In this document: piece by piece, positions 1-64,000 of the stretch
Position numbering within the stretch: position 1 is the first letter of the stretch
Layout: the number at the start of each line of letters is the position of its first letter
Assembly: GCA_035263845.1 (NCBI GenBank)
Contig: DATFQY010000222.1
Location: 3,304 to 67,303, forward strand
From: Thermoanaerobaculia bacterium
GTDB taxonomy: Bacteria; Acidobacteriota; Thermoanaerobaculia; UBA5066; Gp7-AA6
DNA length: 64,000 nucleotides
Direction of reading: 5' to 3'
Program-made: the position numbers and the translations under genes
Notes under the pieces: model-generated
The model's database searches: none
What the model saw: the letters and a program-made list of their open reading frames with translations, nothing else
Told to the model about the DNA's origin: nothing

Positions 1-198
1 TTCTTCTCGTAGCGCTTGCGGAACCGCTCGACCCGTCCGGCGGAGTCCACCAGCTTCTGCTTGCCGGTGAAGAAGGGGTGGCACTTGCTGCAGATCTCGA
101 TCCGCAGCTCCTTCTTGGTCGAGTGCGTCGTCCAGGTCTCGCCGCACGCGCAGTGGACGAGGACCTCGTGATACTCGGGGTGCAGGTTCTTCTTCATG
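1..198 (-). CDS. rpmE: 50S ribosomal protein L31, 5' part of the gene (the C-terminus runs off the window start)
   Basis: The reverse complement translates as [65 protein letters not shown]. The CxC...CxxCH zinc-ribbon motif is typical of L31. The ATG start is at 198. Confidence 0.85.
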
Positions 199-313
199 GA
201 ACCCGCAATCCTACCGCACGGGCGCCCCCGAATCAACCCGCCCGGCCTGGAGCGTCCCCGGATGTTCTAGAATCGGCTGCTCCGTGTTTTACCTGTATGT
301 GACCGCCCCCGGG

Positions 314-1951
314 ATGCCGGCGCAGAAGTTCCTGCTCGACCGTCCCGTCACCACGATCGGCCGTTCCTCCATGAACGACCTCCCGATCTCCGACAAGATG
401 CTCTCGCGCCAGCACGCGCGGATCGTCCGGGACGGCAACGGCGGGTTGACTGTCGAGGATCTGGGTTCCCGCAACGGCACGTTCTTGAACGGCGAGCGCC
501 TCGTCACCACCCAGCCGCTCAAGTCCGGCGACCGGATCACCGTGGGAGGCGTCACGCTCAAGGTCGAGTCCGAGTCCACGACCCGCGTCCGGATCGACGA
601 GATCGCGGGCGAAGACTCCCTCGACAATACGATCCTCAAGGCCTCTGCCGAGCTGCTGCGCAAGCCCACAGAGACGGATCCAAGGCTTCCGGCCGAGCAG
701 CTCTCCAAGCTGATCGAGTCCCTCCGCGTCGTCAACGAGCTCACCATCGAGCTGCTGCGCGACGTCTCGGTGGACGAGCTGTTGAAGTTCCTCATGGACA
801 AGGTCTTCGAAACTCTGATGCCGGACCGTGCCGTCGTTCTGCTGCGCTCCAACGTTACAGGCGAGCTCGTGCCCGCGGTCGTCCGCGTGGCCGAAGGGAT
901 CTCCGCCGAGGACATCCGCCTCTCCAAGACGCTCGTCGCAGCGGTCGTCGAGAAGAAGAACGGACTGCTCCTGATGGACACGGCGACGGGTTCGGGCGTC
1001 TCCCTCTCCGAGTCCATCCGCCTCTCCGGGATCAAGTCGGTCCTCGCGGCGCCTCTGGAAAACGGCGGCGAGGTCGTCGGCCTGATCTACGTGGACTGCC
1101 GCATGGGTCACCGCTCCTTCGAGGAGGGGGACCTGCGGCTCCTGACCTCGCTCGCCAACGTCGCCGCCGCCAAGATCCAGAACGCCCGCCTGATGGCCGA
1201 GGCCGCGGAGAAGCGGCAGATGCAGAGGGAGTTCGCGCTGGCCCAGGAGATCCAGCAGCGGCTCCTGCCCGACAGCCCGCCCGCGGTCCCCGGCTACGAG
1301 TTCTACGGCTCCAACCTCCCGTCGCGGCAGGTCTCCGGCGACTACTTCGACTTCCGCGGCCGGGGCGACGGAAAGTTCTACGCGACGATCGCCGACGTCT
1401 GCGGCAAGGGGATCGGGCCGGCACTCCTCATGGCGTCGCTCCAGGCGTCGTTCCACGCCTGGGCCGACGAGCAGGTCCCGGTGGCCGAGATGACGGGCCG
1501 CCTTTCGGAGGCGATCTCGAAGCGGGCCGGGTCCGACCGGTTCATCACGTTTTTCCTTTTGATCCTGGACCCGGCCACCGGCGTCATCGAGTACACCAAC
1601 GCCGGCCATAACCAGGGGCTCGTCATCCGCAAGAACGGCACGATCGACGAGCTTCCCTCGCACGGCCTGCCGCTTGCGCTCTTCCCGGGCCGGCCTTACG
1701 GCAGCTCGAAATTCTCGCTGGAGCCCGATGAGTTCGTCTGCCTCTATACCGACGGCATCACGGAGGCCTGCAATCCCGCCGGCGAGGAGTTCGGCCTCGA
1801 GCGCCTGAAGGCGTTCCTCAAGACGCAGGTCGGCAAGGACCCCGCCGTCGTGGACACGGGCCTCGCCAGGGTCCAGGAGGAGCACTCCGCCGGCGAGCCT
1901 TACGGCGATGACCGGACCATCCTGATTCTGCGACGCCAGCCGGTGAACTGA
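314..1951 (+). CDS. FHA-domain, GAF-domain, PP2C (SpoIIE-type) serine phosphatase
   Basis: There is an N-terminal FHA signature (TIGRSSMNDLPISD..SRQHARI..GSRNGTFLNGERL), a central GAF domain, and a C-terminal SpoIIE/PP2C motif set (GDYFDF, DVCGKGIGPALLMASL, FTDGITEA). Alternative in-frame GTG starts lie at 284 and 299. Confidence 0.85.
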   Translation: MPAQKFLLDRPVTTIGRSSMNDLPISDKMLSRQHARIVRDGNGGLTVEDLGSRNGTFLNGERLVTTQPLKSGDRITVGGVTLKVESESTTRVRIDEIAGEDSLDNTILKASAELLRKPTETDPRLPAEQLSKLIESLRVVNELTIELLRDVSVDELLKFLMDKVFETLMPDRAVVLLRSNVTGELVPAVVRVAEGISAEDIRLSKTLVAAVVEKKNGLLLMDTATGSGVSLSESIRLSGIKSVLAAPLENGGEVVGLIYVDCRMGHRSFEEGDLRLLTSLANVAAAKIQNARLMAEAAEKRQMQREFALAQEIQQRLLPDSPPAVPGYEFYGSNLPSRQVSGDYFDFRGRGDGKFYATIADVCGKGIGPALLMASLQASFHAWADEQVPVAEMTGRLSEAISKRAGSDRFITFFLLILDPATGVIEYTNAGHNQGLVIRKNGTIDELPSHGLPLALFPGRPYGSSKFSLEPDEFVCLYTDGITEACNPAGEEFGLERLKAFLKTQVGKDPAVVDTGLARVQEEHSAGEPYGDDRTILILRRQPVN

Positions 1952-1974
1952 GCCCGCTCTTTCCGCTGACAGCA

Positions 1975-3321
1975 ATGAGCCGTCTCCTCGTCGAGGGAGC
2001 AACCCTGCTCGGACTGACGAGGAGGGACGACATCCGGCCAGCCACGGATCTCTTCGCTGCGAACGGCGTGATCCGCGCGGCCGGCGAGGACGCGGGGCGG
2101 CTCGCCCGCGAAGGCCGGGGGGAGGCGGTCCGCCTCGACGCCCGCGGCAAGTGGCTCCTGCCCGGGTTCGTCCAGTCGCACTTGCATCTGTGCCAGACGC
2201 TCCTTCGAAACGGGCCGGACGACCTGGAGCTTCTGCCGTGGCTGCGCACTCACGTCTGGCCGGGGGAGGCGGCCCACGACGCCACCACGATGTCGGTCTC
2301 GGCGCGGCTCGGGCTCTCGGAGTCGCTCGCCTCGGGCGTGACGGCGGTCCTGGACATGGGGACCGTGAAGCACTCCGAATCGCTCTTCCAGGCCGCCGCG
2401 CGCTCGGGGGTCCGCTACCGCGGCGGCAACGTCCTGATGGACGATCCGCAGACGACGCCCGAGAACCTTCGGGCCTCCGCCCGCGAAGGGCTCGCCGAGA
2501 CGGAGCGGCTCCGCGCGGCCTTCGACGGAGGGGAAGATGGCCGGCTCGGCGTGGCGGTCCAGCCTCGCTTCGCGGTCAGCTGCACCGACGGGCTGCTCCG
2601 GCAGGCGGCCGAGTACGCCGCGGCCAACGGCCTCGTGATTCACACGCACGCGTCGGAGAACCGCGGCGAGATCGATCTCGTCCGGCGGCGCACGGGAAAG
2701 GACAACGTCGAGTACCTCGACGACACCGGTCTTCTGACGGAGAGGACCTGCCTCGCGCACGCCGTGCACACGGGGGCGGAGGACTGGATGCGGCTTTCCG
2801 GGCGGCGGTCGAGCGTGGCCCACTGCCCGTCTTCCAACATGCGGCTGGCGTCCGGGATCGCGCCGGTCCGGGACCTGGCGCGCGCCGGGGTCAACGTCGC
2901 CCTCGGTTCGGACGGCGCGGCCTGCAACAACTCGCTCGATCCGTTCCGCGAGATGCGGCGGGCCGGCGACCTGGCCCAGGCGCGCGCGCCGTCCGAGAGG
3001 ATCCAGGCGTTCGAGCTGCTCCGGATGGCGACGTGGAACGGGGCGCGCGCTCTGCACCTCGGCGGTCCGGAGGGGCTCGTCCCAGGGGGGCGGGCGGATT
3101 TCGTCCTGCTCGACCCCGAGGCGGGGTGGTCGCTGCCCGACGAGTGGTCCGCGGAGCCTTACGGCGCGATCGTGCACTCGATGGGGCCGGCGAATGTCTT
3201 CGCGACGGTCGTCGCCGGCGTCATTCGTTACCGCGCGGGCGATCCGTCGGTCGGCGGATTGAAGCCCGAGCCGCACGAAGTGCGCGACGCGGTTCGAGCG
3301 TTGAGGTCCCGGATGGGCTAG
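1975..3321 (+). CDS. Amidohydrolase-family deaminase (MtaD/SAH-deaminase/guanine-deaminase-like)
   Basis: It has the metal-binding HxH motif (QSHLHL) and HTHASEN and DGAACNNSLD motifs typical of amidohydrolase_1 deaminases. Confidence 0.8.
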   Translation: MSRLLVEGATLLGLTRRDDIRPATDLFAANGVIRAAGEDAGRLAREGRGEAVRLDARGKWLLPGFVQSHLHLCQTLLRNGPDDLELLPWLRTHVWPGEAAHDATTMSVSARLGLSESLASGVTAVLDMGTVKHSESLFQAAARSGVRYRGGNVLMDDPQTTPENLRASAREGLAETERLRAAFDGGEDGRLGVAVQPRFAVSCTDGLLRQAAEYAAANGLVIHTHASENRGEIDLVRRRTGKDNVEYLDDTGLLTERTCLAHAVHTGAEDWMRLSGRRSSVAHCPSSNMRLASGIAPVRDLARAGVNVALGSDGAACNNSLDPFREMRRAGDLAQARAPSERIQAFELLRMATWNGARALHLGGPEGLVPGGRADFVLLDPEAGWSLPDEWSAEPYGAIVHSMGPANVFATVVAGVIRYRAGDPSVGGLKPEPHEVRDAVRALRSRMG

Positions 3322-3327
3322 GGCGCC

Positions 3328-4710
3328 CTAGGTCTCGCGGCTCTGGATGTCCAGGCGCTTGATGATTTCGTGGAGGGTCGTGGGCTTCATGCGGAGCAGC
3401 TCGGCGGCCCGCTTCTGGACACCGCCGGTGCGCCGCAGCGCGGTGCGGACGAGCCGCCGCTCGTAGTCCTCGACGAGGTCCTTGTACGTCGAGCCGTTCT
3501 CCGGCAGCCGCACCGGCAGCTCCGCGCGGTCCGGCTGAAGGACGGTCTCCGGCAGCAGGTCCAGGCCGATCAGCCCGCCCGAGCACAGCACCACGGCCCG
3601 CTCGATCGCGTTCTCCAGCTCCCGCACGTTGCCCGGCCAGTTGTAGTCCAGCAGCGCGCGCAGCGCGTCGGGATGGAGCCCGCCGATCGTCTTGGAGTTC
3701 TCCGAGGCGTACAGCCGGACGAAGTGCTCGGCCAGCAGCGGAATGTCCTCCCGCCTCTCCCGAAGCGGTGGAATCGTGATCGTGATGACGCAGAGGCGGT
3801 AGTAGAGGTCGTCGCGGAACTTTCCCTCAGCGACCATCTGCTTCAAGTCCACGTTGGTCGCCGCGATGATCCGCACGTCCGCCTTCTGGGTCTCCACCGA
3901 CCCTACCCGCATGAACTCCTTCTCCTGGATGACGCGCAGCAGCTTCGCCTGCGTCTCCAGCGACACCGTCCCGATCTCGTCGAAAAAGATCGAGCCGCCC
4001 TCCGCCGCCTCGAAGAGCCCTTTCTTGTTGGCGACGGCGCCCGTGAAGGCGCCCCGCACGTGGCCGAAGAGGTTGGACTCCAGCAGGTCCGCCGGCATCG
4101 AGCCGGAGTTGACCGTGACGAAGGGGGCGCCCGACCTGGGCGAGTGCGTGTGGATCGCGCGCGCGACGAGCTCCTTGCCGGTCCCGCTCTCTCCCTCGAC
4201 GAGGATCGTGGACTTGGACGGCCCGGCCAGCCGGACGAGCTCGAAAACCCGCCGCATCCCCTCGGACTTGCCGACGATCCGGCCGAGGCCGTAGCGCTTG
4301 GAGAGCTCCTGCTTGAGCCTGCGGTTCTCCTCGGTCAGCTGGCGCTGCTCGGCGCCCTTCTCGACGGTGAGGAGGACCTCCTCGTTCTGGAACGGCTTGG
4401 GGATGTAGTGGAAGGCGCCCTCGCGCATCGCGGCGATGGCTCCCTCGATGGAGGAGTACGCCGTGACGATGACGACGACCGCGTCGGGATCGCGCCGGCG
4501 GATCTCCCGGAGCACGTCGAGGCCGGGCCGGTCGGGCAGCATCAGGTCGAGCAGCACGACGTCGAAGTTGTCCGGGTCGAAGGCGGCGAGCGCCTCCGAG
4601 GCGTCGGCGGCCGTGGTCACGTCGTAGCCCTGCCTCTCCAGAAGCGTTCCCAGGACGTCCCGGATCACCTCCTCGTCGTCCACGACGAGAAGTCGGAGCG
4701 GCCGGCTCAT
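3328..4710 (-). CDS. Sigma-54-dependent response regulator (NtrC family: REC-AAA+-HTH)
   Basis: It contains a receiver domain (LLVVDDE...DLMLPD), the GAFTGA motif in 'HVRGAFTGAVANKKGLFE', the Walker A motif GESGTGKE, and a C-terminal Fis-type HTH. The true start, MSRPL, is at 4710 and overlaps the stop of the upstream kinase as ATGA. The long N-terminal extension in the ORF track is a shadow. Confidence 0.9.
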   Translation of the reverse strand: MSRPLRLLVVDDEEVIRDVLGTLLERQGYDVTTAADASEALAAFDPDNFDVVLLDLMLPDRPGLDVLREIRRRDPDAVVVIVTAYSSIEGAIAAMREGAFHYIPKPFQNEEVLLTVEKGAEQRQLTEENRRLKQELSKRYGLGRIVGKSEGMRRVFELVRLAGPSKSTILVEGESGTGKELVARAIHTHSPRSGAPFVTVNSGSMPADLLESNLFGHVRGAFTGAVANKKGLFEAAEGGSIFFDEIGTVSLETQAKLLRVIQEKEFMRVGSVETQKADVRIIAATNVDLKQMVAEGKFRDDLYYRLCVITITIPPLRERREDIPLLAEHFVRLYASENSKTIGGLHPDALRALLDYNWPGNVRELENAIERAVVLCSGGLIGLDLLPETVLQPDRAELPVRLPENGSTYKDLVEDYERRLVRTALRRTGGVQKRAAELLRMKPTTLHEIIKRLDIQSRET

Positions 4711-7472
4711 GACGCCGCCGGAGAGGCGACCGGGAGGGTGACGATCGCTTCGACTCCGCCCTCGGGCCGCGAGGAGAGGCGAATGTCGCCCCCGTGGCGC
4801 CGGATGATGTCGCGGGAGATCGCGAGGCCGAGCCCCGTGCCTCCCGACTTCTTGGTCGAATAGAACGGTTCGAAGAGCCTCTGCGGGTCCCCGGGAGGCA
4901 GGCCCGTTCCACGGTCGGCGATCGTGACCCGCGCCGACTCCCCGTCCCGCTCGACGCGGCAGGAGACCTCCGTTCCGTCGGGGGACGCGTCGCGAGCGTT
5001 GGTCAGCAGGTTGACGAAGACCTGTTCGAGCTCCCGCGGGTCGCCGATGACCCACACGGAGGCGCCGTTGGTCTCCTGGCGGAGGCGGCGCGAGCCGAAG
5101 GTCGTCTCGACCGACTCGGCGGCGTTGCCGACGACGGCGCGCAGGTCCGTGCGGACGGAGGCGCGGGCGCGGGGGCGCGCGAACTCCAGGAGGTTGTTGA
5201 CGAGGTGCGCGGCGCGGAAGGTCTGGCGCTCCATTTTTTTCAGGATCGCGTAGCGCGGATCGTCCGGCGCCGTTTCGGCCAGCAGCATCTGCGCGTAGGA
5301 GGAGAGCCCGGCGATGGGCGTGTTGACCTCGTGGGCGACGCCCGCCGCCAGCACTCCCAGCGAGGCGAGCCGCTCGCGCTCAGCCAGCGCCTTCTCCGCG
5401 CGGACCCGGTCGGTCACGTCGTCCACGAGGACGACCCGCCTCTCCGGGTCGCCGCGGAAGGTCGAGACCGAGACGCGGAGGTTGCGCTCCTCCGCGCGAG
5501 GGTTCACGAACCGGGTCTCCACCGCGTTCTCGCCGCCGTCCGCGGGGACCGGAGGCAGCTCGACGCCCGGAAGGAGGTCCGCGAAGAGGGCGCCCGACAG
5601 CTCGCTCTCCGGCCGGCCGAGGATCGCGGCGAAGGCCGGGTTGGCCGAGTGGAGCCGCCCGTCTGCGTCGAGCACGGCGATGCCGGAGGAGGAGGAGCGG
5701 ATGACGCTCTCCTGGTACTGCTGGAGGTCGCGGATCTCTTCGAGCCTCTCGGCCAGGGCGCCGTAGAGCCGCGCGTTCTCGTACGCGAGGCCGGCCTGCG
5801 CCATGACAGCCGTGAGCAGGGCCTCGTCTTCCGAGGAGAGCGGGACGCGTCCGTCCTTGTGGCCGACGCCGAGCGCGCCGACGAGGTTGCCCGCGCAGCG
5901 CAGCGCGAAGAAGACCCGGTAGCCGCCGGCATGGAGATGGCCGGCGACCGGCTCGTCCTCCTCGCCGAACGCAGCTCCGCGGAGCCGCCAGAGGTCCGCC
6001 TGCGCCAGGCGGCGGGAGAGCAGCTCCCACTCGCCGCCAGAGAGCGCCTCGTCCTCGAAGAGGAAGAAGGAGCAGGGCACGACGTGGAGCCCCTCCTCCA
6101 CGCGCTGGACGATGGCGGCGGAGAGCTCTTCCTGGGCTCGCGGCGTCGCGAAATCCCGGGCGATGTCGAGGAGCGCGCGCCGCGCCCGGTACGTCTCGTG
6201 GTACTGGATCTTCTCGAGCACGCCGGTGATCCGCTTCTTCATCGGGACGAGCAGCGCGGCGAGGACCAGGCCCGACCCGAACGCCACGACGTTCTTCCCC
6301 GCCTCCGCCATTCCCTCGAGCGTGCGGTCGAGCAGGGCGTTCAAAAGGACGAAGGTGATGCCGGCCAGCAGGACGGCCGCGGTCGTCGCCAGCGCCTCGC
6401 GGACGAAGATCTCGACGTCCCAGAGCCGCCACTTCAGGATCGCGTAGGCGAAGGCGAGCGGGATCAGCACCAGCGGGACGACGGAGACGCTCGAGAGGAG
6501 CGGCGAGGCGAGGCCGAGGATGCGCGGGATCACCGAGAGGAGCAGGAACGGAGCGAGCCCGACGGCGACGCCGAGCCCGATCCACCGGACCTGCATGAGC
6601 GACTCGGCATCCTCGCGGCTGCGCCGCAGCAACCGCGCCAGCCGCCACATCGCGGCAATTCCGAAGACCGCGAAGTAGGCCTCCCAGAGCCGCGTCGCGA
6701 TCTCCAGCGTGGCCGCGGCGGAGGCGCTCGGGAAGAAGAGCGGCGACTCCTGGAACGCCAGCCAGGCCAGGCCCGGCAGGTAGAGGAGCGGGAGCCAGCG
6801 GCGAGGACGCACCGAGAAGGACTTCGGGAAGACGAGGAAGAAGTGCAGCAGCAGCGCCGGCAGGACCGCGCGGTACAGGTCCTCGGCGATGAGGAACGTC
6901 TTCCAGATCGTGTCGCGCGGGCCCGCGGGAGTGATGACGTAGATCGCGAAGGAGGAGAGGCACAGGGCTCCGAAGATCCGTGCCGCCCCGGCGCGGTCGC
7001 GCGACGCCGTGAAGAGGCCGATGAGCAGGTAGAGCAGCCCGACGAACGCAAGGAAGAGGTAGGTGCGGTCGAGGATCAGCCGCGGCTTCTCGAGGTGGAT
7101 CTCCCGGACTTCGCCGCCGGAGAGGACCAGCAGGCGGTGGGGAAACGGCTTGCGCGCGAGGCTCTTTTCCGGCTGCGGGAGCGAGGAGGCCGTTTGACCG
7201 TCCGCCGTGATGATTCGGTCGTCGGCCTTCAGGCCCGCGGTCGCCGCGGCACCCCCCACCTCGACCCCGGTGACGACCAGGGCGCCCTGGAGCCGCTGGT
7301 AGGTGAAGCCCGGCCGAGTGAAGCTGTCCACCTTCCGGGTGAAGGAGAGAAAACCGAGTCCCACTGTGGCGACGGTGATCACCACCGCGAGACTCGAAGC
7401 AACCCACCTGAACAGACGAGGCACGAGCGCGGATTCAGCAATCCGAATGCCACCAAACCTGTGCAACCCCAT
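4707..7472 (-). CDS. Sensor histidine kinase with an N-terminal TM-PDZ-multipass membrane module, a GAF/PAS region, HisKA and HATPase domains
   Basis: The HisKA H-box is 'LGVLAAGVAHEVNTPIAG'. The HATPase has an N-box and a G-box (DRGTGL...GGTGLGLAI). A PDZ-like segment (GLKADDRIITADG) follows the first TM, and there are at least 7 hydrophobic segments. The start was chosen as the ATG at 7472 (MGLHRFGG...), just downstream of an AT-rich intergenic region. The ORF track extends it to 7595. Confidence 0.8.
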   Translation of the reverse strand: MGLHRFGGIRIAESALVPRLFRWVASSLAVVITVATVGLGFLSFTRKVDSFTRPGFTYQRLQGALVVTGVEVGGAAATAGLKADDRIITADGQTASSLPQPEKSLARKPFPHRLLVLSGGEVREIHLEKPRLILDRTYLFLAFVGLLYLLIGLFTASRDRAGAARIFGALCLSSFAIYVITPAGPRDTIWKTFLIAEDLYRAVLPALLLHFFLVFPKSFSVRPRRWLPLLYLPGLAWLAFQESPLFFPSASAAATLEIATRLWEAYFAVFGIAAMWRLARLLRRSREDAESLMQVRWIGLGVAVGLAPFLLLSVIPRILGLASPLLSSVSVVPLVLIPLAFAYAILKWRLWDVEIFVREALATTAAVLLAGITFVLLNALLDRTLEGMAEAGKNVVAFGSGLVLAALLVPMKKRITGVLEKIQYHETYRARRALLDIARDFATPRAQEELSAAIVQRVEEGLHVVPCSFFLFEDEALSGGEWELLSRRLAQADLWRLRGAAFGEEDEPVAGHLHAGGYRVFFALRCAGNLVGALGVGHKDGRVPLSSEDEALLTAVMAQAGLAYENARLYGALAERLEEIRDLQQYQESVIRSSSSGIAVLDADGRLHSANPAFAAILGRPESELSGALFADLLPGVELPPVPADGGENAVETRFVNPRAEERNLRVSVSTFRGDPERRVVLVDDVTDRVRAEKALAERERLASLGVLAAGVAHEVNTPIAGLSSYAQMLLAETAPDDPRYAILKKMERQTFRAAHLVNNLLEFARPRARASVRTDLRAVVGNAAESVETTFGSRRLRQETNGASVWVIGDPRELEQVFVNLLTNARDASPDGTEVSCRVERDGESARVTIADRGTGLPPGDPQRLFEPFYSTKKSGGTGLGLAISRDIIRRHGGDIRLSSRPEGGVEAIVTLPVASPAAS

Positions 7473-7554
7473 CGTGTAAAGAGCTTTGTTCTCAGTCGCT
7501 TCCGTAAACGGCGCCGCGAGTCGATCCCAGAAAAATCCAATTTTCCGAATGTAG

Positions 7555-7571
7555 TCCAAAATAATTTTGGA
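7555..7571. promoter_or_regulatory. Perfect 17-bp palindrome TCCAAAAT-A-ATTTTGGA in the AT-rich intergenic region between the outer-membrane protein gene and the histidine kinase gene; candidate operator
   Basis: It was read directly from the sequence. It sits in a locally AT-rich region about 85 bp upstream of the kinase start on the minus strand. Confidence 0.3.
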
Positions 7572-7643
7572 TGGAAGTCCTTCTCGTCCCTTCAAACACG
7601 TCCTTTGCCATCGGGGAGAGGAGCAACCCGAGGCGGCGAGAGG

Positions 7644-9551
7644 CTAGAAGGAGATGGCCACGCCGCCCATGAGGCGGTTGGTCGTCGGGGCGTCGTCTCC
7701 GGACTGGGAGGCGCTGCGGGCGCGCTCCACGGCCAGGAGGAGCTTGCAGACCGAGCCGAAGGGGTTGATGCCCATCACCGAGAGGTCCTGGGCGAGCGAG
7801 ACGGCAAACTTGTGGGAATCGTTGGAGTGCGGCGTCGTCGCGGTCGCCAGCGTTTGCCTGACCTCGCGCACAAGGATCGCGATCCCCGTTCCCGTCGGGA
7901 CGACGTCCACGGCCGCGCGGGCGGACCAGTAGCGTCCGGTGTTGTCCACGATGCCGTAGCTCATGGCCGATTCCGGAGTCGGCTCCCCGGCGATCGAGCC
8001 GTACCGAAGCGAAACCGTTCCCGAAAGGGTGTCGGTGAGCCGGCGGCTGCCCGCGAGCTTGTACTGCCGGACGGTATTTCCGTCGAAGAGGTAGATGCTG
8101 TCGAAGTCGGTCAGGAAGTCGCCCTCGAAGAACGCCCGCACCGCTTCGCTGACTTTCTGGTCGGAGGCTTCCACCTTGATCGACATGTCGGGGCCGGCCT
8201 TCTTCTCGAAGCCGACCGTCACGCCGCGCGCCGACGTGGCCTCGCCGTTGTCGTCCACCGACGTGATGAGCGGGAGCACCGTGCCCGAGCCCGTCCCGGA
8301 ATCCACGACGCGATAGAGGCCTCGGACGTAAACGTAGGTCTTCGACCCCAGGTCGTAGCGCGCTCCCAGCGTCGGCGCGATTCCGTAGCCGCCCGCCAGG
8401 TAGCGCCCGACCACGCCTCCGTCGATCTCCGCGCGTTCGGAAACCTTTAGCGAGGTCCCGGCGGAGAGTTCGCCGTCGGGAGCGGACATCAGGAACGCGC
8501 CGTCGGCCCCGACCGCGGACGGTCCGACCAATCCTTCGCGATGCCGGTAGGTCATCGAGACCGAGACGCCGGGAGTGTCCGTGGCTGCCCGCGCGTAGTT
8601 CGCGCGGACCTCCAGGGTCCGCGATGCGATCGGAAAGAGATTCGAGCCGGCCGACGTCGCCCGGTAGAGGTTCGTCTCGTCGATGTAGCGGGCCGCGACG
8701 GACTCGACGTTGCCTTCCTCGGAGCCGCGCGACCAGGCGACTCCGTGCGCCTGCATGCTCGCAACCCGGTCGTCGTGGAGGTTCAGGGTGTGCTTCCTCG
8801 TCGTTAGGCTGATCTGGTCATCGTCGGACGGCGCGACCTCGAGGGCCAGGCCGGCCGCGTTGCCGGTCGTGGCCGATGTGTCGTAGATCCCGGCTGGATC
8901 CGAGACCGCCGAATAGTCGCCGTGCAGGTCGTACCGCCAGCCATTGGGCAGGCCTCCATGCACGCCGACCGCGGTCCGGGAGAGCGTCGAGTCGCCCTGC
9001 GGCATCCCCGTGACGGTGCGCACTTCGCCCGCCATGGTCTTGTCCAGCCGGACGTGGTCGAGCGCCGGAGCGGCGGCTTGATCGGCGGCGGCCTCGATCG
9101 AGAGCTCTCTCAGGACGTCGGCGGGGACCTTCTCGCGAAGCTCCCAGACGCTCGCCGTGGGGTCGTTGGAGCTGGCCTTCTCGTTTCGGGCGGCGAGTTG
9201 GATCCGTACGGCGCTGATGCCCTCGGACGGCGCCTGGTGCCAGAGCCGCACCAGCGCCGGGACGAACCCCTTCTTGTAGGCCACGAGGTCGTAAACGCCC
9301 ACGGGCGCCGACGCCAGGACGAACGTCCCGTCCGTGGCCGTCCGCGAGCGCGAGAGCGACGTATCGCCGAGGTTGTAGAGGATGACCAGCGCGCCGGAGA
9401 TGGGCTTCTCCAGGTGGCTGACGATGCCCGAGATCGGCGGGGCCACGGGGGAGGCGAGGACGGGCGACGCGGTCGGCGCGGCAAGAGCCCAGCCGCCGGA
9501 GAGAAACGCCGGCAAAAGGAAAGCCAACGCGGCAGCGGGGCGACGTCTCAT
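7644..9551 (-). CDS. Outer-membrane beta-barrel protein with an N-terminal carboxypeptidase-regulatory-like domain (TonB-dependent-receptor-like)
   Basis: The signal peptide is MRRRPAAALAFLLPAFLSGGWALA. A CarbopepD_reg-like region follows (GIVSHLEKPISGALVILYNLGDTSLSRSRTATDGTFVL). The protein is long and rich in Gly/Tyr beta-strands and ends in a C-terminal aromatic residue (...GGVAISF), as outer-membrane proteins do. The start at 9551 was chosen at the signal peptide. Confidence 0.75.
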   Translation of the reverse strand: MRRRPAAALAFLLPAFLSGGWALAAPTASPVLASPVAPPISGIVSHLEKPISGALVILYNLGDTSLSRSRTATDGTFVLASAPVGVYDLVAYKKGFVPALVRLWHQAPSEGISAVRIQLAARNEKASSNDPTASVWELREKVPADVLRELSIEAAADQAAAPALDHVRLDKTMAGEVRTVTGMPQGDSTLSRTAVGVHGGLPNGWRYDLHGDYSAVSDPAGIYDTSATTGNAAGLALEVAPSDDDQISLTTRKHTLNLHDDRVASMQAHGVAWSRGSEEGNVESVAARYIDETNLYRATSAGSNLFPIASRTLEVRANYARAATDTPGVSVSMTYRHREGLVGPSAVGADGAFLMSAPDGELSAGTSLKVSERAEIDGGVVGRYLAGGYGIAPTLGARYDLGSKTYVYVRGLYRVVDSGTGSGTVLPLITSVDDNGEATSARGVTVGFEKKAGPDMSIKVEASDQKVSEAVRAFFEGDFLTDFDSIYLFDGNTVRQYKLAGSRRLTDTLSGTVSLRYGSIAGEPTPESAMSYGIVDNTGRYWSARAAVDVVPTGTGIAILVREVRQTLATATTPHSNDSHKFAVSLAQDLSVMGINPFGSVCKLLLAVERARSASQSGDDAPTTNRLMGGVAISF

Positions 9552-9725
9552 AACAGGACCTCGAAGGGTCCCGGCGCCGAGTATATGACTCCCGGATGGG
9601 GATTCCAAGCTGACTTTTTGAAAGGGGGCTGCCAGGCCAACCGGATTCTCTCCCAACGCTTTACCGTCTCCTCGTTCGAGGTTGAAAAATGCCCGATCGG
9701 GACTCGAATTCCCGGCGCTCGGCAC

Positions 9726-10625
9726 TCAGCCCCGCCGGAGGAATCCCTTCATGATCTGTCCCGCGATCGAGGGATTTTCCTTGAGACGCCGAAGCGAATA
9801 GGCGTGCCACGACTTCCCGAAGGGAACATAGACGCGCAGGCGGTGGCCCTCGGCCACGAGCCGCCGCCGAAGGCCGACGGCGACGCCGAGGAGCATCTGG
9901 AATTCGTAGGCCTCGCGAGGAAGCCCGAGCCTCCGGATCGTCGCAAGCGAGCGCGCGACGAGGACCTCATCGTGCGTCGCGATCCCGACGTAGCATCCGG
10001 CCGCGAACAGGTCCTCGACGACGGCCATGAAGTTGTCCTGGATCTCTTCGCGCCCCTTGAAGGCGATCTCCGGCGATTCGACGTAGATGCCCTTGCAGAC
10101 CCGGACGTTCGGCTTCAGCGAAGCGAGCCGCGACACGTCGGCGCGGCTGCGGCGAAGGTAGGCCTGGAGAACGAGCCCGGTTCCCGGCGTCAGCCTGCGC
10201 GACTCCTCATAGATGCGGATCGTTTCCTCAGTGACGGAGGAATCCTCCATGTCGATCCGCACGAAAACGCCCCGTCCCTGAGCGGCGTCGAGGACCCTGC
10301 GGAATTGCCGCCGGCAACGGGCGGGATCGAGCTTCAAGCCGAACGCCGTCAGCTTGACGGAGAGGTTCGAGTCGAGGCCGTTCTCGAGGACGCCTTCGAG
10401 GGCCTCGAGGTACTCGGAAACCGTCTGGTCGGTTTCGGAGAAGTCGGTCACGTCCTCGCCGAGGACGTCGAGCGTCGCCATGCACCCTTCCGCGTTCAAG
10501 CCGCGCACCGCGCGGACCGCGTCCTGGAGGGTCTCTCCCGCGACATAGCGCGAGGCGACCATTCGCACGACCGGCAGCGGCACGAGCGGCAGCGTCCGGA
10601 CGATCAGCGTGTTCAGCGCGTTCAT
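9726..10625 (-). CDS. Proline dehydrogenase (proline oxidase, PutA-type catalytic domain only)
   Basis: The 299 aa product carries proline dehydrogenase family motifs (e.g. VRIDMEDSS...LQAYLRRS...VCKGIY). Its ATG overlaps the ComF stop as ATGA. Confidence 0.8.
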   Translation of the reverse strand: MNALNTLIVRTLPLVPLPVVRMVASRYVAGETLQDAVRAVRGLNAEGCMATLDVLGEDVTDFSETDQTVSEYLEALEGVLENGLDSNLSVKLTAFGLKLDPARCRRQFRRVLDAAQGRGVFVRIDMEDSSVTEETIRIYEESRRLTPGTGLVLQAYLRRSRADVSRLASLKPNVRVCKGIYVESPEIAFKGREEIQDNFMAVVEDLFAAGCYVGIATHDEVLVARSLATIRRLGLPREAYEFQMLLGVAVGLRRRLVAEGHRLRVYVPFGKSWHAYSLRRLKENPSIAGQIMKGFLRRG

Positions 10626-11353
10626 CGCAGCAGGAGGTCGTCGCGCGAAGCGCGCGCGAAGCACCACACGTCCACCGTCTCCGCTCCCGCACGCCGCAGC
10701 GCGCGAGCGCACTCGCGCGCCGTAGCGCCCGACGTCGCGACGTCGTCCACGAGAAGGACACGGCGCGGTGCTCCCGGCGCCGCGCGGAAGGCCTCGCGGA
10801 CGTTGCCCTGTCGCTCCGACAGCGGAAGGCCGCTCTGCCTGGCCGTCGAGCGGAGTTTGCGGAGGCGGCGGCGGTCGAAGGGAAGGCCCAGCCGATTCGC
10901 GACCGCGTCCGCGAGCAACTCCGCCGCGTGGTCGGAGCTTCTCCGCGCGCGGGCGGTCGCCGGCACGGCGGCGATCTCCTCCACGCGCGGCGGAAGGACC
11001 AGGCGCTCCGTCATCACCTCCGCCAGGCGCGGCGCCAGGAAGTCGGCGCCGCCGAACTTCACCGCGATCAGGATCTCGCGGGCGATTCCGCGATACGGAG
11101 CGGCCCCCGCGAGCGTTCTGTAGGGAGGAGGAGAGAGGATGCATCGACCGCAACGCTTCGCCGCTCCCTCGCGGCCCGGGACGCCCGGAGAGCCCAGTGG
11201 CTCGTCGCACACGCCGCATCGGATCGCGGAGGGCCTCTCGAGGGCCGTCCAGCAGGCCTCGCAGACGCCTCCGCGAAAAAACCGTTCGACCGAACTGGTG
11301 TGGCAGCCGAGGCAGCGGGACGGAAAGAAAAAGCCGGCGGCAGATCGGAGCAA
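10622..11353 (-). CDS. ComF-family protein (phosphoribosyltransferase domain with an N-terminal Cys4 zinc finger)
   Basis: It has N-terminal CxxC...CxxC pairs (CLGCH...CEAC...CGVC) and a C-terminal PRTase motif (VLLVDDVATSGAT). Confidence 0.8.
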   Translation of the reverse strand: MLRSAAGFFFPSRCLGCHTSSVERFFRGGVCEACWTALERPSAIRCGVCDEPLGSPGVPGREGAAKRCGRCILSPPPYRTLAGAAPYRGIAREILIAVKFGGADFLAPRLAEVMTERLVLPPRVEEIAAVPATARARRSSDHAAELLADAVANRLGLPFDRRRLRKLRSTARQSGLPLSERQGNVREAFRAAPGAPRRVLLVDDVATSGATARECARALRRAGAETVDVWCFARASRDDLLLR

Positions 11354-11442
11354 CGAACTCAGATCTGTCTCCGCGAATCGAGCCCGGCGTCCGTAAACAT
11401 CGGCGTCGGATTGTAAGGGATAGACTGCGTTTGGAGGTGTCT

Positions 11443-12039
11443 GTGGTTCTTTTCAAGCGAACGTTTTTCCTCGCGGTCGCCGCTCTTCTCCTGGCCGCGG
11501 GCGCTCGCGCGCAGACATGGGGCGTCGGCGTGAACATCGGCGCGGTCGCCGACATCGAGCACCATTTCCGTTTGGACGAGTTCAAGCCGAAGGACGTCAA
11601 CGGGTACATCGAGTTCGCCCTCGAGCCGGACGTCATCCTGCGCGCGACCTACGGAGAGATGCGGATGAAGGGGGAGAACGCGGGCCAGACCTTCACGAAC
11701 CCGGACGGGTCCACCGTGGGACCGCTTCCCGATCTGACTCAGGACGTCAAGTACACGATGGTGGACGTTTCGTACGAATTCTCCGAGGGCTTCTTCAAGT
11801 CAGGATTCTTCGTGGGAATCGGCGGCTACAAGATTGAACCGCGACCCGTGGAGCCGGAGTTCGCGAACTACCGCGACAATCGCGAGACCGCATTCGGGTG
11901 GCACGCGGGAGCGGACGGCCAGTTCCAGCTGTTCGTCAAGGGCCTTTACGTCACGCTGAGGCTGACGGTCCACGGGATTCTCTCGACCCAGGGACGCTAT
12001 CCGCTCGTTGCTGGCGGAGGGTTGACGTACCGGTTTTAG
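11443..12039 (+). CDS. Small outer-membrane beta-barrel protein (OmpA/OmpW-like porin-family barrel)
   Basis: It has a GTG start after GGAGG and the signal peptide VVLFKRTFFLAVAALLLAAGARAQ. Beta-strands of alternating hydrophobicity follow, and it ends in a C-terminal ...GGGLTYRF. The upstream part of the 423 aa ORF in the track is an antisense shadow of comF. Confidence 0.7.
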   Translation: MVLFKRTFFLAVAALLLAAGARAQTWGVGVNIGAVADIEHHFRLDEFKPKDVNGYIEFALEPDVILRATYGEMRMKGENAGQTFTNPDGSTVGPLPDLTQDVKYTMVDVSYEFSEGFFKSGFFVGIGGYKIEPRPVEPEFANYRDNRETAFGWHAGADGQFQLFVKGLYVTLRLTVHGILSTQGRYPLVAGGGLTYRF

Positions 12040-12048
12040 CATCCCGCC

Positions 12049-12064
12049 TGGCACATCGATTGCA
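12049..12064 (+). promoter_or_regulatory. Exact match to the sigma-54 (RpoN) -24/-12 consensus TGGCAC-N5-TTGCA (TGGCACatcgaTTGCA)
   Basis: It was read directly from the sequence. The GG and GC spacing is canonical. The only thing downstream on the plus strand is a 31-codon ORF, MNHIWPTPAKKILFTDRASYRPVRLVFFLFS, starting at 12085. Confidence 0.5.
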
Positions 12065-12348
12065 AGACCTGGCGGACAAAGCTATGAATCACATCTGGCC
12101 AACTCCCGCCAAAAAAATCCTCTTTACCGATCGGGCGTCCTACCGCCCGGTCCGGCTCGTCTTCTTCCTCTTTTCCTAGGCTCCCGCCAAACAGGCCATT
12201 AGGCCGACCCCTCCCGGCGAAAGCCGGGCGGTGGCCCTCCGTCTACCGTCGCTCCGCGGCTGCGCATCGACCGCAGCGCGTAGCACGACATTCGCCGCGC
12301 AGACGCATCCGCACCTTAGAAGCGGTGCTCCTCGGGCCCGGGCGTTGA

Positions 12349-12822
12349 CTACTTCTTTTCTTCGGGGACGGGGAGGGGAAGGAGGGTGGATTCCTTCTTC
12401 GAGGAAAGCGAAATCTGCGTTCGGATGTTCGCGACGCCCTTGATCGTCATGATGCGGTGCTGGAGAAAATCGGCAAGGGACGCGGGCGAACCCGCCTTGA
12501 CCTTCAATCGGTAAGCGAACTCGCCGGCGAGGTAATGGCACTCCTGCACGCCGAGCAGCTTCTCCAGGTCGTCCACGAACCCCCTCTCGAATCGGGGATG
12601 CTCGAGCGCAACGTCCACGTACGCGGTCAGGGGGAACCCCATCTTCTCGTGGTCGAGAAGGGCGACGAAGCCGCGGATCATCCCGTGCCGCTCCATCTTC
12701 TTGATGCGCTCGTTGACGGAGGGCGTGGTCAGGCCGACGGCCCCGGCGATTTTCGCCTGGGACAGCTTCCCGTTGCGCTGCAGCATGTCCAGGATCCGGA
12801 GATCGATGTCGTCGATGCTCAT
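12349..12822 (-). CDS. Lrp/AsnC-family transcriptional regulator
   Basis: It has an HTH_AsnC N-terminus (DDIDLRILDMLQRNGKLSQAKIAGAVGLTTPSVNERIKKME) and a RAM/AsnC_trans C-terminal domain. The start at 12822 (MSIDD...) was chosen over the longer track ORF. Confidence 0.85.
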   Translation of the reverse strand: MSIDDIDLRILDMLQRNGKLSQAKIAGAVGLTTPSVNERIKKMERHGMIRGFVALLDHEKMGFPLTAYVDVALEHPRFERGFVDDLEKLLGVQECHYLAGEFAYRLKVKAGSPASLADFLQHRIMTIKGVANIRTQISLSSKKESTLLPLPVPEEKK

Positions 12823-12931
12823 CTCCGCGGCCCTTAAAAGATTAGAAGCTGGTTGCTTTGCGACTAATAATATTAGACCGCCCGCCGCTGTCAATAGCGT
12901 ATTTTCGGCACCGCTATAATCCCGGAAACTG

Positions 12932-13948
12932 ATGAAAAAGCGGGATTACTACGAGGTCCTGGGGGTCGCGAAGGGGGCCTCCGAGGCCGAGATCAAGAAG
13001 TCCTACCGACGCCTCGCCCGGAAGCTCCACCCCGACGTGAATCCCGGAGACAAGTCGGCCCAGAAGAAGTTCCAGGAGGTCCAGGAGGCCTACGACGTCC
13101 TGCGCGACGCGGAGAAGCGCCGCGCCTACGACCGGTTCGGGCACGCCGGCCGGCCCGGTCCGGGATTCGAGGGCACCGGGACCGGGCCTGGCGGATTCCC
13201 GGGGGCGGGCGGCGGCTTCGAGGGGTCCCCGTTCGAGGGTTTCCACTTCGAGAGCGGCGACCTAGGCGATCTCTTCGGCAACCTCTTCGGCGGACGCGCC
13301 CGGGCCGCCCGCGGCCCGCAGAAAGGGGAGGACGCGACCGGCACGATCGAGATCCCCTTCCGCGAGGCGGTCCTTGGAGGGGCGACGTCGCTGTCGCTTC
13401 GCCGCGAGAAGGAATGCCCCGAGTGCGGCGGCACGGGACGCAAAGGGCGCGAGGTCTGCCCGACGTGCCGCGGCCGCGGGCGCGTCGCCGAGGTCGAGAA
13501 CGTGCGCATCAAGATTCCCGAGGGCACCGAGGACGGCGGCGTCATCCGAGTTCCGGGCAAGGGCGGGCCCGGCGTCAGCGGCGGGCCGGTGGGCGATCTC
13601 TTCGTGACCGTTCGGGTCACGGCGCACCCGTACTTCGAGCGCCGCGGCGACGACATCCACGGCGTCGTGCCGGTCACGGTCAAGGAGGCTTACGCGGGAG
13701 CAGAAATCGACGTGCCCACCATCCGCGGCACGCTCCGCGCGAAGATCCCGCCCGGCACGCGCGGCCAGAAGCTTCGGCTGCGCGGGCAGGGTGTGCGCAA
13801 CCCGCGCACCGGGCAGACGGGGGACCACATCTACACGATCCGGGTGGTCGTGCCGCGGGCGGTCACGCCGGCGGGAAGCGACGCGGCGACGCTGCTGGAT
13901 TCGCTCTACGACGAGCCGGTGAGGAAGGACCTGCCGCGCGGACTCTGA
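12932..13948 (+). CDS. dnaJ: DnaJ-family co-chaperone (J domain, G/F-rich linker, one CxxCxGxG zinc-finger pair, C-terminal substrate domain)
   Basis: It contains DYYEVLGV...HPD (the J domain), a Gly-rich region, and CPECGGTG and CPTCRGRG motifs. A TATAAT box lies 11 nt upstream of the ATG with no Shine-Dalgarno sequence. Confidence 0.85.
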   Translation: MKKRDYYEVLGVAKGASEAEIKKSYRRLARKLHPDVNPGDKSAQKKFQEVQEAYDVLRDAEKRRAYDRFGHAGRPGPGFEGTGTGPGGFPGAGGGFEGSPFEGFHFESGDLGDLFGNLFGGRARAARGPQKGEDATGTIEIPFREAVLGGATSLSLRREKECPECGGTGRKGREVCPTCRGRGRVAEVENVRIKIPEGTEDGGVIRVPGKGGPGVSGGPVGDLFVTVRVTAHPYFERRGDDIHGVVPVTVKEAYAGAEIDVPTIRGTLRAKIPPGTRGQKLRLRGQGVRNPRTGQTGDHIYTIRVVVPRAVTPAGSDAATLLDSLYDEPVRKDLPRGL

Positions 13949-13956
13949 TCCCCCTT

Positions 13957-14073
13957 GTCATCCTGAGCGAGGCCGAAGGCCAGCGAAGCATCTACACGAC
14001 TGAGCCGCGTGAAGACTTTTCTCGCGGCTTCTCCACCAAGATCCTTTGGTCGCTTTGCGTACCCCAGGATGAC
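13957..14073. repeat. MITE/REP-like intergenic repeat, copy 1, with terminal inverted repeats GTCATCCTGAG...CCCAGGATGAC
   Basis: It is about 80% identical to a second copy at 40083-40215. Both share the core CGAGCGAGGCCGAAGGCCAGCGAAG...CTCCACCAAGATCCTT. The termini are inverted repeats of each other. Confidence 0.7.
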
Positions 14074-14129
14074 TAGGGGCGCTGTCTCTCTGATTGACGA
14101 ACCGCGCGGCGCGTAGCCGCGCCGAGCTG

Positions 14130-15218
14130 TCAATTGCGGGTGGCCATCTCCTGGACCAGGCGCATCGCGCGGTCCGCGGTCATGGTGTCGGAGAGCTGGA
14201 TCGTGCGCACGCTCGACCACGCCTTGCCGTCGAAGCGGGTGTAGCCGATCGCCGTGCCCGTGTTCCACGCCAGCGTCGGCCGGTAGGCGAAGCCGATCAG
14301 CGTCTTCACGTCGCCGATGACGATCGGGCCGACGTCGCCGATGGGATTGTCCGAGGCCACGCCGACGACCGGGATCCGGCGCCGCATCCACGTCGCGTTG
14401 TCCGGACCGGGACGGCCGAGTTCGGTAGGGAAGGAAACGCGGATGACGTAGTGGCGTCCCGCGGAGAGGTCCGCGAAGCTCGCCAGCAGCGACCCGCTCA
14501 TGCCGTCGACCTGCAGGGCCGGGAACATGTACGCTCCCGTCGAGCGCCCGGCCGTCGGAGTCGACCCGCCGCTCCCGATCAACGCCGGCAGGTCGTACAC
14601 CTGGACGTCGCCCGGGTCCTGGTCGTCGTCGAGGAAGATCGGCGCGTAGCGGGCCTGCGCGTACTGCGCCTCCTCCCACCAGATCACGGAAAGCAGCGTC
14701 CGGGTCTTCGTGATCGCGTTTCCGCTCGGGTCCACCATGTTGACCGAGAGGTGCGAGAGGAGCATCTGCGGGTTGTACGCGTGGGCCATCCCGAGATTGG
14801 GAAGGAGGTTGCCCACCGACCAGGTGCCGTTGCGGTAGACGCCGAGCCGCAGGACGTTCAGGACCGTCAGCTCCTCGTTCCAGAGGAGGACGAGAGAGTC
14901 CGACGGCTCGTCGTACGCGATGTCGAGGTTGTGCTTGACGTCGGCGTTGACCGTGCCCGGAATGATGCCGGCCTGGATCTGCCCGTCCTGGCTGCGCGAG
15001 GTCCACTCGATCAGCTTGTCCGATGGCCCGAGGTTTCCGCCGACGACGCCTAGGTCCGTCGCGGAGCCCGAGCGGATCACGTAGAGCGTGCCGTCCGGCG
15101 AGAGGATCGACTTCTCCTCGTAGGCCGGCGCCGGCGCGTTCGTTTCGGCCGCGAGCGGACCGGCCGCGAGCGCGAGGAGCGCGGCGGCGGCGAGCGGGCG
15201 GAGGAAGCGCGCGATCAT
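14130..15218 (-). CDS. Secreted hypothetical protein
   Basis: It has the signal peptide MIARFLRPLAAAALLALAAGPLAAE. It is one long ORF with no recognisable domain. It is co-oriented with the downstream TPR and XRE genes. Confidence 0.7.
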   Translation of the reverse strand: MIARFLRPLAAAALLALAAGPLAAETNAPAPAYEEKSILSPDGTLYVIRSGSATDLGVVGGNLGPSDKLIEWTSRSQDGQIQAGIIPGTVNADVKHNLDIAYDEPSDSLVLLWNEELTVLNVLRLGVYRNGTWSVGNLLPNLGMAHAYNPQMLLSHLSVNMVDPSGNAITKTRTLLSVIWWEEAQYAQARYAPIFLDDDQDPGDVQVYDLPALIGSGGSTPTAGRSTGAYMFPALQVDGMSGSLLASFADLSAGRHYVIRVSFPTELGRPGPDNATWMRRRIPVVGVASDNPIGDVGPIVIGDVKTLIGFAYRPTLAWNTGTAIGYTRFDGKAWSSVRTIQLSDTMTADRAMRLVQEMATRN

Positions 15219-15222
15219 CCGG

Positions 15223-16125
15223 TCAGGCCCTCAGGTTGATGACTTCCATCAGCGAGATCTGCGAGAGGTAGTGCTTCAGGGCCGGGAAGTCGGGGTAGTA
15301 GCTGGCGAGCGCCTCGTACTGGTCCTCCGCGTCGGCGGTCCGTCCCATCTCCGAGTACGTCTCGGCCAGCAGGTAGTGCGAGTTCTTGATGACGTCCTCG
15401 CGGCCGAACTCCTTGCCCAGTCCGAGCGCGCGGATTCCCCAGTTCTCCGCCTCGTCGAGCTTCTCGAGCTTGACGTGCGCGAAGCAGAGGTCGAGCGCGG
15501 GGTAGTCCATCGCCTGACGCGCGCCGAGGCTGTCGAGCACGGAGAGCGAGCGGTGCACGAGCGGAAGGCCGATCTCGACGCGGTCGAGCGCGATGTGGCA
15601 GTAGCCGAGGTTGTCGGTCGCGACGGCGGCCTGCCGCGAGAGGCTCTCGCCTTGCGACTCGAGGCGGTCCACCGCTTCCTGGAAGAGGTCGCGCGCCGCC
15701 TCGAAGCGGCTCTCGTGGAGCTCGAGGTTGGCGAGGAGGTTCAGCGACGTTCCCGTCAACTCCTCATTGCCGATGTCGCGGCTCTTGGCGAGAGCGGTCT
15801 GCGCGTAGAAGAGCGCCCGGCCGTACTCGTTCCGGGCCTCGTGGGCGTTGGCGGAGACGTAGGCCGCGAGCGCGCCGTTGTAGCTCGTCGGATTGCGAAG
15901 CAGGATCTCCTTCAGTCGCGAGAGATCGAAGTCCCGCCGGTCCATCTCGATCAACGTCGTGGCCCGGTTGCAGGTGAAGAGGTCCTCGAGGTCGCGGTCC
16001 TTCCACGAGCGGGCCAGCGACAGGCCGTCGTCGTACAGCGTCAGGGCGCGCTCGTAGTCGCCCGCCCAGATCGCGTCTCGCGCGGTCCGGCGCAGAAACT
16101 CCAAGTGTTTGCGTCGCTCGCTCAT
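15223..16125 (-). CDS. TPR-repeat protein
   Basis: It has repeated TPR-like helical motifs (ALTLYDDGLSLA..., AYVSANAHEARNEYGRALFYAQTALAKS, AETYSEMGRTADAEDQYEALAS). Confidence 0.75.
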   Translation of the reverse strand: MSERRKHLEFLRRTARDAIWAGDYERALTLYDDGLSLARSWKDRDLEDLFTCNRATTLIEMDRRDFDLSRLKEILLRNPTSYNGALAAYVSANAHEARNEYGRALFYAQTALAKSRDIGNEELTGTSLNLLANLELHESRFEAARDLFQEAVDRLESQGESLSRQAAVATDNLGYCHIALDRVEIGLPLVHRSLSVLDSLGARQAMDYPALDLCFAHVKLEKLDEAENWGIRALGLGKEFGREDVIKNSHYLLAETYSEMGRTADAEDQYEALASYYPDFPALKHYLSQISLMEVINLRA

Positions 16126-16168
16126 CGAAGGAATCGCCCTGGCGATTCTAGAGTTTCGCGACGCGAAC

Positions 16169-16561
16169 TCAAGATGTTTCTTCCTCTTTCGGCGGGGGCG
16201 GGGCCGGCGGAGCGGCCTTCTCTTCGTGCTGCTGGAGCTTCTTGAAGCGGACGAAATCGCGCACTTCGCGCTGCGACTCGGCGTTGAGCTCCTGGAAGTC
16301 CGAGACGAGCTCGCGGGCGCCGGAGGCCTCGGGCGCCTCGGTCTCGCCGAAGAATTCGCCCATCTTCAAATCGAAGACCTGGAGGATCTTGAAGAGGGTG
16401 TCGAGGCCGACTTTGTATTCGCCCTGCTCCATCCGGGAAAGATCGGACTGGGCGATCCCGATCCTCTCGGAGAGCTCGGTCTGGGTCAGGTGCCGGCCTT
16501 TGCGCAGTTCCCGGATGCGCGAGCCGACCAGGTTGATTTTGCGGGGCGAGTGGGAAGACAT
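16169..16561 (-). CDS. XRE-family (Cro/CI-type HTH) transcriptional regulator
   Basis: It carries an HTH_3 motif (LRKGRHLTQTELSERIGIAQSDLSRMEQGE). Confidence 0.8.
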   Translation of the reverse strand: MSSHSPRKINLVGSRIRELRKGRHLTQTELSERIGIAQSDLSRMEQGEYKVGLDTLFKILQVFDLKMGEFFGETEAPEASGARELVSDFQELNAESQREVRDFVRFKKLQQHEEKAAPPAPPPPKEEETS

Positions 16562-16604
16562 GGTGTCGCGTCGTTGGGCGTTTTTGGTTCTCGGGAAATG
16601 CTAT

Positions 16605-16631
16605 TGCATCATAAACTGCCGTAACTATAAT
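16605..16631 (+). promoter_or_regulatory. Sigma-70-type promoter candidate TTGCAT-N15-TATAAT upstream of wzm. The -10 box lies only 10 nt before the ATG, suggesting a leaderless transcript
   Basis: It was read from the sequence. There is no Shine-Dalgarno sequence between the -10 box and the ATG at 16642. Confidence 0.4.
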
Positions 16632-16641
16632 CCCACCGCCG

Positions 16642-17430
16642 ATGTCAAGCAACAGGAAAAGGCTCTCCGCCCGCCTTTTTCTCGTCAAAGAGATGGTTCT
16701 GCGGGATATCAGGGCCCGGTACGCCGGGTCCCGGCTGGGCATCTTTTGGGCCTTTGCCCAGCCCCTCCTCTGGATCCTCCTTTATGCCTGGGTCTTCGGC
16801 GTCGTCCTCCGGATCCCTGTGGAAAAGGGCTTCTCGACCTTCCCGGAGTTCCTGCTGGCGGGCTTGCTGCCCTGGATGGCGATCCAGGAGGGGATCTCCC
16901 GGGCCTCCACGGTCCTGGCCGACAACGCTGCCATGGTCAAGAAGACCGTCTTCCCGGTCGAGACGCTGGTCCTCTCGGTCGTCTTTGCCGCCGTTGTCAA
17001 CCAGGTCATCGCCTTCGTCATCTACGCCGCCTACCTGGGCTGGCTCGGGCACCTCTCGCTCCCCTGGCTGCTGTTGACCATCCCTGCCCTGGCCGTCCAG
17101 ACCCTGATGACCTTCGGGATCGCCTGCTTCGCCGCGACGGTGACGACTCTCGTCCGGGACGTGGCTCACGGCGTCAACATCGCGCTGACGGTCGTCTTTT
17201 ACGCCACGCCGATCGTCTACCCGCCCTCGATGATCCCGTCGAATTTCCGCTGGGTCCTTTCGGTCAACCCGGTGGCGCACTTAGCGGAGTGGTACCGGCG
17301 GGCCTTCACGCTCCACACCGCTCCCGACGCTTCCTCCGTCCTCTACCTGACGGTGTTTTCCGGCGTCGCCGCAGTCCTCGCCGCGGCCCTCTTCCTGCGC
17401 GCGCGTCCTCACTTCGCGGACCTTCTCTAA
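16642..17430 (+). CDS. wzm: ABC-2-type polysaccharide/O-antigen export permease (Wzm/KpsM/TagG family)
   Basis: It has six hydrophobic segments and an ABC2_membrane signature. The N-terminus, KRLSARLFLVKEMVLRDIRARYAGSRLGIFWAFAQPLL, is characteristic. Confidence 0.9.
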   Translation: MSSNRKRLSARLFLVKEMVLRDIRARYAGSRLGIFWAFAQPLLWILLYAWVFGVVLRIPVEKGFSTFPEFLLAGLLPWMAIQEGISRASTVLADNAAMVKKTVFPVETLVLSVVFAAVVNQVIAFVIYAAYLGWLGHLSLPWLLLTIPALAVQTLMTFGIACFAATVTTLVRDVAHGVNIALTVVFYATPIVYPPSMIPSNFRWVLSVNPVAHLAEWYRRAFTLHTAPDASSVLYLTVFSGVAAVLAAALFLRARPHFADLL

Positions 17431-17542
17431 GGCAGTGTCCGTGTTGAGACGCCGAGAAAAGGGGAAGAATTTCGCGGTCGGGCCGTTTTCAGTGAGCGGT
17501 TTCCTCGGGTTTCCCCACCCCACCCATGAAAGAGGAGGTTCT

Positions 17543-19180
17543 GTGATTCGCACTCGATCCCTGCTCGTCCTCGCCGTGGCGGTGCTCGCGGCATCCTGCG
17601 CCGCCCCTTCCGGCGGGTCCAAGCCCACTGTGGCCTCGGCGCCTCCGACTCCGACGCCGGGCATCATGTCGAGGACCAATCCGAACATCGTCGAGGAAGA
17701 CGAATACCACTTCGTCGAGCGGCTGCCCAAGGAGGAGTACATCCGGGTTGACGAGCGGCACATCCGCCACCCCCTCGTGGGCCCCGCCGTCGAGTTCTAC
17801 AAGGAAGACGACAAGTACTACTACATCTACACGAACAAGAGGAACGCCGAGACCGAGGCGCTGGAGAGGATGCTCAAGCAGTCCCAGACGCCGACCCCGG
17901 CTTCCCCGGCGGCCCCCGGCCAGGCGCCGCCGCCGCCCGCGATGACGCCGACGCCCTCGGGCCCGCCGCTGTCGGACTTCGAGGACCTTCTGCCGCGGCG
18001 CGAAGCCGGGAAGCTGCGCCTGGAGCCGGTCGCGCAGAGCGGCCTTCCCGCGAGCGGGTTGTGGCGCGCCTCCTTCGTCATCCGCGACATCAACGGCGAC
18101 AAGATCCCCGACATCATCGCTCCGCCCTCGCGGCTGGGCGACGCGAAGCTCCACGTCTGGATCGGCGACGGCAAAGGGCACTTCACGCCGTGGCCCGTGC
18201 AGTTCGTCGAGGAGGGCAAGCCCAGCACCACCTTCTCTCTCGACTACGGCGCCGTCGCCGTCGGCGACATCGACCGCGACGGCAAGCTCGACGTCGTCGC
18301 GGCCTCGCACGGCGCCGGGCTCATCTCGCTCTTCGGCGACGGCAACGGCACCTTCCGAATCGTGAGGTCGGGGCTCCCCACGCGCGACTTCTCCTCGCAG
18401 GCGATCACGCTCGTCGACGCGGACGGGGACGGCAAGCTCGACATCGTCGCCGCCGTCGACAACGTGGGCGGCCGTTCCGACGCCCAGGACCAGGTGCGCG
18501 TGTACCTCAACCGCGGGAACCGGTGGCAGTACAAGCAGGACGGGATCGCAGGCGGCTTCTACTCGAACTGCATCCACGCCTGGGACTACGACCGGGACGG
18601 CAAGACGGACATCCTGACGGCCTCCAACTACATCGGCGCGCTAACGCTTCTCTGGAGGAATAACGGCGACGGGCGCTTCGAGCCGATCCGGTTCCCGGCC
18701 ATCGAGATCTACTCGTACCACTTCGCGACGGTGCCCGGCACCTGGGGCAAGCAGCGCGCCTCGGCCTTCGCCGACGCGTACAACATGATCACCAACGATC
18801 CCACCGAGGCGCGGGCGATCGGCATCACCGTCTACAGCTACGAGGGCGGGACCTGGAGCCGCCACCGCGTGTGGCGCAAGAAGGCGGGACAGTCCTCGCA
18901 GTACGCACTGGCCATGGGGGATCTCGACGGCGACGGCCTGGATGACGTCGTCTTCGCCGATACCGAGCAGAACAAGCTGCGGATCTTCTTCCAGAAGCCG
19001 GACGGGACCTTCACGGAGATGGCCGAGAACGAAGAGCCGGTCCTGGACTCGCTCGGGCAGTGGATCGAGCTCGCCGACCTCGACGGGGACGGCCGGCTCG
19101 ACATCGTTCTCTCCAAGACGGTGGCCTCTTACCGTCCCAACGACCAGGGCGGCTGGTCGGTCTGGCTGAACAAGCGCTAA
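17543..19180 (+). CDS. FG-GAP (integrin-alpha-like beta-propeller) repeat lipoprotein
   Basis: It has a GTG start after AAAGAGGAGG and the lipoprotein signal VIRTRSLLVLAVAVLAASC. There are multiple FG-GAP/VCBS-like repeats (DINGDKIPDIIA, DIDRDGKLDVVAASHGAG, DADGDGKLDIVAA, DLDGDGLDDVVFA, DLDGDGRLDIVLS). Confidence 0.8.
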   Translation: MIRTRSLLVLAVAVLAASCAAPSGGSKPTVASAPPTPTPGIMSRTNPNIVEEDEYHFVERLPKEEYIRVDERHIRHPLVGPAVEFYKEDDKYYYIYTNKRNAETEALERMLKQSQTPTPASPAAPGQAPPPPAMTPTPSGPPLSDFEDLLPRREAGKLRLEPVAQSGLPASGLWRASFVIRDINGDKIPDIIAPPSRLGDAKLHVWIGDGKGHFTPWPVQFVEEGKPSTTFSLDYGAVAVGDIDRDGKLDVVAASHGAGLISLFGDGNGTFRIVRSGLPTRDFSSQAITLVDADGDGKLDIVAAVDNVGGRSDAQDQVRVYLNRGNRWQYKQDGIAGGFYSNCIHAWDYDRDGKTDILTASNYIGALTLLWRNNGDGRFEPIRFPAIEIYSYHFATVPGTWGKQRASAFADAYNMITNDPTEARAIGITVYSYEGGTWSRHRVWRKKAGQSSQYALAMGDLDGDGLDDVVFADTEQNKLRIFFQKPDGTFTEMAENEEPVLDSLGQWIELADLDGDGRLDIVLSKTVASYRPNDQGGWSVWLNKR

Positions 19181-19253
19181 CCCATGCGTCCGAAACGAGT
19201 TGACCCTGTCCTCATGATCAGGAAGCATATTTTTCGGAATTTCCTCTTGACAG

Positions 19254-19270
19254 GGGCGCTCCGAGCGCCC
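19254..19270. promoter_or_regulatory. Perfect palindrome GGGCGCTC-C-GAGCGCCC placed between a TTGACA hexamer (19247-19252) and the start region of the downstream secreted-protein gene; candidate operator
   Basis: It was read from the sequence. No T-run follows it, so it is unlikely to be a terminator for the upstream gene. Confidence 0.3.
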
Positions 19271-19430
19271 AAGATGGCCGCAAACCACGGAGGTGCATGA
19301 ACTCCCGGTTAACTCCAATCTTGAAATCAGGTTCTGAAAAACGAGAAAAATGGGAGGTGATGGGATCGCGCGGAGGAAGGAACTCAAGCGTGTTTTTTTC
19401 GCAGTTAACAGTAACGAGGAGATCTCAATA

Positions 19431-20975
19431 ATGAAGAAAACCTTCCTGACGTGTATGGCGGTGGTCGCCGTGCTCGCGATTGCGAGCAGCGCCGGCGCCA
19501 TCACGTGCACCATTGACCAGCGTCCCGCTGCGACGCTGCTCATTCCCTACTTCCAGGCGACGTTCAACGCGGACGGCACCATCCAGGGAACGGGCACGAG
19601 CGCTCTGGACACCCTCGTGACGATCGGCAACGCCTCGGCCGCGCCGATGCTCGCTCACGTCAACGTGTTCAACGAGCGGACCGAGCTCGTCCTCGACTTC
19701 AACATCGCGCTCACCGGCTTCGACATTCAGTCGTTCTCGGTGGCCTCGGTGCTGAGGGGGAACCTGCCGATCACGCCGGTGAACATCAACCACCAGCCCG
19801 AGGTCAAGGACGGCATTCAGGTGACGATCACCGGTGACGTCTGCCAGCGCAACTCGAGCGCGCCGGTCTATCCGTCCGCCGGAGGTTACCTGCGTGTGAG
19901 ACCGACGAGCCCGGCAACGGGTCTCGACAACACACTCGCAACGGTTTCCTATCCCGCCGGGCCGTTCCCGACCGCGTTCCTGTTCTCGGTCCTCGACTCG
20001 CTCGATGCGACCAAGGACACCACGACGTGCGGCGGCACCGACGGCGTCATCACCAACCCGATTCACGGCTACATCACGATCGACCACGCGAACTACTGCA
20101 ACCTCTCCAACCCGTCGGATCCGGCGTACTACACGAACGATGCGATCGGTATGGAGAACAACCTGTTCGGTGACTACATCTACACCTCCGGCGCCGGCGT
20201 CGGCACGGAAGGGTACGCGGCCGTCGCCATCGAGGCGGATGCCTCCCTGGCCGACACCACCGCCGTCCCGACCAACCCCGCCAGCACGGCTCCTGTCGGA
20301 CGCCGCACCTTCTATCGTCGCTACGTGACGGTTGCGGATCCGCTGGGCTGCCTCAACACGTTCCCGGCTCCGCAGTCCGGCTTTGACTGCGGCGGCGGCG
20401 ACCAGCGCGAGCCCCTGGGCCTCAAGTACGCGGCCCGTTGGTTCGATGCGTCGCCTGGCGTTACTTCCAACTTCTACGTGTGGCGTGGATCGGCCGGCTC
20501 CTCCGCGATCAGCGGCGGTCTGGCTGACCTGCTCGGCTTCGCAGTCGGCAAGTGCAACACGTCCGAGCCGACCGTGACCTTGACCTTCTTCGATGAAGAC
20601 GAGAACACGGTTACGCAGGGCGTCTGCCCGTCCCCGTGCTCGCAGCCGACGTTCAACTTCCCGTTGGAGACGCAGCGCACCAACATCTCGGCCTTCTCCC
20701 ACCCCGTGTGGCCGGCCGGCTGGGTGAGCATGTCGTTCTTCAACAACACCGGTCCGCTCGGCGGCAACCTGGATCAGGCGTGGGTTGACTACGAGATCCT
20801 GGGCGCCACCGCGTTCCTCGTTGCCGGAATCCCGGCGGCTCAGCTCGATCCGACGAACTGCCAGCCGCTCGGCGTCTCCTGCACCACGGGTACCGGTTGC
20901 TACGGTCCGACCTCCGGCTCCGGCGTGACGGTCTCTCTGCCCGCCATCCCGGTGATCGTCGGGACCGGCCCATAG
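19431..20975 (+). CDS. Secreted Cys-rich hypothetical protein (514 aa)
   Basis: It has an ATG after AACGAGGAG and the signal peptide MKKTFLTCMAVVAVLAIASSAGA. It carries many Cys residues and no domain I can name. A strong terminator follows. Confidence 0.8.
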   Translation: MKKTFLTCMAVVAVLAIASSAGAITCTIDQRPAATLLIPYFQATFNADGTIQGTGTSALDTLVTIGNASAAPMLAHVNVFNERTELVLDFNIALTGFDIQSFSVASVLRGNLPITPVNINHQPEVKDGIQVTITGDVCQRNSSAPVYPSAGGYLRVRPTSPATGLDNTLATVSYPAGPFPTAFLFSVLDSLDATKDTTTCGGTDGVITNPIHGYITIDHANYCNLSNPSDPAYYTNDAIGMENNLFGDYIYTSGAGVGTEGYAAVAIEADASLADTTAVPTNPASTAPVGRRTFYRRYVTVADPLGCLNTFPAPQSGFDCGGGDQREPLGLKYAARWFDASPGVTSNFYVWRGSAGSSAISGGLADLLGFAVGKCNTSEPTVTLTFFDEDENTVTQGVCPSPCSQPTFNFPLETQRTNISAFSHPVWPAGWVSMSFFNNTGPLGGNLDQAWVDYEILGATAFLVAGIPAAQLDPTNCQPLGVSCTTGTGCYGPTSGSGVTVSLPAIPVIVGTGP

Positions 20976-20986
20976 TCGTTTCTTCT

Positions 20987-21027
20987 GGAGTGGGCGGGAC
21001 GCAAAGTCCCGCCCACTCTTTTTTTCT
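20987..21027 (+). terminator. Rho-independent terminator (GGAGTGGGCGGGAC-GCAAA-GTCCCGCCCACTC followed by TTTTTTT)
   Basis: It is a perfect 13-bp GC-rich stem followed by a T-run. Confidence 0.85.
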
Positions 21028-21213
21028 TAGATCGGAAGGTCTCGTTCCTGAAGAACAGACCCTCACAAGTTAAGCAGAGGTCGCTGAGTCAGCCCGCCGG
21101 CCCGATTTCAGATTCCTCCTAACTACATCCATGAAGAGGAATATGAAATCCGGCTCCGGAAACGACCGATGCAGTCAATCCGCCGAAGGCATTCCCAGGA
21201 GGTTTGTCCACTC

Positions 21214-24200
21214 ATGAACGTCGCTCCCCACATACTGTCGCGTCGCCGCCGTTTGCAGGCCTGGCCTCTTTTCCTCGTCGCGCTCGTCTTGCTGTCCTCC
21301 ACCGTGGCCAGCGCGCAGACCGTCCAGGTCAACACCGGGGGAATCGTCAGCATCACCGGTGTTCCGCCGATCTACAACGACCGGTACGTGATGCAGAAGA
21401 CGGACTTCGGATTTCTCTGGCTCGACACGGTCGCCCTGCAGGGCGGAATTGTCCAGGTCGAGGCCAAGTGCGGCACCGGTCAGCCGACTCCGGTGACCAA
21501 TATCTACGTGATCGGCGACTGCAACGGCATCACCAGCGTCGACACCGCCGGGACCCGCGTTGTCGCACGCCAGCTCTCCGGACAGTGCGGCGTGGCGACG
21601 CTCGGTTGCGGAGGAGGGCGCACGGACGGGACGGGTTTCTTCGAGTTCAAGCTCGGGACCTGGGAGTTCGTGGGACCGACGACCCAGGACATCCTGAGCC
21701 CCTCGACGCAAACCGCCGACCTCGCCGGACGGACCTGGAAGGTCACGGCCGCGGGAGACGGCAAGAACTTCACGTGGCAGGCCAGCGGCAATCCCAACAC
21801 GCCCCCCACGGCCTCCGCCTCGGCGACGAACCTCTCCGCCGCCAACCGCACCGACAAGACGAACTACTACGGCGACCAATGGCAGTTGAAGGACACCTCG
21901 GCCACCGTGTCGCCGATCACCGAGGTGGATTGGGACTTCATCTACAACGGCTCGTCGTTCGTCAAGGACGAGGGCGGCCCTCCCGCCTCAGAAGGAACGA
22001 TCACGGGCTTCTTCCCTTGCGATCCCAAGGGACAGATCGCCGGCGACATCCGCTTCGGGACCAACTGCATCCAGAGCCTCAACCTGTCGAACCCGGCCGG
22101 GGGCGGGAGCTACCGCTTCGCGATGCAGTCGGCCAACGTGAACGGGATCAGCACCAACACGTTCGTTTCCTCTTTCATCGCCGTTCAGTGCGCCCAGGCC
22201 AACATCGTGGGCTATACCGGAGCCACCGGGACCTGCGCCAAGAGCGGCGGGACGTTGAACGTCCTGATCGGCGGCGTCGCCGACGCGAGCGCGACGCAGG
22301 GCAACCCGGTGCAGTTCGACTGGACGTTCCCGGGGACCGGGACGCCGAACGTCTCGGGGATGACTCCCGGCGTGCCGACCGGCGCCACGACGTTCACGCT
22401 GACGGTGACCTATCCGGGCGGGTTCCAGGCGACGGCCTCGGGCAACGTCGTCCAGGCGAGCCTCGTCGCGGCCTTCTCGGTCGTGCCGAATCCCGTCCTG
22501 ATCAACACTCCCCTGACTTTGACCAACCAGATGCAGAAGGCGACGGGAGCGACGCTCAACTCGGTGGACTATCTCTTCAACCCCGGCGCCTGCACGTCGC
22601 CGCCCCCCATCGGGACCAACCCGGTCGGCGGGACGTTCTTGAACGTCGGCGGCACCGCCACGGTCACCGCGCCCTCGGCCAAGGGCGACTTCTGCCTGTA
22701 CCTGAAATACGGCTACACGCCGCCGAGCGGCCCCGCCCAGACGCAGACCGTCTCGGCCTCCGTCACGACGACCGACTGGGTGGCCAACCCGCAGATCCTG
22801 ATCAATCCGTCGGTGTTCTGCTTCGGTCCCTGCTCGCTGTCGATCGGGACCACCTACAGCCTCTCGGACAACGAGAACATCCCGCTGAACCCCCATCCAC
22901 CCGCTGCGTGGGACCTGAACGGCAACTCCATCGGGACCTCGCAGGACGCCAACTCGCCGATCACGTGGACGCCGAATTCCGCCTGCAGCAATTGCACCCT
23001 GCGGGTCACGGTGAACGGATCGTCCACGACGCTACCCGTCAACATCTCCGCGGCGCAGCCGACTCCGGTCCCGACGCCTCCGGGTCCGACTCCGACTCCG
23101 CCCATCATCGGAGGCGGAAACCTTTCGGTCAGCGTCACCGGGCCGAGCAACGGCGCCAAGAACGTTCCTCTGACGTTCTCGGCGAACGCGTCGGGAGGCT
23201 CCGGGGGCTACAGCTTCTCGTGGCAGTGCGACTTCAACCCGCTCGGGAGCTTCGCCGCTCTCGGACAGACGGCGACCTGCACGTACGCGACCTCGGGCGC
23301 GCACACCATCGTCGCCATGGTCCGGGATTCGAGCGGATCGACGGCGCTGAGCCCCAACTTCAGCGTCACGATCGGCGGGCTGGGGAATCCGTCAGTCCAG
23401 AACACCCTTTCCGGCAACGGAGTCACGCAGAACGTCTTCAACGGACGGTGGACCGCCCCGACGAGCACCCCGATCACGTTCTCGGCGAACGAAGCCAACG
23501 CCGCGACCTGGACCTGGTCGTTCGGCGACGGGCAGACCGGCACGGGCCGGACCGCGACCCACTCCTACTCCGCCTCGGGCCCCTACGCCGCGACCCTCAC
23601 GGTGACGGGCGACGAGGTCAACACCTCGGGCACCGGGTCGGCCACCATCAACATCGACATCAGCGGCCCGCCGGGACCGTCGGCGGCGTTCACCGTCACC
23701 GGCGCGACGACGCTCGGGCCGGACTCCTACGAGGTCGAGGCCTTCACGACCATGACCTTCACGGCCACGGAGACGAAGGCAAACTCCTACGCCTGGGACT
23801 TCGGCGACGGCACCGCCACGGGCAAGACCGTGACGCACGCCTTCTCCACAGCGGGATCCCACACGGCCACGCTGACAGTCACCGGCGACGGAACGACCAC
23901 GATCGGGACGAGGAGCGGCAACGCGTCCTTCACGGTCGATCCGGTCAAGTTCCGCGCGATCATCGTTCCGGGCGCGGCGCACCTCGACCTGGGCGCGGAC
24001 GTCTGGGGCACCGACGTGACCGTCAGCAATCCCGGCACCGGCAACCTGACAGTCAGCCCCGCCTTCGTCGCTTACTCCGACAGCGGCGGCGACGTGCCGG
24101 ATCTTTCGCAGGTCTCCTACGATCCGAAGCTGACCTTCCAGCTCGCGCCGGGAGCCTCCTGGTCGCAGGTGGACGTGGTCAAGTTCTTGAACGGCGGAAG

Positions 24201-25512
24201 CAACAAGGGGACACTCGTCTTCAAGTACGACGGCTCCGCCGACCCGATCGTGACCGCCCGCGTCTACTTCGCCGCGTCCTCCGACCCCCAGGGCGCCTCC
24301 TACGGCGCCGCTTTCCCGTCCTACAAGATCACGGGCGGCGGAGTCTCGACGCAGGAGGTGAGCCAGGCCGTCACCAACGACCAGACGATCATCGGACTGC
24401 TTTCCAACGCTCTCTACCGCTTCCGTGTCACCCTCTACAACGCGGACTCCAAGGCCGGCACCTTCCGGCTGATGGCCTATGACCAGGCGGGCAACCAGCA
24501 GTTCATCAAGGACGCGACGGGCCAGTATGTCGGCTATCGGGACTTCAAGATCGGCGGGTACCAGCAGTCGGCGCCGAGCGACGACGACCTCGGCCTCAAG
24601 GACGCGTCCATGCGGTACGTCCTGAAGGCCAGCCGCGCGCCCGGTTCGACCTTCGGGACCCTGATCGCCTCGGGGACGGCGCTCGACCGCAAGACGAGCG
24701 ACCTCGTCCAGATCACCGACGACACGCCCCTGACCCAGGCCGAGTCCGGCGTCATCTCCTATTACGTCGCCGGGGCGAGCCACCTCGACACTCCGCGGGC
24801 GCAGTGGCGGACCGACCTGAGGATCTTCAACAAGAGCTCCAGCGCGAGGACGCTCGGATTCGAGTACTACTTCACCCACGGAGCGGGAGGCGTCGAGCAG
24901 AAGGCGCAGGTCGTCGGGATCACGATCCCGGGCAACGGCCTGCTCACGTACGACGATCTCGTGGACTCGCTCATGAAGAAGGACACCGCTGTGGACCTGT
25001 CGGGCGACACGGCCGGGATGCTTCGCATCTTCCACTTCGAGGACGCGGACTCCGCGACCAAGCCGCTCGTCATCAGCTCCCGCAACTACGACGACCCGTC
25101 CGACGGCACCGGCACGGCCGGGACGCAGCTCGGCGTTTACTCCTCGCTGCAGACGTCCAAGCCCGGCAACGCGCCGCTCTTAGTCGCCGGCGCCGAGGAC
25201 AGCGAGCGCTTCTACTCCGTGATCGGCCTCTTCGCTCTCGATCCGGGCGTCACGACCGGGAGGATCTCGGCGATCGGTCCGGACGGCAAGGAGGTCGGCT
25301 CGTTCGACTTCGGGCTCAACCAGAACGCCCAGGGAGGCGCCGGCCACTTCGGCCAGATCTTCCTGAGGTCGCTGAGCGGCTGGAACAACCCGGACGCGCC
25401 GGTCACGATCAAGGTCACGGTCACCTCGGGAGGCCGCGTCGGCGCCTACGCCGTCACGGTGGACCTGAAGACCAACGACCTGACGTTCATCCAGGGACGT
25501 CCGCAGTTCTGA
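21214..25512 (+). CDS. Very large secreted protein (1432 aa) with multiple PKD domains and two tandem copies of an unrecognised C-terminal domain
   Basis: It has an ATG after CCAGGAGG and the signal peptide MNVAPHILSRRRRLQAWPLFLVALVLLSSTVASAQ. PKD signatures are present (e.g. WTWSFGDGQTGTGRTATHSYSASGPYAATLTVTGD; WDFGDGTATGKTVTHAFSTAGSHTATLTVTGD). A repeated C-terminal module is also present (VPGAAHLDLGADVWGTDVTV... and VAGASHLDTPRAQWRTDLRIF...). Confidence 0.85.
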   Translation: MNVAPHILSRRRRLQAWPLFLVALVLLSSTVASAQTVQVNTGGIVSITGVPPIYNDRYVMQKTDFGFLWLDTVALQGGIVQVEAKCGTGQPTPVTNIYVIGDCNGITSVDTAGTRVVARQLSGQCGVATLGCGGGRTDGTGFFEFKLGTWEFVGPTTQDILSPSTQTADLAGRTWKVTAAGDGKNFTWQASGNPNTPPTASASATNLSAANRTDKTNYYGDQWQLKDTSATVSPITEVDWDFIYNGSSFVKDEGGPPASEGTITGFFPCDPKGQIAGDIRFGTNCIQSLNLSNPAGGGSYRFAMQSANVNGISTNTFVSSFIAVQCAQANIVGYTGATGTCAKSGGTLNVLIGGVADASATQGNPVQFDWTFPGTGTPNVSGMTPGVPTGATTFTLTVTYPGGFQATASGNVVQASLVAAFSVVPNPVLINTPLTLTNQMQKATGATLNSVDYLFNPGACTSPPPIGTNPVGGTFLNVGGTATVTAPSAKGDFCLYLKYGYTPPSGPAQTQTVSASVTTTDWVANPQILINPSVFCFGPCSLSIGTTYSLSDNENIPLNPHPPAAWDLNGNSIGTSQDANSPITWTPNSACSNCTLRVTVNGSSTTLPVNISAAQPTPVPTPPGPTPTPPIIGGGNLSVSVTGPSNGAKNVPLTFSANASGGSGGYSFSWQCDFNPLGSFAALGQTATCTYATSGAHTIVAMVRDSSGSTALSPNFSVTIGGLGNPSVQNTLSGNGVTQNVFNGRWTAPTSTPITFSANEANAATWTWSFGDGQTGTGRTATHSYSASGPYAATLTVTGDEVNTSGTGSATINIDISGPPGPSAAFTVTGATTLGPDSYEVEAFTTMTFTATETKANSYAWDFGDGTATGKTVTHAFSTAGSHTATLTVTGDGTTTIGTRSGNASFTVDPVKFRAIIVPGAAHLDLGADVWGTDVTVSNPGTGNLTVSPAFVAYSDSGGDVPDLSQVSYDPKLTFQLAPGASWSQVDVVKFLNGGSNKGTLVFKYDGSADPIVTARVYFAASSDPQGASYGAAFPSYKITGGGVSTQEVSQAVTNDQTIIGLLSNALYRFRVTLYNADSKAGTFRLMAYDQAGNQQFIKDATGQYVGYRDFKIGGYQQSAPSDDDLGLKDASMRYVLKASRAPGSTFGTLIASGTALDRKTSDLVQITDDTPLTQAESGVISYYVAGASHLDTPRAQWRTDLRIFNKSSSARTLGFEYYFTHGAGGVEQKAQVVGITIPGNGLLTYDDLVDSLMKKDTAVDLSGDTAGMLRIFHFEDADSATKPLVISSRNYDDPSDGTGTAGTQLGVYSSLQTSKPGNAPLLVAGAEDSERFYSVIGLFALDPGVTTGRISAIGPDGKEVGSFDFGLNQNAQGGAGHFGQIFLRSLSGWNNPDAPVTIKVTVTSGGRVGAYAVTVDLKTNDLTFIQGRPQF

Positions 25513-25532
25513 GCGGCGAGAATCGCACTCCC

Positions 25533-25566
25533 GACGCCCCGGCTCCGGCCGGGGCGTCTTTTTTTG
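25533..25566 (+). terminator. Rho-independent terminator (GACGCCCCGGC-tccg-GCCGGGGCGTC followed by TTTTTTT)
   Basis: It is a perfect 11-bp stem followed by a T-run. Confidence 0.85.
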
Positions 25567-25652
25567 GAGCGATCGGGGCGATGGGGCGATGTTCTGGCGC
25601 CCCGGACCGTACACCGGTCTAGAATCGCAGATCGGAGAGGGTCGTTTTTTGA

Positions 25653-26762
25653 ATGAGTGAGAGCCGGTTTCCCGCCTCCCCGGCGGCTTCCGCGGTGGTC
25701 GAGGCGGAGACGGTTTCCCCGTACCTCCACGACCGCGGGAGCGTCGTCTACAACCCTCTGACCGGCGCCTCGATCCCGAAGAACGGCGACGAATACCGGG
25801 CACTCCGGCAGATCGAGACGGGCCTTCCCGGGGAGGCCGCCGCCGGGGCGCTCGAGCACCTCCGGGCCGCTCGTTTCCTGATCGAGGACCTCGACGCCGA
25901 AACGAGGAGGTCGCACCTGCTCTACCTGTCGCTGGAGACCTGCACGAGCTGCAACCACCGCTGCCCGTTCTGCCCGGTGTCGGTGGACCCGCGCGAACGT
26001 CAGGTCATGAGCCAGGAGCTCTTCGAGTCCATCGTGGACCAGGTCGTCGCGGCGGGCGGCAAGGAGGTCGTCGTCTTCCTCTCGAACTACAACGAGCCGA
26101 CCGTGGACCCGCTTTTCGAGGAGCGCTGCATGGCCCTCTTCGCGCGTAGTCTCCCGGTCTCGATCCTGACCAACGCTTCGCACTTCACGCCCGAGCGCGC
26201 CGCGCGGCTCGAGGCGGCCGGGAAGTTCCGCTACATCGGAATCAACCTTCCCACGCTCGATCCCGAGCGCTACTTCAAGCTCCACGGCACGCGAGACCTC
26301 GCCCGCGTTCTCGCCAACGTGGACGCGATGCGCGCGCGGGAGCTCTCGCAGGAGACGGCGATCGTCGTGCTGGGCGATCAGGACGAGGCGCACCGCAAGG
26401 ACGTCGCCGAGATCCGCCAGCGGTTCGGCCCCAAGGGATGGCAGGTGCGCCCCTTCCGCATCCGCAGCCGCCCCGCGAGCGGGACCTTCGTTCCCGAGCC
26501 GCCGGCCAGGAAGAAGCTCCGCGGCTGCGAGCTGATGGGATCGCGCCCCTTCGAACACCTCCACGTCACCGCGACGGCGAAAGCGGTCCTCTGCTGCCAG
26601 GACTACTACGAGCGCCTGACCGTCGGAGATCTCCAGACCGAGACCGTCGCGGAGATTCTCGGCGGCGACACGATGGCGCGGCTTCGCCGCTGGACGTACG
26701 GCGTCGAAGAAGCCCCCTCCGACTTCCTGTGCCGACGGTGCGAGTTCGCGATCGGCGAGTGA
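25653..26762 (+). CDS. Radical SAM enzyme with a C-terminal Cys-rich (SPASM/twitch-like) region
   Basis: It has the CxxxCxxC motif (CNHRCPFC) at about residue 100, preceded by an N-terminal extension of about 90 aa. Additional C-terminal cysteines are present (CCQDYY...CRRCEF). Its stop is 1 nt before the wzt ATG. Confidence 0.8.
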   Translation: MSESRFPASPAASAVVEAETVSPYLHDRGSVVYNPLTGASIPKNGDEYRALRQIETGLPGEAAAGALEHLRAARFLIEDLDAETRRSHLLYLSLETCTSCNHRCPFCPVSVDPRERQVMSQELFESIVDQVVAAGGKEVVVFLSNYNEPTVDPLFEERCMALFARSLPVSILTNASHFTPERAARLEAAGKFRYIGINLPTLDPERYFKLHGTRDLARVLANVDAMRARELSQETAIVVLGDQDEAHRKDVAEIRQRFGPKGWQVRPFRIRSRPASGTFVPEPPARKKLRGCELMGSRPFEHLHVTATAKAVLCCQDYYERLTVGDLQTETVAEILGGDTMARLRRWTYGVEEAPSDFLCRRCEFAIGE

Positions 26763-26763
26763 G

Positions 26764-28017
26764 ATGACGGAAACCGCCGTCCGCGCCGAGAAAATCTGCA
26801 AGACGTACAAGCTGTACGACTCCGGCGCCGACCGGTTGAAAGAGCTGTTTCTGCGCCGGCGGCGACACCGCGGGTTCGACGCCGTCAAGGACGTCTCCTT
26901 CGAGCTTCCGAAGGGCAAGGCGCTGGGGCTGATTGGCGAGAACGGAGCCGGGAAGTCCACGCTGCTGAAGATCGTCGCCGGTACGACGATGGCCACGTCG
27001 GGCTCGGTTGAGAGGCGGGGGAGCGTCGCCTCGATCTTGGAGCTGGGCATGGGGTTCCACCCCGAGTTCACCGGGCGGGAGAACGCGCGGATGAACGCCG
27101 CGCTGCTGGGACTCTCCGGCTCCGAGATCCGCCGCCGTCTTCCCGAGATCCGCGACTTCGCCGAGCTCGGAGACTTCTTCGACCGGCCGGTGCGGACCTA
27201 CTCCTCCGGAATGAGCCTGCGGCTCGCGTTCGCCGTCGCGACGCACGCCGACGCCGACATCCTGATCGTGGACGAGGCGCTGGCGGTCGGCGACGGGTAC
27301 TTCCAGAAGAAGTCGATCGACCGGATCACGGACTTCCAGAAGCGAGGCGGCACGCTGCTCTTCTGTTCTCACGCGCTTTATTACGTGGCCCTCCTCTGCG
27401 ACCAGGCGATCTGGCTCAAGCAGGGCCAGGCGGCCGCCGAGGGCGGGACGCTGTCGGTGGTGCGGGCCTACGAGGAGTTCCTGCAGGCCAAGGAGCGCCG
27501 CCTGCACGAGGCCGAGTACCACCCCGAGCCGCAGCCGGTCGGGACCAACGGGCGCCGCCCGGCGCGGATCACGGAGGTCCTCGTCCACGACGGTTCGGGC
27601 TATCCCCGCACGAGGTTCGGCGCCCGGGAGACCCTCGCCGTGGACATGGCGTTCGTCACCGAGGACTCGACCCTCGCCTTCCACGCCCGCGTCGGCGCGG
27701 ACCGGGAGGACGGCGTCCAGGCGTTCGCCGTGGATACCCGGGAAGAGCCGTGGGCGCCGCTGACCGGCCGGCGGCACTACCGCCTGAGGCTGGTCTTTCC
27801 GGAGCTGCCGATCGCCCAGGGCGAGTTCCGCCTCTACGTCTTTCTCGGCGACGAAAAGGCTCTCCACCTCCACGACATGCGGATCCTCAAACCCGGCTTC
27901 ACGGTGGTCCCTCCGGATTACGCGGTCGGAATGGTCGCGCCGCGGCACTCCTGGTCCATCGCCGAGGACGAGTCCGCTGCCCAGATCCTCGCCGGCCGGA
28001 CCGCCGCCGGCTCGTAG
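26764..28017 (+). CDS. wzt: ABC-transporter ATP-binding protein Wzt (O-antigen/teichoic-acid export type) with a C-terminal glycan-terminus-binding domain
   Basis: It has the Walker A motif GENGAGKST, the ABC signature SSGMSLRLAF, and the Walker B motif ILIVDE. An extra C-terminal domain of about 170 aa resembles the Wzt_C beta-sandwich. Confidence 0.9.
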   Translation: MTETAVRAEKICKTYKLYDSGADRLKELFLRRRRHRGFDAVKDVSFELPKGKALGLIGENGAGKSTLLKIVAGTTMATSGSVERRGSVASILELGMGFHPEFTGRENARMNAALLGLSGSEIRRRLPEIRDFAELGDFFDRPVRTYSSGMSLRLAFAVATHADADILIVDEALAVGDGYFQKKSIDRITDFQKRGGTLLFCSHALYYVALLCDQAIWLKQGQAAAEGGTLSVVRAYEEFLQAKERRLHEAEYHPEPQPVGTNGRRPARITEVLVHDGSGYPRTRFGARETLAVDMAFVTEDSTLAFHARVGADREDGVQAFAVDTREEPWAPLTGRRHYRLRLVFPELPIAQGEFRLYVFLGDEKALHLHDMRILKPGFTVVPPDYAVGMVAPRHSWSIAEDESAAQILAGRTAAGS

Positions 28018-28033
28018 GCCGGACCCTGGCTCC

Positions 28034-30223
28034 TTGAAGACCGCGATCGCATTCCTCGAATCGCCCGGCAGACCCGACTACGGCCAGAGGATCTGGCGCC
28101 GCCGCTGGGCCGCAGCGTTTCCGGCCGATCTTGCCGCCGAGCTGTCCCGCGGCGCGGCGGCGTCCGAGGAGTTCTCCGCCGCCGATGCCTGGCTCCTCGT
28201 CCTCGATGAGAAAGCCCAGCCGGCCGCTTCGCCTCGCTTCCCCGACCCTCCTGCCGGAGCGGTCCTGGCCGCCTCGCCCGCCGCGCCGGCGGACGCCGCC
28301 GTCCACACCCTGCGCGAGCTCGAGGAGCTGCCGGCGCCGCCGCAAGCTCCGCCGGGCGACCCTCGAAAGCCGCCCGCGATCGCGTTTCGAGCGGCGGACT
28401 TCCCTCCCTGTCCGGGGGAAACGGTCGAAGATTTCCTGGAACGCCTTCTCGCCGGAGGCTCCCCGAAGACGTCGGACCCGGCTTTTCGTGCCCTCGCCGT
28501 CGGCGATCCCTCGCGGCGGGAGCGCCCCGAGCTGACGGCGCGAATCCCGCCGGCCGCCCGCAAGCTGCTCGACGTCGGATGCGGATCGGGCGGCTCGGGG
28601 GCGGCGCTTTCGAGGCGTTTTCGCGACCTCCACGTGACCGGGATCGAGAAGGATCCCGAGGCGGCGGCTCGGGCCGCCTCGAATCTCCACCGCGTCCTTC
28701 CCGGCGACGCCGTCGAGACCCTCGCCCGGCTCTCCTCGGAAGGGGAGTCTTTCGACGCCTTCCTCTTCGCGGACGTCCTCGAGCATCTCGACGACCCGGT
28801 CGAGCCGCTGCGGCGCGCCCGGGCGCTGGCCCGCCCCGGCGCGACCCTGGTCGCGAGCGTGCCCAACGCCGGGCACCTCTCGCTGGTGCGGGACCTCGCG
28901 AGAGGCCGCTTCGACCCGGTCCCGGCGGGGCTCGCGGATGTCGGTCACCTGCGGTGGTTCACCCGCGTTTCCCTCGTGGACGCGCTCGAGGAGGCGGGGT
29001 GGCGGGTCGAGTCCGTGGAAGGGGAGAAGGCAGCAGCGGCGGCCGGAGCGAGAGAGTTCGAGGCGGAGATCGCCGCGTGGCCGGCCCTCGACCGCGACAG
29101 CCTCGAAACCTACCAGTGGATCGCGGTCGCCGCGGCGGACCCCGACACGCTGATCGGCTCTCTCGAGACGCCGGCGCCACACCGGATTCGCTCGGGCGGA
29201 GTCAATCGCTTTCGGGGAATGGTTCTCGACACCAACGGAGACCGCGTTCGAAGCGTCCGGATTTCCATCGACGGCGGCGCGGCAGTGGACTACCCCTGCG
29301 ATCGGGACAGCGCCGACGTCGCGGTCCATCTCCCGCACCTTCCAGCCGCCGCGAAATGCCGGTTCGAATTCGACGCTTTCCTGCCCGCCGGCGCCGGCGT
29401 GGTTCGCTTCGAAGCCGTCGCCGAGAGCGGCCGGGTGGATCCGCTCTTCGACTACGACGTCGCGACCCCGCGGGAGCGGGCCTCGGAGCTCGAAAGGACG
29501 AGCCGGGCGCTCGAGGCGCTGCCTCTTCCCGATCCGGACATCGTGTTCCTGACCCAGGGCCACCGAGACGCCCGGGCGTACCAGGATTCGATCCTTCCGG
29601 GGATCCTCAACCTGAAGCGATACCTCGCGGAAAGCGGCGTCGAGGACGCGCGGATCGAAAGCGTCCTGGACTTCGGCTGCGGATCCGGCCGCCTGCTCGC
29701 GGGTTGGCTACCCGAAGCGGCCTCGCGCCGCCTGGCGGGCTGCGACACGAGCGAGCCGCTCATCGAGTGGGCTCGGCGCAACCTGCCCTCGAAGATCCGT
29801 CTCGAGCGGACGGCAGCTCTTCCGCCGCTTCCTTTCGGCGGCGGGAGCTTCGACCTGGTCACGGCGATCTCGGTCTTCACGCACCTGCGGAGGCGTTCGC
29901 AGGAGCTCTGGGCCGAAGAGCTCGGCAGGGTGCTCTCGCCCGGCGGAATCCTCGTTGTCACCCTCCACGGAAGGCCCTACGTCCGGCTGTTCCAGCGGGG
30001 GCGGCACACGGAGTTCGAGAAGAGCGGCCACCTGGAGATCGAATCCGCGGCCGACGGCGCCAACGAGTCGGCGAGCTTCCACTCCGAGAAAGACGTCCCC
30101 GGTCTCTTCCCGGCCTTCGAGATGATCGGGAGCTTCCCGGCGGGGCGGATCGGCGGCCGCCGCGTCCTCTTTCCCCTGGCGTCGATCCAGGACGTCTACG
30201 TGCTGCGGCGAAAGGGCCGCTGA
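28034..30223 (+). CDS. Protein with two class-I SAM-dependent methyltransferase domains (WbdD-like candidate for modifying the glycan chain end)
   Basis: It has two SAM-binding motif-I copies (LLDVGCGSGGSG and VLDFGCGSGRLL), each followed by methyltransferase motifs. It uses a TTG start. It sits immediately downstream of wzt. Confidence 0.75.
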   Translation: MKTAIAFLESPGRPDYGQRIWRRRWAAAFPADLAAELSRGAAASEEFSAADAWLLVLDEKAQPAASPRFPDPPAGAVLAASPAAPADAAVHTLRELEELPAPPQAPPGDPRKPPAIAFRAADFPPCPGETVEDFLERLLAGGSPKTSDPAFRALAVGDPSRRERPELTARIPPAARKLLDVGCGSGGSGAALSRRFRDLHVTGIEKDPEAAARAASNLHRVLPGDAVETLARLSSEGESFDAFLFADVLEHLDDPVEPLRRARALARPGATLVASVPNAGHLSLVRDLARGRFDPVPAGLADVGHLRWFTRVSLVDALEEAGWRVESVEGEKAAAAAGAREFEAEIAAWPALDRDSLETYQWIAVAAADPDTLIGSLETPAPHRIRSGGVNRFRGMVLDTNGDRVRSVRISIDGGAAVDYPCDRDSADVAVHLPHLPAAAKCRFEFDAFLPAGAGVVRFEAVAESGRVDPLFDYDVATPRERASELERTSRALEALPLPDPDIVFLTQGHRDARAYQDSILPGILNLKRYLAESGVEDARIESVLDFGCGSGRLLAGWLPEAASRRLAGCDTSEPLIEWARRNLPSKIRLERTAALPPLPFGGGSFDLVTAISVFTHLRRRSQELWAEELGRVLSPGGILVVTLHGRPYVRLFQRGRHTEFEKSGHLEIESAADGANESASFHSEKDVPGLFPAFEMIGSFPAGRIGGRRVLFPLASIQDVYVLRRKGR

Positions 30224-30228
30224 AGCCG

Positions 30229-31239
30229 ATGCGCGTCGCCTACCTGCTCGAATCCACCGAGCTTTCCGGGGGAGTGAAGGTCGTCCTCCAGCAGGCGGAG
30301 GCGCTCGCGCGCCGCGGCCACCGTGTGACGGTCGTGTCGCCCGGGCCCTTGCCTCCCTGGTTCTCTCTCGCGCAGGCACGATTCGAGAGGTCGTCGTTCC
30401 GCGAGTCGCGCGCCCTCGCGGAGGCGGACGTCCGCGTCGCGACGTTCTGGACCACGGTCGCCCCGGCGCTGGACGCGGCGCTGGGGCCCGTCTTCCACCT
30501 CTGCCAGGGGTACGAGGGGAGCTTCACCTTCTACGCGGACCGTCGAGGGGAGATCGAGGAGGCTTATCGCGCCCCGACCCGCAAGCTCGCGGTCTCTTCC
30601 TCCCTCGCGGCGCGCCTGAACGGTTTGGGATTCGGGCCGGCGGAGAGCGTGGGCCAGGCATTCGATCCGGCCGCATTCCTTCCGGCGCCTTCGAACGGCG
30701 GGAAACCGAACGATCCTCCGGTGGTCCTCGTCGTCGGGATCTACGAGGCCGACGTGAAAGGGATCGCGGTGGCGCTGGAGGGACTGCGCCTCGGCCGCGA
30801 GCGGGGAAGCGTCTTCCGCGTCCGGCGCGTCTCGACGCACGCCCCGGGCGAGGCGGAAAAGAGCGCGGGAGTCGTGGACGAATACCACCAGGCCCTGCCC
30901 CCGTCGAGGATGCCGTTCGCCTACCGCTCGTCGGATCTCTTCCTCGGCCCGGCCCGCCCCGAGGAGGGGTTCGGCCTGCCCGTGCTGGAGGCGATGTCCT
31001 GCGGGGTCCCGTGCCTTCTTTCGGACACGCCCGGCCACCGCGAAATCGCCGGGGACGCCGCCTCGTACTTCGCCGACGGGGACCCCGAGTCTCTCGCGGC
31101 GGCGCTGCCCGCGGCGCTCTCGCCGGAGGCCCGCGCCCGGGCCTGGATCGAGGGGCCGAAGACGACGTCCCGCTTCGACTCGGCCGCGGTCGCGGCCCGC
31201 CTCGAAGCGGCCTTCGACGCCGCGCGCCGGACCCCATGA
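30229..31239 (+). CDS. Glycosyltransferase, GT4 family (GT-B fold)
   Basis: It has the C-terminal EX7E-like region GFGLPVLEAMSCGVPCLLSD and an N-terminus typical of GT4. Its ATG lies 5 nt after the upstream stop. Confidence 0.85.
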   Translation: MRVAYLLESTELSGGVKVVLQQAEALARRGHRVTVVSPGPLPPWFSLAQARFERSSFRESRALAEADVRVATFWTTVAPALDAALGPVFHLCQGYEGSFTFYADRRGEIEEAYRAPTRKLAVSSSLAARLNGLGFGPAESVGQAFDPAAFLPAPSNGGKPNDPPVVLVVGIYEADVKGIAVALEGLRLGRERGSVFRVRRVSTHAPGEAEKSAGVVDEYHQALPPSRMPFAYRSSDLFLGPARPEEGFGLPVLEAMSCGVPCLLSDTPGHREIAGDAASYFADGDPESLAAALPAALSPEARARAWIEGPKTTSRFDSAAVAARLEAAFDAARRTP

Positions 31240-32288
31240 CCCCGGAAGTCTCCGCCATCGTCGTCTCGCACCGCAGCGCCGCCGAAGCCGCCGGCTGTGT
31301 CGCTTCGCTCGCCTCGAGCTTTCGCGCCGAGGGGATTTCGGGGGAGACGATCCTCGTGGACTGCGGATCGGGGAAGGAAGAAGAGCGCGCTCTCCGGGAG
31401 GCGGGCTCGGATTCTCTCGTTCTCCTGGAAGAGAACCGCGGGTACTCCGGAGGGGTGAACGCGGGGCTCGCGGCCGCCCGCGGGCGCAACCTCCTGCTCT
31501 GTAACGCCGACGTCGTTTTCTCGCCCGGCGCTCTGGCCGCGCTCGTCCGAGCGGTCGGCGACAAGCGGGTCGGCGCGGCCGCGCCGCTCGCCTTCTGGGA
31601 TTCCGGGGAGCGCGTGAAGCTGCCTCCCGGCTACGCCCCGGGCTTCTTCACGGACCTCGCCCAGCTCCTCGGCGGGCGGTCGCGGGCGCTCGACGACTCT
31701 CGGTTCGCGCGCTTCGCCCGCTCGGCGACGCGCCTCTGGGAGCGCGGCGGGACGGCGAAGCAGCTCGCGGGTGCGGTCCTCGCCGCCCGCCGCGACGTCT
31801 TCGACGCGGCCGGCCGGTTCGACGAGCGCTACCCCTTCGAGTACGAGGAGACCGAGTGGGAGGCCCGGGTGCGGCGTGCAGGGTTCGATTTGCTCTTCGT
31901 CCCGGACGGCCGCATCCGCCACCTCTGGGCGGTCAGCTCCTCGCGCAACCCCGGGACTGCTGCCCGCCGAGCCGCTTCGGAAGCCCGGTACCGTTCCCGC
32001 TACGGAAGGCTCGGGCGCGCGTTCCTCGAGCGCGCGAGCCTTCTCGCGCGCAACGGAACCGAGAGCGCAAGCGCCATCGAACCTTCCTTCGAGGCGCGGC
32101 CCGGCGCCGCCGTCGCGGTCTCGCCGAATCCATCCGGGATCCCCTTCGCCGCCGCGGACCTCGATCGCGCCTTCCGGCTTCCCGCCGAGATCTCCGCTCG
32201 GCTCGCCGCCGGACGCTGGCGCTTCACGGTCTTCCGCAAGGAGGACGGGCGTCCGCTCGAGACGCGGGTCTGGGAGAAGGGGGAGTGA
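31236..32288 (+). CDS. Glycosyltransferase, GT2 family
   Basis: The N-terminus is VSAIVVSHRSAAE. A DxD-like motif (LVDCGS/CNADV) is present. Its start and stop overlap those of the neighbouring genes. Confidence 0.8.
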   Translation: MTPEVSAIVVSHRSAAEAAGCVASLASSFRAEGISGETILVDCGSGKEEERALREAGSDSLVLLEENRGYSGGVNAGLAAARGRNLLLCNADVVFSPGALAALVRAVGDKRVGAAAPLAFWDSGERVKLPPGYAPGFFTDLAQLLGGRSRALDDSRFARFARSATRLWERGGTAKQLAGAVLAARRDVFDAAGRFDERYPFEYEETEWEARVRRAGFDLLFVPDGRIRHLWAVSSSRNPGTAARRAASEARYRSRYGRLGRAFLERASLLARNGTESASAIEPSFEARPGAAVAVSPNPSGIPFAAADLDRAFRLPAEISARLAAGRWRFTVFRKEDGRPLETRVWEKGE

Positions 32289-32292
32289 TGGA

Positions 32293-33243
32293 GTGAGCGA
32301 CTTCAAGGTCCGCGTCGCCACCGACGACGACGCGCCCGGGATCCGCCGGCTCTTCTACAGGGTGTTCCAGAAGGAGATGCCCGAAGAGGAGTGGGACTGG
32401 AAGTTCGCGCGCAATCCGGACGGATGGTTCGGGACCGTGGCGGTCCGCGGCGACGAGATCGTGGGCAACTACGCGGGATGGGCGATGCGCGTCCTCCTCG
32501 ACGGCCGGGCGAGGGTCGCCTACTCGGTCGGCGACGTCGCGACGGACCCGACCGCGCGGGCGCTGGGCGGGCGCCGCGGGGTCTACCGCTCGATGACGGA
32601 CCTCTTCTACGAAGTCCTCGGCGGGCGCGACGTCCCCTTCTGCTTCGGTTTCCCCAACGCGCGCGCGCACGAGATCAGCAACCGCCTCGCGGGAACGCGC
32701 ACGCTGCTGCCGATCCGCGAGAAGCACGTCCCGTGCGATTCCTTCTCCGCGCCGCCGCCGGGCTTCGCCGCCGGCGATTTCGTCGGCGAATCCTTCGACC
32801 CGCTCTGGCGTGCGGCGAGGCGCGCGCTGGCGAACGCGGCGATGCGCGACCGTGCCCGCGCGAACTGGCGCTTCCACGCCCGGCCCACCCGCTATTACCG
32901 GATGGTCTGGCGCGACGGCGGCGGCGACGGAATGTCGAGCTGGGCCGTGCTCTCCGTGCAGGGCGAGCAGGCCCTCGTCGCCGACTTCCTGGCCGCCGAT
33001 CCCGCGGGAAGCGAGCTGCCGGAGCTCTTCGCCGCCGCCGCGGCGGAGGCCCGACGCCTCGGCGCCGCGAAGCTGGTCTTCTGGGAGACTCCCGGCGGTC
33101 CGGGCCGACCGGCGATCGAGGCCCTTCCCGGCGAAATCCGAGAGGCCGGCTTCTCCTTCGTCGTCCATTCCTTCGACCACGCCGCCACCGACCGTTTCGC
33201 CCGCGACGCGCACTTGACGCCCGCCCTCTACGACGTCGTCTAG
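32293..33243 (+). CDS. GNAT-family (FemAB-like fold) acyl/acetyltransferase
   Basis: It has a GTG start 4 nt after the upstream stop. Its size and motifs are consistent with a GNAT/FemAB-type transferase. The start is uncertain. Confidence 0.65.
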   Translation: MSDFKVRVATDDDAPGIRRLFYRVFQKEMPEEEWDWKFARNPDGWFGTVAVRGDEIVGNYAGWAMRVLLDGRARVAYSVGDVATDPTARALGGRRGVYRSMTDLFYEVLGGRDVPFCFGFPNARAHEISNRLAGTRTLLPIREKHVPCDSFSAPPPGFAAGDFVGESFDPLWRAARRALANAAMRDRARANWRFHARPTRYYRMVWRDGGGDGMSSWAVLSVQGEQALVADFLAADPAGSELPELFAAAAAEARRLGAAKLVFWETPGGPGRPAIEALPGEIREAGFSFVVHSFDHAATDRFARDAHLTPALYDVV

Positions 33244-33280
33244 CACGCCTCGAAACGGTTACACTCCCGCTCACGTAGAA

Positions 33281-35215
33281 ATGCAGGACGACGACCCACC
33301 GATGGAGGAAGCCTCGCTGATCCCGCACCGCGCGAGCGAGCTCGCCGGCGCCCGCATCCTCGTCCTGGCCGCCCATCCCGACGACGAAAGCCTCGGCGCG
33401 GGAGGAATCCTCGCCTTGAACTCGGAGAAGGCGGAGGCCATCCGGGTCTGGATCGCCACCGCGGGCACGCGGCAGGAAGGCGCGGGGGAGCAAGCGGACT
33501 ACGGGGAGAGGCGGCGGGCGGAGTCCGTCGAGGCGGCGAAAGTCCTTGGCGTGGAGCCGCCCACGTTCGGCACGCTGCCGGACCGGGAGCTCGCGGCGAG
33601 AACCGGCGAGCTCGAGACGGAGATCGGGAAGCTCGTCCGGGATTTTCGGCCGGATCTGCTCCTCTGCCCCTCGCCCGTGGAGATCCATCCCGACCACCGC
33701 GCGCTCGCCGAGGCGGCCTGGGGCCGGCTCTCCTCCTCGCGCCCGACGGATCCGGACCACGGCGATTACGCTTTCCTGCGCCTCGCCTTCTACGAGATCT
33801 CCCACCCGATCCTGCCCAACGTCCTCGTGGACATCTCGCCGGCCGCCGCCAGAAAGGAGAAGGCGCTGGCGGCGTACGAGTCGCAGCAGGCGGTGCGCGA
33901 CTACGCCGGCGCCGTCGGAGGCCTGAACGCGTACCGCCGGCTGACCCTCGAGGGGCGCGGGCCCGTCGAGGCCTTCCGGGTGGTGGACTACGGCGAGGCC
34001 TCGACGCGGTCGCTCGAGGAGTTCCGCAGGTCCATCGGTCCGTCCTTCGTCGCCGACGGCGAGCGCGGGCCGGCGCCCGTCTCGGTCGTCGTGCGGACGC
34101 GCAACCGGCCGGCGCTCCTCCGGGAGGCGCTCGACAGCCTCCGGCGCCAGACGGCGCGTCCCCGCCAGGTCGTGGTCGTCAACGACGGCGGCGGCTCGGT
34201 CGCGGAGATAGCCTCCTCCTTCCGGGACTCGTTCGAAGTGGCCCTCGAGGAGCTGCGGGATCGCAAGGGCCGATCGCGAGCCGCCAACCGCGGAGTCGCC
34301 CTGGCGAGCGAGGAGCTGGCCGCGTTTCTCGACGACGACGACGTCGCCTACCCCGACCACCTCGAGCGGCTGGTGCGCGCGCACCGGGCGGGCCCCGAGC
34401 CGGTCGTCTATTCCGACGCGGTCACCGCGGTCTACGGCCGTCGCGACGAGCAGCCGGAGGCGATCCACCGGTCGCTCCAGTACTCGCTCGATTACGATCC
34501 GGACTTCCTGCTGCTGGCCAACTACATACCGCTCCACACTCTCCTTCTTCCCCGCTCGCTCTACAGGGGAACCGGAGGGTTCGACGAGAAGCTCGACTAC
34601 TCCGAGGACTGGGACTTCCTGATCCGCCTGTCCTTCGAGACCTCCTTCCGTCACCTGCGCGCGGTCACCTGCGAGTACCGGGTCTTCGACACGGGCGGCG
34701 GAGAGCCGGGCAAGGTCCGGGCGGGGGAGGATCCCTTCCAGAAGGCCCGCGAGGTCATCTACGAGCGCTATGCCGGCCGTCGCACGCCGGAGGGGCTCGG
34801 GCGGGTGATCGACCGGCTTCGTTCCCAGATCTCGTACTGGGCCGGCCGCGACTCGATCTCGCAGGGCGAGTTGAAGTACCAGCGCGACTCCCACCGAGGC
34901 CTCATCGCGACGCTCGAGAGGACCGGGCAGCAACTGGGAAACGCCGAGGCCGAGCGGGCCCGGCTCGCTGCCGATTCCGAGCACGTTCGCCGGCGCGCTG
35001 CCGATCTCGCGCTGGAGCGGGACCGGCTCCTCGCCGAGAACGAGCTCGTCCACAGCCGCGTCGAGAGGCTCTTCTCCTCCAACGAGGACTACCACCGCAA
35101 GACCACGGAGCTCCAGGCCGAGGTCGCCCGGTTGACCGGGATCCTCGATCAGATCTACGCCTCTCGGACCTGGAAGCTTCACCTCTTCGCCGAGCGCGTG
35201 CGGGGCCGGAGTTGA
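33281..35215 (+). CDS. Fusion protein: PIG-L/LmbE-family N-deacetylase, a GT2 glycosyltransferase, and a C-terminal coiled coil
   Basis: The LmbE motifs are LVLAAHPDDESLGAGG and HPDHRALAEAA. The GT2 domain is marked by VSVVVRTRNRPALLREALDSLRRQT...VVVVNDGGG...LDDDD. The C-terminus is heptad-rich. Confidence 0.85.
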   Translation: MQDDDPPMEEASLIPHRASELAGARILVLAAHPDDESLGAGGILALNSEKAEAIRVWIATAGTRQEGAGEQADYGERRRAESVEAAKVLGVEPPTFGTLPDRELAARTGELETEIGKLVRDFRPDLLLCPSPVEIHPDHRALAEAAWGRLSSSRPTDPDHGDYAFLRLAFYEISHPILPNVLVDISPAAARKEKALAAYESQQAVRDYAGAVGGLNAYRRLTLEGRGPVEAFRVVDYGEASTRSLEEFRRSIGPSFVADGERGPAPVSVVVRTRNRPALLREALDSLRRQTARPRQVVVVNDGGGSVAEIASSFRDSFEVALEELRDRKGRSRAANRGVALASEELAAFLDDDDVAYPDHLERLVRAHRAGPEPVVYSDAVTAVYGRRDEQPEAIHRSLQYSLDYDPDFLLLANYIPLHTLLLPRSLYRGTGGFDEKLDYSEDWDFLIRLSFETSFRHLRAVTCEYRVFDTGGGEPGKVRAGEDPFQKAREVIYERYAGRRTPEGLGRVIDRLRSQISYWAGRDSISQGELKYQRDSHRGLIATLERTGQQLGNAEAERARLAADSEHVRRRAADLALERDRLLAENELVHSRVERLFSSNEDYHRKTTELQAEVARLTGILDQIYASRTWKLHLFAERVRGRS

Positions 35216-35237
35216 GGCCGATGGGCGCCTTCCCGCG

Positions 35238-36482
35238 GTGACGCGCCGCGTCGTCATCCTGGCCCCGGAGCCGATCCGGCCGAAGATGGCCGGCATGGGA
35301 ATCCGGGCGCTCGAGCTCGCCCGGACGCTGCGCGGGGAGTTCGACGTGCGCCTGCTCGTCGGCAACGACCCGGCCGAGGCCGCCGCGGCCGCCGGCGACA
35401 TCCCGGTCGTGCCAGCGCCTCCGGGAGGGCTCGCCGCCGCGGCCGTCGGCGCCGACGCGGCCGTCGTTTCCGGCCACGCCGCGAACTGGTGGTTTCACCA
35501 GGTGCCCGACGTGCCCGTCGCCGCGGACCTCTACGACCCGTTCTTCGTCGAGAACCTCCATTACGCGCCGACTCTCGGCGAGGAGACCGCGGTCCACGAC
35601 CGCGCGACGCTCTCGCTGGCCCTCTCGCGCGCGGACTTCTTCCTCTGCGCCTCGCCCGAGCAGCGCCTCTTCTACGCGGGCGCGCTCTACGCGGCGGGGA
35701 GGATCGGGCCGCGCAACTTCCCGGAGGATCCCGTCCTCGCGGGTCTCCTCGCGGTCGTTCCCTTCGGAGTCCCCGCGGAGCCAGCCGCCGGGGACCGCGC
35801 CGCGGGCCGGCGGCTCCTCGACGTTTCGCCCGACGTTCCCCTCGTGCTGTTCGGGGGAATCTACGACTGGTACGAGCCGGATTTGCTCCTCGAAGCCTGG
35901 CCCGGAGTGCTGCGCCGCTGCCCGGACGCGAAGCTGCTCTTCTTCGAAAACCCCAACCCGGAGACGACGCCCCAGCGCGTGTACGCCAGGGCGAGGGAGC
36001 GCGCGAGGGCGATCGATCCCCAGGGCAAGTCCGTCCTCTTTTCCCCCTGGAGGGCGTACGCCTCGCGCGCCGACCTCTACGCGGGCGTGGACCTGCTCGC
36101 CTCGATCTCGACGGAGGGGCTCGAGCGGGACCTCGCTTTCCGCACGCGGCTTCTCGACGCGGCCTGGGGAGGCGTCCCCTCGGTCTCCGTCGCCGGGGGC
36201 CCGCTCGCGAAGGAGCTCGAGCAGGCGGGCGCCGGACGGCGGGTCGCGGGCACCGCCTCCGCCCTCGCCGAGGCGGTCATCCAGATGCTGTCGGACCGGG
36301 AGGAGCGCGGGAAGGCGTCCGCAGCCGCGCGCCGCTTCGCCGCCTCCCGCGCCTGGCCGGCCGTCGCCGCGCCGCTGGCTGCCTGGTGCCGCGAAGCCCG
36401 CGTGAACCCCGGACGGCTTCCTCTTCCCGCCGGCAAGGAGAGCCACTCGCTCTGGCGCCGCCTCCGAAGGAAGGTGCGTTAG
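35238..36482 (+). CDS. Glycosyltransferase, GT1/GT4-like (GT-B fold)
   Basis: It has a GTG start. The N-terminus (VVILAPEPIRPKMAGMGIRALELA) and C-terminal half are GT-B-like. Confidence 0.8.
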   Translation: MTRRVVILAPEPIRPKMAGMGIRALELARTLRGEFDVRLLVGNDPAEAAAAAGDIPVVPAPPGGLAAAAVGADAAVVSGHAANWWFHQVPDVPVAADLYDPFFVENLHYAPTLGEETAVHDRATLSLALSRADFFLCASPEQRLFYAGALYAAGRIGPRNFPEDPVLAGLLAVVPFGVPAEPAAGDRAAGRRLLDVSPDVPLVLFGGIYDWYEPDLLLEAWPGVLRRCPDAKLLFFENPNPETTPQRVYARARERARAIDPQGKSVLFSPWRAYASRADLYAGVDLLASISTEGLERDLAFRTRLLDAAWGGVPSVSVAGGPLAKELEQAGAGRRVAGTASALAEAVIQMLSDREERGKASAAARRFAASRAWPAVAAPLAAWCREARVNPGRLPLPAGKESHSLWRRLRRKVR

Positions 36483-36492
36483 TCTTCCGGCG

Positions 36493-37677
36493 ATGAAGCG
36501 GCCCGACCTCTCGGTCATCGTCGTTCACCACCGGGGACAGGAACATCTGATCGAGGCGCTCGACGCCCTGGCGGCCGCCTCGGGGGGTCCCTCTCTCGAG
36601 ACGATCCTGGTGGACAACACCGCCGGGCATCCGATCGAAGAGGTGCTCCGTCGCCACCCCACGATCCGCCGCGTCGCCGCGGGCCGAAACTCGGGCTTCG
36701 CGGCCGGGTGCCGCCTCGGCGCCGAAGCGGCCCGGGCGCCGCTGCTCGCCCTCGTCAACGACGACGCGGCGGTCGAGCCGCAGGCGCTCGGGTTCCTCGC
36801 GACGTCGCTCTCCGAGGCGCCGGAGGACGTCGTCGCGGTGGCCGGCCGGCTGGCGGATGTGTCGGGTGAGAAGAACGATTTCTCCGACGGCTTCCTGACC
36901 TTCGACGGGCACGCGTTCCAGAAGGACGTGGGGCGGCCCCTCGGCGCGCTCCCCGCCTCGGCCCCCGGGGAAGAGCGTCTGTTCGCCTGCGGCGGCCTGA
37001 TGGCGGTCCGCCGCCGGGAGTTTCTCGAGTCCGGGTTCGACGACGACTACTTCGCCTATCTCGAGGACGTGGATTTCGGCTGGAGGCAGTGGATCTTCGG
37101 CAAAAGGATTCTCGCGGAGCCTCGGGCCGTGGCGCGTCACCGCGGTGGAGCGACCGGCGAGGCCCTCGGCGTCTTCTCCCGCGGCTTCCTCTTCGAGAAG
37201 AACGCCTTTTCGACGGCCTACAAGAACTTCGACGCCGCGCACTTCCGGGCCTTCATGCCGGCCGTGCTGGCCGCCTTCGTCGGCCGGATCTCGGCGATGC
37301 TCGACGCGCGCAACCCTTCCGCGGAGGAGTTGAAGCGGGATCCGTACCTCGAGCCCACCCGCGATTCCGCGGGCTGGCGGCGGCTCTTCGGCATCGGCGC
37401 CAACGGGGCGGGTCGCGTCGCGATTGAGGACCCGCTGACGATCGCCCATCTCAAGGCGCTCCTCTGGATCCACCGCCACCACGAGTCGCTCGCCGCCAAG
37501 CGCCGCGCCGTGCAGGCGGGGCGGCGCCGGTCGGACTCGGAGATCTTCGCGAAGTTCCCGCTCCGCCTCGTGCCTACGTATCCCGGCGACGACCGGTTCG
37601 ACTCGGAGTTCTTCCGCGCCTTCCTCCCGGAGTCGCCGCCGCTCCTGCGGACGACGCTCGCGGAGATCTTCTCGTGA
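36493..37677 (+). CDS. Glycosyltransferase, GT2 family
   Basis: The N-terminus is LSVIVVHHRGQEHL. It has an LVNDDAAVEP (DxD) motif and GT2 hallmarks. Confidence 0.85.
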   Translation: MKRPDLSVIVVHHRGQEHLIEALDALAAASGGPSLETILVDNTAGHPIEEVLRRHPTIRRVAAGRNSGFAAGCRLGAEAARAPLLALVNDDAAVEPQALGFLATSLSEAPEDVVAVAGRLADVSGEKNDFSDGFLTFDGHAFQKDVGRPLGALPASAPGEERLFACGGLMAVRRREFLESGFDDDYFAYLEDVDFGWRQWIFGKRILAEPRAVARHRGGATGEALGVFSRGFLFEKNAFSTAYKNFDAAHFRAFMPAVLAAFVGRISAMLDARNPSAEELKRDPYLEPTRDSAGWRRLFGIGANGAGRVAIEDPLTIAHLKALLWIHRHHESLAAKRRAVQAGRRRSDSEIFAKFPLRLVPTYPGDDRFDSEFFRAFLPESPPLLRTTLAEIFS

Positions 37678-38627
37678 GCGTCGCGTTCTCCGTCGTCATC
37701 CCGACCTACCAGCGCCCCGAAACGCTCGGCCGCGTCCTGGAGTCGCTCGGCCGCCAGTCCGACGCCCCCGAGTTCGAGGTCGTCGTCGTGGACGACGGCT
37801 CGCGCGACCGAACCGCCGCGGTCCTCCGCGCGGCGGCGCCCCCCTATCCCTTCCGGTTCTTCCGCCAGGAGAACTCGGGACCCGCCGCGGCCCGCAACCG
37901 CGGCGTCGAGGAGGCGCGCGGCCGCTTCATCCTCTTCCTCGGCGACGACACGGTCCCGGAGCCGGAGCTGCTCTCGGTGCACGCCCGCGCCCACGCCGAG
38001 CCCCGCCCGCACCCGGCGGCCGTCCTCGGATACACGACCTGGCCCTACGAGCGGAGAGTCACGCCCTTCCTCGACCACATCAACGAGGACGGCCTGCAGT
38101 TCGGCTACCGGCTGATCCAGGACACCGAGTCGGTGCCGTTCAACTTCTTCTACACCTCGAACATCTCGCTGCCCCGGGCGCTGCTCCTCTCGGCCGGACT
38201 CTTCGACACGACATTTCCCCACGCCGCGTGGGAGGACATCGAGGTCGCCTACCGCATGATGAAGGCGGGGATGCGGATCGTCTACCGGCCCCGCGCCGTC
38301 GCCCGGCACTACCACGAGATCACGTTCGCGTCGTTCCGGCGGCGTCAGGAGAAGGCCGGCGAGGCCGCGGCGATCTTCTACGAGAAGCACCCGGAGCTCG
38401 GCCCGTTCCTGGCGGTGCCGCAGGCGCTCGAGTTCCGCGAAGTCGGAGGCGTCCGGGAGTGGGCGACACGGACCTGGGCCGGCCTCTGCGAGAGGTGGGA
38501 GGTTCCCGGGGGCAGAAAAGCCCTCGACCTCGTCTTACGGCGGGACTACCTGCGAGGCCTCAGCCGGGAGCTCCGCAAGCGGCAAGCGGCGCCGGTGGAG
38601 GCGCGATCCTTCGGCACTTCCGGGTGA
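37674..38627 (+). CDS. Glycosyltransferase, GT2 family
   Basis: The N-terminus is FSVVIPTYQRPETLGRVLESL. It has VVVDDGSRD and FLGDD motifs. Its GTG start overlaps the upstream stop. Confidence 0.85.
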   Translation: MSVAFSVVIPTYQRPETLGRVLESLGRQSDAPEFEVVVVDDGSRDRTAAVLRAAAPPYPFRFFRQENSGPAAARNRGVEEARGRFILFLGDDTVPEPELLSVHARAHAEPRPHPAAVLGYTTWPYERRVTPFLDHINEDGLQFGYRLIQDTESVPFNFFYTSNISLPRALLLSAGLFDTTFPHAAWEDIEVAYRMMKAGMRIVYRPRAVARHYHEITFASFRRRQEKAGEAAAIFYEKHPELGPFLAVPQALEFREVGGVREWATRTWAGLCERWEVPGGRKALDLVLRRDYLRGLSRELRKRQAAPVEARSFGTSG

Positions 38628-38733
38628 CGATGTGACCTTTTCGGAGGTCAGTGAGAGGTTTGGAGGCTTTGGATGTCAGTTCTCAACTCTTTGAGAGGAA
38701 TGGGTTTGTCGCTGTCCTGATGGTTTGGCACTC

Positions 38734-38749
38734 TGGTCCTGGTCTTGCT
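38734..38749 (+). promoter_or_regulatory. Possible sigma-54 promoter TGGTCC-N5-TTGCT (GG/GC spacing correct, 2 mismatches in the -24 box) 27 nt upstream of the PEGA-protein ATG
   Basis: It was read from the sequence. It is weaker than the exact match at 12049. Confidence 0.25.
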
Positions 38750-38775
38750 ATTCATTCACGCGGGAGGCGACTGCG

Positions 38776-39804
38776 ATGAAACGACAGGGACTGATTTATC
38801 CGCTGGCGTTCGCCCTGACGCTGCTGCTTGCTGCGGCCGCGCAGGCTGCTCCGCGCGGTGGAGGCGGTGGCGGGCACGGCGGCGGAGGCCACGGCGGCGG
38901 GGGCGGCCATGGAGGTCATGGCGGTCACGGCGGCCATGGCCACGGTGTCGTGGTCGTCGGCGGCGGATGGGGTTGGGGGTGGGGCTGGGGCTGGGGTTAT
39001 CCCGGCTACTACGGCGGCTACTACGGCGACGGGTACGGTTACGGCCCGGGCGCCGGCTACGGATGGGCCGCGATCGATACCGACGTTGCTCCCGAGGAGG
39101 CCGTGGTCTACCTCGATGGCAGACCGATCGGCACCGCCGATGATTTCGACGGCTATCCCGACTACCTCTTCCTGGGGCCGGGCCACTACAAGATCGAGTT
39201 CCGGCTCGACGGTTACCAGCCCCTGGTGAAGGAAGTGGACGCGCAACCCGGGATGTACATCGACTTCACGGATAAGATGGCGCACATCCCGGGCGTGAAG
39301 CCCAATCCCGCCAACGACGCCAAGATCGAGGGCCCGGTACAGCGCTACTTCATGAAGAGGCAGCGCGGCGGGAATCGCGGCACCATGCCGGCTCCCAACG
39401 GCCCGGACGGATACGGCCACGGGGATGTCGAGGTCGGGCCGCCAGGACAGCCTCCCGCCGACGGAGGTGACGACGGTTACGATCAGCCTCCGCCGCCTCC
39501 GGCGCGCGCGCCCTCGGCTCAGCCCCGGAACGGCAACGGCGATTCGTGGCGCGGCAATCAGTACCAGCGGGTCCAGGCCCGGACCCGGCTCTACCTGACG
39601 GTCGAGCCTCCGGACTCCGCCGTTTACATCGATAACCGGTTCGTGGGAACGGGCGAGGAGGTCAACTCCATCGACCGCGGCCTCACGGTGACGCCGGGCC
39701 ACCACGTGGTGACGGTGTCGAGGCCGGGCTTCCGCGAGAAATCGCTGGAGGTGACGGTCGAGGAAGGCAAGGCCGGCAACCTGGAGATCTCGCTCACGAA
39801 GTAG
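38776..39804 (+). CDS. Secreted protein with a His/Gly-rich low-complexity region, GW repeats and two PEGA domains
   Basis: The signal peptide is MKRQGLIYPLAFALTLLLAAAAQAAP. The low-complexity stretch is GGGGGGHGGGGHGGGGGHGGHGGHGGHGHG, followed by GWGWGWGWGWGYPGYYGGYYGDGYGYG. Two PEGA-like beta-sandwich domains are present (AVVYLDGRPIGTAD...GHYKIEFRLDGYQPLVKEV and AVYIDNRFVGTGE...GHHVVTVSRPGFREKSLEV). A strong terminator follows. Confidence 0.85.
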   Translation: MKRQGLIYPLAFALTLLLAAAAQAAPRGGGGGGHGGGGHGGGGGHGGHGGHGGHGHGVVVVGGGWGWGWGWGWGYPGYYGGYYGDGYGYGPGAGYGWAAIDTDVAPEEAVVYLDGRPIGTADDFDGYPDYLFLGPGHYKIEFRLDGYQPLVKEVDAQPGMYIDFTDKMAHIPGVKPNPANDAKIEGPVQRYFMKRQRGGNRGTMPAPNGPDGYGHGDVEVGPPGQPPADGGDDGYDQPPPPPARAPSAQPRNGNGDSWRGNQYQRVQARTRLYLTVEPPDSAVYIDNRFVGTGEEVNSIDRGLTVTPGHHVVTVSRPGFREKSLEVTVEEGKAGNLEISLTK

Positions 39805-39825
39805 CTCAAGGTATTGTCGAAACCC

Positions 39826-39857
39826 CGGAGCGGGGCCCGGCCCCGCTCTTTTTTTGT
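39826..39857 (+). terminator. Rho-independent terminator (GAGCGGGG-cccgg-CCCCGCTC followed by TTTTTTT)
   Basis: It is a GC-rich hairpin followed by a T7 run. Confidence 0.8.
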
Positions 39858-40082
39858 GCGTTTTTTGGCCCTTGCGTGGCGGAATGTCGAATCTTGTATA
39901 CTCGGGCCCACTCGAAGGAGTCGCTCGGGGGGGTGGGTCTGGGCGATGGCTTTTCCGATGTCTGTCACGCCTTGACCAGTCCGTACTCTCAGGTCCGCTC
40001 TCTCTCAGGTCCCTCCGATACCGTCTCCAGATCCGAGCCTCGGGGGGCTCCTTCGAGCTTTCCCGCATCCCCGTCCCCTCTT

Positions 40083-40215
40083 GTCAACCCGAGCGAGGCC
40101 GAAAGCCAGCGAAGGATCTTCTCGACCGAGCCGCGCTGGAGCCTTTCACGCAGCTCTCCACCAAGATCCTTCCCTCGGCTTCGCTTGCGACTCGCTTCGC
40201 GTTCCTCAGGATGAC
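40083..40215. repeat. MITE/REP-like intergenic repeat, copy 2 (GTCAACCCGAG...CCTCAGGATGAC)
   Basis: It shares its core and inverted termini with copy 1 (13957-14073). Its 3' end supplies the last codons and the stop of holB. Confidence 0.7.
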
Positions 40216-41135
40216 AACGGGACCGACGCGAAGAGGTCCAGGAGAACCGACTCGTAGTGGAGGCGCTTGTTGCCCCGGCGGTTGTCGGGAGGGGCGTCGG
40301 CGGCCTTGACGGCGGCGCGGCGCAGGGCCTCCGCCGGCACCGTCCGGGCGAGGTTGAGGATCCCCGCGGCGGCGGACCGATGCCGGAGCAGCTCGCTCGA
40401 ACCGGCCGACGCGACGGCCGCGTCCGCGAGGATCTCCGGGAAAAGCCTCGCGCGGTCGGCGTCGGCCTGGGCGAGGGCCTCGGCGAGAAGGAGAAGGGGA
40501 GCGACGGCGCGGCGCGCGAGGCCGGCTTCGAGGGCCGCGAGTATGTTCGCCCGCCAGGCCCGGTGTTCTTCGAGGACCTCGGCCGCCTGCCGCGGGTCCT
40601 CGAGGTCGATGTCCACGAGCTCCGCAGCGTCCTCGGCCGGGAATCCCCGTGAGACCCAGGCCTCGGTCCGCTCGGCGCGCGACTCCCGCGGCAGCGGCAC
40701 GGCGACGCAGCGCGACCGGACCGTCGGGAGGAGCGCCTCCGCCCGCGTCGTCGTCAGGATCCAGTGGAAGTGCCGGCCCGGTTCCTCCAGCGTCTTCAAG
40801 AGCGCGTTGGCCGCCTCGGCGCCCAGCATCTCCGCGCGCGAGACGATCGCCACTCGCCGCGAGGACTCGTACGGCTTTCCGGCCCCGAACCCGACCGCCT
40901 CCCGGACGCCGTCGATGCGGATCTGCACGCCCTGGGGTTGGACCACCGTCAGGTCCGGATGGAGCCCCGCGATCGCGCGACGGCAGGAGCCGCATCGCCA
41001 GCCCGGGTCTTCCGACGGACAGAGCAGGATCGCGGCGAGCCTCCGCGCCTCCTCCTCCAGCCGCGCCGCCGAGGGGCCCGTCAGCAGGAGCGCTCCCGGA
41101 AACCTCCCTGGCGTCTCCGCGAGCCGCTCGAGCAC
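40206..41135 (-). CDS. holB: DNA polymerase III delta-prime subunit
   Basis: It is AAA+-like with degenerate Walker motifs: ALLLTGPSAARLEEEARRLAAILLC, the zinc module CxxC (GWRCGSCR), HPDL, and SRC in TVRSRCVAVPL. The GTG start at 41135 was chosen 11 nt downstream of the tmk stop. The long N-terminal extension in the ORF track is an antisense overlap with tmk. Confidence 0.75.
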   Translation of the reverse strand: MLERLAETPGRFPGALLLTGPSAARLEEEARRLAAILLCPSEDPGWRCGSCRRAIAGLHPDLTVVQPQGVQIRIDGVREAVGFGAGKPYESSRRVAIVSRAEMLGAEAANALLKTLEEPGRHFHWILTTTRAEALLPTVRSRCVAVPLPRESRAERTEAWVSRGFPAEDAAELVDIDLEDPRQAAEVLEEHRAWRANILAALEAGLARRAVAPLLLLAEALAQADADRARLFPEILADAAVASAGSSELLRHRSAAAGILNLARTVPAEALRRAAVKAADAPPDNRRGNKRLHYESVLLDLFASVPLSS

Positions 41136-41146
41136 CGCCGCGCCGC

Positions 41147-41785
41147 TCAGAGGGAGAACCTCTCGGAGAGGATGCGCCAGGTCCTTTCGAAGATTTCCTC
41201 GCGGGGCGCGTCGGAGCGGATGACCCGCACGCGTTCCGGCTCGCGGGTCGCGATCGCAAGGTAAGCCTCCCGGACCCGCTCGTGGAAGGCGAGCTCGACC
41301 GCCTCGAAGCGCCCCGACACGCCGCCGTCGCGGGCCCGAGCGCGGGCGAGGCCCGAGACCGCGTCCACGTCGTAGAGCAGCGTCAGGTCGGGCACGAGGC
41401 CGTCCCGGGCGATCGAGTCCACGAGGCGGACCGCGACAGCGTCCAGGCCCCGGCCATGCTGCTGGTAGGCCTCGGTCGCGTCGGAGTAGCGGTCGCACAG
41501 GACGAAAGCCCCGCGCGCGAGGGCGGGCCGGAGGATTTCCCGGACGTGCTGGCGGCGGTCCGCTTCCAGCAGCAGCCACTCGGTCACGGAGTCGAGCCCG
41601 GAGTTCTCAGCGTTCAGCAGGATCTCCCGGAGCGTCTCTCCGACCCGCGTACCTCCCGGCTCGCGCGTCGCGACGACGTCGCGCCCGAGCCGGCGCAGGC
41701 GCTCGGCGGAGAGCCGCACCTGGGTGGATTTGCCCGATCCCTCGCCCCCTTCGAACGTGACGAACGGCACCGGGCAAGGATACAA
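41147..41785 (-). CDS. tmk: Thymidylate kinase
   Basis: It has the P-loop FEGGEGSGKST, a DRY-like motif, and a lid region. Confidence 0.9.
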   Translation of the reverse strand: MYPCPVPFVTFEGGEGSGKSTQVRLSAERLRRLGRDVVATREPGGTRVGETLREILLNAENSGLDSVTEWLLLEADRRQHVREILRPALARGAFVLCDRYSDATEAYQQHGRGLDAVAVRLVDSIARDGLVPDLTLLYDVDAVSGLARARARDGGVSGRFEAVELAFHERVREAYLAIATREPERVRVIRSDAPREEIFERTWRILSERFSL

Positions 41786-41841
41786 GGACGGCCGGGCGGG
41801 ACTTCTCCCGTAACATTCTCTGTTTGGGGGGTACCAGGAGC

Positions 41842-44430
41842 ATGACGGGCGTCGGAGCGGAGGAGCGCGCCAGGCGCGCGGGGTCGCTGCGGGGCTGGTT
41901 CTACGCCGTCGGGCTGATCGGCCTGGCCATCGCCGTTGCGTCCATCGCGGACATGTTCTCGGCGCGGCCCAACGACGGCATCGTCCCGGTCCCGTACCGC
42001 AGCGGCGGCATCGAGGTCCGCATGGTCGCTCCGGGCGGCGCCGCGGAGAAGGCCGGGATCACCGCGGGCGACTGCATCCTGGGCCTCGCCAACCACCTGG
42101 TCAACTCGATCTCCGACGCCTCGCGCGAGCTGCGCCGCCACCAGATCGGGGAGACCGTCCCGTACCTCGTCCGCCGGGGGCCCTGTGCCTCCCCGGGAAT
42201 GACGGCGGGCGCCGGAGGCGGAGAGCTCCGGACCGTTCCGGTCAAGCTCTCGTCGATCCGGCTCGGGGGGACGACCTACCTCTATGCCGCCGTGCTCGGC
42301 TTCCTCTTCTTCTTCATCGGGTTCTTCGTGTTCGCGCGGCGGCCCGACGACCGCTCCGCCCAGGTCTTCTTCCTGCTGTGCGTCCTCTTCCTGCTCTTCT
42401 TCGTCTGCCGGCTGCGCCCCGCCTCCTACTGGTGGATCGACGTTTTCGTGCAGAACACGGGGACGGTCAGCCTCTTCCTCCTGCCCGCCGTCTTCCTCCA
42501 CTTCTTCCTGATCTTTCCCAGGCCCAAGGTGTTCACCTTCGCCGACCGCGACGAGTGGAGCGACGAGGCGCCGGGCTGGAAGAAGAAGCTCGAGGAGTTC
42601 CTCTCGGCGAGCCCCGCGCTCTTCTACCTGATCTACTCGATTCCGCCGGTCGTCTTCCTCTACGACGTCTTCCGGCAGCTCCAGGGCCGGCGCGTCTCGA
42701 TCCTCTCGGGAGCACCGCTGTCCTCCTGGGTCCTGCTCGGCGACTACCTGATCCTGGGGCTCGCGGCCCTGGCCCACTCGGCGTTCACCCTGCGCGAGCC
42801 CTCCGAGAGGCGGCAGGCCTTCCACGTCCTCGTCGGAACGATCCTCGGCACGACGCCCTTCGTGCTGCTGGGCATCGTCCTGCCGTCGCTCTTCAACAAC
42901 GACGACTACGTCTTCTACGGCATCGTCCCGATGATCCTGATCCCGCTGACGTTCGCCTACGCGATCGTCCGCTTCCAGATGCTCAACATCCGGCTGGTCG
43001 TGCGCCGGACGTTCCTCTACGCCGGGACGACGGCGATCCTCTTCGGCTTCTACATCGCGGCGATCGCAACTGCCAACGCGCTCTTCGCCGAGCGGCTCTC
43101 GGCCTCCCCGATCTTCAATTTCGGCTTTTTCCTCGTGGTCGTGCCGCTCTTCGAACTGCTGCGCCGGCGGCTCCAGACGCCGCTGGACAAGCTCTTCTTC
43201 CGGGAGAAGTTCGACTACCAGGCGGCGCTGCTCGAGATGAGCGAGGCCATCACGGGAGAGCTGGACCTCGGGAAGATCACCGACTACCTGACCGCGAGCG
43301 TGACCGCGACGATGCGACTGGAGCGCGCCTCCGTCTGGCTGCGGGACCGGGACGGGTTCCTCGAGCGGCGGGGAAGGCGAGAGGACCGCCTCTCGCCCGA
43401 CGCCGATCTGCGGCGGGTCCTGCGCCGCGAGGGCAAGCCCGTCGGGCTGGAGGAGCTGTCGCTCTCCTTCGCCGACGAGGAGAGCCAGGCCTTCCGCGAG
43501 CGGCTCTCCGAGGAGGGGTTCAAGCTGGTCGTTCCGCTCGTCTACCGGGAGCGGCTGATGGGGCTCCTGGCGCTGAAAGAAAAGCTCTCGGGCGAGCGGT
43601 TCGACCGCGAGGACCGCTCGCTCCTCTCCACCCTCGCCAACCAGGCCGCCCTCGCCATCGAGACCGCGCTGCTCCACGACGAGATGACCCGGCAGGCGGA
43701 GTTCCGACGCGACCTCGAGATCGCCCGCGACATCCAGTCGAGCCTTCTGCCGCGGTCGGTCCCGATCCTGCCGGGGTTCGAGCTGCTCGGAGGGAGCCTC
43801 CCCGCGCGCATCGTCGGCGGCGACTTCTACGACTTCATCCCGTTCGAGGACCGCTCGCTGGGCGTCGTCATCGGCGACGTCTCGGGCAAGTCGGTCCCCG
43901 CGTCGCTCCTGATGGTCGCCTCCAAGGAGATCGTCTACTCCCGCGCCTTGACGACCCGCGACCCGGGCGTCCTTTTCCAGGAGTCCAACCGGCGCATCTA
44001 CTCGATCAAGAGGCGGATGTTCGTCTCGCTCGGCTACTTCGTCCTGGATCCCGACGCGATGAGCCTGCGGTACGCGATCGGGGGGCAGCCGCTGCCGATC
44101 CTGCTGCGCTCGGGCGACGGGGGGCCCCGGCCGCTCGACCCGCCCGAGCACCGGCTGCCGCTCGGGGCCTTCCGGGAGGTCCCCTACGACACCCGCGAGA
44201 TCTACTTGAAGCGCGGGGACCTGATCTTCTTCTACACGGACGGGTTCTCCGAAGCCATGGACGAATCCATGAATCCGTACGGGGAGGAGCGCCTGATGAA
44301 GTCACTGGCCGCCCGGCAGGGGGAGAGCCTGGAGGACCTGGCCAACGGAATCCTGGCGGACATCCGCAAGCACGTGGGCGGTGCCGAACAGTACGACGAC
44401 ATGACGTTCCTGCTCCTGAAAGTGCAATGA
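41842..44430 (+). CDS. Membrane sensor PP2C (SpoIIE-type) phosphatase: TM-PDZ-multipass membrane module-GAF-PP2C
   Basis: It has an ATG after CCAGGAG. A PDZ-like segment (AEKAGITAGDCILGLANHLV) follows the first TM, and there are at least 8 hydrophobic segments. The membrane module is clearly homologous to that of the histidine kinase at 4707-7472: LHFFLIFPRPK versus LHFFLVFPKS, and IPLTFAYAIVRFQMLNIRLVV versus IPLAFAYAILKWRLWDVEIFV. A GAF domain and PP2C motifs follow (GGDFYDF, GDVSGKSVPASLLM, FYTDGFSEA). The 845 aa ORF on the opposite strand is a shadow. Confidence 0.85.
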   Translation: MTGVGAEERARRAGSLRGWFYAVGLIGLAIAVASIADMFSARPNDGIVPVPYRSGGIEVRMVAPGGAAEKAGITAGDCILGLANHLVNSISDASRELRRHQIGETVPYLVRRGPCASPGMTAGAGGGELRTVPVKLSSIRLGGTTYLYAAVLGFLFFFIGFFVFARRPDDRSAQVFFLLCVLFLLFFVCRLRPASYWWIDVFVQNTGTVSLFLLPAVFLHFFLIFPRPKVFTFADRDEWSDEAPGWKKKLEEFLSASPALFYLIYSIPPVVFLYDVFRQLQGRRVSILSGAPLSSWVLLGDYLILGLAALAHSAFTLREPSERRQAFHVLVGTILGTTPFVLLGIVLPSLFNNDDYVFYGIVPMILIPLTFAYAIVRFQMLNIRLVVRRTFLYAGTTAILFGFYIAAIATANALFAERLSASPIFNFGFFLVVVPLFELLRRRLQTPLDKLFFREKFDYQAALLEMSEAITGELDLGKITDYLTASVTATMRLERASVWLRDRDGFLERRGRREDRLSPDADLRRVLRREGKPVGLEELSLSFADEESQAFRERLSEEGFKLVVPLVYRERLMGLLALKEKLSGERFDREDRSLLSTLANQAALAIETALLHDEMTRQAEFRRDLEIARDIQSSLLPRSVPILPGFELLGGSLPARIVGGDFYDFIPFEDRSLGVVIGDVSGKSVPASLLMVASKEIVYSRALTTRDPGVLFQESNRRIYSIKRRMFVSLGYFVLDPDAMSLRYAIGGQPLPILLRSGDGGPRPLDPPEHRLPLGAFREVPYDTREIYLKRGDLIFFYTDGFSEAMDESMNPYGEERLMKSLAARQGESLEDLANGILADIRKHVGGAEQYDDMTFLLLKVQ

Positions 44431-44514
44431 GATCAAGGAGGAACGACCGCCTCCTGCCAGGATAGGGGGACCCCTCATGGGGAGGGTGAAACCTAGGGGA
44501 TTGGAGGCCGTAAT

Positions 44515-45954
44515 ATGAGCAGGATGGGTATCAAGTCCCGCCGGGCCGTAGCCCTGGTCACGGTCCTTTTCCTGCTCGTGGCGGGCGGGGTGCTGGCCCT
44601 CTACCTGACGTCCACCAGCCGGCGGGAGGTCACGACCTCCTCATCGGCCGCGTACGACGCCTACCGGTCGGGGGTGGATAACTTGCGTCGCTTCTATACG
44701 AAGGAAGCGAGGGTCGACTTCGCGCGAGCCCTCTCGCTGGATCCCAATTTCGCCATGGCGATGCTGCGCCTGGCGGGCCTCTCCAACCAGGACCAGTACA
44801 AGTCCCTGGTTGAGCGCGCTTCGAAGCTCCGCGGCCGCTTGAACGAGAGGGAGCGCCTGTGGGTGGACCTCTACATGACGGGCGAAAAAGGGAGCCGGGA
44901 GGAGAGACTCAAGATCGCCAAGGAGCTTCACGAGAAGTATCCCGACGACATCGACGCGGCGCACTGGCTCGCTGGGGACGAGATGGCCCAGGGCCGGACG
45001 GACGAAGCGATCCGGATCATGATGGGCCTTCTCGCCCAGGACCCCAACATCGCGGACGTCTACAACCAATGCGGCTACTACTACGCCTTCCGCGGGGAAT
45101 ACGAGAAGGCCGTCGAGAACGTCAAGAAGTACCAGTTCATGGCCCCCGACCAGGCCAATCCCTGGGACAGCCTCGGCGAAATCCAGGCCTACATGGGTCA
45201 TTACGACGAGGCGATCGCCAACCTCAACAAGGCTCTCTCGCTGAAGCCCGATTTCTTCGAGTCGCATTACCACCTTGGCGTCGCCTATGAAGGAAAGGGC
45301 CTGCCCGACAAGGCGATCGAGCAATACCTGGCTGCGGCGCAGGAAGCCCTGACCGACGGCAAGAGGATGGACCTTTACGCGTCGGTGATGCGGACCGGGA
45401 TCGTCTCCGAAAATGCGGCCGCCGTCCGCGACGCCGCACGGCGTGTCGCGCAGCTTCCGAAGAACAAGGACTCGGAAGTCTGGAACGCGTTCACGGAATC
45501 CGCCCTGGACCTGGCCGAGGGCCGTCCGGCAGGCGCCGAGAAGCGCCTCGCCGAGCTCCGTCCGCGGCTGCTCGAGCAATTCACGAAAGACAACCGCGAT
45601 CCGGAAAGGAAGCCCTTCTTCCCGGTCTGGAACGGGCTGATGGCGCTGGCGAAGGCCCGTCAGGGCAAGATCGACGAAGCGATCGCGCTCTACGAGCAAA
45701 ACGTCAATCCGCCCAATCGTGCCGACGCCTTCGAGGGCCGGCGCTCCATCTTCGAAGCCAGGGCGCGGCTCGCGGCCCTGCTCGCCAAGAAAGGCGACCT
45801 GGACCGCGCCGAGAAGCTCCTCGCGGAGAACAAGGCGTGGAACCCCAGCTGGGCCCCGACGCGCCCCGCCGAGCTCGTCGTGGAGCAGGCCCGGCGCGAC
45901 AAGGTCCTGGCCGCCGCCGCTGCAGACAACGGAGACCGCAAGGGCGCCCGCTGA
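44515..45954 (+). CDS. Membrane-anchored TPR-repeat protein
   Basis: It has an ATG after GGAGG and an N-terminal TM (AVALVTVLFLLVAGGVLALYL), followed by multiple TPR motifs. Confidence 0.8.
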   Translation: MSRMGIKSRRAVALVTVLFLLVAGGVLALYLTSTSRREVTTSSSAAYDAYRSGVDNLRRFYTKEARVDFARALSLDPNFAMAMLRLAGLSNQDQYKSLVERASKLRGRLNERERLWVDLYMTGEKGSREERLKIAKELHEKYPDDIDAAHWLAGDEMAQGRTDEAIRIMMGLLAQDPNIADVYNQCGYYYAFRGEYEKAVENVKKYQFMAPDQANPWDSLGEIQAYMGHYDEAIANLNKALSLKPDFFESHYHLGVAYEGKGLPDKAIEQYLAAAQEALTDGKRMDLYASVMRTGIVSENAAAVRDAARRVAQLPKNKDSEVWNAFTESALDLAEGRPAGAEKRLAELRPRLLEQFTKDNRDPERKPFFPVWNGLMALAKARQGKIDEAIALYEQNVNPPNRADAFEGRRSIFEARARLAALLAKKGDLDRAEKLLAENKAWNPSWAPTRPAELVVEQARRDKVLAAAAADNGDRKGAR

Positions 45955-45957
45955 CCC

Positions 45958-47457
45958 GTGCCGGATTTCCAGACCCAGCACAAGCTCCTTCTTCTCGAGA
46001 CCCTCTACGACGCCGGCCGCTCGCTCGGCTCGCTTCCCGATGAGGAGGCCCTGGTCGAGGACGTCCTCGGCCGCGCCGTCGGAGTCCTCGACGCCTCGCG
46101 CGGGTACCTCGCCACCTTCAACGAAGGCGGAGCGAGGCTGGCCGAGGCCCGCGTCGGATTTCCGAAGCGGCTCTCGGAGTCCACGGTCGCCGAGGACGAG
46201 TTCTTGGCCGACGTCCTCCGGGCCGACACGGCCCTCCAGAGGGAGAACTTCAAGCTGCTGCGGGTGGCGATCACGACGGCCGTGGGCGTGCCGATCCGGG
46301 CGGGCGCGCGGACCGTCGGGGTGCTGGTCCTCGCGGACAAGGAGCTGCGGCAGGGCGGGCGCATCGCGTTCGACGAGGACGACTCCCGGTTCCTGACCTC
46401 GCTTGCGGGACTGTGCGGAATGGCCATCGAGAACCGCCGGCACCTTGAGAAGCTGACGCGGGAGAGAGAGAGGCTCGAGGAAGAGAACCGGCGCCTGCTC
46501 GACGAGACCGGACGGGCCGCCGCGGGGCGTCTCTTCGTCGGAGATTCTCCCGCGGCCCGGCGGGTCCTCGACCTGATCGGCCGGGTCGCGCCGTCGCGGA
46601 CCTCGGTCCTCATCACGGGTGAGAGCGGCACGGGCAAAGAGCTCGTCGCTCGGATGATCCACGCGAGGAGCGATCGCGCCGAGAGGCCGTTCGTCGCGAT
46701 CAACTGCGCGGCCCTGCCAGAGTCGCTCCTGGAGTCCGAGCTCTTCGGCATCGAGCGCGGAGTGGCCACGGGTGTCGAGGCGCGGGCCGGGCGCTTCGAG
46801 GCGGCCAACGGCGGAACGCTCTTCCTCGACGAGGTCGGGGACATGCCGCTCTCGCTCCAGGCCAAGCTCCTGCGGGTCCTGCAGGAACGGGAGATCGAGC
46901 GCGTCGGCGGCAGAAGGCGGATGCCCATCGACGTTCGCGTTCTCGCCGCAACCAACGCGAGGCTTCCGGAGAAGATCGCCGCGGGAGAGTTCCGCGAGGA
47001 CCTCTACTACCGTCTCCGGGTCATCGAGATCGCGCTGCCGCCGCTGCGAGAGCGGCGCGAGGACATCCCGAGGCTCGCCCGGCATTTCCTTGAGCGCTTC
47101 GCCGCGCGGGAGGGGCGCGAGACGCCGACGATCGACCGCGAGGCCTTCGCCGCTCTCCTGTCTCATGACTACGCGGGCAACATCCGGGAGCTCGAGAACC
47201 TGCTCGAAGGCGCCGCCTCGCTCTGCCGCGGAGGCGTCATCCAGCTCGAGGATCTCCAGTGGCTGCCGGCCCGGGCGCCCGGACGGCCGGACGCGCTGCC
47301 GGAAGGCGAGTCCAGCGAGGTTCCGAACCTGGCCGCCCTCGAGGAGAGGCATATCCGCAGGGTGCTGAAGATGGCCGGTGGCAACAAGAGCCGCGCGGCC
47401 CGACTCCTGGGAATCAGCCGGAGAACGCTCTACCGAAAGAAGGTATTGAGCCGATAA
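45958..47457 (+). CDS. Sigma-54-dependent transcriptional activator with an N-terminal GAF sensor (GAF-AAA+-HTH, no receiver domain)
   Basis: The GAF region spans about residues 1-150. It has the Walker A motif GESGTGKE, the GAFTGA-equivalent motif ERGVATG, and ESELFG. The C-terminal Fis-type HTH is GGNKSRAARLLGISRRTLYRK. Its GTG start lies 4 nt after the upstream stop. Confidence 0.9.
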   Translation: MPDFQTQHKLLLLETLYDAGRSLGSLPDEEALVEDVLGRAVGVLDASRGYLATFNEGGARLAEARVGFPKRLSESTVAEDEFLADVLRADTALQRENFKLLRVAITTAVGVPIRAGARTVGVLVLADKELRQGGRIAFDEDDSRFLTSLAGLCGMAIENRRHLEKLTRERERLEEENRRLLDETGRAAAGRLFVGDSPAARRVLDLIGRVAPSRTSVLITGESGTGKELVARMIHARSDRAERPFVAINCAALPESLLESELFGIERGVATGVEARAGRFEAANGGTLFLDEVGDMPLSLQAKLLRVLQEREIERVGGRRRMPIDVRVLAATNARLPEKIAAGEFREDLYYRLRVIEIALPPLRERREDIPRLARHFLERFAAREGRETPTIDREAFAALLSHDYAGNIRELENLLEGAASLCRGGVIQLEDLQWLPARAPGRPDALPEGESSEVPNLAALEERHIRRVLKMAGGNKSRAARLLGISRRTLYRKKVLSR

Positions 47458-47580
47458 GTCGCAGTATCGAAAAGTCACGCTTTCTTATATAAGCATCTAA
47501 TAAAAAAGGAGTTATCTATTCATTGTCGTTCCTGACATTCGGAAAGTGTATCTTAATGGCACTATAATGACAAACCGTGC
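47458..47580. other. About 120-bp AT-rich island (about 35% GC in a roughly 70% GC background) containing AAAAAAGGAG and a TATAAT box
   Basis: It was read from the sequence. It lies between the sigma-54 activator gene and the partner-switching operon. Confidence 0.5.
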
Positions 47581-47885
47581 TCGCATCCCGAATTCGCGGC
47601 AAGCCCTTCTATTGCAAGCGCTTGCTCTCCTCGACCGTCCCGGCCGGGACGTGGCAGAGGGCTTGCCTTTCCCCTGCTCGAGCGAACATGAAAAGAACGC
47701 AGGCAGCCACCTTCGAATCGGCTTCGGCCCGCATCTCCGCCGCCGCGCGGCGGGAGCGGTCGGAGACTCGCGGACTGGCCTGGGCCCTGCTCGCCGCGGA
47801 AATCGGCGCCGTGTTCGCACTCTTCTCCTCGGGCCTGGTCCCGGCGACCGTCGTCCGCGCGCTCCAGGTCTTCCTGCGTTTTTAG
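47577..47885 (+). CDS. Possible small protein (102 aa) with a C-terminal hydrophobic helix, perhaps translated leaderlessly from a GTG 8 nt after a TATAAT box
   Basis: The ORF is MLASRIRGKPFYCKRLL...GLAWALLAAEIGAVFALFSSGLVPATVV.... It has no Shine-Dalgarno sequence. Its GC3 is lower than that of neighbouring genes, so the coding status is uncertain. Confidence 0.3.
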   Translation: MLASRIRGKPFYCKRLLSSTVPAGTWQRACLSPARANMKRTQAATFESASARISAAARRERSETRGLAWALLAAEIGAVFALFSSGLVPATVVRALQVFLRF

Positions 47886-48042
47886 GTCCAGACAGTGAGA
47901 CTCGGAAGCCCGGGCAGGGGACCCACGGGTCTCCTGACCCCCAGCCGCCGCCGTTTTGGCGATGCCGAGCCCAACCCGGCGCGAAAGAGCCGCGCGGTAT
48001 TCTCTGGCGACTTGACGCTGCGCGAACCCGGAGGCGCCTGAG

Positions 48043-48504
48043 ATGTCTGGGCGAGAATCGGCCCGGATGAGCGTGGACTCGACGGGCGCGCGGGAGATCT
48101 CCCTGACGATCCCGGTCGCCCCGGACATGGAGATCGTCGCGACCGCGCAGGCGGCGGCGCTGGGCGAGTTCATCGAGATGGCCCACGATAAGATCGACGA
48201 GGTCAAGCTCGCTCTCGTGGAGGCCTGCATCAACGCCTTTGAGCACGCTCACGCTCGGGACGACCGGCTGCACCTGACGTTTCGCGTCGGCCGGGAAGAC
48301 GAGCGCGACTACCTCGAGGTCGAGGTGCTGGACCGCGGGACGGGCTTCGACCAGGCCTCCGTCGAGCCGCCCTCGGCGGAGAAGACGTTCCAGGGCCGGC
48401 AGAAGCGGGGCTGGGGCCTTCAGATCATGCGGAGCCTGATGGATTCGGTGGACATTTCGTCGGGGCAGGGAGGGACGCGGATCCTCATGAGGAAGTACAA
48501 GTGA
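48043..48504 (+). CDS. Anti-sigma-factor-type serine protein kinase (RsbW/SpoIIAB-like, GHKL ATPase)
   Basis: It has HATPase_c motifs (EACINAFEHAH...EVEVLDRGTGFD...GWGLQIM) and an ATG after GGAGG. Confidence 0.85.
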   Translation: MSGRESARMSVDSTGAREISLTIPVAPDMEIVATAQAAALGEFIEMAHDKIDEVKLALVEACINAFEHAHARDDRLHLTFRVGREDERDYLEVEVLDRGTGFDQASVEPPSAEKTFQGRQKRGWGLQIMRSLMDSVDISSGQGGTRILMRKYK

Positions 48505-48854
48505 GCGAGGTCTGCAGGGTCGCCGCGGAGCGGCGCGGAGACGTGGCCGTCCTTTCGACGGACGGCTACATCAACAACCAGGGGGGCGAGGAAATCGCGC
48601 GCCAGGCGTACGCGCAGCTGGAATCCGGCGCGCGGGCGCTGGTCCTGAACCTGGAGAAGACGCGCATCGTCAACTCGATCGGCATCTCGATCCTGATCGA
48701 GGTCCTCGAGAAGGTCATGGACCGCAAGGGGCAGCTCGCCTTCTGCTGCCTGACGCCGACGATCGACAAGACGTTTCGGATCATGGGACTGGCCCAGTAC
48801 GCGTCGATCTACCCGACCGAAGCGGAAGCCGTTCGGGCCGTCGCGGCGGCGTGA
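48501..48854 (+). CDS. STAS-domain anti-sigma-factor antagonist (RsbV/SpoIIAA-like)
   Basis: It has a STAS fold signature with a conserved phosphorylatable Ser in 'RIVNSIGISILIEV'. Its GTG start overlaps the upstream stop. Confidence 0.85.
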   Translation: MSEVCRVAAERRGDVAVLSTDGYINNQGGEEIARQAYAQLESGARALVLNLEKTRIVNSIGISILIEVLEKVMDRKGQLAFCCLTPTIDKTFRIMGLAQYASIYPTEAEAVRAVAAA

Positions 48855-50491
48855 CCGAGTCGCCTTCCACTCCCGCCGCCTCCCGTCTCGCGGGTCTCTG
48901 GAAGGCGCTCGAGGAGCCGCTGGCGGGCTCCGATCTTCCCCTTCCCGCCCGGCTGGCGGCGGCGGCGCTGCGATGCAGCGGGGCGCGTCGCGCGGCGATC
49001 TACCTGCCGGAGAAAGAAAGCTGGGTCCGCTCCGCCGTCTCCGGGGACGGCGGCGAGGACGAGCTGCCCGAATCGCTCGACCCTGAGGAACGCCGCACGG
49101 AGCTCGTCCTTGTGCCGCTGACGGCCGAGGGTGAGGTCCACGGCCAGCTCGCCCTGGAGGGTTTGCCCGGCGGCGACGGCGGCGGGATCGCTCCGGTCCT
49201 CGGAGTCCTGCTGGGCGGGCTGCTGGCCGCGCACCGCTACAGCCGGCAGGTCAAGGAAGCGGACTTCGAGGTCCGCACGCGGCTGGTCGAGCTCGAGTCC
49301 CTCTACGACCTGGGCCTCTCGCTCGGCGGACAGCTCGAGGTTTCCGCTCTCGCCGACGAGGTGCTCTTCCGCTCGATCTCGCTGACGGACGCGGGCAAGG
49401 GGACCCTCGTCCTCTTCCACGAGGACGGCCGGCTTCTTCTCGAGCGGAGCCTCGGCGAGCAGCTGCTGCCGGCCGAGCTCTTCGCGACGTGGGAGCTTCC
49501 CGAGGGCGATGCCGTCATCAACAACGCCGCCGCCTCCGTTCCGACGGCCGGGGTTCGGCTGGCCTCCTGCGTGAAGTGCCTCGCCGTGCCGATCTCCGTC
49601 GGCGGGCGGCGGCTGGGCGTGCTCGCGGTCGCCGACAAGGAGTCGAGGGACGGCAGCGTCCTCGACTTCACTCCGGCCGACGCGCGGCTGCTCTCCCTCT
49701 TCGCCAACCAGGCCGCGGCGGCGATCGAGACGGCGCGGCTGCACCGCGCGGCGATCGAGAAGGAGAGGATCGAGCGGGAGCTGGAGCTGGCCGCCGCGAT
49801 CCAGCGGGAGATCCTTCCGAGGTCCCTGCCGGAGGTCGCGGGCGTGGAGCTCGCGGCGGCGAGCCTTCCCACGCGGCAGGTCGGCGGCGACTACTACGAC
49901 CTCTTTCCATTGTCGCGGGGACGGCTCGGGTTCCTCGTCGCGGACGTTTCCGGAAAGGGGATCCCGGCGGCTCTGCTCGTGTCCACGGTCCACGCCGCGG
50001 TGCACCTGCAGATCGACGAGGCGAAGACCGTGGTCGAGCTCGTGGAGCGCATCGACCGGCATCTGCGGCGCTACGCCGCGACCCGCAAGTTCCTCACGCT
50101 CTTCTTCGGCCTGATCGAGCCCTCGGAGGGAAGGCTGACCTACGTGTCGGCCGGCCACAACCCCGCGCTCTTGATCCGCGGGGCCGGGAGAATCGAGACG
50201 CTCGGCTCGACGGGCGTGCCCGTCGGCATGTTCCCTGACGCCGCTTGGAAGGAGGTCACCGTCGCGCTCTCCGCCGGCGACCTTCTCTGCGTCTTCACGG
50301 ACGGGCTGACGGAGGCCGTCAACACCCGCGAGGAGGAGTTCGGGCTCGACCGCCTCTCCGCGGTCGTCGCGGCGGGCCTGCGAAAGCCGCTGCCCGAGGT
50401 CGCGGACCGGGTGTTCGCGGACGTCGCGGACTTCGCGCGAGAGATGCCGCAGTACGACGACCAGACGCTGCTCCTCGTGCGCCGGGCGTGA
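48851..50491 (+). CDS. GAF-GAF-PP2C (SpoIIE-type) phosphatase, RsbU/RsbP-like
   Basis: It has two GAF-like regions followed by PP2C motifs (GGDYYDLF, ADVSGKGIPAALLVSTVHA, FTDGLTEA, QYDDQTLLLV). Its GTG start overlaps the upstream stop. Confidence 0.85.
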   Translation: MTESPSTPAASRLAGLWKALEEPLAGSDLPLPARLAAAALRCSGARRAAIYLPEKESWVRSAVSGDGGEDELPESLDPEERRTELVLVPLTAEGEVHGQLALEGLPGGDGGGIAPVLGVLLGGLLAAHRYSRQVKEADFEVRTRLVELESLYDLGLSLGGQLEVSALADEVLFRSISLTDAGKGTLVLFHEDGRLLLERSLGEQLLPAELFATWELPEGDAVINNAAASVPTAGVRLASCVKCLAVPISVGGRRLGVLAVADKESRDGSVLDFTPADARLLSLFANQAAAAIETARLHRAAIEKERIERELELAAAIQREILPRSLPEVAGVELAAASLPTRQVGGDYYDLFPLSRGRLGFLVADVSGKGIPAALLVSTVHAAVHLQIDEAKTVVELVERIDRHLRRYAATRKFLTLFFGLIEPSEGRLTYVSAGHNPALLIRGAGRIETLGSTGVPVGMFPDAAWKEVTVALSAGDLLCVFTDGLTEAVNTREEEFGLDRLSAVVAAGLRKPLPEVADRVFADVADFAREMPQYDDQTLLLVRRA

Positions 50492-50537
50492 GCGGGAGGC
50501 CAGCGGGCCTCTCCACTCGACGGGTTAAGATCAGCCG

Positions 50538-52226
50538 GTGAGTTTCTTCTGCGGCCTGGCCCTTTCCCTGCTGGCCGCGGTCGTCCCCCAGGGCTCGGAC
50601 TCCGGGCTGCTCCTGGAGGGCGCGACCGTCTACGTTTCCGCCGCCGAGAAGCCGGCGAAGAAGGCCGTTCTCGTCCGGGACGGGAAGATCGCATTCGTCG
50701 GCGACGCCGCGGAGGCAAGGAAGCTCGCTCCCTCGGCGACCCGCGTGGACATTACGGGGACGTTCCTCTTCCCGGGCTGGGCGGACGCCCATGGCCACCT
50801 CGAGGGCCTCGGCAAGGCGCTGGAAACGGCTGACCTTCGCGGCTCGGCCAGCGCGGCGGAGGCCGCGAAGCGGATGGCGGCCGCCGCGGCTTCGCTTCCC
50901 GCGGGAAGCTGGGCGGAAGGGCGCGCGTGGGACCAGAACCGCTTCCCGGGCCAGGCTTTCCCCGACGCGCGGGACCTCGACGCAACCCTGCCCGACCGGC
51001 CCGCGGCCGCCCGGAGGGTGGACGGCCACGCGCTGTGGGTCAATTCCGCGGCCCTGAGGGCCGCCGGCGTGGATGCTTCGACGAAGGACCCGGACGGCGG
51101 CCGCATCCTCCGCCGGCCGGACGGAAGCCCGTCGGGAGTTTTCGTGGACCGCGCCATGGGCCTGATCGACGCGGCGATGCCGCGCGCCTCCCATGCGGAC
51201 TTCGAGCGGCGCATCCTCGCCGCGACCCGTGCCTGCGCGAAGCGGGGGCTGACGGAAGTCCAGGACGCCTCCCGCTATGGGCCGGAGCAGATCGCCGGGC
51301 TCGTGAAGCTCGCGGACGCGGGGGAGCTCCCGATCCGCGTCTACGCCACCGTCTCCGCCGACGCGTCTGTCCTCCCGGCCTTTATCGCGAAGGGAACGCG
51401 GATTGGCAAGGGGAGCGACTTCCTGACCGTCCGGGCGATCAAGGTCCTCGCCGACGGCGCGCTCGGGAGCCGGGGCGCGGCGATGCTTTCGGACTACTCC
51501 GACGAGCCCGGGAACCGCGGCCTCCTCGTGACGCCTCCGGAGAGGCTCGACGAGGTCGCCCTGGACGCGCGCAAGAACGGCTGGCAGCTCTGGGTCCACG
51601 CGATCGGGGACCGCGGCAACCGGCTCGCGCTCGACGCCTACGCGAAGGCCGCCGCGGCCGTGCCGCAGGCGCCCGCCGGCGGGACTCGCCCGCGCATCGA
51701 GCACGCGCAGATCCTCGCGGCCTCCGACATCCCGAGGTTCTCGCGCGAGGGGGTCATCGCGTCCATCCAGCCGACCCACGCGACCTCCGACATGCCGTGG
51801 GCGGAGAAACGGGTCGGGCCCGACCGCATCGCCGGCGCCTACGCCTGGCGAAAGCTCAAGAACACCGGAGCGCGCCTGGCCGGCGGCAGCGACTTCCCGG
51901 TGGAATCGGAGAACCCGCTCCTGGGTTTCTACGCCGCGGTGACGCGGCAGGACCTGGACGGGAAGCCTCCGGGCGGCTGGCTGCCGGGGGAGAGGCTGAC
52001 GCGTTCCGAGGCGCTCGCCCTCTTCACCTCCGACGCGGCGTACGCCGCCTTCGAGGAGGACCGGCGGGGCCGCGTCGCTCCAGGCTTCGAGGCGGACCTC
52101 ACGATCCTGCCCCGCGATCCCATGACCGTTGCCGAGAGGGAGATGCCCGGCATCGCGCCGATCCTGACGATCGTCGGCGGGCGGGTGTCGTGGGGTCGGG
52201 GGCTTTCCGGAGAGAAGGCGCCTTGA
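50538..52226 (+). CDS. Amidohydrolase-3 family metal-dependent hydrolase (YtcJ-like), probably exported
   Basis: It has a GTG start and a hydrophobic N-terminus (FFCGLALSLLAAVVP). It has an HGH motif (WADAHGHLEG) and C-terminal amidohydrolase_3 motifs. Confidence 0.8.
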   Translation: MSFFCGLALSLLAAVVPQGSDSGLLLEGATVYVSAAEKPAKKAVLVRDGKIAFVGDAAEARKLAPSATRVDITGTFLFPGWADAHGHLEGLGKALETADLRGSASAAEAAKRMAAAAASLPAGSWAEGRAWDQNRFPGQAFPDARDLDATLPDRPAAARRVDGHALWVNSAALRAAGVDASTKDPDGGRILRRPDGSPSGVFVDRAMGLIDAAMPRASHADFERRILAATRACAKRGLTEVQDASRYGPEQIAGLVKLADAGELPIRVYATVSADASVLPAFIAKGTRIGKGSDFLTVRAIKVLADGALGSRGAAMLSDYSDEPGNRGLLVTPPERLDEVALDARKNGWQLWVHAIGDRGNRLALDAYAKAAAAVPQAPAGGTRPRIEHAQILAASDIPRFSREGVIASIQPTHATSDMPWAEKRVGPDRIAGAYAWRKLKNTGARLAGGSDFPVESENPLLGFYAAVTRQDLDGKPPGGWLPGERLTRSEALALFTSDAAYAAFEEDRRGRVAPGFEADLTILPRDPMTVAEREMPGIAPILTIVGGRVSWGRGLSGEKAP

Positions 52227-52981
52227 GAGGTCGGAGGGTGGCGCTATCCTTTCTCTTCGCCGCCTGTCTCCCGATGGCCTGCGGCGAGCAGAAGGCGGCG
52301 GCTCCGAAATTGACACCGACGGCCGGCGACGGCGACGCCGAACGGCGCGCGAAGATGGTCGAGAGCCAGATCGTGGCCAGGGGAGTCCGCGACCCGCGGG
52401 TCCTCGCCGCGATGCGGGAGGTCCCGCGCCACCTCTTCGTTCCCGCGACGGAGGCTCCCCACGCCTACGAGGACCACCCGCTGCCGATCGGCGGCAACCA
52501 GACCATCTCGCAGCCCTACATCGTCGCGCTGATGACGGAGCTCGCGGAGATCGGGCCCGAGGAGAAGGCGCTCGAGATCGGGACCGGGTCCGGCTACCAG
52601 AGCGCGGTGCTTGCCCGCCTGGCCCGCGAGGTCTACTCGATCGAGATCGTGCCGGAGCTCGCGCGCGACTCCGCCGAGCGCCTGAAGAAGCTCGGCTACA
52701 ACAACGTCCTCGTCCGCGAGGGGGACGGCTACCGCGGCTGGCCGGAACAGGCGCCCTTCGACGCGATCATCGTGACGGCCGCTCCGGACCGGATCCCGCA
52801 GCCGCTGCTCGACCAGCTCGCCCCGGGCGGGCGAATGGTGATCCCGGTCGGCAGTTTCTTCCAGGAGCTCAAGGTGCTCTCCAAGGACAAGAACGGCAAG
52901 ATCACGGAGAAGGACATCCTCCCCGTGCGCTTCGTCCCGATGACCGGGGAGGTCGAGAAGACGCCCGCGAAACCGGAGTGA
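52223..52981 (+). CDS. pcm: Protein-L-isoaspartate O-methyltransferase
   Basis: It has the SAM motif LEIGTGSGYQSAVLA and PCMT family motifs (TISQPYIVALM, DAIIVTAA). The start is uncertain. A TTG at 52223 gives a lipoprotein-like leader, and an ATG at 52274 is the alternative. Confidence 0.75.
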   Translation: MRGRRVALSFLFAACLPMACGEQKAAAPKLTPTAGDGDAERRAKMVESQIVARGVRDPRVLAAMREVPRHLFVPATEAPHAYEDHPLPIGGNQTISQPYIVALMTELAEIGPEEKALEIGTGSGYQSAVLARLAREVYSIEIVPELARDSAERLKKLGYNNVLVREGDGYRGWPEQAPFDAIIVTAAPDRIPQPLLDQLAPGGRMVIPVGSFFQELKVLSKDKNGKITEKDILPVRFVPMTGEVEKTPAKPE

Positions 52982-54258
52982 GCCGGCCCGAGTTCCAGCC
53001 GGGCGGCGTTCTGCCGGACGGCACCGCGCCACGCCCCTCGCGGATGGTCCGGACGTTCCGGGCGTTCACCTATCGGGACTACCGCCTCCTCTGGGCCGGC
53101 GCGTTCACCTCGAGCGTCGGCACGTGGATGCAGGAGGTCGCGCAGAACTGGCTGATCCTGACGATGACGGGGTCGGCCTTCCTGCTCGGCCTCGACGCGT
53201 TCCTCGGCGACGCGCCCTTCCTCGCCTTTTCCCTCTTCGGCGGAGTCCTCGCCGACCGCGTGGACCGCCGCCGGATCCTCCTGACGTCGCAGTTCGTCCA
53301 GCTCTCCTCGGCGTTTCTTCTGGCGGGGCTGATCTGGGGGCACGCGATCCAGGTCTGGACGATCCTGACGCTTTCCTTCGTCGTCGGCTTCGCGCAGTCC
53401 TTCGGGGGGCCCGCATACCAGGCGCTGGTGCCGACGCTCGTGGACAAGCCGGACCTCCCCAACGCGGTGGCGCTCAACTCGATCCAGTTCAACCTCGCGC
53501 GGATCATCGGCCCGGTGCTGGCGGGCCTCGCCTTCTACAAGTTCGGCGCGGCCGCCTGCTTCGCGTTGAACGGCGTCTCGTTCCTCGCGGTCATCGCGGC
53601 GCTCTTCTCCCTCAAGCGCGGGGCGCTCGAGTCGGGAGGAGAGAAGGCGGAGCCGTTCCGGGAGAGCCTCAAGGCGGGACTGCGGGCCGTGCGGGATGGC
53701 ACGGCGCTGCGCGGCCTGATCGGCCTGGCGTTCGTCGGGAGCTTCTGCGCGATGCCGCTCGTGACCTTCCTGCCGGTCTTCGCGCAGAAGGTCTTCCACC
53801 GCGACGCCAAGGGGTACGCGACCCTGCTCGCCGCGTTCGGCATCGGGGCGGTCGTCGGCGCCGTCGGCATCGCGGGATTCGGCCACGTGCGGCGCAAGGG
53901 AATGCTGGCCGTCGCGATGCAGTCGGCCTTCGGCCTGCTGATGATCGCCTTCGCCGTCTCGAGGAACCCGGCCGTTTCCTACGCGATCCTCTTCGCGGCC
54001 GGCGCCGCCCTGATGATCGTCTTCGCGATGTTCATGACGCTCGTTCAGGCCAACGTCGAGGACCGGCTCCGAGGGCGCGTCGTCTCCGTCTACACGCTGG
54101 CGTTCCGCGGGGCGATGCCCCTGGGCAACCTGGCGGCGGGCGCGCTGGCGAGCTGGCTGACCGCACCGAAGGTCCTGATCCTCGACGGAATCGTCCTCGT
54201 CCTGATGGGAGCGGTCGTGCTCGCCCGCCACCGAACCGCGGGCGTGACCTCCCTCTAG
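52978..54258 (+). CDS. MFS transporter
   Basis: It has 12 hydrophobic segments and an MFS motif (GGVLADRVDRRRIL). The alternative start is the ATG at 53044. Confidence 0.8.
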   Translation: MSRPEFQPGGVLPDGTAPRPSRMVRTFRAFTYRDYRLLWAGAFTSSVGTWMQEVAQNWLILTMTGSAFLLGLDAFLGDAPFLAFSLFGGVLADRVDRRRILLTSQFVQLSSAFLLAGLIWGHAIQVWTILTLSFVVGFAQSFGGPAYQALVPTLVDKPDLPNAVALNSIQFNLARIIGPVLAGLAFYKFGAAACFALNGVSFLAVIAALFSLKRGALESGGEKAEPFRESLKAGLRAVRDGTALRGLIGLAFVGSFCAMPLVTFLPVFAQKVFHRDAKGYATLLAAFGIGAVVGAVGIAGFGHVRRKGMLAVAMQSAFGLLMIAFAVSRNPAVSYAILFAAGAALMIVFAMFMTLVQANVEDRLRGRVVSVYTLAFRGAMPLGNLAAGALASWLTAPKVLILDGIVLVLMGAVVLARHRTAGVTSL

Positions 54259-54277
54259 AAGTTTCAGGTTCGGGAGC

Positions 54278-54355
54278 TGGTGGAGCTGACCGGGATCGAA
54301 CCGGCGACCTCCTGAGTGCGATTCAGGCGCTCTCCCAAAACTGAGCTACAGCCCC
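54278..54355 (-). tRNA. tRNA-Ala (anticodon CGC)
   Basis: The reverse complement folds as a cloverleaf: GGGGCUG-UA-GCUC-AGUUUUGGGA-GAGC-G-CCUGA-AUCGCAC-UCAGG-AGGUC-GCCGG-UUCGAUC-CCGGU-CAGCUCC-A-CCA. It has the G3:U70 identity pair of tRNA-Ala and an encoded CCA. It is very similar to E. coli tRNA-Ala. Confidence 0.9.
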
Positions 54356-54381
54356 AGCGAAGACGCGGAGGATACCATGCG

Positions 54382-55638
54382 TCAGCGCCGTTTCAGGAAG
54401 TCGGAGAGGGGCATTCCCAGCAGGGCCCGCCGCTCGCCCTGGAGGCGCGCGAATAGGGGCTCGAGGATCTCGACCACCTGGTCTTCCTCGTCGGGAGTGA
54501 TCGAGAAGAGGTCGGGGGAGAGCGCGTCCACCACCTGCGCGACCGTGATCCGGCGGGCCGGCCGCGTCAGGGCAAACCCCTTGGCCGGGTCCCCGGTGAT
54601 GAGGCCCGCCTTCTCGAGCTTTCCCAGGATTTTCTCGGCCTCGAGGGAGTTCTCCTCCTGCTGCGTGTAGAGCTCGCGCAGGTCGTGGGTCCCGCCCCGC
54701 GCGAGCTGCAGGAGCATTCGGATCGCGTTCTCTGCAGCGCCCGCGCGCGGACCGCCGATCCGGCGGCGGCCGACCGCGTGGACCTGGAGGACATGGACGA
54801 GCTCCACGCCCATGAGGATCAGGACCCAGACGAAGTACACCGAGAGCAGCATCAGGAGGATCAGCGTCAGCGAGCCGGTGATCAGGTTGACCTTCGAGAG
54901 GGCCCGGACGTAGAGGCCGAAGAGAAACCGCAGCAGCTCCAGCAGCACCGCGACGCACGCTCCGCCGGCCGCCGCCCGCGTCCACTTTACGGGCGCGTTG
55001 GGCAGCATCTTGTAGAGCAGCGTGAGCGCGGCGAACTCGATCAGCATGGGGAAGAAGAAGTCCGTGGCCGGGGCCGAGAGGATCTCGTTGGCCATCGTGA
55101 AGCGCTTGACGAACCGGACGCCCAGCGCGATCGAGCCGATCAGGAGGGCCAGCGCCCCGAGGCTGGCCGTGTAGAGGAGCAGGCGCGGGACGAGCCGGCG
55201 GCGCCGGGGAGCTCCCCAGACCGTGTTGACGATGCCTTCGATGATGAACAGGAGCCGCAGCGACGCGACGAAGAGCAGGAGCAGGCCGATGCCGGTGATC
55301 GTGCTCGACTCGTGGATGAAGTCCCGCAGGCTCTCGGTGACCTGGGCGCTGTGGTACGGGAGAATCACGTTGACGAGGTCGAAGATCGTGGCCACGTTCT
55401 GCTTGAAGAACGTCGCCAGGAAGAGGGCAAAGGTCGCCAGCAGCGGGACCGCCGTCAGCAGCGTCGTGAACGCGAGCGAGGCGGCGAGGTCCTCGCCTCG
55501 GTCGGCGCGGAAGCCGTGGTAGGTCTCCAGCACCGCTGCGGAGATCGTCTGGAAGAGCGCGCGGGCCCCTCTCGGACGGTGCTCCGCGGTCCGCGAATCC
55601 GCTTGCTCGCGGCGCGCCGGAGAAGGAGACCTCTCCAC
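54382..55638 (-). CDS. YihY/BrkB-family inner-membrane protein
   Basis: It has 6 TM segments. The N-terminal motif LAASLAFTTLLTAVPLL is typical of the family. It has a GTG start. Confidence 0.8.
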   Translation of the reverse strand: MERSPSPARREQADSRTAEHRPRGARALFQTISAAVLETYHGFRADRGEDLAASLAFTTLLTAVPLLATFALFLATFFKQNVATIFDLVNVILPYHSAQVTESLRDFIHESSTITGIGLLLLFVASLRLLFIIEGIVNTVWGAPRRRRLVPRLLLYTASLGALALLIGSIALGVRFVKRFTMANEILSAPATDFFFPMLIEFAALTLLYKMLPNAPVKWTRAAAGGACVAVLLELLRFLFGLYVRALSKVNLITGSLTLILLMLLSVYFVWVLILMGVELVHVLQVHAVGRRRIGGPRAGAAENAIRMLLQLARGGTHDLRELYTQQEENSLEAEKILGKLEKAGLITGDPAKGFALTRPARRITVAQVVDALSPDLFSITPDEEDQVVEILEPLFARLQGERRALLGMPLSDFLKRR

Positions 55639-55682
55639 GAGGCAAGGGTATATGATCCGGCTTTCGAAACCGGAGGTGGCGG

Positions 55683-55973
55683 ATGGCCAAGGAAACGCCC
55701 TTCGATCGCGCCCGCGACTACGTCGAGGAGAAGATCGAGGAGACCAAGGAAGTCCTGGGGGATTCCTACACGAAGGCCCGGGATCAGTTCGACGACGTGA
55801 GCGGCGACGTCCGCAAGGGCATGAAGGCCGCGGCGAAGCGCCTGGAAAAAGACTACGGGGACGTCTGGGAAGACCTGCTGGACTACGTCAAGGGGAATCC
55901 GGGCACCGCGGTGGCCGTCTCCCTCGGCGTCGGCTTCCTCCTCGGCTTCTTCCTCCGTGGGGGCGACGACTAA
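55683..55973 (+). CDS. DUF883/ElaB-YqjD-like small membrane-anchored protein
   Basis: It has an ATG after GGAGGTGG. It has a charged helical N-terminus and a single C-terminal TM (AVAVSLGVGFLLGFFL). Confidence 0.7.
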   Translation: MAKETPFDRARDYVEEKIEETKEVLGDSYTKARDQFDDVSGDVRKGMKAAAKRLEKDYGDVWEDLLDYVKGNPGTAVAVSLGVGFLLGFFLRGGDD

Positions 55974-56311
55974 CCCCGACGGTCCGGGTCGCTTTCGTCA
56001 TCCAATCCCCCTTAGGGAGACCCCGCCTTCCCCGGCTTGACGTCTGTTGAGGCTGGCAAGAGTTCAGCTCCTCGTGTCGCGTCGCTGAAGCCCCGGCGGC
56101 GGTGGAGCCTCCCGCGGCGGCCATGAGCGAAGGAGCGCACCGCGGAGCTTCTGGAGCCACGCTGCGAATGCGACTGAGCGACGAGCGGCGGCCCGGAACT
56201 CCAGTTCGCGGCCGGGCCGACGCGTGCCGACGAGGGAGGCGCAACCGACGCCGGGGCGGATGTTACGAATGAATCTGGAATCGGGAAACGGCGGCGGGAC
56301 ATAATCCAAGC

Positions 56312-57436
56312 GTGAGTTACAAGAAGGCGGGCTATCCCGCGCTCTCGACGTTCGCGTCGAGTGCGGGTTGAGCCTGCAAGATCGGTCAGTTCGACCTCTC
56401 AGCGCTTCTCTCGAAGCTTCCGTCTCCGGCGGACCCGGCGCTGCTGGTGGGCAACGCCCAGGCCGACGACGCGGCCGTGTACCGCATCGGCGGCGGTAAG
56501 GTCCTCGTCCAGACGGTGGATTTCTTCACGCCGGTCGTGGACGATCCGTACCTCTTCGGCCAGATCGCGGCGGCCAACGCGCTCTCCGACGTCTACGCGA
56601 TGGGAGCGAAGCCGGTCCTCGCGCTGGCCCTCGCCGCGTTTCCGACGACGGTCCTGCCGCCCGAGGTCTTCGAGGAGATCCTTCGCGGCGGGGTCGAGAA
56701 GGTCGCCGAGGCGGGCGCGGTCGTCGGGGGAGGGCACTCCATCGACCACGACATCCCTCTCTACGGGCTCTCGGTGACCGGGCTGGCCGATGAGGCGCGG
56801 ATCACGCGCAACGCCGGGGCGCGTCCCGGCGACGCGCTGGTCTTGACCAAGCCGCTCGGGATCGGCGTGACCGTCTGCGCGGGGCGCGCCGACACGATCG
56901 CCGGAGAGGGAGCGGCCCGCTTCTTCCACAGAAACCTCCTGACCGACGGCGAGATGGAATCCGCCGTCCAGGCGATGACGATGCTCAACCGCGCCGCGGC
57001 CGAGGCGATGGAAGGCTTCGAAGTCCACGCCGCGACCGACGTGACCGGGTACGGCCTCCTCGGCCATGCCCACGAGATGATGGAAGCGTCCGCCGTGACG
57101 GGGGAGTTCGGCGTCGAAAAGATCCCGCTTCTGCCCGCGGCTCGGCGGCTCGCCGCGAAGGGGATCGCGCCGGACGGCTCGCGGGTCAACGTCCGCAGCA
57201 TGAAGCCGAGGGTCGAGGCGGGGCCAGGCGTGAGCGAAGAGGATTTCCTGCTTCTCTGCGACGCGCAGACTTCCGGGGGATTGCTGGTCGCGCTGCCGTC
57301 TTCCTCGGCGCAGAGTTACGCGGACCGGTGCCGCGAGCGCGGGGCCGCTTGCGCGGCGGTCGTCGGACGGGTCGTCGAGCGGGGGAACACGGCGCTTCGC
57401 GTGGTGAAAGGGGGGACTGGTGGCGAAAGAGGATGA
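56312..57436 (+). CDS. selD: Selenide, water dikinase (selenophosphate synthetase) with an in-frame UGA (56369-56371), predicted to encode selenocysteine
   Basis: The ORF track begins at 56447. Reading upstream in the same frame gives VSYKKAGYPALSTFASSAG-[TGA]-ACKIGQFDLSALLSKLPSPADPALLVGNAQADDAAVY. This aligns with the SelD N-terminus (…HGAG-C-GCKISPKVLETIL…DPNLLVGNETRDDAAVY), and the TGA falls exactly at the catalytic Cys/Sec position. The rest of the protein is clearly SelD (FTPVVDDPYLFGQIAAANALSDVYAMGAKP...). A GTG start at 56312 is proposed. Confidence 0.7.
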
Positions 57437-57707
57437 CGAGGCGGAGTGGGTCGAGGTCGCGTCCACCGGCCAGGATGAAGAGGCTTCCCTGATCGCCGGC
57501 CTCCTCGAGTCCGAGGAGATCCCCGTCGAGATCGAGGGCCCCACGGGCGGGTCGCCGTGGCCCGAGAACCTCGGGGCGTTCGGCGTCAGCCGCGTGCTCG
57601 TTCCGCCGGAGCGGGCGGCCGACGCGCGCGCGGTGCTCGAACGGCGCGAGCGGGAGTTCCAGAGCGAGGCGCCGGAGGTTTCCCCCGAGGACGACGCCGC
57701 GGAATGA
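57420..57707 (+). CDS. Small acidic protein, DUF2007-like (putative signal-transducing protein)
   Basis: The 95 aa protein is Glu/Asp-rich. Its start overlaps the end of selD and its stop overlaps the kinase ATG (ATGA). Confidence 0.55.
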   Translation: MAKEDDEAEWVEVASTGQDEEASLIAGLLESEEIPVEIEGPTGGSPWPENLGAFGVSRVLVPPERAADARAVLERREREFQSEAPEVSPEDDAAE

Positions 57708-59614
57708 CCCTGTCGCTGGGCTCAAAGCTCGGGCGATTCGAGATCACCGGAGTCCTGGGCGAAGGCGCGATGGGGACGGTGTACCTCGCGCACGATCCCC
57801 AGATCGAGCGGCCCGTGGCAGTCAAGACGCTGCGGATCGAGGCCGGGCGCGAGAGGGCCGAGGAGCTGGCCAGCCGGTTCCTGAAGGAGGCGAAGCTCGC
57901 CGGCCGCCTCCAGCATCCCAACGTCGTCACGATCTACGAGGCCGGGCGGGACCAGGGCGTGGACTTCATCGCGATGGAGTACGTAGACGGCGAGCCGCTC
58001 AACCGCCTGCTCTCGGACCAGGACTTCTCCCTCTCCGAGAGGATCGAGGTGGTCCGTCAGGCGGCGTTCGCCCTCGAGCACGCGCACGAGAGGGGGGTGC
58101 TCCACCGCGACATCAAGCCCGGGAACATCCTGATCACGCGCGAGGGGCGCGTGAAGGTGGCCGACTTCGGCATCGGCAAGCTGCTGGAGGGGACCGGCGA
58201 CCTGACCCGGACCGGGCAGATGCTCGGAAGCCCCGCCTACATGTCGCCGGAGCAGATCCGCGGCGAGAAGCTCGACGGGAGGAGCGACTTCTTCTCGCTC
58301 GCCGTCGTCTTCTACGAGCTGCTGACCGGGTCGCGCCCGTTCCCCGGAGACACGATCACGACTCTCGTCTACCAGATCCTCCACACGGAGCCCCGCGATC
58401 CGCTGCGGCTGCGGGCGGACCTTCCACGCTCCACCCGAGACGTCTTCGCGCGCCTTCTCGCGAAAGCGCCCGAGAAGCGTCCGGCCGGGGCGAAGGAATT
58501 CCTCCGCGAGGTCGGCGCCATCGAGAAGGAAGTCGAGAGCCTCCACCTCCAGACCCGGCCCCTCGCCGTGACACCTGGCGCCGCCGCCGTGGCCCGCGCC
58601 GCCGCCGCGGAGCCGCCGGAGGAACGGGTCGGGACGCAGACCTCCGAACCCGCGCCAGCGCCCCGCGCCTCGGGTTTGACGTACCTTCTCGCGATCGCCG
58701 CGGTCCTCCTGGTCGGCGCCATCGGCTTCGCGCTCTGGCGGAGGTCGAGGCCGGTCGCGGAGGCCGCCCCCGCCCCGACTGCGGCCGCCGTTGTGCCCGC
58801 GCCTCCCACGGCGGCGCCCGCCGTCCCGACCGAGGCGGCCGCCGCCGCGCCCGCGGCGACTCCGGATTCGGTGGCGACCGCGGCCGCGCTGCCGACCCGA
58901 GGACCCCGCGAGGCCGCGGACGCGAGCGTCGGGGTCCCGCGGTCGGGCGGCGGCGCGGAGCCGGCGCCCCGAGGCCGCCGGCCGACGGTTCCTCCGCAAG
59001 TTGCCCGAAACGAGCCTGCGCCGGCTCCTCCCGAATCGGCGCCCGCGGCGATTCCGTCGGGGTCCTTGCCGGATCGAAGCGTGCAGACCCGGCGCTACGC
59101 CAAGTTCAGCGTCAGCCCCGACCAGGCGCGCATCTACGTGGACGGGCGCTACGTCGGGATCGCCGACGACTGGGACGACCACGGCGGCGGAAAGACGCTG
59201 GAGTTCTCGCGCGAGGGACCGCACCGCGTGCGGCTCGAGCTGCCCGGCTACCGGACGCTGAACCTGGAGATCGTTTCGACGCCTTCCGCTAAGGACGAGA
59301 CGGTGGACATCGGGGACGACCTCCAGCGCGAATCCAAGGTCGAGTACCCGAAGATCCCGAAGCTGGACGACCGGACCGTCGGGCCGGTCGAGTTCAACGT
59401 GACGCCTCCGGACGCCGAGCTGTCGGAGGGCGGCCGCGTCCTGGGCCCCGTCTCCTCCTTCGGTCCCGGCTCTCCTCTCCGGCTGACGGGCCCCGCCGTC
59501 CACGACTTCACGCTGACCGCGCCCGGCTACAAGCCGCGGCATCTGCGGATCCTCGTCGGTTCCAACGCCGGACGCGACGTGGCCAAGGTCAAGCTCGAAC
59601 TGAAGAAGGAATGA
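57704..59614 (+). CDS. Ser/Thr protein kinase (Hanks type) with a Pro/Ala-rich linker, a TM segment and two C-terminal PEGA domains
   Basis: The kinase has the motifs GEGAMGTVY, AVK, HRDIKPGNIL, DFG and SPE. The TM segment is LLAIAAVLLVGAIGFALW. The PEGA-like domains are ARIYVDGRYVGIADDWDD...PHRVRLELPGYRTLNLEI and a second copy. Confidence 0.85.
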   Translation: MTLSLGSKLGRFEITGVLGEGAMGTVYLAHDPQIERPVAVKTLRIEAGRERAEELASRFLKEAKLAGRLQHPNVVTIYEAGRDQGVDFIAMEYVDGEPLNRLLSDQDFSLSERIEVVRQAAFALEHAHERGVLHRDIKPGNILITREGRVKVADFGIGKLLEGTGDLTRTGQMLGSPAYMSPEQIRGEKLDGRSDFFSLAVVFYELLTGSRPFPGDTITTLVYQILHTEPRDPLRLRADLPRSTRDVFARLLAKAPEKRPAGAKEFLREVGAIEKEVESLHLQTRPLAVTPGAAAVARAAAAEPPEERVGTQTSEPAPAPRASGLTYLLAIAAVLLVGAIGFALWRRSRPVAEAAPAPTAAAVVPAPPTAAPAVPTEAAAAAPAATPDSVATAAALPTRGPREAADASVGVPRSGGGAEPAPRGRRPTVPPQVARNEPAPAPPESAPAAIPSGSLPDRSVQTRRYAKFSVSPDQARIYVDGRYVGIADDWDDHGGGKTLEFSREGPHRVRLELPGYRTLNLEIVSTPSAKDETVDIGDDLQRESKVEYPKIPKLDDRTVGPVEFNVTPPDAELSEGGRVLGPVSSFGPGSPLRLTGPAVHDFTLTAPGYKPRHLRILVGSNAGRDVAKVKLELKKE

Positions 59615-59675
59615 TCGGTCGGGGACCGGACGCGTCATTCGCCGCCGACTCTCCTTGTGCTAATTTCCCCTCCTC

Positions 59676-60794
59676 ATGTCCTCATCCGCGGAGGCCGTGT
59701 CGCTCAAAAGGACCCCGCTCTATTCGCTGCACCGCGAGCTTGGAGCGAAGCTGATCGACTTCGGCGGCTGGGAGATGCCGGTCCAGTACCAGGGGATCCT
59801 CGAAGAGCACCGCGCGGTCCGAGAGCGCGCCGGCATCTTCGACGTCTCGCACATGGGAGAGCTGGAGCTCACCGGGCCTTCCTCGCTCGACTCCCTCCAG
59901 AAGCTCACGCCCAACGATGTCGGCAAGCTCTCCGACGGGCGCTGCCATTACTCGGCGTTCCTCACGGAGCGGGGGACCTTCGTGGACGACCTGCTCGTCT
60001 ACCGCCGGTCCGCCGACTCGTACCTCCTCGTCGTCAACGCGTCCAACACGCCCAAGGACTTCGCCTGGGCGAAGGAGCACGCCGGCGGGGCGAAGGTCGA
60101 GAACCGCAGCGACGACTACGCGCTCCTCGCCGTCCAGGGGCCGAAGGCGGCGGAGATCACGGCGAGGGTCTGCGCGTCAGACCCCTCCGACCTTCCGTAC
60201 TATGGCTTCCGCGAGATCGCCGTCCTCGGGACCCCAGCGATCGTCTCGCGCACCGGCTACACGGGAGAGGACGGCTTCGAGCTGTACCTGTCGCCGGACA
60301 GCGCCGAGAAAGTCTTTCGCGCGCTCCTCGAGGCCGGCAAGCCCGAGGGGATCCAGCCGTGCGGCCTCGGCGCCCGCGACACACTGCGGCTCGAGGCGAA
60401 GATGGCCCTCTACGGAAACGACATCGACGACACGATCACGCCGTGGGAGGCGGACCTGGGGTGGATCGTCAAGATGAAGAAGGGAGACTTCGTCGGCCGC
60501 GACGCGCTCGAGAAGCAGAAAGCGCAGGGCGTGCCGCGCCGGCTCGTCGGGTTCGAGATGAGCGACCGCGGAATCGCCCGGCACGGCTACGCCGCGCAGA
60601 CCGAGGCGGGCGCCGGCCTCGTGACTTCGGGCACGCACTCGCCCACGCTCGGCAAGCCGATCGGCCTCGCCCTGCTGCCGGCGGCGGCCGCGGCGGTCGG
60701 TTCGGAGTTCTCCGTGGACATCCGCGGGCGCCAGGCGCGCGCCCGGGTCGTCGAGACGCCGTTCTACAAGCGCAAGAAGGAGGTATCGGCTTGA
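59676..60794 (+). CDS. gcvT: Glycine cleavage system T protein (aminomethyltransferase)
   Basis: It has N-terminal TPLYSLHRELGAKLIDFGGWEMPVQY and GcvT family motifs throughout. Confidence 0.9.
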   Translation: MSSSAEAVSLKRTPLYSLHRELGAKLIDFGGWEMPVQYQGILEEHRAVRERAGIFDVSHMGELELTGPSSLDSLQKLTPNDVGKLSDGRCHYSAFLTERGTFVDDLLVYRRSADSYLLVVNASNTPKDFAWAKEHAGGAKVENRSDDYALLAVQGPKAAEITARVCASDPSDLPYYGFREIAVLGTPAIVSRTGYTGEDGFELYLSPDSAEKVFRALLEAGKPEGIQPCGLGARDTLRLEAKMALYGNDIDDTITPWEADLGWIVKMKKGDFVGRDALEKQKAQGVPRRLVGFEMSDRGIARHGYAAQTEAGAGLVTSGTHSPTLGKPIGLALLPAAAAAVGSEFSVDIRGRQARARVVETPFYKRKKEVSA

Positions 60795-61183
60795 ATCCCG
60801 AAGACCTGCATTACGCCGCCAGCCACGAGTGGGTCCGGGTGGACGGGGAGATCGGAACGATCGGAATCTCCGACCACGCCCAGAAGGAGCTGGGCGAGAT
60901 CGTCTACCTGGAGCTGCCCGAGGTGGGCCACGCCTACAACGCCGACGAGGAGTTCGGCACCGTCGAGTCGGTCAAGGCGGTCTCGGAGCTCTTCACGCCT
61001 GTCTCCGGCGAGGTCGTCGAGATCAACAAAGCGGCGGTCGCCGAGCCCGGCATCGTCAACGACGACCCGTACGGCGACGGCTGGCTGATCAAGGTCAAGC
61101 TCTCGACCGACGAGGAGCTCAAGAAGCTCATGACGGCCGAGAGGTACGCCGAATACCTGAAGGAAGAAGAGAAAGAGAAGTGA
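60791..61183 (+). CDS. gcvH: Glycine cleavage system H protein (lipoyl carrier)
   Basis: It has a TTG start 7 nt after AAGGAGG and overlaps the gcvT stop. It has the lipoyl-Lys motif ESVKAVSEL and HEWV. Confidence 0.85.
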   Translation: MNPEDLHYAASHEWVRVDGEIGTIGISDHAQKELGEIVYLELPEVGHAYNADEEFGTVESVKAVSELFTPVSGEVVEINKAAVAEPGIVNDDPYGDGWLIKVKLSTDEELKKLMTAERYAEYLKEEEKEK

Positions 61184-62529
61184 AGTTCCTCCCGGTCTCG
61201 GAAGCCGACCGCGCCGAGATGCTCCGGACGATCGGCGCCCCGTCCGTCGAGGCGCTCTTCTCCTCGATTCCGAAGGAAGTCCGCCAGGCGCCGGACCTGC
61301 CGGCTCCGCTCTCGGAGATCGAGATCCGCCGGCTGATGGGAGGGCTCTCCTCCCGCAACGCGACGGCGCGGGACAGCGCGTTCTTCCTGGGCGCGGGCCT
61401 CTACAACCACTACGTCTCGGCCATCGCCGACCAGATGCTCCTGCGGGCGGAGTGGCTGACCTCCTACACGCCCTACCAGCCCGAGGTCTCGCAGGGGACC
61501 CTGCAGTCCATTTTCGAGTTCCAGACCCACATCTGCCTGCTGACCTCCCTCGACGTCGCCAACGCCTCGCTCTACGAGGGCGCCTCGGCCCTTGTCGAGG
61601 CGCTGCTCATGGCCGAGCGGGCGGTGCGCGGCCGCCGCCGGGCGGTCCTGTCGCACGGGATCCACCCGGAGTACCGCGAGACCGTGCGCACCTACTTCGC
61701 CAACCTCGGGTTCGAGGTCGTCGAGGTCCCGGTCCACGCCGAAACCGGCCGGACCGACGCCGCCGCGCTCGAATCCGCCGTGGACGAGGCGACGTTCGCC
61801 GTTGCGGTCCAGTCGCCCAACTTCTACGGGGTCATCGAGGACTGGAAGGCCGGCTCCGCGGCCGCGCGGGCCAGGGGCGCGCTGTCGGTGGCGGTCATCG
61901 CCGAGGCGGCGTCCCTGGCCCTCCTGTCGCCGCCCGGAGAGGGAGGCGCCGACATCGCGTGCGGGGAGGGGCAGTCGCTGGGCGTGCCGATGAACAACGG
62001 CGGGCCGCTCGTGGGCTTCCTCTCCTGCCGCTCGGAGCACCAGCGGCAGCTTCCCGGCCGACTCGTGGGCCAGACCCACGACGGGGAGGGACGGCGCGCC
62101 TTCTGCCTGACGCTCTCCACGCGCGAGCAGCACATCCGCCGGGAGAAGGCGACCTCCAACATCTGCACGAACCAGGGTCTGATGGCGCTCGCGGCGAACA
62201 TCCACATGTCGCTGCTGGGCAAGAAGGGACTGCGCGAAGTCGCGGCGCAGTCGCACGCGAAGTCGGAGTACCTGAAGGCCGGGATCTCGAAGGTGTCCGG
62301 CTACCGGATCCCGTATTCCGGGCCGACCTTCAACGAGTTCACCGTCGAGGGGCCGGGCCCGGCCGGGCCGCTCCTCGCCGCGCTCGCGCAGCGCCGGATC
62401 CTCGCGGGCGTGCCTCTGTCGCGCTTCGGCGGAGAGAGCGATCCCAGGCGCTTCCTCGTCGCGGCCACCGAGATGAACACGAGAGACGAGATGGACCGGC
62501 TGATCGCCGCGCTCAGGGAACCCCGATGA
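61180..62529 (+). CDS. gcvPA: Glycine dehydrogenase (decarboxylating) subunit 1
   Basis: Its GTG start overlaps the gcvH stop. It begins VKFLPVSEADRAEML... and has GcvPA motifs. Confidence 0.9.
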   Translation: MKFLPVSEADRAEMLRTIGAPSVEALFSSIPKEVRQAPDLPAPLSEIEIRRLMGGLSSRNATARDSAFFLGAGLYNHYVSAIADQMLLRAEWLTSYTPYQPEVSQGTLQSIFEFQTHICLLTSLDVANASLYEGASALVEALLMAERAVRGRRRAVLSHGIHPEYRETVRTYFANLGFEVVEVPVHAETGRTDAAALESAVDEATFAVAVQSPNFYGVIEDWKAGSAAARARGALSVAVIAEAASLALLSPPGEGGADIACGEGQSLGVPMNNGGPLVGFLSCRSEHQRQLPGRLVGQTHDGEGRRAFCLTLSTREQHIRREKATSNICTNQGLMALAANIHMSLLGKKGLREVAAQSHAKSEYLKAGISKVSGYRIPYSGPTFNEFTVEGPGPAGPLLAALAQRRILAGVPLSRFGGESDPRRFLVAATEMNTRDEMDRLIAALREPR

Positions 62530-64000
62530 GCGTCGAGCTGGAAGAGAAGGCCGCGAAAGCCGGCTCCGCGGGACAGCTTCGCCCCGAGCCTCGAACCGAG
62601 CCGCTCATCTTCGAGCGCTCCGGGGAAGGAAAGGTCGGCTATTCGCTGCCGCCGCTCGACGTTCCGGAGGGCGCCGGGATCCCCGGGGGCCTCGTGCGGT
62701 GGGAGATCGAAGGGGAGACCGAGGTCTCGGAGGTGGAGATCGCGCGGCACTTCACCCGGCTCTCGAAGCTCAACTTCTCCATCGACCAGGCCCTCTACCC
62801 GCTCGGCTCCTGCACGATGAAGCACAACCCGCGGACCAACGAGGAGGCCGCGAGGCTTCCCGGCTTCGCCGCCTCGCACCCGTTTGCCCCTGAGGAGGTC
62901 TCGCAGGGGACGCTCGAGCTGGCGTGGCGCCTCGAGCGGTTCTTGATCGAGCTGACCGGCCTGTCCCGCGTCACGCTCCAGCCCTCCGCGGGCGCCCAGG
63001 GCGAGCTCGCCGGGATCCTCATGGTCCGCGCCGCTCTGGCGAAGGAAGGCAACCCGCGCAAGATCGTGCTCATCCCGGACTCGGCGCACGGAACCAACCC
63101 CGCCTCGGCGCACTTCGCCGGCTACAAGGTCCGGGAGCTGAAGTCCAACGCCCGCGGCACGCTCGACCTCCACGTCCTCGAGGAGGCGATGACCGAGGAC
63201 GTCGCGGCGCTGATGCTGACGGTTCCCAACACGCTCGGGATCTTCGAAAGCCAGATCCTCGAGATCGCCCGCGTCGTGCACGCCAGGGGCGGGTACCTCT
63301 ATTGCGACGGGGCGAACTTCAACTCCTTCGTCGGAATGGCCAAGCCGGGGCTCATGGGCATCGACGTCATGCACATGAACCTGCACAAGACCTTCTCGAC
63401 CCCGCACGGCGGGGGCGGCCCCGGCTCGGGACCGGTCGCGGTCGCCGAGAAGCTCGCGCCGTTTCTTCCGCGCCCGACCGTCGAGAGGAGAGCGGACGGG
63501 ACCTTCACGCTCGACTACGACCGGCCGGAGTCCATCGGGCGGCTGCGGACGTTCCTGGGCAACTACGGGATGTTCGTGCGCGCCCTCTCCTACATCTCGG
63601 CGTACGGAAACCGGATCGGCGAGGTGGCCCGGGGCGCGGTCCTGAACGCCAACTACATCCGCGCGGGGCTGACGGGCGTCTACCACCTGAAGTACGACGC
63701 CCCATCCATGCACGAGGTCGTCTTCTCCGACAAGAAGCAGGCCGAGCACGGCATCCAGGCGATGGACATGGCCAAGCGGCTGATGGACTACGGCTTCCAT
63801 CCGCCGACGATCTCGTTTCCGCTGATCGTCCACGGCGCGCTGATGATCGAGCCGACCGAGACCGAGGGCAAGCCCGGCCTCGACGCGTTCGTCGCAGCGA
63901 TGCGCGCGATCGCGCGCGAGGCGCAGGAGTCCCCGGAAGTGATCCGCAACGCGCCGCACACGACTCCCGTCCGCCGTGTAGACGAGGTCGCCGCCGCGAG
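62526..64000 (+). CDS. gcvPB: Glycine dehydrogenase (decarboxylating) subunit 2; the 3' end runs off the window
   Basis: It has ATGA overlap with gcvPA. It carries the PLP-lysine motif (NLHKTFSTPHGGGGPG), and the CTMKHN motif is present. There is no stop before the window ends. Confidence 0.9.
   Translation, partial: MSVELEEKAAKAGSAGQLRPEPRTEPLIFERSGEGKVGYSLPPLDVPEGAGIPGGLVRWEIEGETEVSEVEIARHFTRLSKLNFSIDQALYPLGSCTMKHNPRTNEEAARLPGFAASHPFAPEEVSQGTLELAWRLERFLIELTGLSRVTLQPSAGAQGELAGILMVRAALAKEGNPRKIVLIPDSAHGTNPASAHFAGYKVRELKSNARGTLDLHVLEEAMTEDVAALMLTVPNTLGIFESQILEIARVVHARGGYLYCDGANFNSFVGMAKPGLMGIDVMHMNLHKTFSTPHGGGGPGSGPVAVAEKLAPFLPRPTVERRADGTFTLDYDRPESIGRLRTFLGNYGMFVRALSYISAYGNRIGEVARGAVLNANYIRAGLTGVYHLKYDAPSMHEVVFSDKKQAEHGIQAMDMAKRLMDYGFHPPTISFPLIVHGALMIEPTETEGKPGLDAFVAAMRAIAREAQESPEVIRNAPHTTPVRRVDEVAAA

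Follow-up and report, generated by a model that had tools for sequence, protein, structure and literature searches.

The window analyzed here, meaning the whole 64,000-nt stretch of DNA, encodes a sensor histidine kinase (HK) as well as a PP2C/SpoIIE phosphatase (PP2C) that share a paralogous N-terminal module. Both open reading frames lie where the initial annotation placed them, at 4707-7472 (-) and 41842-44430 (+). The longest HK frame extends to a TTG at 7595, and the start first chosen, the ATG at 7472, was not retained: HK most likely begins at a GTG at 7424, 16 codons inside the frame that opens at 7472, because a start 13 nt after a sigma-54 element is conserved in 49 loci. The features assigned to the two proteins and their neighbors are given below, with HK residues numbered from 7472.

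4707..7424 (-): sensor histidine kinase HK, comprising TM1, PDZ, 9 TM, GAF, PAS, HisKA and HATPase_c (ORF, Pfam)
7347..7403 (-): hydrophobic core of HK TM1, residues 24-42 (hydropathy; AF2 helix 16-49)
7092..7310 (-): HK PDZ domain, predicted periplasmic, residues 55-127 (Pfam PDZ, E=1.6e-5; AF2 beta-rich domain 56-127; Foldseek)
6204..7067 (-): HK nine-helix membrane block, residues 136-423 (AF2, block profile, bridging member P0326, PrsK model)
5736..6134 (-): HK GAF domain, predicted cytoplasmic, residues 447-579
4725..5711 (-): HK output of PAS, HisKA and HATPase_c, residues 588-916 (Pfam)
3328..4710 (-): sigma-54-dependent response regulator with REC, AAA+ and HTH_8, the cognate partner of HK (Pfam)
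7438..7452 (-): sigma-54-type promoter TGGCATTCGGATTGC, which precedes the HK start codon by 13 nt (pattern match)
7535..7571 (-): inverted repeats in tandem, TCCAAAAT-T-ATTTTGGA followed by ATTCGG-AAAA-TTGGAT (kept across 49 aligned upstream regions)
7644..9551 (-): secreted OMP-like partner, CarboxypepD_reg plus ~520 aa of no known family, C-terminus ...RLMGGVAISF (Pfam, alignment)
41842..44430 (+): PP2C/SpoIIE phosphatase with paralogous TM1-PDZ-9 TM-GAF module; alternative start TTG 41824 (ORF, Pfam, block profile)
41998..42177 (+): PP2C PDZ, residues 53-112 (Pfam PDZ_6, E=2.6e-7)
42253..43251 (+): PP2C nine-helix membrane block, residues 138-470 (alignment; hmmsearch 416 bits; PrsK model on residues 351-618)
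43264..43662 (+): PP2C GAF, residues 475-607 (Pfam GAF, E=7.3e-13)
43849..44424 (+): SpoIIE/PP2C catalytic domain, residues 670-861 (Pfam SpoIIE, E=2.4e-42, profile positions 2-191 of 192)
44515..45954 (+): membrane-anchored TPR protein, directly downstream of PP2C (Pfam; synteny in L003-L005)
45958..47457 (+): GAF-sigma-54 enhancer-binding protein, kept in the PP2C cassette (Pfam; synteny)
48043..50491 (+): partner-switching set, same order in L003-L005 (Pfam, ORFs)
48043-48504 (+): RsbW-like kinase of this set (Pfam, ORFs)
48501-48854 (+): STAS protein of this set, STAS confirmed (Pfam, ORFs)
48851-50491 (+): GAF-SpoIIE phosphatase of this set (Pfam, ORFs)

Inspection of the two N-terminal regions bears out the resemblance first reported. 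One co-linear BLASTP alignment joins HK 62-635 to PP2C 54-667 (E=4e-21, 24% identity), and the motif pairs quoted earlier, LHFFLVFPKS / LHFFLIFPRPK and IPLAFAYAILKWRLWDVEIFV / IPLTFAYAIVRFQMLNIRLVV, are present in HK and PP2C, respectively. The identity exceeds compositional background, as the Smith-Waterman score for the membrane block is 233 versus 42.6±7.1 for shuffled sequences (z=27), and z is 29 when residues are shuffled inside 20-residue windows, a procedure that preserves the TM/loop pattern. Shuffles give z=5.8 for the PDZ and z=8.2 for the GAF. A block profile search of the window finds these two copies only. For HK, Pfam reports a PDZ at residues 55-109, a GAF at 449-563 that is weak (E=1.3e-3) and falls short of the gathering score, and also PAS, HisKA and HATPase_c.

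The AF2 model (pLDDT 84.9) contains a PDZ, a GAF and ten TM helices, so that the proposed order of a single TM, PDZ, membrane block and GAF stands, with nine helices in a block originally described as at least seven. Short cytoplasmic loops carry 13 K+R versus 5 in periplasmic loops; because AF2 and the positive-inside rule agree, the PDZ is predicted to lie outside the cell, as had been claimed, and the GAF inside. Foldseek matches the HK PDZ to PDZ domains of DegS, AlgW and CtpA, with DegS 4rqy (E=1.8e-3) and peptide-bound AlgW 7co7 as the best solved matches, and the GAF to GAF domains. Several block helices are weakly hydrophobic by hydropathy, which suggests that the seven-helix bundle has a polar core. 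Conservation in the bundle is strongest at LHFFLxFP, G-x-x-PF-x-LL, PL-x-FAYAI and near-invariant His, Pro and Arg residues.

The membrane block had been left outside any named family, with a tentative link to 7TMR-DISM. No 7TMR-DISM match turned up, and close relatives pass the Pfam HisKA_7TM (PF16927) cutoff. HK and PP2C themselves give no match to PF16927 even at E<=10, and the assignment is therefore transitive: relatives P0324 and P0326 exceed the cutoff, the latter with 36.9 bits versus 28.6 over residues 131-349, and P0326 aligns to HK 25-392 at E=4e-22, so that the matching stretch corresponds to HK ~141-353. PF16927 matches 7 of 55 family representatives. Its model spans seven of the nine helices, leaving TM1-PDZ and the GAF outside it; Galperin et al. 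2018 (PMC5847659) give it as a sensor domain, with no ligand stated. The last two helices and the GAF align instead with PrsK, the XrtA/PEP-CTERM histidine kinase (TIGR02916), whose model matches PP2C 351-618 at profile positions 189-469 (E=4e-19) and P0187 227-818 at positions 103-679 in one stretch; in these matches nothing in the model corresponds to the PDZ region. On sequence grounds, then, the first seven bundle helices belong to the HisKA_7TM superfamily, and the last two with the GAF are co-linear with PrsK. HK scores 104 and PP2C 69, far below the equivalog cutoff of 300, the HK-cassette regulator scores 389 against the PrsR cutoff of 503, and the TPR protein scores 58 against the PrsT cutoff of 312. 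The PrsK/PrsR/PrsT theme of a sigma-54 regulator with TPR-protein partners recurs in the window cassettes; exosortase or PEP-CTERM genes were not seen among the genes examined. The PrsK sensor has been called 'entirely novel', its stimulus obscure (PMC1569441).

The module belongs, as a diverged member, to a sensor family that is large and already known, and its arrangement is the one described in print for Bacillus ComP. A block-only profile recovers 27,264 cluster representatives at E<=1e-3, a count that drops to 13,758 at E<=1e-10 and to 601 at E<=1e-30. As initially described, the window module serves two outputs, a HisKA/HATPase kinase with an adjoining REC-sigma54-HTH regulator and a SpoIIE/PP2C phosphatase. 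A local census of complete-block proteins, most of which have a PDZ, counts 61 PDZ-block-GAF-HK, 37 PP2C and 5 HD-GYP proteins, while Pfam detects a PDZ in 34 and a HisKA_3 output in 3 of the 55 representatives. At least four outputs thus make use of the module: kinases of the HisKA and HisKA_3 types, PP2C and HD-GYP. HD-GYP and HisKA_3 are further outputs found elsewhere; the 25 commonest families listed for the 55 scanned proteins did not include GGDEF.

The description of the module as uncharacterized holds in part: we found no experiment in the literature on an acidobacterial version of TM1-PDZ-9TM-GAF, but the TM-PDZ-9TM layout was noted in 2012 in a Streptococcus mutans kinase (PMC3353171) and modelled in 2022 in Bacillus ComP (PMC9620489). 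Judged by published layout alone (PMC9620489, PMC4008528, PMC3353171), ComP (the receptor kinase for the pheromone ComX in ComQXPA quorum sensing) and the 'ComP-like' PDZ kinase of S. mutans NCTC11060 share the overall arrangement. ComP senses a lipidated peptide by its N-terminal membrane domain (PMC4008528, PMC9620489), and a role for its PDZ with isoprenylated ComX has been proposed. In contrast to ComP, a HisKA_3 kinase paired with the NarL-type regulator ComA, the outputs in the window are a PP2C and a HisKA kinase that works with a sigma-54 regulator. A neighbor Pfam scan finds no comQ/comX-like genes near HK or PP2C; the partners here are the OMP-like protein, or the TPR protein and partner-switching set.

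The HK cassette is strongly conserved. The sigma-54 regulator lies downstream of HK in 69/69 loci and the OMP-like partner upstream in 70/73; in the reverse test from the partner protein, the block lies downstream in 50/54 loci and the sigma-54 element is found in 55/58. In 49 orthologous loci the position of the element is unchanged, its -24/-12 motifs being invariant and its spacer variable. Across the window, three such patterns occur versus 1.67 expected, which is within chance, and support for the HK promoter therefore comes solely from conservation across loci. The predicted leader begins ~2 nt before the GTG, which is unusual. The tandem inverted repeats, ~100 bp upstream of the promoter, are a candidate enhancer (UAS) that the adjoining sigma-54 regulator may bind. 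The partner is probably an outer-membrane beta-barrel, a placing that draws on its signal peptide, its amphipathic periodicity (18 dyad segments versus 7.6±2.1 in shuffles) and its C-terminal motif, and on these only; single-sequence structure prediction reaches pLDDT 31. The C-terminus R-phi-phi-G-G-phi-A-phi-x-F is kept in 65/70. A C-terminal Phe with alternating hydrophobics is a general feature of outer-membrane proteins, and its conservation is therefore no proof of PDZ binding.

The PP2C cassette is kept in L003-L005, with identity falling as low as 44% in Thermoanaerobaculum, and the operon appears to be sigma-54-dependent. HK and PP2C modules are ancient paralogues, each with its own conserved cassette.

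The explanation that we favor, with somewhat better than even confidence, combines a ComP-like shared input unit, ancient paralogy, capture of a C-terminus by the PDZ and separate cues for each cassette. The unit runs from a cytoplasmic N-terminus through TM1, a periplasmic HtrA-type PDZ, the nine-helix bundle and a juxtamembrane helix to a cytoplasmic GAF. A periplasmic peptide or protein C-terminus captured by the PDZ would move TM1 relative to the polar 7TM bundle, and this shift would be relayed via the juxtamembrane helix and GAF to the output. The ligands of both sensors are putative.

The initial annotation had instead suggested one cue for two regulatory layers, such that a single periplasmic peptide or C-terminus is the ligand of the two paralogues and drives, side by side, signalling by His-Asp and dephosphorylation of Ser/Thr. 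The identical architecture and clear homology fit this idea, as does the HtrA-type PDZ in both proteins; both cassettes also contain sigma-54 activators and have close by a secreted protein of the CarboxypepD_reg/PEGA type. We nevertheless regard it as improbable. Block identity is 23% between the paralogues versus 68-84% for each to its own orthologues, PDZ similarity is weak, and each orthologue group keeps different ectodomain motifs (F-x-SF-x-RKVDSF, GDRI and PFPH-x-L with HK; DMF-x-x-RPYDG, AGI-x-x-GD and V-YLV with PP2C). The OMP-like partner travels with the HK type only, and the TPR protein and RsbW/STAS set with the PP2C type only. Because the paralogy is ancient and each copy keeps a conserved gene set of its own, nothing shows that the same signal is read by both.

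A less remote alternative, though still an unlikely one, makes the 7TM bundle the primary sensor of a membrane-embedded or lipidated ligand or of a membrane property, with the PDZ an accessory that tethers a partner or holds the peptide part of a lipopeptide. It would account for the strongest conservation falling in the bundle, for the suggested polar core, and for a very large block family whose PrsK-type members match from the later helices on with no PDZ counterpart; lipidated-peptide detection by ComP offers a precedent (PMC4008528, PMC9620489). However, the PDZ is detected in 34/55 representatives and most complete-block proteins and shows tight linkage to a partner whose C-terminus is invariant, and neither gene has ComQ- or ComX-like neighbors. 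That the PDZ binds no signal at all, and offers a handle to regulated proteolysis or a docking point to a periplasmic protease that trims the sensor, seems very improbable: the closest PDZ relatives in sequence and fold all come from proteases (HtrA, DegS, AlgW, CtpA), and Prc is reported to trim the kinase VgrS in Xanthomonas (reference 59 in PMC9620489), but neither cassette has a conserved protease gene and the PDZ belongs to the sensor itself, not to a protease.

Under the favored explanation of C-terminus capture with separate cues, the best ligand candidate for HK is the exposed ...GGVAISF-COOH of the OMP-like protein encoded just upstream. DegS and AlgW, which sense outer-membrane-protein C-termini in sigma-E / AlgU envelope stress, likewise place an HtrA-type periplasmic PDZ on a membrane anchor, and the candidate ligand, ending hydrophobic-x-Phe, is encoded next door to HK. 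HK may thus act as a DegS-like check on outer-membrane protein assembly, with a two-component system in place of the protease. Unlike DegS and AlgW, the module has no protease domain, its output is phosphotransfer or dephosphorylation rather than RseA/MucA cleavage, and its peptide binding is putative. The phosphorylated regulator would bind the repeats conserved upstream and turn on its own HK-RR operon from the sigma-54 promoter, giving positive feedback, and would act on further targets as well.

For PP2C, the cue would be periplasmic and different from that of HK, perhaps one that involves the neighboring membrane-anchored TPR protein. Activated PP2C would dephosphorylate the phosphorylated STAS protein of the adjoining RsbW/STAS set and would work beside the second, cytoplasmic GAF-SpoIIE phosphatase, much like RsbU and RsbP, which converge on RsbV in Bacillus subtilis. 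As in those systems, a SpoIIE/PP2C domain is found beside a kinase of the RsbW type, a STAS protein and another GAF-PP2C; in contrast to RsbU and RsbP, PP2C takes its input through a 10-TM PDZ sensor, where those phosphatases use an RsbT-binding or PAS domain.

We located both open reading frames where the initial annotation had placed them, and Pfam searches delineated the following domains.

4707-7472, minus strand: histidine kinase (HK), with PDZ at residues 55-109, a weak GAF match at 449-563, PAS, HisKA and HATPase_c
41842-44430, plus strand: SpoIIE-type phosphatase (PP2C), with PDZ at residues 53-112, GAF at 475-607 and SpoIIE at 670-861 (E = 2.4e-42)

In BLASTP, HK 62-635 and PP2C 54-667 fall into one co-linear alignment (E = 4e-21, 24% identity). 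Within it, the membrane part between PDZ and GAF, hereafter the block, yields a Smith-Waterman score of 233 versus 42.6 ± 7.1 for shuffled sequences (z = 27), and the similarity persists (z = 29) when shuffling is confined to 20-residue windows that keep the pattern of transmembrane (TM) helices and loops. The flanking domains also exceed shuffled sequences, with z = 5.8 for PDZ and z = 8.2 for GAF. Conserved block motifs include LP-A-x-x-LHFFLxFP, G-x-x-PF-x-LL and PL-x-FAYAI-x-x-x-x-L-x-DV. The shared module is real and statistically solid; with z = 27-29 for the block, the similarity goes beyond the compositional background that the initial annotation had named as the finding that would speak against it. 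The block occurs in the window in these two copies only.

An AlphaFold2 model of HK residues 1-580, based on a 56-sequence alignment (mean pLDDT 84.9, pTM 0.68), resolves the module into five parts.

HK residues 16-49: helix, TM1
HK residues 56-127: beta-rich PDZ domain
HK residues 136-423: nine further helices
HK residues 425-440: juxtamembrane helix
HK residues 447-579: GAF domain

Ten TM helices combined with a cytoplasmic N-terminus lead to a predicted topology with the PDZ domain outside and the GAF domain inside. Lysines and arginines number 13 in the short cytoplasmic loops of HK versus 5 in its periplasmic loops.

To place the block, we searched 1.84 billion cluster representatives with a block-only profile that left out PDZ and GAF. 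At E <= 1e-3 it matched 27,264, with E <= 1e-10 reached by 13,758 and E <= 1e-30 by 601, and in most of the best 150 matches the block starts at residue 110-140, leaving space for TM1 and PDZ. Among 55 full-length family representatives scanned with Pfam, 41 contain GAF_3, 34 PDZ_6, 28 HATPase_c, 10 SpoIIE and seven HisKA_7TM (PF16927), while HD_5 and HisKA_3 occur in three each. The HK and PP2C blocks themselves gave no match to PF16927 even at E <= 10 (gathering score 28.6 bits). Two family proteins that match the block profile at E ~1e-50 pass that cutoff, namely P0326 from Bryobacterales (36.9 bits, residues 131-349) and P0324 (33.2 bits). Since P0326 also aligns to HK 25-392 (E = 4e-22), HK ~141-353, the first seven block helices, can be read as a diverged HisKA_7TM domain, and the sequence comparisons assign the block of both proteins to the HisKA_7TM superfamily through these passing relatives. 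The block had initially been described as lacking a named family, which is incorrect: relatives pass HisKA_7TM, and the last helices and GAF match the PrsK model. Nor did the suggested kinship with 7TMR-DISM hold up, as neither protein matches the 7TMR-DISM_7TM or 7TMR-DISMED2 Pfam models; 7TMR-DISM is also absent from the 25 commonest of the 26 Pfam families found in the 55 representatives. HisKA_7TM figures in a published list of sensor domains, without a ligand being named (PMC5847659). Three family proteins (P0275, P0291 and P0296, the last about 1430 aa) each contain two block matches; for P0275 and P0296, Pfam supports a duplicated PDZ-7TM-GAF unit preceding a HisKA_3 kinase, which may be real or an assembly artefact.

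Comparison with named systems reveals partial likeness in each case. The NCBIfam PrsK model matches PP2C 351-618 (E = 4e-19) and covers residues 227-818 of the family protein P0187 in one stretch. Membership in PrsK, PrsR or PrsT was nonetheless rejected, as every score falls under its equivalog cutoff: HK and PP2C reach 103.9 and 68.7 versus at least 300 for PrsK (TIGR02916), the sigma-54 regulator beside HK reaches 389.3 versus at least 502.6 for PrsR (TIGR02915), and the TPR protein beside PP2C reaches 58.3 versus at least 312.2 for PrsT (TIGR02917). No exosortase (EpsH/XrtA) or PEP-CTERM protein was found among the scanned neighbours of HK and PP2C. The PrsK sensor was termed 'entirely novel' (PMC1569441), and its stimulus is still described as obscure; like HisKA_7TM, it counts in the literature as an uncharacterised sensor. 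By published description, ComP shares the layout of the HK module, with a cytoplasmic N-terminus, 10 TM helices and a PDZ domain in the first extracellular loop. A census credits 48 ComP proteins with ten TM helices (PMC4008528), and a Streptococcus mutans kinase termed ComP-like in a survey of 2012 has its PDZ between one TM and nine TMs (PMC3353171). The outputs differ: the ComP type couples a HisKA_3 kinase to a NarL-type regulator, whereas HK couples HisKA (PF00512) to a sigma-54 regulator. The ComP type is also accompanied by adjacent comQ and comX, whereas no polyprenyl synthetase or ComX-like gene occurs among the scanned neighbours here. Searches of plasmids by tblastn with the module and with a family consensus returned nothing, and NCBIfam returned no ComP model; PF16927 is presumably the InterPro assignment of ComP, which serves as a lead and not as a result. 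With DegS and AlgW the module has in common an HtrA-type periplasmic PDZ domain, as indicated by Foldseek matches to both, weak NCBIfam degP/degS PDZ matches and topology, but these proteins carry a trypsin-like protease domain and Pfam detects no protease domain in HK or PP2C. Taken together, the module is a ComP-like sensor of the HisKA_7TM superfamily, present in two seemingly undescribed acidobacterial cassettes. HisKA_7TM, PrsK and the ComP layout, three poorly understood sensors, would be joined in one very large family, so that lessons on one should transfer to the others.

A kinase and a phosphatase that share one sensor are routine in bacterial signalling and by themselves unremarkable. 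Among the complete-block proteins collected, 61 are PDZ-block-GAF kinases, 37 are PDZ-block-GAF-PP2C phosphatases and five are PDZ-block-GAF-HD-GYP proteins; the module is joined elsewhere to further outputs (HD-GYP, HisKA_3). Block sequences group mostly by output. The HK and PP2C blocks are 23% identical, versus 68-84% for each with its own orthologues, and the ectodomain motifs of the HK group (F-x-SF-x-RKVDSF, GDRI, PFPH-x-L) are distinct from those of the PP2C group (DMF-x-x-RPYDG, AGI-x-x-GD, V-YLV). These comparisons indicate that the two modules are old paralogues, divergent exactly at the expected ligand site. Modular reuse with two outputs, one half of the initial interpretation, therefore stands, whereas a single common cue controlling two regulatory layers is unsupported by the identities and motifs.

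HK lies in a conserved cassette, in which the order CarboxypepD_reg protein, HK, sigma-54 regulator is kept in relatives at 49-63% identity.

7644-9551, minus strand: partner protein, bearing a signal peptide and a CarboxypepD_reg domain; some 520 residues fit no known family
3328-4710, minus strand: REC-sigma-54 regulator

We surveyed the best 80 HK loci in species-representative genomes, all from Acidobacteriota, a set that says little on wider taxonomy and in which block identity reaches down to 35%. Of the 73 loci with room for a partner homologue, 70 carry one immediately upstream of HK, and a sigma-54 regulator lies downstream in 69/69. In a reverse survey of metagenome contigs, started from the partner and taking in homologues at only 29-33% identity, 54 loci extended far enough downstream, and 50 of these have a block there on the same strand (median distance 538 nt). 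Profile searches of the partner against PDB sequences and Pfam returned nothing beyond its N-terminal CarboxypepD_reg domain, and a single-sequence structure model was unusable (pLDDT 31). The protein contains 18 amphipathic dyad segments versus 7.6 ± 2.1 in shuffles, and is probably an outer-membrane beta-barrel. Its C-terminus follows R-phi-phi-G-G-phi-A-phi-x-F in 65 of 70 loci, the window copy ending in ...GGVAISF, and this invariant end offers a concrete candidate ligand for the acidobacterial HK. A FHA-GAF-SpoIIE phosphatase gene (284-1951, plus strand) also remains near the cassette in relatives, in full at locus L002 and as a 290-aa gene with a SpoIIE match only at L001; it is one of three SpoIIE-type phosphatases in the window, alongside the membrane PP2C and a GAF-SpoIIE protein.

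Inspection of the 5' end of HK reveals two regulatory features.

7452-7438, minus strand: sigma-54-type promoter TGGCATTCGGATTGC, inside the initially annotated HK frame
7571-7535, minus strand: conserved tandem inverted repeats CCAAAA-N3-TTTTGG and TYCAA-N4-TTGGA, about 100 bp upstream of the promoter

The promoter element recurs at an identical position in 49 orthologous loci, and promoter and repeats keep their positions in L001, L002 and L006-L053. The -24 and -12 parts of the promoter do not change between loci whereas its spacer does, even at non-wobble sites of the longer putative frame, which argues for constraint on DNA and not on protein. A conserved start codon (GTG in 40 loci, ATG in 9) follows the element, at a distance of 13 nt in 36 of the 49 loci, so the start of HK most likely moves from 7472 to 7424. 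Given canonical spacing, the transcript leader would be about 2 nt, that is to say, nearly leaderless. Promoter and upstream repeats form a classic enhancer-binding-protein arrangement, which suggests that the regulator probably activates its own operon, HK included. Sigma-54-type elements in the window are no more numerous than chance; the support comes from conservation, and on that basis the element upstream of HK is the only one we claim with confidence.

The PP2C cassette comprises, in order, the PDZ-PP2C, a membrane-anchored TPR protein (44515-45954, plus strand), a GAF-sigma-54 activator (45958-47457, plus strand), a ~65-aa ORF, an RsbW-like kinase (HATPase_c_2, E = 1.7e-23), a STAS protein (E = 3.2e-13; both Pfam) and a GAF-SpoIIE protein. 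All parts are in the window, and the order is kept at loci L003-L005, with identity as low as 44% in Thermoanaerobaculum.

47652-47666, plus strand: sigma-54-like site TGGCAGAGGGCTTGC, after the GAF-sigma-54 activator gene and before the ~65-aa ORF
47688-47885, plus strand: conserved ~65-aa ORF with a hydrophobic C-terminal half, followed by the RsbW-like kinase, STAS and GAF-SpoIIE genes

A similar site is aligned before the small ORF in L003 and L004 and is weak in L005. As in RsbU/SpoIIE partner switching, a SpoIIE domain has an anti-sigma-type kinase and a STAS antagonist as neighbours, and the phosphorylated STAS protein would be the obvious substrate on which the membrane PP2C acts. Two PP2C orthologues called without TM1 (P0106 and P0133) encode it in-frame upstream with start codons present, which points to gene-calling truncation; a different topology for them was rejected. 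A PP2C-TPR fusion (P0210) was likewise discounted as evidence of a functional link, as its Arg/Pro-rich, out-of-frame-looking stretches are typical of frameshifted assemblies. Public gene calls are often damaged, with kinase genes split in two (L001, L002) and PP2C starts truncated, and annotated names are generic ('PDZ domain-containing protein'), including for divergent members by cluster look-up. Split kinases, lost TM1 segments and generic names conceal the module architecture from automated surveys.

The analysis establishes the architecture with its predicted topology, the links to known families, the range of outputs, the paralogy and the conservation of cassette and promoter. Beyond this, a mechanism can be proposed in which the PDZ domain would bind a peptide or C-terminus in the periplasm and signalling would run via the 7TM bundle and GAF to the output. 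For HK, the ligand may be the C-terminus of the partner, following DegS-like logic. In the main rival model, true sensing is done by the 7TM bundle and PDZ is an accessory, which may likewise apply to ComP with lipidated ComX. Recognition by PDZ can be extended to a view that we consider improbable as a whole: the HK cassette would be an undescribed envelope-surveillance system of Acidobacteriota, in which a DegS-like PDZ would recognise a dedicated outer-membrane protein by its free C-terminus (...G-G-phi-A-phi-x-F) and convert this directly into two-component signalling, with a self-activated, near-leaderless sigma-54 promoter, and PDZ plus HisKA_7TM, ComP included, would form a general class of 'peptide C-terminus receptor' with kinases, PP2C phosphatases and HD-GYP enzymes as outputs. 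The HK promoter provides a clear readout for ligand tests. With a candidate ligand and this readout, the mechanism is testable with peptides and a reporter, though the organisms are mostly uncultured, and the conserved partner and promoter open a sensor family with few known ligands to testing of a model.

Further features of the window are as follows.

38734-38748, plus strand: possible sigma-54 site TGGTCCTGGTCTTGC, 28 nt before the ATG of the PEGA/CarboxypepD_reg gene
38776-39804, plus strand: PEGA/CarboxypepD_reg protein with an N-terminal Gly/His-rich, GW-repeat low-complexity region (GGGGGGHGGGGH...GWGWGWGWGWGY)
12049-12063, plus strand: perfect sigma-54 consensus TGGCACATCGATTGC, upstream of the region 12349-12894 with an AsnC-type regulator gene on the opposite strand
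54281-54355, minus strand: tRNA gene

On the plus strand downstream of the consensus at 12049-12063, no obvious gene was identified. The L005 homologue of the PEGA/CarboxypepD_reg gene carries TGGCATATGGGTTGC at an equal distance from its start. The tRNA gene is the sole Rfam match at the gathering threshold in the whole window.

Follow-up and report, generated by a model that had tools for sequence, protein, structure and literature searches.

In a genome of the Thermoanaerobaculia, the two halves of a Wzm/Wzt-type exporter are separated by three genes for secreted proteins, and this split is conserved in the lineage and is not a recent insertion. The locus consists of 15 genes, all on the + strand (16642-39849). 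Judged from its sequence and its recurrence, it is a genuine glycan assembly and export cluster of the Thermoanaerobaculia (uncultured soil Acidobacteria), class-wide and vertically conserved. The same arrangement was found in about 80 species-representative genomes and is therefore far beyond chance; the full gene order is kept down to a Wzt identity of 59%. The enzymes of the locus are 55-84% identical between species, whereas hypervariable O-antigen loci vary strongly. The whole is best explained as an envelope-glycan locus, a variant of the ABC-transporter-dependent pathway with dedicated extracytoplasmic proteins, and we give this reading an even chance of being correct.

Methods

The window is the whole 64-kb stretch of DNA analysed, in which about 45 ORFs were scanned. 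Genes were called with a GC3 frame plot and Pfam scans. Genes upstream of wzt were counted in 50 species-level loci from Thermoanaerobaculia/Acidobacteriota with enough flank, and those downstream of wzt in 56 species loci. The organisms compared are all uncultured MAGs.

Results

Table 1. Genes and terminators of the locus and its flanks
Feature	Position	Strand	Evidence
XRE-type HTH regulator, divergent from wzm	16169-16561	-	Pfam HTH_3, 1.7e-13
wzm, ABC-2 permease	16642-17430	+	ABC2_membrane, 1.3e-18
FG-GAP/VCBS beta-propeller lipoprotein, Pro/Thr-rich tether	17543-19180	+	FG-GAP_3, 2.6e-40
Cys-rich secreted protein (CysR), lineage-restricted family	19431-20975	+	Signal peptide MKKTFL...
Intrinsic terminator after CysR	20987-21029	+	14-bp stem, 10 GC pairs, T-run
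Secreted PKD-domain protein, 1432 aa	21214-25512	+	PKD_4, 3.1e-27; 3 domains
Intrinsic terminator after PKD gene	25533-25568	+	11-bp stem, 10 GC pairs, T-run
Radical SAM with C-terminal Fe-S (SPASM/Twitch-type) domain	25653-26762	+	Radical_SAM, 5.3e-20; SPASM, 8.6e-7
wzt, ABC ATPase with C-terminal carbohydrate-binding-type domain	26764-28017	+	ABC_tran, 4e-21
729-aa protein, two SAM-methyltransferase domains	28034-30223	+	Pfam stretches at residues 169-327 and 545-642
GT4 glycosyltransferase	30229-31239	+	Glycos_transf_1, 1.2e-16; 51/56 loci
GT2 (a)	31236-32288	+	Glycos_transf_2, 1.3e-11; 56/56 loci
GNAT acyltransferase, Eis-like	32293-33243	+	Acetyltransf_9, 3e-11; 56/56 loci
PIG-L/LmbE de-N-acetylase::GT2::C-terminal long helix	33281-35215	+	PIG-L, 7.8e-27; GT2, 4.7e-20; 56/56 loci
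Divergent GT-B glycosyltransferase	35238-36482	+	Glyco_trans_1_4, 28.8 bits; 56/56 loci
GT2 (b)	36493-37677	+	Glycos_transf_2, 7e-11; 55/56 loci
GT2 (c)	37674-38627	+	Glycos_transf_2, 1e-29; 51/56 loci
Secreted PEGA-domain protein	38776-39804	+	PEGA, 1.1e-11; 2 stretches; signal peptide
Intrinsic terminator closing locus, after PEGA gene	39827-39859	+	10-bp stem, 8 GC pairs, T-run
holB, tmk (next genes)	Beyond closing terminator	-	Opposite strand to locus

Exporter and secreted proteins

Every gene named in the original prediction was found on the + strand, and its claim of a Wzm/Wzt-type glycan locus was borne out, with both exporter proteins homologous to solved polysaccharide exporters. Wzm has six hydrophobic segments, and its closest solved structures are KpsM (5.7e-19), TarG, and the Wzm of A. 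aeolicus (1.9e-17). Wzt matches A. aeolicus Wzt in the PDB (2.7e-66). On Pfam Wzt_C the window's Wzt scores only 21.7 bits, under the cut-off of 30.4; 39 of 41 Wzt orthologs match this model. In the AF2 model the C-terminal domain is all-beta, and Foldseek matches the model to the complete A. aeolicus Wzt, CBD included, over 386-394 columns, in support of the predicted carbohydrate-binding-type fold. The conservation of this domain nearly equals that of the NBD (0.73-0.77 vs 0.78) and does not track the presence of the methyltransferase.

The wzm gene lies about 8-9 kb upstream of wzt (complete wzm in 12 loci) and 4-112 bp from the FG-GAP lipoprotein gene. A recent insertion of the intervening genes had been named beforehand as the finding that would make this an ordinary O-antigen or capsule locus, and the comparison gave the opposite result: all 50 species-level loci have the Cys-rich and PKD genes upstream of wzt and in its orientation, and 48 of the 50 have the FG-GAP gene there too. 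In all loci that reach far enough, the HTH regulator gene adjoins wzm, with 66-92% identity; we infer only that it is a candidate regulator of the locus.

The FG-GAP ORF spans 17435-19180, with a likely start at 17543, and a pattern search found a signal peptide and lipobox-type Cys in 28 of 45 orthologs. The CysR ORF opens at 19350, the true start being 19431, and the gap of 250 bp ahead of the gene may hold its own promoter. Mature CysR has 8 invariant Cys; a Pfam scan gave no match, and one domain resembles TM1070/ASRT and CBM-like sandwiches. In the case of the PKD protein, PDB matches are restricted to the PKD domains and include 1l0q, a surface layer protein; the N- and C-terminal regions have no assignment, and a Pfam scan of the C-terminal 512 aa gave no match. 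Two of its modules are weakly alike (pairwise E 0.004), and the protein evolves fast, with about 37% identity and lengths of about 1260-1680 aa. Pro/Thr-rich linkers occur in both the FG-GAP and PKD proteins. The PEGA protein contains a low-complexity region (Gly/His and Gly/Trp/Tyr), and its gene follows the last GT2 gene in every locus extending far enough.

Transcription units

The strong terminators predicted for the Cys-rich and PKD genes are present, a hairpin with a T-run at both (20987-21019 and 25533-25558), and the locus ends at the PEGA gene and a further such terminator (39827-39849), as had been proposed; the limits in Table 1 reach slightly further downstream. An equivalent of the terminator after CysR was found in 46 of 53 orthologous loci, as against 7 of 49 between wzm and the FG-GAP gene. 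That after the PKD gene is kept in 32 of 50 loci, compared with 6 of 83 after wzt. A search for hairpin and T-run terminators from the radical-SAM gene to the last GT2 gene found none. The conserved terminators thus bound three units: wzm to CysR with the FG-GAP gene between, the PKD gene alone, and the radical-SAM gene through to the PEGA gene.

Transferases and tailoring enzymes

Six glycosyltransferases are encoded, none with a TM segment. The run had been described as overlapping genes; two 4-bp overlaps exist, and otherwise the genes are mostly separated by gaps of 4-38 bp. The longest ORF at the GNAT gene (32391-33278) was rejected, and GC3 analysis fixes the frame given in Table 1. The enzyme first labelled GT1 is indeed a glycosyltransferase, but a divergent GT-B with only a weak family match. 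Of all enzymes in the run it is the best conserved, at 65-84% identity for most loci, and it has a weak PDB match (6e-4) to 3c4q/3c48, deposited as 'predicted glycosyltransferases', which we take to be C. glutamicum MshA. GT2 (c) matches chondroitin synthase (9e-25) and PglI in the PDB; it has no TM helices and is therefore not GtrB/ArnC-like.

The PIG-L::GT2 protein resembles, in the PDB, PglI-like GT2 enzymes and TT1542/BshB-like deacetylases. Alone among the cluster proteins, it has a Pro-free heptad-like segment of 92 aa (550-641), with a median of 88 aa in its orthologs (n=54) and a weak DUF3450 match at residues 548-627. By this composition, periodicity, and match, it is the only candidate for a coiled-coil protein in the locus.

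The protein downstream of wzt was predicted to be a double methyltransferase and a WbdD-like chain terminator. The two domains are present in this genome, but the second is unique to it among the loci compared: residues 1-368 are matched in 47 of 56 loci, and the second half in 0 of 56 on the same strand. The reading as a WbdD-like terminator was not supported. The best PDB match is 3cc8 (2.3e-24), the PDB search gave no WbdD match or other detectable WbdD similarity, no coiled coil was found in the protein, and the gene is missing from 7 of the 56 species, with Wzt C-domain conservation independent of it. In other loci the methyltransferase has a single domain (L003, 381 aa) or is part of a fused MT-GT4-GT2 protein (L002, 982 aa), and a 2OG-Fe(II) oxygenase gene takes its place between wzt and the transferases in L073 and L076.

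The radical-SAM gene had been assigned to the inserted secreted block, which does not hold. It lies past the PKD terminator and 2 bp from wzt; across 50 loci it is directly upstream of wzt in 40, within the GT run in 5, and missing in 5. Fusions within its family are of the types MT+rSAM, GT2+rSAM, and GT4+GT2+rSAM. The gene thus belongs with the cytoplasmic transferases, not with the secreted-protein block. The enzyme has ten invariant Cys and about 76% identity across species. Its only PDB relative (3e-6 with a profile) is BtrN, a sugar-type radical-SAM dehydrogenase (PMC9012708), and it is a candidate glycan-tailoring enzyme.

Among the about 45 ORFs of the window, we found no priming transferase or sugar-nucleotide gene, as predicted, and no Wzy_C-type ligase/oligosaccharyltransferase or GT-C enzyme. 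Nor do the neighbouring genes encode a component for export that spans the periplasm or lies in the outer membrane.

Discussion

All the cytoplasmic components fit an O9a/CPA-type pathway, and the locus could specify an ordinary LPS 'common antigen', for which a WaaL from elsewhere would ligate the glycan to lipid A-core and Lpt would carry it, the secreted-protein genes being unrelated neighbours. In E. coli, the classical ABC-transporter-dependent O-antigen systems rely for priming on WecA, whose gene lies outside their O-antigen cluster; thus, an ordinary O-antigen locus may itself be missing the priming enzyme and ligase. With their own terminators, the CysR and PKD genes can also be expressed separately. 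However, order and strand are kept in 50 of 50 species over the whole range of Wzt identity. The methyltransferase and radical-SAM genes, by contrast, move or drop out, which argues for selection on the linkage. Furthermore, wzm is apart from wzt yet adjoins the lipoprotein gene, rarely with a terminator between. Synteny, however well kept, does not by itself prove that the secreted proteins work with the glycan. We nevertheless consider unrelated neighbours unlikely, and we infer that the FG-GAP, CysR, PKD, and PEGA proteins are surface partners of the exported glycan.

Such a partnership could be protein glycosylation, with an oligosaccharyltransferase from elsewhere placing the exported lipid-linked glycan on these four proteins to give a glycoprotein surface layer. 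The invariable linkage of the secreted-protein genes to glycan genes, their conserved strong terminators, as expected of abundant structural proteins, the Pro/Thr-rich linkers, and the PKD and PEGA domains, known in surface-layer proteins (the PKD match to 1l0q among them), all point this way. The slg clusters of Geobacillus and Paenibacillus use Wzm/Wzt with an MT-GT-GT fusion, WsaE (PMC2943079), an architecture shared by the fusion in L002. But slg clusters encode the O-OTase and priming enzyme in the cluster or locus (PMC2943079), and the present locus and the 64-kb window contain neither, with no Wzy_C/PglL/WsaB-type or PglB-type transferase; moreover, a Cys-rich protein and a lipoprotein are unlike lattice-forming S-layer proteins. 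This explanation seems doubtful to us. Far less probable still is that the radical-SAM/SPASM enzyme is a maturase of CysR (thioether or formylglycine-type) whose product the ABC transporter serves. SPASM enzymes are known above all for maturing peptides (PMC10114670), and CysR is encoded 4.7 kb upstream, but CysR is present in 5 of 5 loci without the radical-SAM gene, and that gene relocates to the GT run. The fusion partners in its family are glycosyltransferases and methyltransferases rather than RiPP recognition or protease modules, no NCBIfam peptide-maturase model reached its cut-off, and the only PDB relative is a sugar-type dehydrogenase. The Sec signal peptide and invariant Cys of CysR are consistent with ordinary disulfides.

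In the envelope-glycan pathway that we prefer, the soluble cytoplasmic transferases (GT4, four GT2 modules, and the divergent GT-B) would build the glycan on a polyprenyl carrier primed by a transferase encoded outside the locus. The PIG-L module would de-N-acetylate an amino sugar, which the GNAT enzyme would probably re-acylate, and tailoring would vary with lineage, by the SAM methyltransferase, the BtrN-like radical-SAM enzyme, or, in some species, the 2OG oxygenase. The C-terminal binding domain of Wzt would read a conserved terminal feature of the finished chain, which Wzm/Wzt would then export. In characterised systems, coiled-coil proteins mark the terminator (PMC11231755). Here the terminal feature would more likely come from PIG-L::GT2, with GNAT, than from the methyltransferase, because PIG-L::GT2 is in 56 of 56 loci and has the sole long heptad-like helix, and the Wzt C-domain is indifferent to the methyltransferase. 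Outside the cytoplasm, the system would have its own dedicated half, formed by the FG-GAP lipoprotein, Cys-rich beta-sandwich protein, PKD protein, and PEGA protein, which would receive, bind, or anchor the glycan on the cell surface after export.

Organization of the locus

A GC3 frame plot and Pfam/NCBIfam scans of the window (G+C about 69%) delimited a single co-directional block at 16642-39849. It begins with wzm, followed by the genes for an FG-GAP lipoprotein, a Cys-rich secreted protein (CysR), a 1432-residue secreted PKD protein, a radical-SAM/SPASM enzyme, Wzt, and a 729-residue protein with two methyltransferase domains. It continues with GT4, GT2 (GT2a), GNAT, a PIG-L de-N-acetylase fused to GT2 (PIG-L::GT2), a divergent GT-B, two more GT2 enzymes (GT2b and GT2c), and a secreted PEGA protein. 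The GNAT frame is not the longest ORF at its position. The block is flanked by a divergent XRE-type regulator gene upstream and by holB/tmk on the opposite strand downstream. The XRE-type gene is among the most conserved neighbours of the locus, with up to 92% identity (in the related locus L003), and is a candidate dedicated regulator.

Positions of the features discussed, with their conservation in 50 related loci having at least 9 kb 5' of wzt (upstream set) or 56 having at least 9.5 kb 3' of wzt (downstream set)
Feature	Sequence	Position (strand)	Related loci
XRE-type HTH gene	window	16169-16561 (-)	
FG-GAP lipoprotein gene	window	from 17543, most likely start (+)	48/50 upstream set
CysR gene	window	19431-20975 (+)	50/50 upstream set
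PKD gene	window	21214-25512 (+)	50/50 upstream set
PKD residues 906-1432	window	23929-25509 (+)	
radical-SAM gene	window	25653-26762 (+)	upstream set: directly 5' of wzt 40/50; inside transferase run 5/50; absent 5/50
methyltransferase gene	window		49/56 downstream set
GT4 gene	window		51/56 downstream set
GT2a gene	window		56/56 downstream set
GNAT gene	window	32293-33243 (+)	56/56 downstream set
PIG-L::GT2 gene	window	33281-35215 (+)	56/56 downstream set
GT-B gene	window	35238-36482 (+)	56/56 downstream set
GT2b gene	window		55/56 downstream set
GT2c gene	window		51/56 downstream set
PEGA protein gene	window	38776-39804 (+)	
SpoIIE(PP2C)-GAF phosphatase genes	window	284-1951; 41824-44430; 48851-50491	
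HATPase_c_2 protein gene	window	48043-48504	
sigma-54 activator genes	window	3328-5055; 45958-47457	
tRNA gene	window	54281-54355 (-)	
Ser/Thr kinase-PEGA gene	window	57557-59614	
methyltransferase-GT4-GT2 fusion gene	L002	11326-14274	
small methyltransferase gene	L025	16433-17197	
small methyltransferase gene	L036	14326-15168	
2OG-Fe(II) oxygenase gene	L073	12922-13635	
2OG-Fe(II) oxygenase gene	L076	11541-12254	

The CysR, PKD, and PEGA genes are each followed by a strong intrinsic terminator; no such element interrupts the run of genes that starts with radical SAM and ends with GT2c. The hairpins are conserved after CysR (46/53 loci) and after PKD (32/50). The corresponding counts for the control genes were 6/83 (wzt), 2/59 (GT-B), and 7/49 (FG-GAP). 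The locus therefore consists of three conserved units, namely [wzm-FG-GAP-(CysR)], [PKD], and [rSAM-wzt-...-GT2c-(PEGA)]. The original prediction that a secreted PEGA protein and a terminator close the locus agrees with these results. An Rfam search of the long intergenic gaps gave no regulatory RNA, and an unrelated tRNA gene was the sole Rfam match in the window; a sigma-70 promoter scan yielded nothing usable.

No candidate for a priming transferase, for nucleotide-sugar synthesis, for a ligase/OTase of the Wzy_C type, or for a GT-C enzyme was found among the approximately 45 ORFs scanned in the whole window; the original prediction had already noted the lack of the initiating transferase and of sugar-nucleotide genes. 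GT2c was considered as a polyprenyl-phosphate glycosyltransferase of the GtrB/ArnC type and rejected, as it lacks C-terminal TM helices.

Regulatory genes are unusually dense near the locus. Three SpoIIE(PP2C)-GAF phosphatases, which also contain FHA or PDZ domains, an anti-sigma-type HATPase_c_2 protein, and two sigma-54 activators are encoded in the window, as is a Ser/Thr protein kinase whose C-terminal domain makes it the second PEGA-domain protein there.

Conservation and the separation of wzm and wzt

Wzt has thousands of homologs. Identity to the window Wzt is 72% or higher throughout the best 120, which, where named, come from metagenome-assembled genomes (MAGs) of Thermoanaerobaculia/Acidobacteriota. 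An exact-sequence look-up with the window Wzt gave no match; a near-identical 36-kb ENA contig (L001) was obtained through the homolog search. A scan limited to one genome per species gave 548 relatives, of which the best 80 loci were again all from Thermoanaerobaculia/Acidobacteriota MAGs. When 16 window proteins were compared with these 80 loci by tblastn, order and strand were unchanged in every part covered by the contigs, including loci with as little as 59% Wzt identity.

In the window, about 9.3 kb separate wzm from wzt. The corresponding distance, measured between the end of wzm and the wzt start, is 8.1-9.2 kb in those 12 relatives whose complete wzm lies inside the 10-kb flank; partial wzm matches were seen at the edge of the upstream flank in many more loci. 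Within this interval are the three conserved genes for secreted proteins, together with two terminators. As these genes and their order are kept across the loci of different species, a recent insertion is excluded, and the split wzm...wzt noted originally is ancestral to the lineage.

Wzt and the candidate chain terminator

Wzm matched PF01061 (67.8 bits; cut-off, 26.9) and, in the PDB, KpsM (5.7e-19), TarG (1.3e-18), and Aquifex aeolicus Wzm (1.9e-17). Wzt matched ABC_tran (4e-21), TarH and TagH in the PDB, and A. aeolicus Wzt (2.7e-66), the last with a sequence match limited to residues 6-246; the NCBIfam TagH and galactan Wzt models matched below their equivalog cut-offs. In an AlphaFold2 model (mean pLDDT 74.9), residues 267-399 are all-beta. 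A Foldseek search with this model placed seven full-length A. aeolicus Wzt chains at the top, with the CBD included in the alignment (386-394 columns, E 2.7e-35), compared with 234 columns at 4e-27 for structures of the NBD alone. Pfam Wzt_C was matched in 39 of 41 orthologs (best 4.2e-10), although the window Wzt itself scored 21.7 bits, below the cut-off of 30.4. The extra C-terminal domain attributed to Wzt at the outset thus has a predicted CBM-like fold, that is, a carbohydrate-binding-type beta-sandwich, for which sugar binding is predicted. Its cross-species pairwise identity (0.73-0.77) is about that of the ATPase domain (0.78), which implies that its ligand is conserved. The locus belongs to the broad ABC-transporter-dependent family, and its cytoplasmic half probably works like a CBM-gated pathway of this kind.

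The proposal of a WbdD-like double methyltransferase did not survive the comparison. Residues 1-368 of the 729-residue protein are conserved in other species (47/56), but 55/56 related loci lack the second methyltransferase domain, which has no same-strand counterpart elsewhere, and the gene is missing altogether from 7/56. L003 encodes a single-domain methyltransferase of 381 residues, and L002 encodes a 982-residue methyltransferase-GT4-GT2 fusion, which has the MT-GT-GT module order of WsaE, an S-layer glycan enzyme of Geobacillus stearothermophilus (PMC2943079). In L073 and L076, a gene for a 237-residue 2OG-Fe(II) oxygenase lies between wzt and the transferase genes, without a methyltransferase gene there; an unassigned ORF is directly 5' of it in L073. 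WbdD was not among the 33 PDB matches of the methyltransferase at E<=0.01, the best being 3cc8; Pfam detected class-I methyltransferase domains only, with no kinase, and no long helix was found, the longest Pro-free segment being 40 residues. The protein is not of the WbdD family and is at most a functional analogue. A methyl cap read by the Wzt C-domain was also rejected, since the identity of this domain is 0.72-0.75 in loci with the methyltransferase and 0.73 in those without it; the class of remaining loci in this comparison also included methyltransferase-positive ones whose starts overlap. A methyltransferase adjoining wzt, then, need not be a chain terminator.

In characterised systems, the terminator is carried on a coiled-coil ruler protein (PMC11231755). 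The sole long helix predicted in the locus is in PIG-L::GT2, where residues 550-641 form a Pro-free, heptad-periodic segment of 92 residues (median 88 in 54 orthologs), making this protein the only candidate coiled-coil "ruler". Its layout of catalytic modules, helix, and short C-terminal tail resembles that of terminators of the WbdD/WbbB type. We know of no terminating activity for PIG-L/GT2 modules. Because of this helix and the universal conservation of PIG-L::GT2 and GNAT, we propose PIG-L::GT2 as the cap installer: this protein would add the conserved terminal feature, an amino sugar that is de-N-acetylated or re-acylated, and methylation would be optional.

The radical-SAM enzyme

Only 2 bp separate the radical-SAM gene from wzt, and the PKD terminator is 5' of the radical-SAM gene. 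Few proteins of the locus are as well conserved as the radical-SAM enzyme (about 76-80% identity). The enzyme matched PF04055 (72.7 bits) and PF13186 (29.6 bits), both above the cut-offs. The CX3CX2C motif (C100-x3-C104-x2-C107) is invariant, and together with a C-terminal Cys-rich domain it places the protein in the SPASM/Twitch subfamily. Seven further invariant Cys residues, including C292, C314, C315, C360, and C363, could bind one or two auxiliary clusters. In five species the gene has been relocated into the transferase run; in the two such loci examined (L025 and L036), an extra small methyltransferase gene is located 3' of it.

With a profile of the orthologs, 167 cluster representatives were retrieved at E<=1e-30, a number that rises to 1153 at 1e-10. 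Five relatives (P0367, P0370, P0395, P0420, and P0488) are fusion proteins, two with a SAM-methyltransferase and one each with an FkbM-methyltransferase, GT2, and GT4+GT2. These fusions suggest a widespread, so far uncharacterised family that acts on glycans; no description of its function was found in the searched literature. Among solved structures, the sole relative is BtrN, which has a Twitch domain and catalyses the oxidation of an aminocyclitol (PMC9012708). The present enzyme shares with BtrN-type Twitch dehydrogenases the CX3CX2C cluster, a C-terminal domain with a Cys-ligated auxiliary cluster, and a carbohydrate-type context, but the similarity is weak (29.6 bits, core only), and it differs in a 90-residue N-terminal extension and the seven extra invariant Cys residues.

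A role as maturase of CysR was considered and rejected. None of the NCBIfam maturase models came near its cut-off (best, spiro-SPASM, 46 versus 250 bits), the fusion partners are glycosyltransferases and methyltransferases, and the presence of the enzyme is uncoupled from CysR, which is kept where the radical-SAM gene is absent. From this persistence of CysR, the position in the transferase run, the fusions, and the kinship with BtrN, the enzyme is predicted to tailor the glycan or a sugar.

Secreted proteins

The FG-GAP lipoprotein combines a beta-propeller with a Pro/Thr-rich tether; a signal peptide and a lipobox-type Cys were found by pattern in 28/45 orthologs. CysR represents a lineage-restricted family of 457 homologs with no annotation and 8 invariant Cys residues. 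Its mature N-terminus is nearly invariant (I-T-C-T-x-D-x-R-P-A-A-T-L-L), and the C-terminal end is also conserved (...P-x-I-P-x-[IV]-V-G-T-G-P), with no TM helix after it; these ends matched no known sorting signal that we could name. The PKD protein is fast-evolving, and its N- and C-terminal regions have no Pfam or PDB match. Its residues 906-1432 comprise two weakly similar modules (pairwise E 0.004), each starting with V-x-G-A-[AS]-H-L-D...W-x-T-D-[VL]-x-[VI]-x-N. An outer-membrane beta-barrel, suggested by the C-terminal Phe of this protein, was rejected, since the terminal residue is not conserved among orthologs. In the PEGA protein, a Gly/His run (GGGGHGGGGHGGGGGHGGHGGHGGHGHG) is followed by GW/GY repeats (GWGWGWGWGWGYPGYYGGYYGDGYGYG) and then by two PEGA domains.

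The CysR and PKD genes are linked to the glycan genes in 50/50 loci and the FG-GAP gene in 48/50, and Pro/Thr-rich linkers occur in the FG-GAP and PKD proteins. As surface or periplasmic beta-rich proteins, they could bind, anchor, or carry the glycan, and their features fit each of these roles equally. No OTase is encoded near them in the window, unlike in the Gram-positive slg clusters (PMC2943079).

Comparison with known systems

As in E. coli O9a, K. pneumoniae O3, O5, O12, O4, and O7, and A. aeolicus, Wzm is paired with a Wzt carrying a predicted C-terminal beta-sandwich binding domain. The locus also shares with O9a-type loci a soluble multi-GT assembly line, a SAM methyltransferase adjoining wzt, and the lack of a priming enzyme in the locus. 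In one protein a predicted long helix comes after the catalytic modules, a layout that recalls the coiled-coil terminator/ruler proteins (PMC11231755). The locus differs in the secreted-protein genes and terminators that separate wzm from wzt, in being conserved throughout a class rather than varying with serotype, and in a Wzt C-domain about as conserved as the NBD. Moreover, the methyltransferase has neither a kinase nor a coiled coil and 7/56 species do without it, the candidate coiled-coil protein combines a PIG-L deacetylase with GT2, and a radical-SAM enzyme is in the operon.

The original prediction had suggested S-layer glycosylation. The slg clusters of G. stearothermophilus and Paenibacillus alvei likewise use Wzm/Wzt to export a lipid-linked glycan, are linked to surface-protein genes, and have a methyl-capping enzyme, the counterpart of which is the WsaE-type fusion in L002. 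There, wzm lies next to wzt or overlaps it, and the cluster itself encodes the O-OTase (WsaB/WsfB) and the priming enzyme WsaP and contains the rml genes (PMC2943079). The locus and the window contain none of these slg-defining genes (WsaB/WsfB of the Wzy_C type, WsaP, or nucleotide-sugar genes including rml); furthermore, the host is a diderm acidobacterium and the target proteins are putative. By their defining features, the locus is neither a WbdD system nor an slg cluster.

Lineage-conserved, rather than strain-variable, glycans exported by Wzm/Wzt are represented by the CPA of Pseudomonas aeruginosa and by mycobacterial galactan. In mycobacteria, wzm and wzt are also non-adjacent, with one GT gene between them. 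CPA is present in P. syringae as well (PMC7820976). The present locus resembles both systems in its conservation and mycobacteria in the separation, which here consists of three secreted-protein genes. The set of PIG-L::GT2, GNAT, and radical SAM has no known counterpart in the CPA or mycobacterial galactan loci, and the galactan exporter models NF050108 and NF050109 were matched far under their equivalog cut-offs (59 versus 380 and 181 versus 400 bits).

Significance

The locus is unusual in its class-wide conservation, the ancestral interleaving of three secreted-protein genes, the glycan-associated radical-SAM family, and the candidate terminator PIG-L::GT2. No description of this gene arrangement was found in the searched literature, the coverage of which was partial. 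A reading that joins these features is a conserved glycoprotein or glyco-anchored surface layer, in which a Wzm/Wzt-exported glycan, tailored by the new radical-SAM family and bearing a de-N-acetylated or re-acylated amino-sugar cap set by the PIG-L::GT2 ruler, would be handed directly to the FG-GAP, CysR, and PKD proteins. We regard this joint reading as unlikely. If true, it would represent a diderm ABC-dependent glycan pathway with a periplasmic or surface acceptor module encoded between the transporter genes, as well as a previously undescribed type of chain-terminating cap.

Thermoanaerobaculia were retrieved only as metagenome-assembled genomes, and nothing on their cell envelope was found in the searched literature. 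As the locus is among the most conserved multi-gene blocks in these genomes, it probably encodes a class-defining envelope polymer. It is also a natural setting for testing how glycans of ABC-transporter-dependent pathways are received on the outside of the membrane, a process well understood only for LPS and capsules.

Follow-up and report, generated by a model that had tools for sequence, protein, structure and literature searches.

A predicted selenocysteine codon in the selD gene of an uncultured Thermoanaerobaculia bacterium

The window analysed here, a 64-kb stretch of DNA from an uncultured Thermoanaerobaculia (Acidobacteriota) bacterium, contains a called open reading frame for SelD (selenide, water dikinase) at 56447-57436. 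This frame begins 78 nt (26 codons) 3' of a TGA at 56369-56371. The available evidence makes it very probable that the locus is a complete Thermoanaerobaculia selD, and that the residue of its N-terminal catalytic loop would be selenocysteine (Sec), encoded by the UGA at codon 20.

Reading frame and family membership of selD

A sequence-only reading of this DNA had placed the TGA in frame with the called ORF, and the distance of exactly 26 codons to GTG 56447 bears this out. Its extension of the gene upstream in the same frame also stands; the boundary that it gave, 56272, does not, as this is the last base of the stop TGA 56270-56272, as far as which the selD frame is open. The window translation reads MSYKKAGYPALSTFASSAG-*-ACKIGQFDLSALLSKLPSPADPALLVGN and ends at a stop codon at 57434-57436. 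The in-frame peptide around the UGA, MSYKKAGYPALSTFASSAG-U-ACKIGQFDLSALL, is near-identical to the N-terminus of Cys-type relatives, and the Sec-bearing N-terminal peptide of SelD is predicted to be AGYPALSTFASSAG-U-ACK. Translation would start at GTG 56312. Full-length database proteins of the Cys type begin at the equivalent position, and a start codon lies 18 to 20 codons 5' of the Sec/Cys codon in 91 Sec-form relatives and in 57 of the 60 Cys-form relatives. The first 45 codons are missing from gene calls because of the in-frame UGA at the catalytic residue, and the 329-aa product of the 56447 start is recorded in ENA as well. Coordinates of all features are collected in Table 1.

Table 1. 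Features at the selD locus, in window coordinates
Feature	Position	Strand	Basis
-10-like box CATAAT, 6 nt 5' of start codon; possible leaderless transcript	56300..56305	+	Conservation in relatives; function inferred
selD full-length CDS (374 aa + stop; selenide, water dikinase; predicted Sec at residue 20)	56312..57436	+	Profile matches, alignment to 3u0o
selD start codon GTG, 19 codons 5' of predicted Sec codon	56312..56314	+	Sole in-frame start between upstream stop and UGA
Hairpin 5' of UGA, CUCGACG-UUCG-CGUCGAG, 7 bp, UUCG loop	56344..56361	+	Fold and conservation
In-frame UGA, predicted Sec codon (codon 20)	56369..56371	+	Pairs with E. coli Cys17; TGC/TGT in 60 relatives; TGA in 91 other loci
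Predicted bacterial SECIS stem-loop of 12 pairs with a two-by-two internal loop (56382-56383/56397-56398)	56370..56407	+	RNAalifold consensus
AAG codon of Lys23, equivalent to Lys20 in the G-U/C-x-C-K loop of E. coli SelD	56378..56380	+	Alignment to 3u0o
Apical hairpin of predicted SECIS: stem GGUC/GACC, loop AGUUC (56388-56392), G-U at loop positions 2-3	56384..56396	+	Invariant in Sec forms
GTG encoding Val46 of LLVGN; probable false start chosen by gene callers	56447..56449	+	ORF list; database homologues
Downstream gene, DUF2007, 95 aa, overlaps selD stop by 17 nt	57420..57707	+	Pfam labels on ENA copy L001; context only

Family membership was assessed with SelD profiles. When Cys stands in for U, the extended protein reaches 373.8 bits on TIGR00476, for which the cut-off is 125 bits, over profile positions 2-309 of 311, and the truncated ORF 336.4 bits over positions 41-309; restoring the 45 codons recovers positions 2-40. 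The comparison with the TIGRFAM SelD HMM that the sequence-only reading had proposed thus yields a full-length match well above the cut-off, and the rise in score agrees with its claim that the called ORF lacks the N-terminal loop and that extension restores it. On NF002098 (cut-off 299 bits) the truncated form falls short with 295.6 bits, whereas the extended form passes with 325.9. The extended SelD contains the Pfam domains PF00586 (AIRS, 91.7 bits) and PF02769 (AIRS_C, 74.0 bits).

In a phmmer alignment to E. coli SelD (PDB 3u0o), the UGA pairs with Cys17, the loop reading S-A-G-U-A-C-K in the window and G-A-G-C-G-C-K in E. coli. The assignment of the UGA to the catalytic Cys/Sec position of SelD is thereby upheld, close homologues also having Cys there, as is the conserved spacing from the UGA to LLVGN (23 residues in the window, 24 in E. 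coli). Four further blocks, DDAAVY, xTxDFF, NAxSDxxAMG and TDVTG, are all present and align with the SelD proteins of E. coli and A. aeolicus; the conserved window sequences are DDAAV, VDFF, SDVYAMG and TDVTG. The acidic blocks of SelD (DDAAVY and others) form the ATP/metal site and have a catalytic role, and Lys20 has a role in the G-U/C-x-C-K loop of E. coli SelD. The window protein would accordingly make selenophosphate from ATP and selenide, and this selenophosphate would also be the selenium donor for the Sec of SelD itself. Downstream, the DUF2007 gene is followed by a Ser/Thr kinase gene and then by gcvT-H-P; any functional tie of these genes to selD is a matter of context only.

The UGA codon and its flanks among relatives

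TGA occupies the predicted Sec codon of selD in 37 of 74 Thermoanaerobaculia species representatives (window included) and in 55 of 78 metagenome contigs, the rest having TGC or TGT. Altogether, 92 loci with TGA (window counted) stand beside 60 relatives with TGC or TGT, and the flanking residues are identical. Recurrence of the TGA on this scale goes well beyond coincidence. Two independent assemblies of near-same strains, one from ENA (L001, 98.5% identical) and one from JGI (L083, 99.8% identical), contain the same TGA. Among the 120 best homologues of the protein, 59 are complete and have the sequence ...YPALSTFASSAG-C-ACKIGQFDLSALL, which agrees exactly with the read-through translation of the window; 61 have no catalytic loop, 53 of the latter beginning at the VGN/MGN codon. 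It follows that the TGA-type gene calls seen here, whether from ENA, JGI, NCBI or Logan sources, are all truncated, which gives the locus its value for annotation. In the 30 nt 5' of the TGA, 9 of 10 third codon positions are variable among 37 Sec forms, against 1 of 20 first and second positions. Substitutions there fall almost exclusively at third positions, and the upstream peptide is therefore translated.

Predicted RNA elements around the UGA

The hairpin GGUC-AGUUC-GACC was correctly placed by the sequence-only reading, beginning at the 13th nucleotide after the UGA. Its suggestion that the hairpin is part of a SECIS element is retained; its description of the hairpin as weak is not, as the hairpin caps a 38-nt stem-loop that agrees with the bacterial SECIS (bSECIS) description and has synonymous constraint specific to UGA forms. 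In the bSECIS consensus, an apical loop of 3-9 nt tops an upper stem of 4-16 bp, G stands within the first two loop positions and is usually followed by G or U, the distance from UGA to loop is 16-37 nt and the minimum free energy (MFE) is -7.5 kcal/mol or lower (PMC13188914). The predicted element has a 5-nt loop with G at position 2 and U at position 3 (+21/+22 from the UGA), a 4-bp stem, a spacing of 16 nt and an MFE of -12.1 kcal/mol in the window; both stem length and spacing lie only at the lower limits of the consensus.

Conservation of this segment separates the two forms of the gene. The full set of 12 pairs is preserved in 95% of Sec forms, against 0% of Cys forms, and the apical hairpin is identical in 74 of 74 distinct Sec-form sequences, whereas its stem is intact in 4% of Cys forms. 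At synonymous third positions, the mean pairwise identity of Sec forms is 0.906 over codons +1 to +13 and 0.590 elsewhere; the corresponding values for Cys forms are 0.642 and 0.619. The most constrained 13-codon stretch of all those over the 124 codons examined in Sec forms is the one starting at the UGA. About 40 nt 3' of the codon are thus frozen at synonymous sites only in TGA forms.

Among 34 distinct sequences, 99% of paired cells hold a pair, and variation lies mostly at the predicted unpaired positions 6, 15, 30 and 33; in four of the sequences, pairs 12-32 and 4-37 are disrupted. RNAalifold and pair counting found no compensatory double change in any pair of these 34 sequences, owing to the near-invariance of the element, in which 8 of the 12 pairs show no variation; the structure therefore rests on conservation and position. 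Its folding energy is no better than that of shuffled sequence (z -0.5 to +0.65), so energy alone is not evidence. No Rfam SECIS family matched the whole window at the gathering threshold, and the sole result of a permissive scan of 56250-56550 was a snoRNA-like match due to chance. When all TGA triplets of the window were examined for coding flanks together with a SECIS-type hairpin, the selD site alone emerged. Two Cys forms, L015 and L144, retain the hairpin, which in them looks like a fossil SECIS.

Two elements also lie 5' of the UGA. The motif [T/C]ATAAT is found 6-7 nt before the start codon in 80 of the 87 relatives of the Sec form and 24 of the 57 of the Cys form, and the two strands of the 64-kb window together contain just 12 [TC]ANAAT boxes. 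Upstream of this box the relatives share no further conservation and no Shine-Dalgarno sequence is present; in this region, no full -35/-10 pair emerged from a consensus promoter scan. From this arrangement, the promoter is likely a leaderless one. The second element, a hairpin 8 nt upstream of the UGA, lies in a 23-nt segment (56342-56364) with a folding energy of -10.1 kcal/mol. The 5-bp core of this hairpin is preserved in 86% of the 74 distinct sequences of the Sec form compared with 37% of the 54 of the Cys form, and constraint on the synonymous sites of codons -8 to -3 is seen in Sec forms only. It is conceivable, though we think it rather unlikely, that UGA recoding in selD of this clade uses more than the standard 3' SECIS, with a Sec-specific 5' hairpin as helper and perhaps a leaderless mRNA starting at GUG. 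Such a hairpin could slow the first ribosome for SelB loading, or keep the SECIS free of competing pairings, and a leaderless mRNA from GUG would put the UGA 57 nt from the 5' end.

Alternative readings and comparison with known systems

Decoding of the UGA as Sec would depend on SelB, SelA and tRNA-Sec for selenium insertion. ARAGORN found no tRNA-Sec in the 64-kb window or in related loci, a tblastn search with the SelA and SelB proteins of E. coli detected neither gene in the window or the Thermoanaerobaculia loci, and Pfam annotation of 30 window ORFs gave no SelA, SelB or SelU domain. The related loci, about 160 in number and 1.13 Mb in total, cover the surroundings of selD only, and the machinery is therefore inferred; the single SelA match is a selA adjoining selD in a Bacillota outgroup (L078). 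Several candidates were discarded. A 100-nt "tRNA-Gly" in locus L111 is a false positive with no Rfam tRNA match. The same-frame TGA at 45952-45954 separates two genes, for a TPR protein and a GAF/sigma-54 activator (GTG 45958), and other in-frame-TGA candidates in the window are antisense GC3 artefacts. Reassignment of the code was likewise rejected: of the 47 high-GC3 ORFs listed, 31 terminate with TGA, which is thus an ordinary stop in the window.

Three other explanations of the locus were weighed. If the gene callers are correct, SelD is a 329-aa protein without the loop, starting at GTG 56447, and the sequence upstream is a leader or a separate 19-codon ORF. This GTG is indeed the first start codon 3' of the TGA, its product still reaches 336 bits on TIGR00476, and public gene calls all use it or a start nearby; the reading nevertheless drops 45 in-frame codons for a conserved catalytic loop near-identical to that of full-length Cys-type relatives. 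It also leaves aside the near confinement of substitutions 5' of the TGA to third codon positions, and the start codon and -10-like box that are conserved 19 codons 5' of the TGA in Sec and Cys forms alike, while GTG 56447 itself encodes the Val in the conserved motif LLVGN and is no conserved initiation site. We therefore regard it as highly improbable. The least probable of the three, an error of sequencing or assembly, or else a pseudogene with an inactivating mutation, is effectively refuted: one stop within a frame on a metagenomic contig might in theory be erroneous, but the same TGA recurs in the independent near-same-strain assemblies L001 and L083, in 36 other species-level genomes and in 54 further metagenome contigs, and both of its flanks are under purifying selection.

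There is likewise very little probability that the UGA is read through as Cys, Trp or another residue by a near-cognate tRNA, aided by local hairpins, in a genome without SelB. We know of no bacterial precedent for such read-through. In its favour, the Sec machinery was not found in the window or the loci searched, and non-Sec read-through of UGA at the homologous position, aided by a nearby stem-loop, is known in insect SPS1 (PMC4561486). The search for the machinery, however, covered the selD neighbourhood only, and both the position and the loop sequence of the element 3' of the UGA conform to the SelB-type bSECIS consensus. Further points against read-through are that the Sec-decoding trait (SelA plus SelB) is recorded for other Acidobacteria (PMC5029168 Table S1), and that, among prokaryotic selenoprotein families, Sec-type SelD has been ranked second in breadth of distribution.

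A selD gene with a Sec UGA that is called too short is nothing new but a familiar case in bacteria, and the known mechanism of Sec insertion is unchanged by the window gene. The latter is a further case of a known type because SelD is already among the two most widespread bacterial selenoprotein families; the emphasis of the sequence-only reading, in which Sec-SelD occurs in a minority of bacteria, is corrected to the extent that the Sec type is not rare (PMC1794560, PMC13188914). A literature search found no paper linking Thermoanaerobaculia with selenocysteine. TGA-type selD would mark Sec decoding in this widespread, uncultured soil class, and selA, selB, selC and probably more selenoproteins are predicted elsewhere in TGA-type genomes. 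The mixture of TGA and TGC/TGT, together with the putative fossil SECIS, offers a clean natural series for the replacement of Sec by Cys in SelD.

Among known systems, hymenopteran SPS1-UGA with its read-through element (HRE) resembles the window in having UGA at the homologous SelD/SPS position and an adjacent stem-loop; it differs in being eukaryotic and read through without Sec, in genomes that have no Sec machinery (PMC4561486). The question of the machinery apart, no feature of the window suggests such a mode. The Cys-type SelD proteins of sister Thermoanaerobaculia (for example P0006/L015 and P0007/L018) are 66-77% identical in the best tblastn segment and share the start position, the N-terminal peptide YPALSTFASSAG-C-ACKIGQFDLSALL and, in many cases, the -10-like box. 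They differ from the window in TGC or TGT for TGA, free synonymous drift 3' of this codon and an apical stem that is broken in 96%. The SECIS of E. coli fdhF is a SelB-binding stem-loop directly 3' of the UGA with the loop G-U at +23/+24. It has in common with the window a stem-loop of about 40 nt that extends from the UGA and is to be read while the coding sequence is translated, an apical-loop G-U and unpaired bases on the 5' side of the upper stem, whereas the element here is a predicted one without sequence similarity to it, with an upper stem of just 4 bp and the G-U at +21/+22.

SelD of E. coli (3u0o) matches the window protein with a phmmer E-value of 5.5e-66 over chain residues 8-343. 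Common to both are the loop G-x-G-C/U-x-C-K, the LLVGN...DDAAVY spacing and the AIRS/AIRS_C fold domains; the E. coli enzyme differs in its Cys at the catalytic position and has no SECIS. The native SelD proteins of Aquifex aeolicus and Haemophilus influenzae contain Sec. A. aeolicus SelD (PDB 2yye/2zod/2zau) is of the same family, with Sec at the position of the N-terminal Gly-rich loop predicted for the window, where SSAG-U-ACKIG corresponds to SSG-C-AAKVG of the crystal construct. Sec-containing bacterial SelD genes, like the window gene, have a UGA followed by a stem-loop within the coding sequence, and what sets the window apart from A. aeolicus and H. influenzae is its origin in an uncultured soil lineage of Thermoanaerobaculia and a predicted SECIS whose sequence is clade-specific and nearly invariant.

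Extent and identity of the selD gene

The SelD-like ORF as listed (56447-57436, 329 amino acids, GTG start) continues upstream in the same frame, crossing a TGA at 56369-56371 and remaining open back to a stop at 56270-56272. GTG 56312, which lies 19 codons 5' of the TGA, is the sole in-frame start between that stop and the TGA, and the full gene is therefore taken to begin there, with the N-terminus MSYKKAGYPALSTFASSAG-[UGA]-ACKIGQFDLSALLSKLPSPADPALLVGN. The coordinates of the sequence-only reading, which had proposed this truncation, are all correct apart from the upstream limit at 56272, which is the final base of the upstream stop and no start.

With the UGA read as Cys, the NCBIfam equivalog TIGR00476 (cut-off 125 bits) matches the 374-residue protein from profile position 2 at 373.8 bits, and NF002098 (cut-off 299 bits) matches it at 325.9 bits. 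The truncated 329-residue form obtains 336.4 bits on TIGR00476, aligned only from profile position 41, and 295.6 bits on NF002098, slightly below the cut-off. The gain in score and the shift of the profile start bear out the claim that upstream extension restores the SelD N-terminus. The extended protein carries the Pfam domains AIRS and AIRS_C, and its top phmmer match among solved structures is E. coli SelD (3u0o, E = 5.5e-66), residues 11-362 aligning with chain residues 8-343. In this alignment the UGA falls on Cys17 of the E. coli GAGCGCK motif, the catalytic Cys/Sec position to which it had been assigned. Aquifex aeolicus SelD (2yye; loop SSGCAAKVG) comes second among the structures.

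Features of the selD locus and of the remainder of the window
Feature	Position	Strand	Remarks
Full-length selD	56312-57436	+	374 residues, frame extended upstream across the UGA
Predicted SECIS apical hairpin	56384-56396	+	GGUC-AGUUC-GACC; RNAalifold
5' hairpin	56344-56361		CUCGACG-UUCG-CGUCGAG; 7 bp, UUCG loop, ends 8 nt before Sec-UGA
YihY/BrkB-family membrane protein with C-terminal Rrf2-type winged-helix fusion	54382-55638	-	just upstream of selD
tRNA-Ala(CGC)	54278-54355		beside the YihY/BrkB-Rrf2 fusion gene
Signalling-gene regions	284-1951, 41824-44430, 48043-50491		phosphatases with kinase, STAS
TPR protein gene	44515-45954		ends in TGA in frame with the next gene's start
GAF/sigma-54 activator gene	GTG start 45958		immediately after the TPR gene's TGA, same frame
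Long high-GC3 ORF, 362 aa	14130-15218	-	no Pfam/NCBIfam match at E <= 1e-5
Long high-GC3 ORF, 541 aa	19350-20975	+	no Pfam/NCBIfam match at E <= 1e-5

The catalytic codon among relatives

A search of 5.8 billion proteins was performed, and the best 120 matches (P0001-P0120) fall into two length classes. Full-length proteins (59 of 120; 359-374 amino acids) read ...YPALSTFASSAG-C-ACKIGQFDLSALL..., while the other 61 (303-343 amino acids) lack the loop; 53 of these start precisely at the VGN/MGN codon that is the counterpart of window position 56447. The closest relatives (76-99% identical) belong to the loop-less class, whose members, drawn from ENA, JGI, NCBI and Logan, are shortened gene calls. 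Named matches are MAGs of Thermoanaerobaculia or Acidobacteriota. One NCBI-named SelD (P0060, matching locus L007) begins four codons 3' of the UGA, its start codon apparently being ATA.

In the DNA of relatives, surveyed with one genome per GTDB species, the codon at this position is TGA (Sec forms) in 37 and TGC or TGT (Cys forms) in 37 of the 74 Thermoanaerobaculia or Acidobacteriota sequences, window included. The flanks of the TGA forms are always LSTFASSAG_ACKIGQFDLSALL. A further 55 TGA and 23 TGC contigs came from scanning JGI metagenomes.

TGA is an ordinary stop in this DNA, terminating 31 of the 47 high-GC3 ORFs listed. That the selD TGA is a base error or the mark of a pseudogene is excluded, as it recurs in two further assemblies made independently from almost the same strain, ENA k141_3218304 (L001, 98.5% identical) and JGI Ga0126379_10005025 (L083, 99.8%). 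In the 30 nt 5' of the TGA, the 37 Sec-form genomes are polymorphic at 9 of 10 third-codon positions versus just one of the 20 first and second positions, which is the signature of a translated peptide under purifying selection.

The predicted recoding signal and upstream elements

The 40 nt 3' of the UGA are near-invariant among Sec forms, synonymous positions included: GGU-CAG-UUC-GAC is fixed, whereas GGC, GGG, CCG and GAU occur at those codons in Cys forms. Over the first 124 codons of selD, codons +1 to +13 of Sec forms have a mean pairwise identity of 0.906 at synonymous third positions, versus 0.590 for the rest; the corresponding values in Cys forms are 0.642 and 0.619, and both groups are therefore equally saturated elsewhere. 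The most constrained 13-codon window of all those examined is the one beginning at the UGA.

RNAalifold predicts a single stem-loop that begins with the UGA's G and ends at +39 (56370-56407), with 12 pairs and a two-by-two internal loop. Among 74 distinct Sec-form sequences, 95% retain all 12 pairs, versus none of 54 Cys-form sequences; for an intact apical stem the figures are 100% and 4%. The freely varying positions (+6, +15, +30 and +33) are every one predicted to be unpaired, and substitutions at paired positions are mainly C-G to U-G or G-U to G-C. Broken pairs occur in 4 of 34 distinct sequences, at 12-32 in three and at 4-37 in one. Published bSECIS constraints are an apical loop of 3-9 nt with G within its first two positions and in most cases G or U next to it, an upper stem of 4-16 bp, a UGA-to-loop distance of 16-37 nt and an MFE of at most -7.5 kcal/mol (PMC13188914). 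The selD element (loop AGUUC, 5 nt; stem 4 bp; spacing 16 nt; MFE -12.1 kcal/mol) falls within them all, with stem length and spacing at the lower limits, in agreement with the earlier suggestion that the hairpin could be part of a SECIS. In folding energy it does not surpass shuffled sequence, no Rfam family matches the hairpin, and compensatory double changes are found at no pair, because the element scarcely varies; the predicted structure is thus supported by position, consensus fit and Sec-specific constraint, not by covariation.

The presence of TGA at the catalytic codon is confirmed by the frame, the SelD profiles and the relatives, and its interpretation as selenocysteine is supported by the Cys17 alignment, the TGA versus TGC/TGT relatives and the Sec-specific RNA constraint. 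We conclude with high confidence that selD encodes a Sec-containing SelD whose UGA is read through by means of a bSECIS, the residual doubt lying with the Sec machinery.

A -10-like box, [T/C]ATAAT, stands 6 nt (sometimes 7) 5' of the selD GTG (window 56300-56314; homologous in loci L002-L162). Of the Sec forms, 80 of 87 possess this box, as do 24 of the 57 Cys forms; the other Cys forms have no exact box, several of those shown having TAGAAT. There is neither a Shine-Dalgarno sequence nor conservation further upstream of the box, and the whole window holds only 12 [TC]ANAAT boxes. The conserved spacing, the missing Shine-Dalgarno and the rarity of such boxes suggest a leaderless, GUG-initiated mRNA, and independently support the start at GTG 56312. 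The only other window site with TATAAT ahead of a start opening a high-GC3 ORF is 47577-47885 (+; 8 nt between box and start, 102 codons), possibly another small gene with a leaderless transcript.

The 23-nt segment holding the 5' hairpin folds at -10.1 kcal/mol, its 5-bp core being intact in 86% of Sec forms versus 37% of Cys forms, and codons -8 to -3 show synonymous constraint in Sec forms only. We know of no described role for such a hairpin in bacterial Sec insertion.

Genomic context and comparison with known systems

In the window, neither Pfam annotation (30 ORFs) nor tblastn searches using E. coli SelA and SelB revealed selA or selB; its single tRNA is tRNA-Ala, and no second selenoprotein candidate occurs within the 64 kb. 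Across about 160 related loci (1.13 Mb in total), no Sec machinery adjoins selD save one selA, in a Bacillota outgroup locus. These searches covered the window and the surroundings of selD, and the Sec machinery is predicted to lie elsewhere in the source genome. Several other Acidobacteria are on record as having SelA and SelB, among them Koribacter with 11 selenoproteins and Solibacter with 8 (PMC5029168 Tables S1 and S2), and another Acidobacteriota genome serves as a Sec-utilising test case (PMC12013277). In L111 (7934-8033, minus strand), at a distance of 6 kb from a selD of the Sec type, ARAGORN calls a 100-nt "tRNA-Gly(GCC)"; having no Rfam tRNA match, it is probably a false positive rather than tRNA-Sec. 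Read-through of the in-frame TGA within 45952-45960 was rejected, the TPR protein and the GAF/sigma-54 activator being two separate genes.

Genes for partner switching and signalling are densely packed in the window. Three SpoIIE-type PP2C phosphatases possess GAF domains, one adding FHA and one PDZ; an anti-sigma-type HATPase_c_2 kinase adjoins a STAS protein, and two sigma-54 activators are present. Linkage of tRNA-Ala and selD recurs across many related contigs.

The Thermoanaerobaculia lineage has not yet been discussed for selenocysteine in the searchable literature. The locus is a textbook case of a UGA-truncated selenoprotein gene, of a kind already known; annotation routinely fails by cutting such genes short at the UGA, and dedicated tools exist for the repair (PMC12013277). 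A rough neighbour-joining tree nests Cys clades among the Sec forms, and two TGC loci, L015 (3049-3090) and L144, still possess an intact apical hairpin, GGUCAGUUCGACC, after the TGC, a pattern suggestive of recent replacement of Sec by Cys that left a fossil SECIS behind. Nested clades and retained hairpins fit a published description of SelD genes that exchanged Sec for Cys and kept remnants of the SECIS (PMC1794560).
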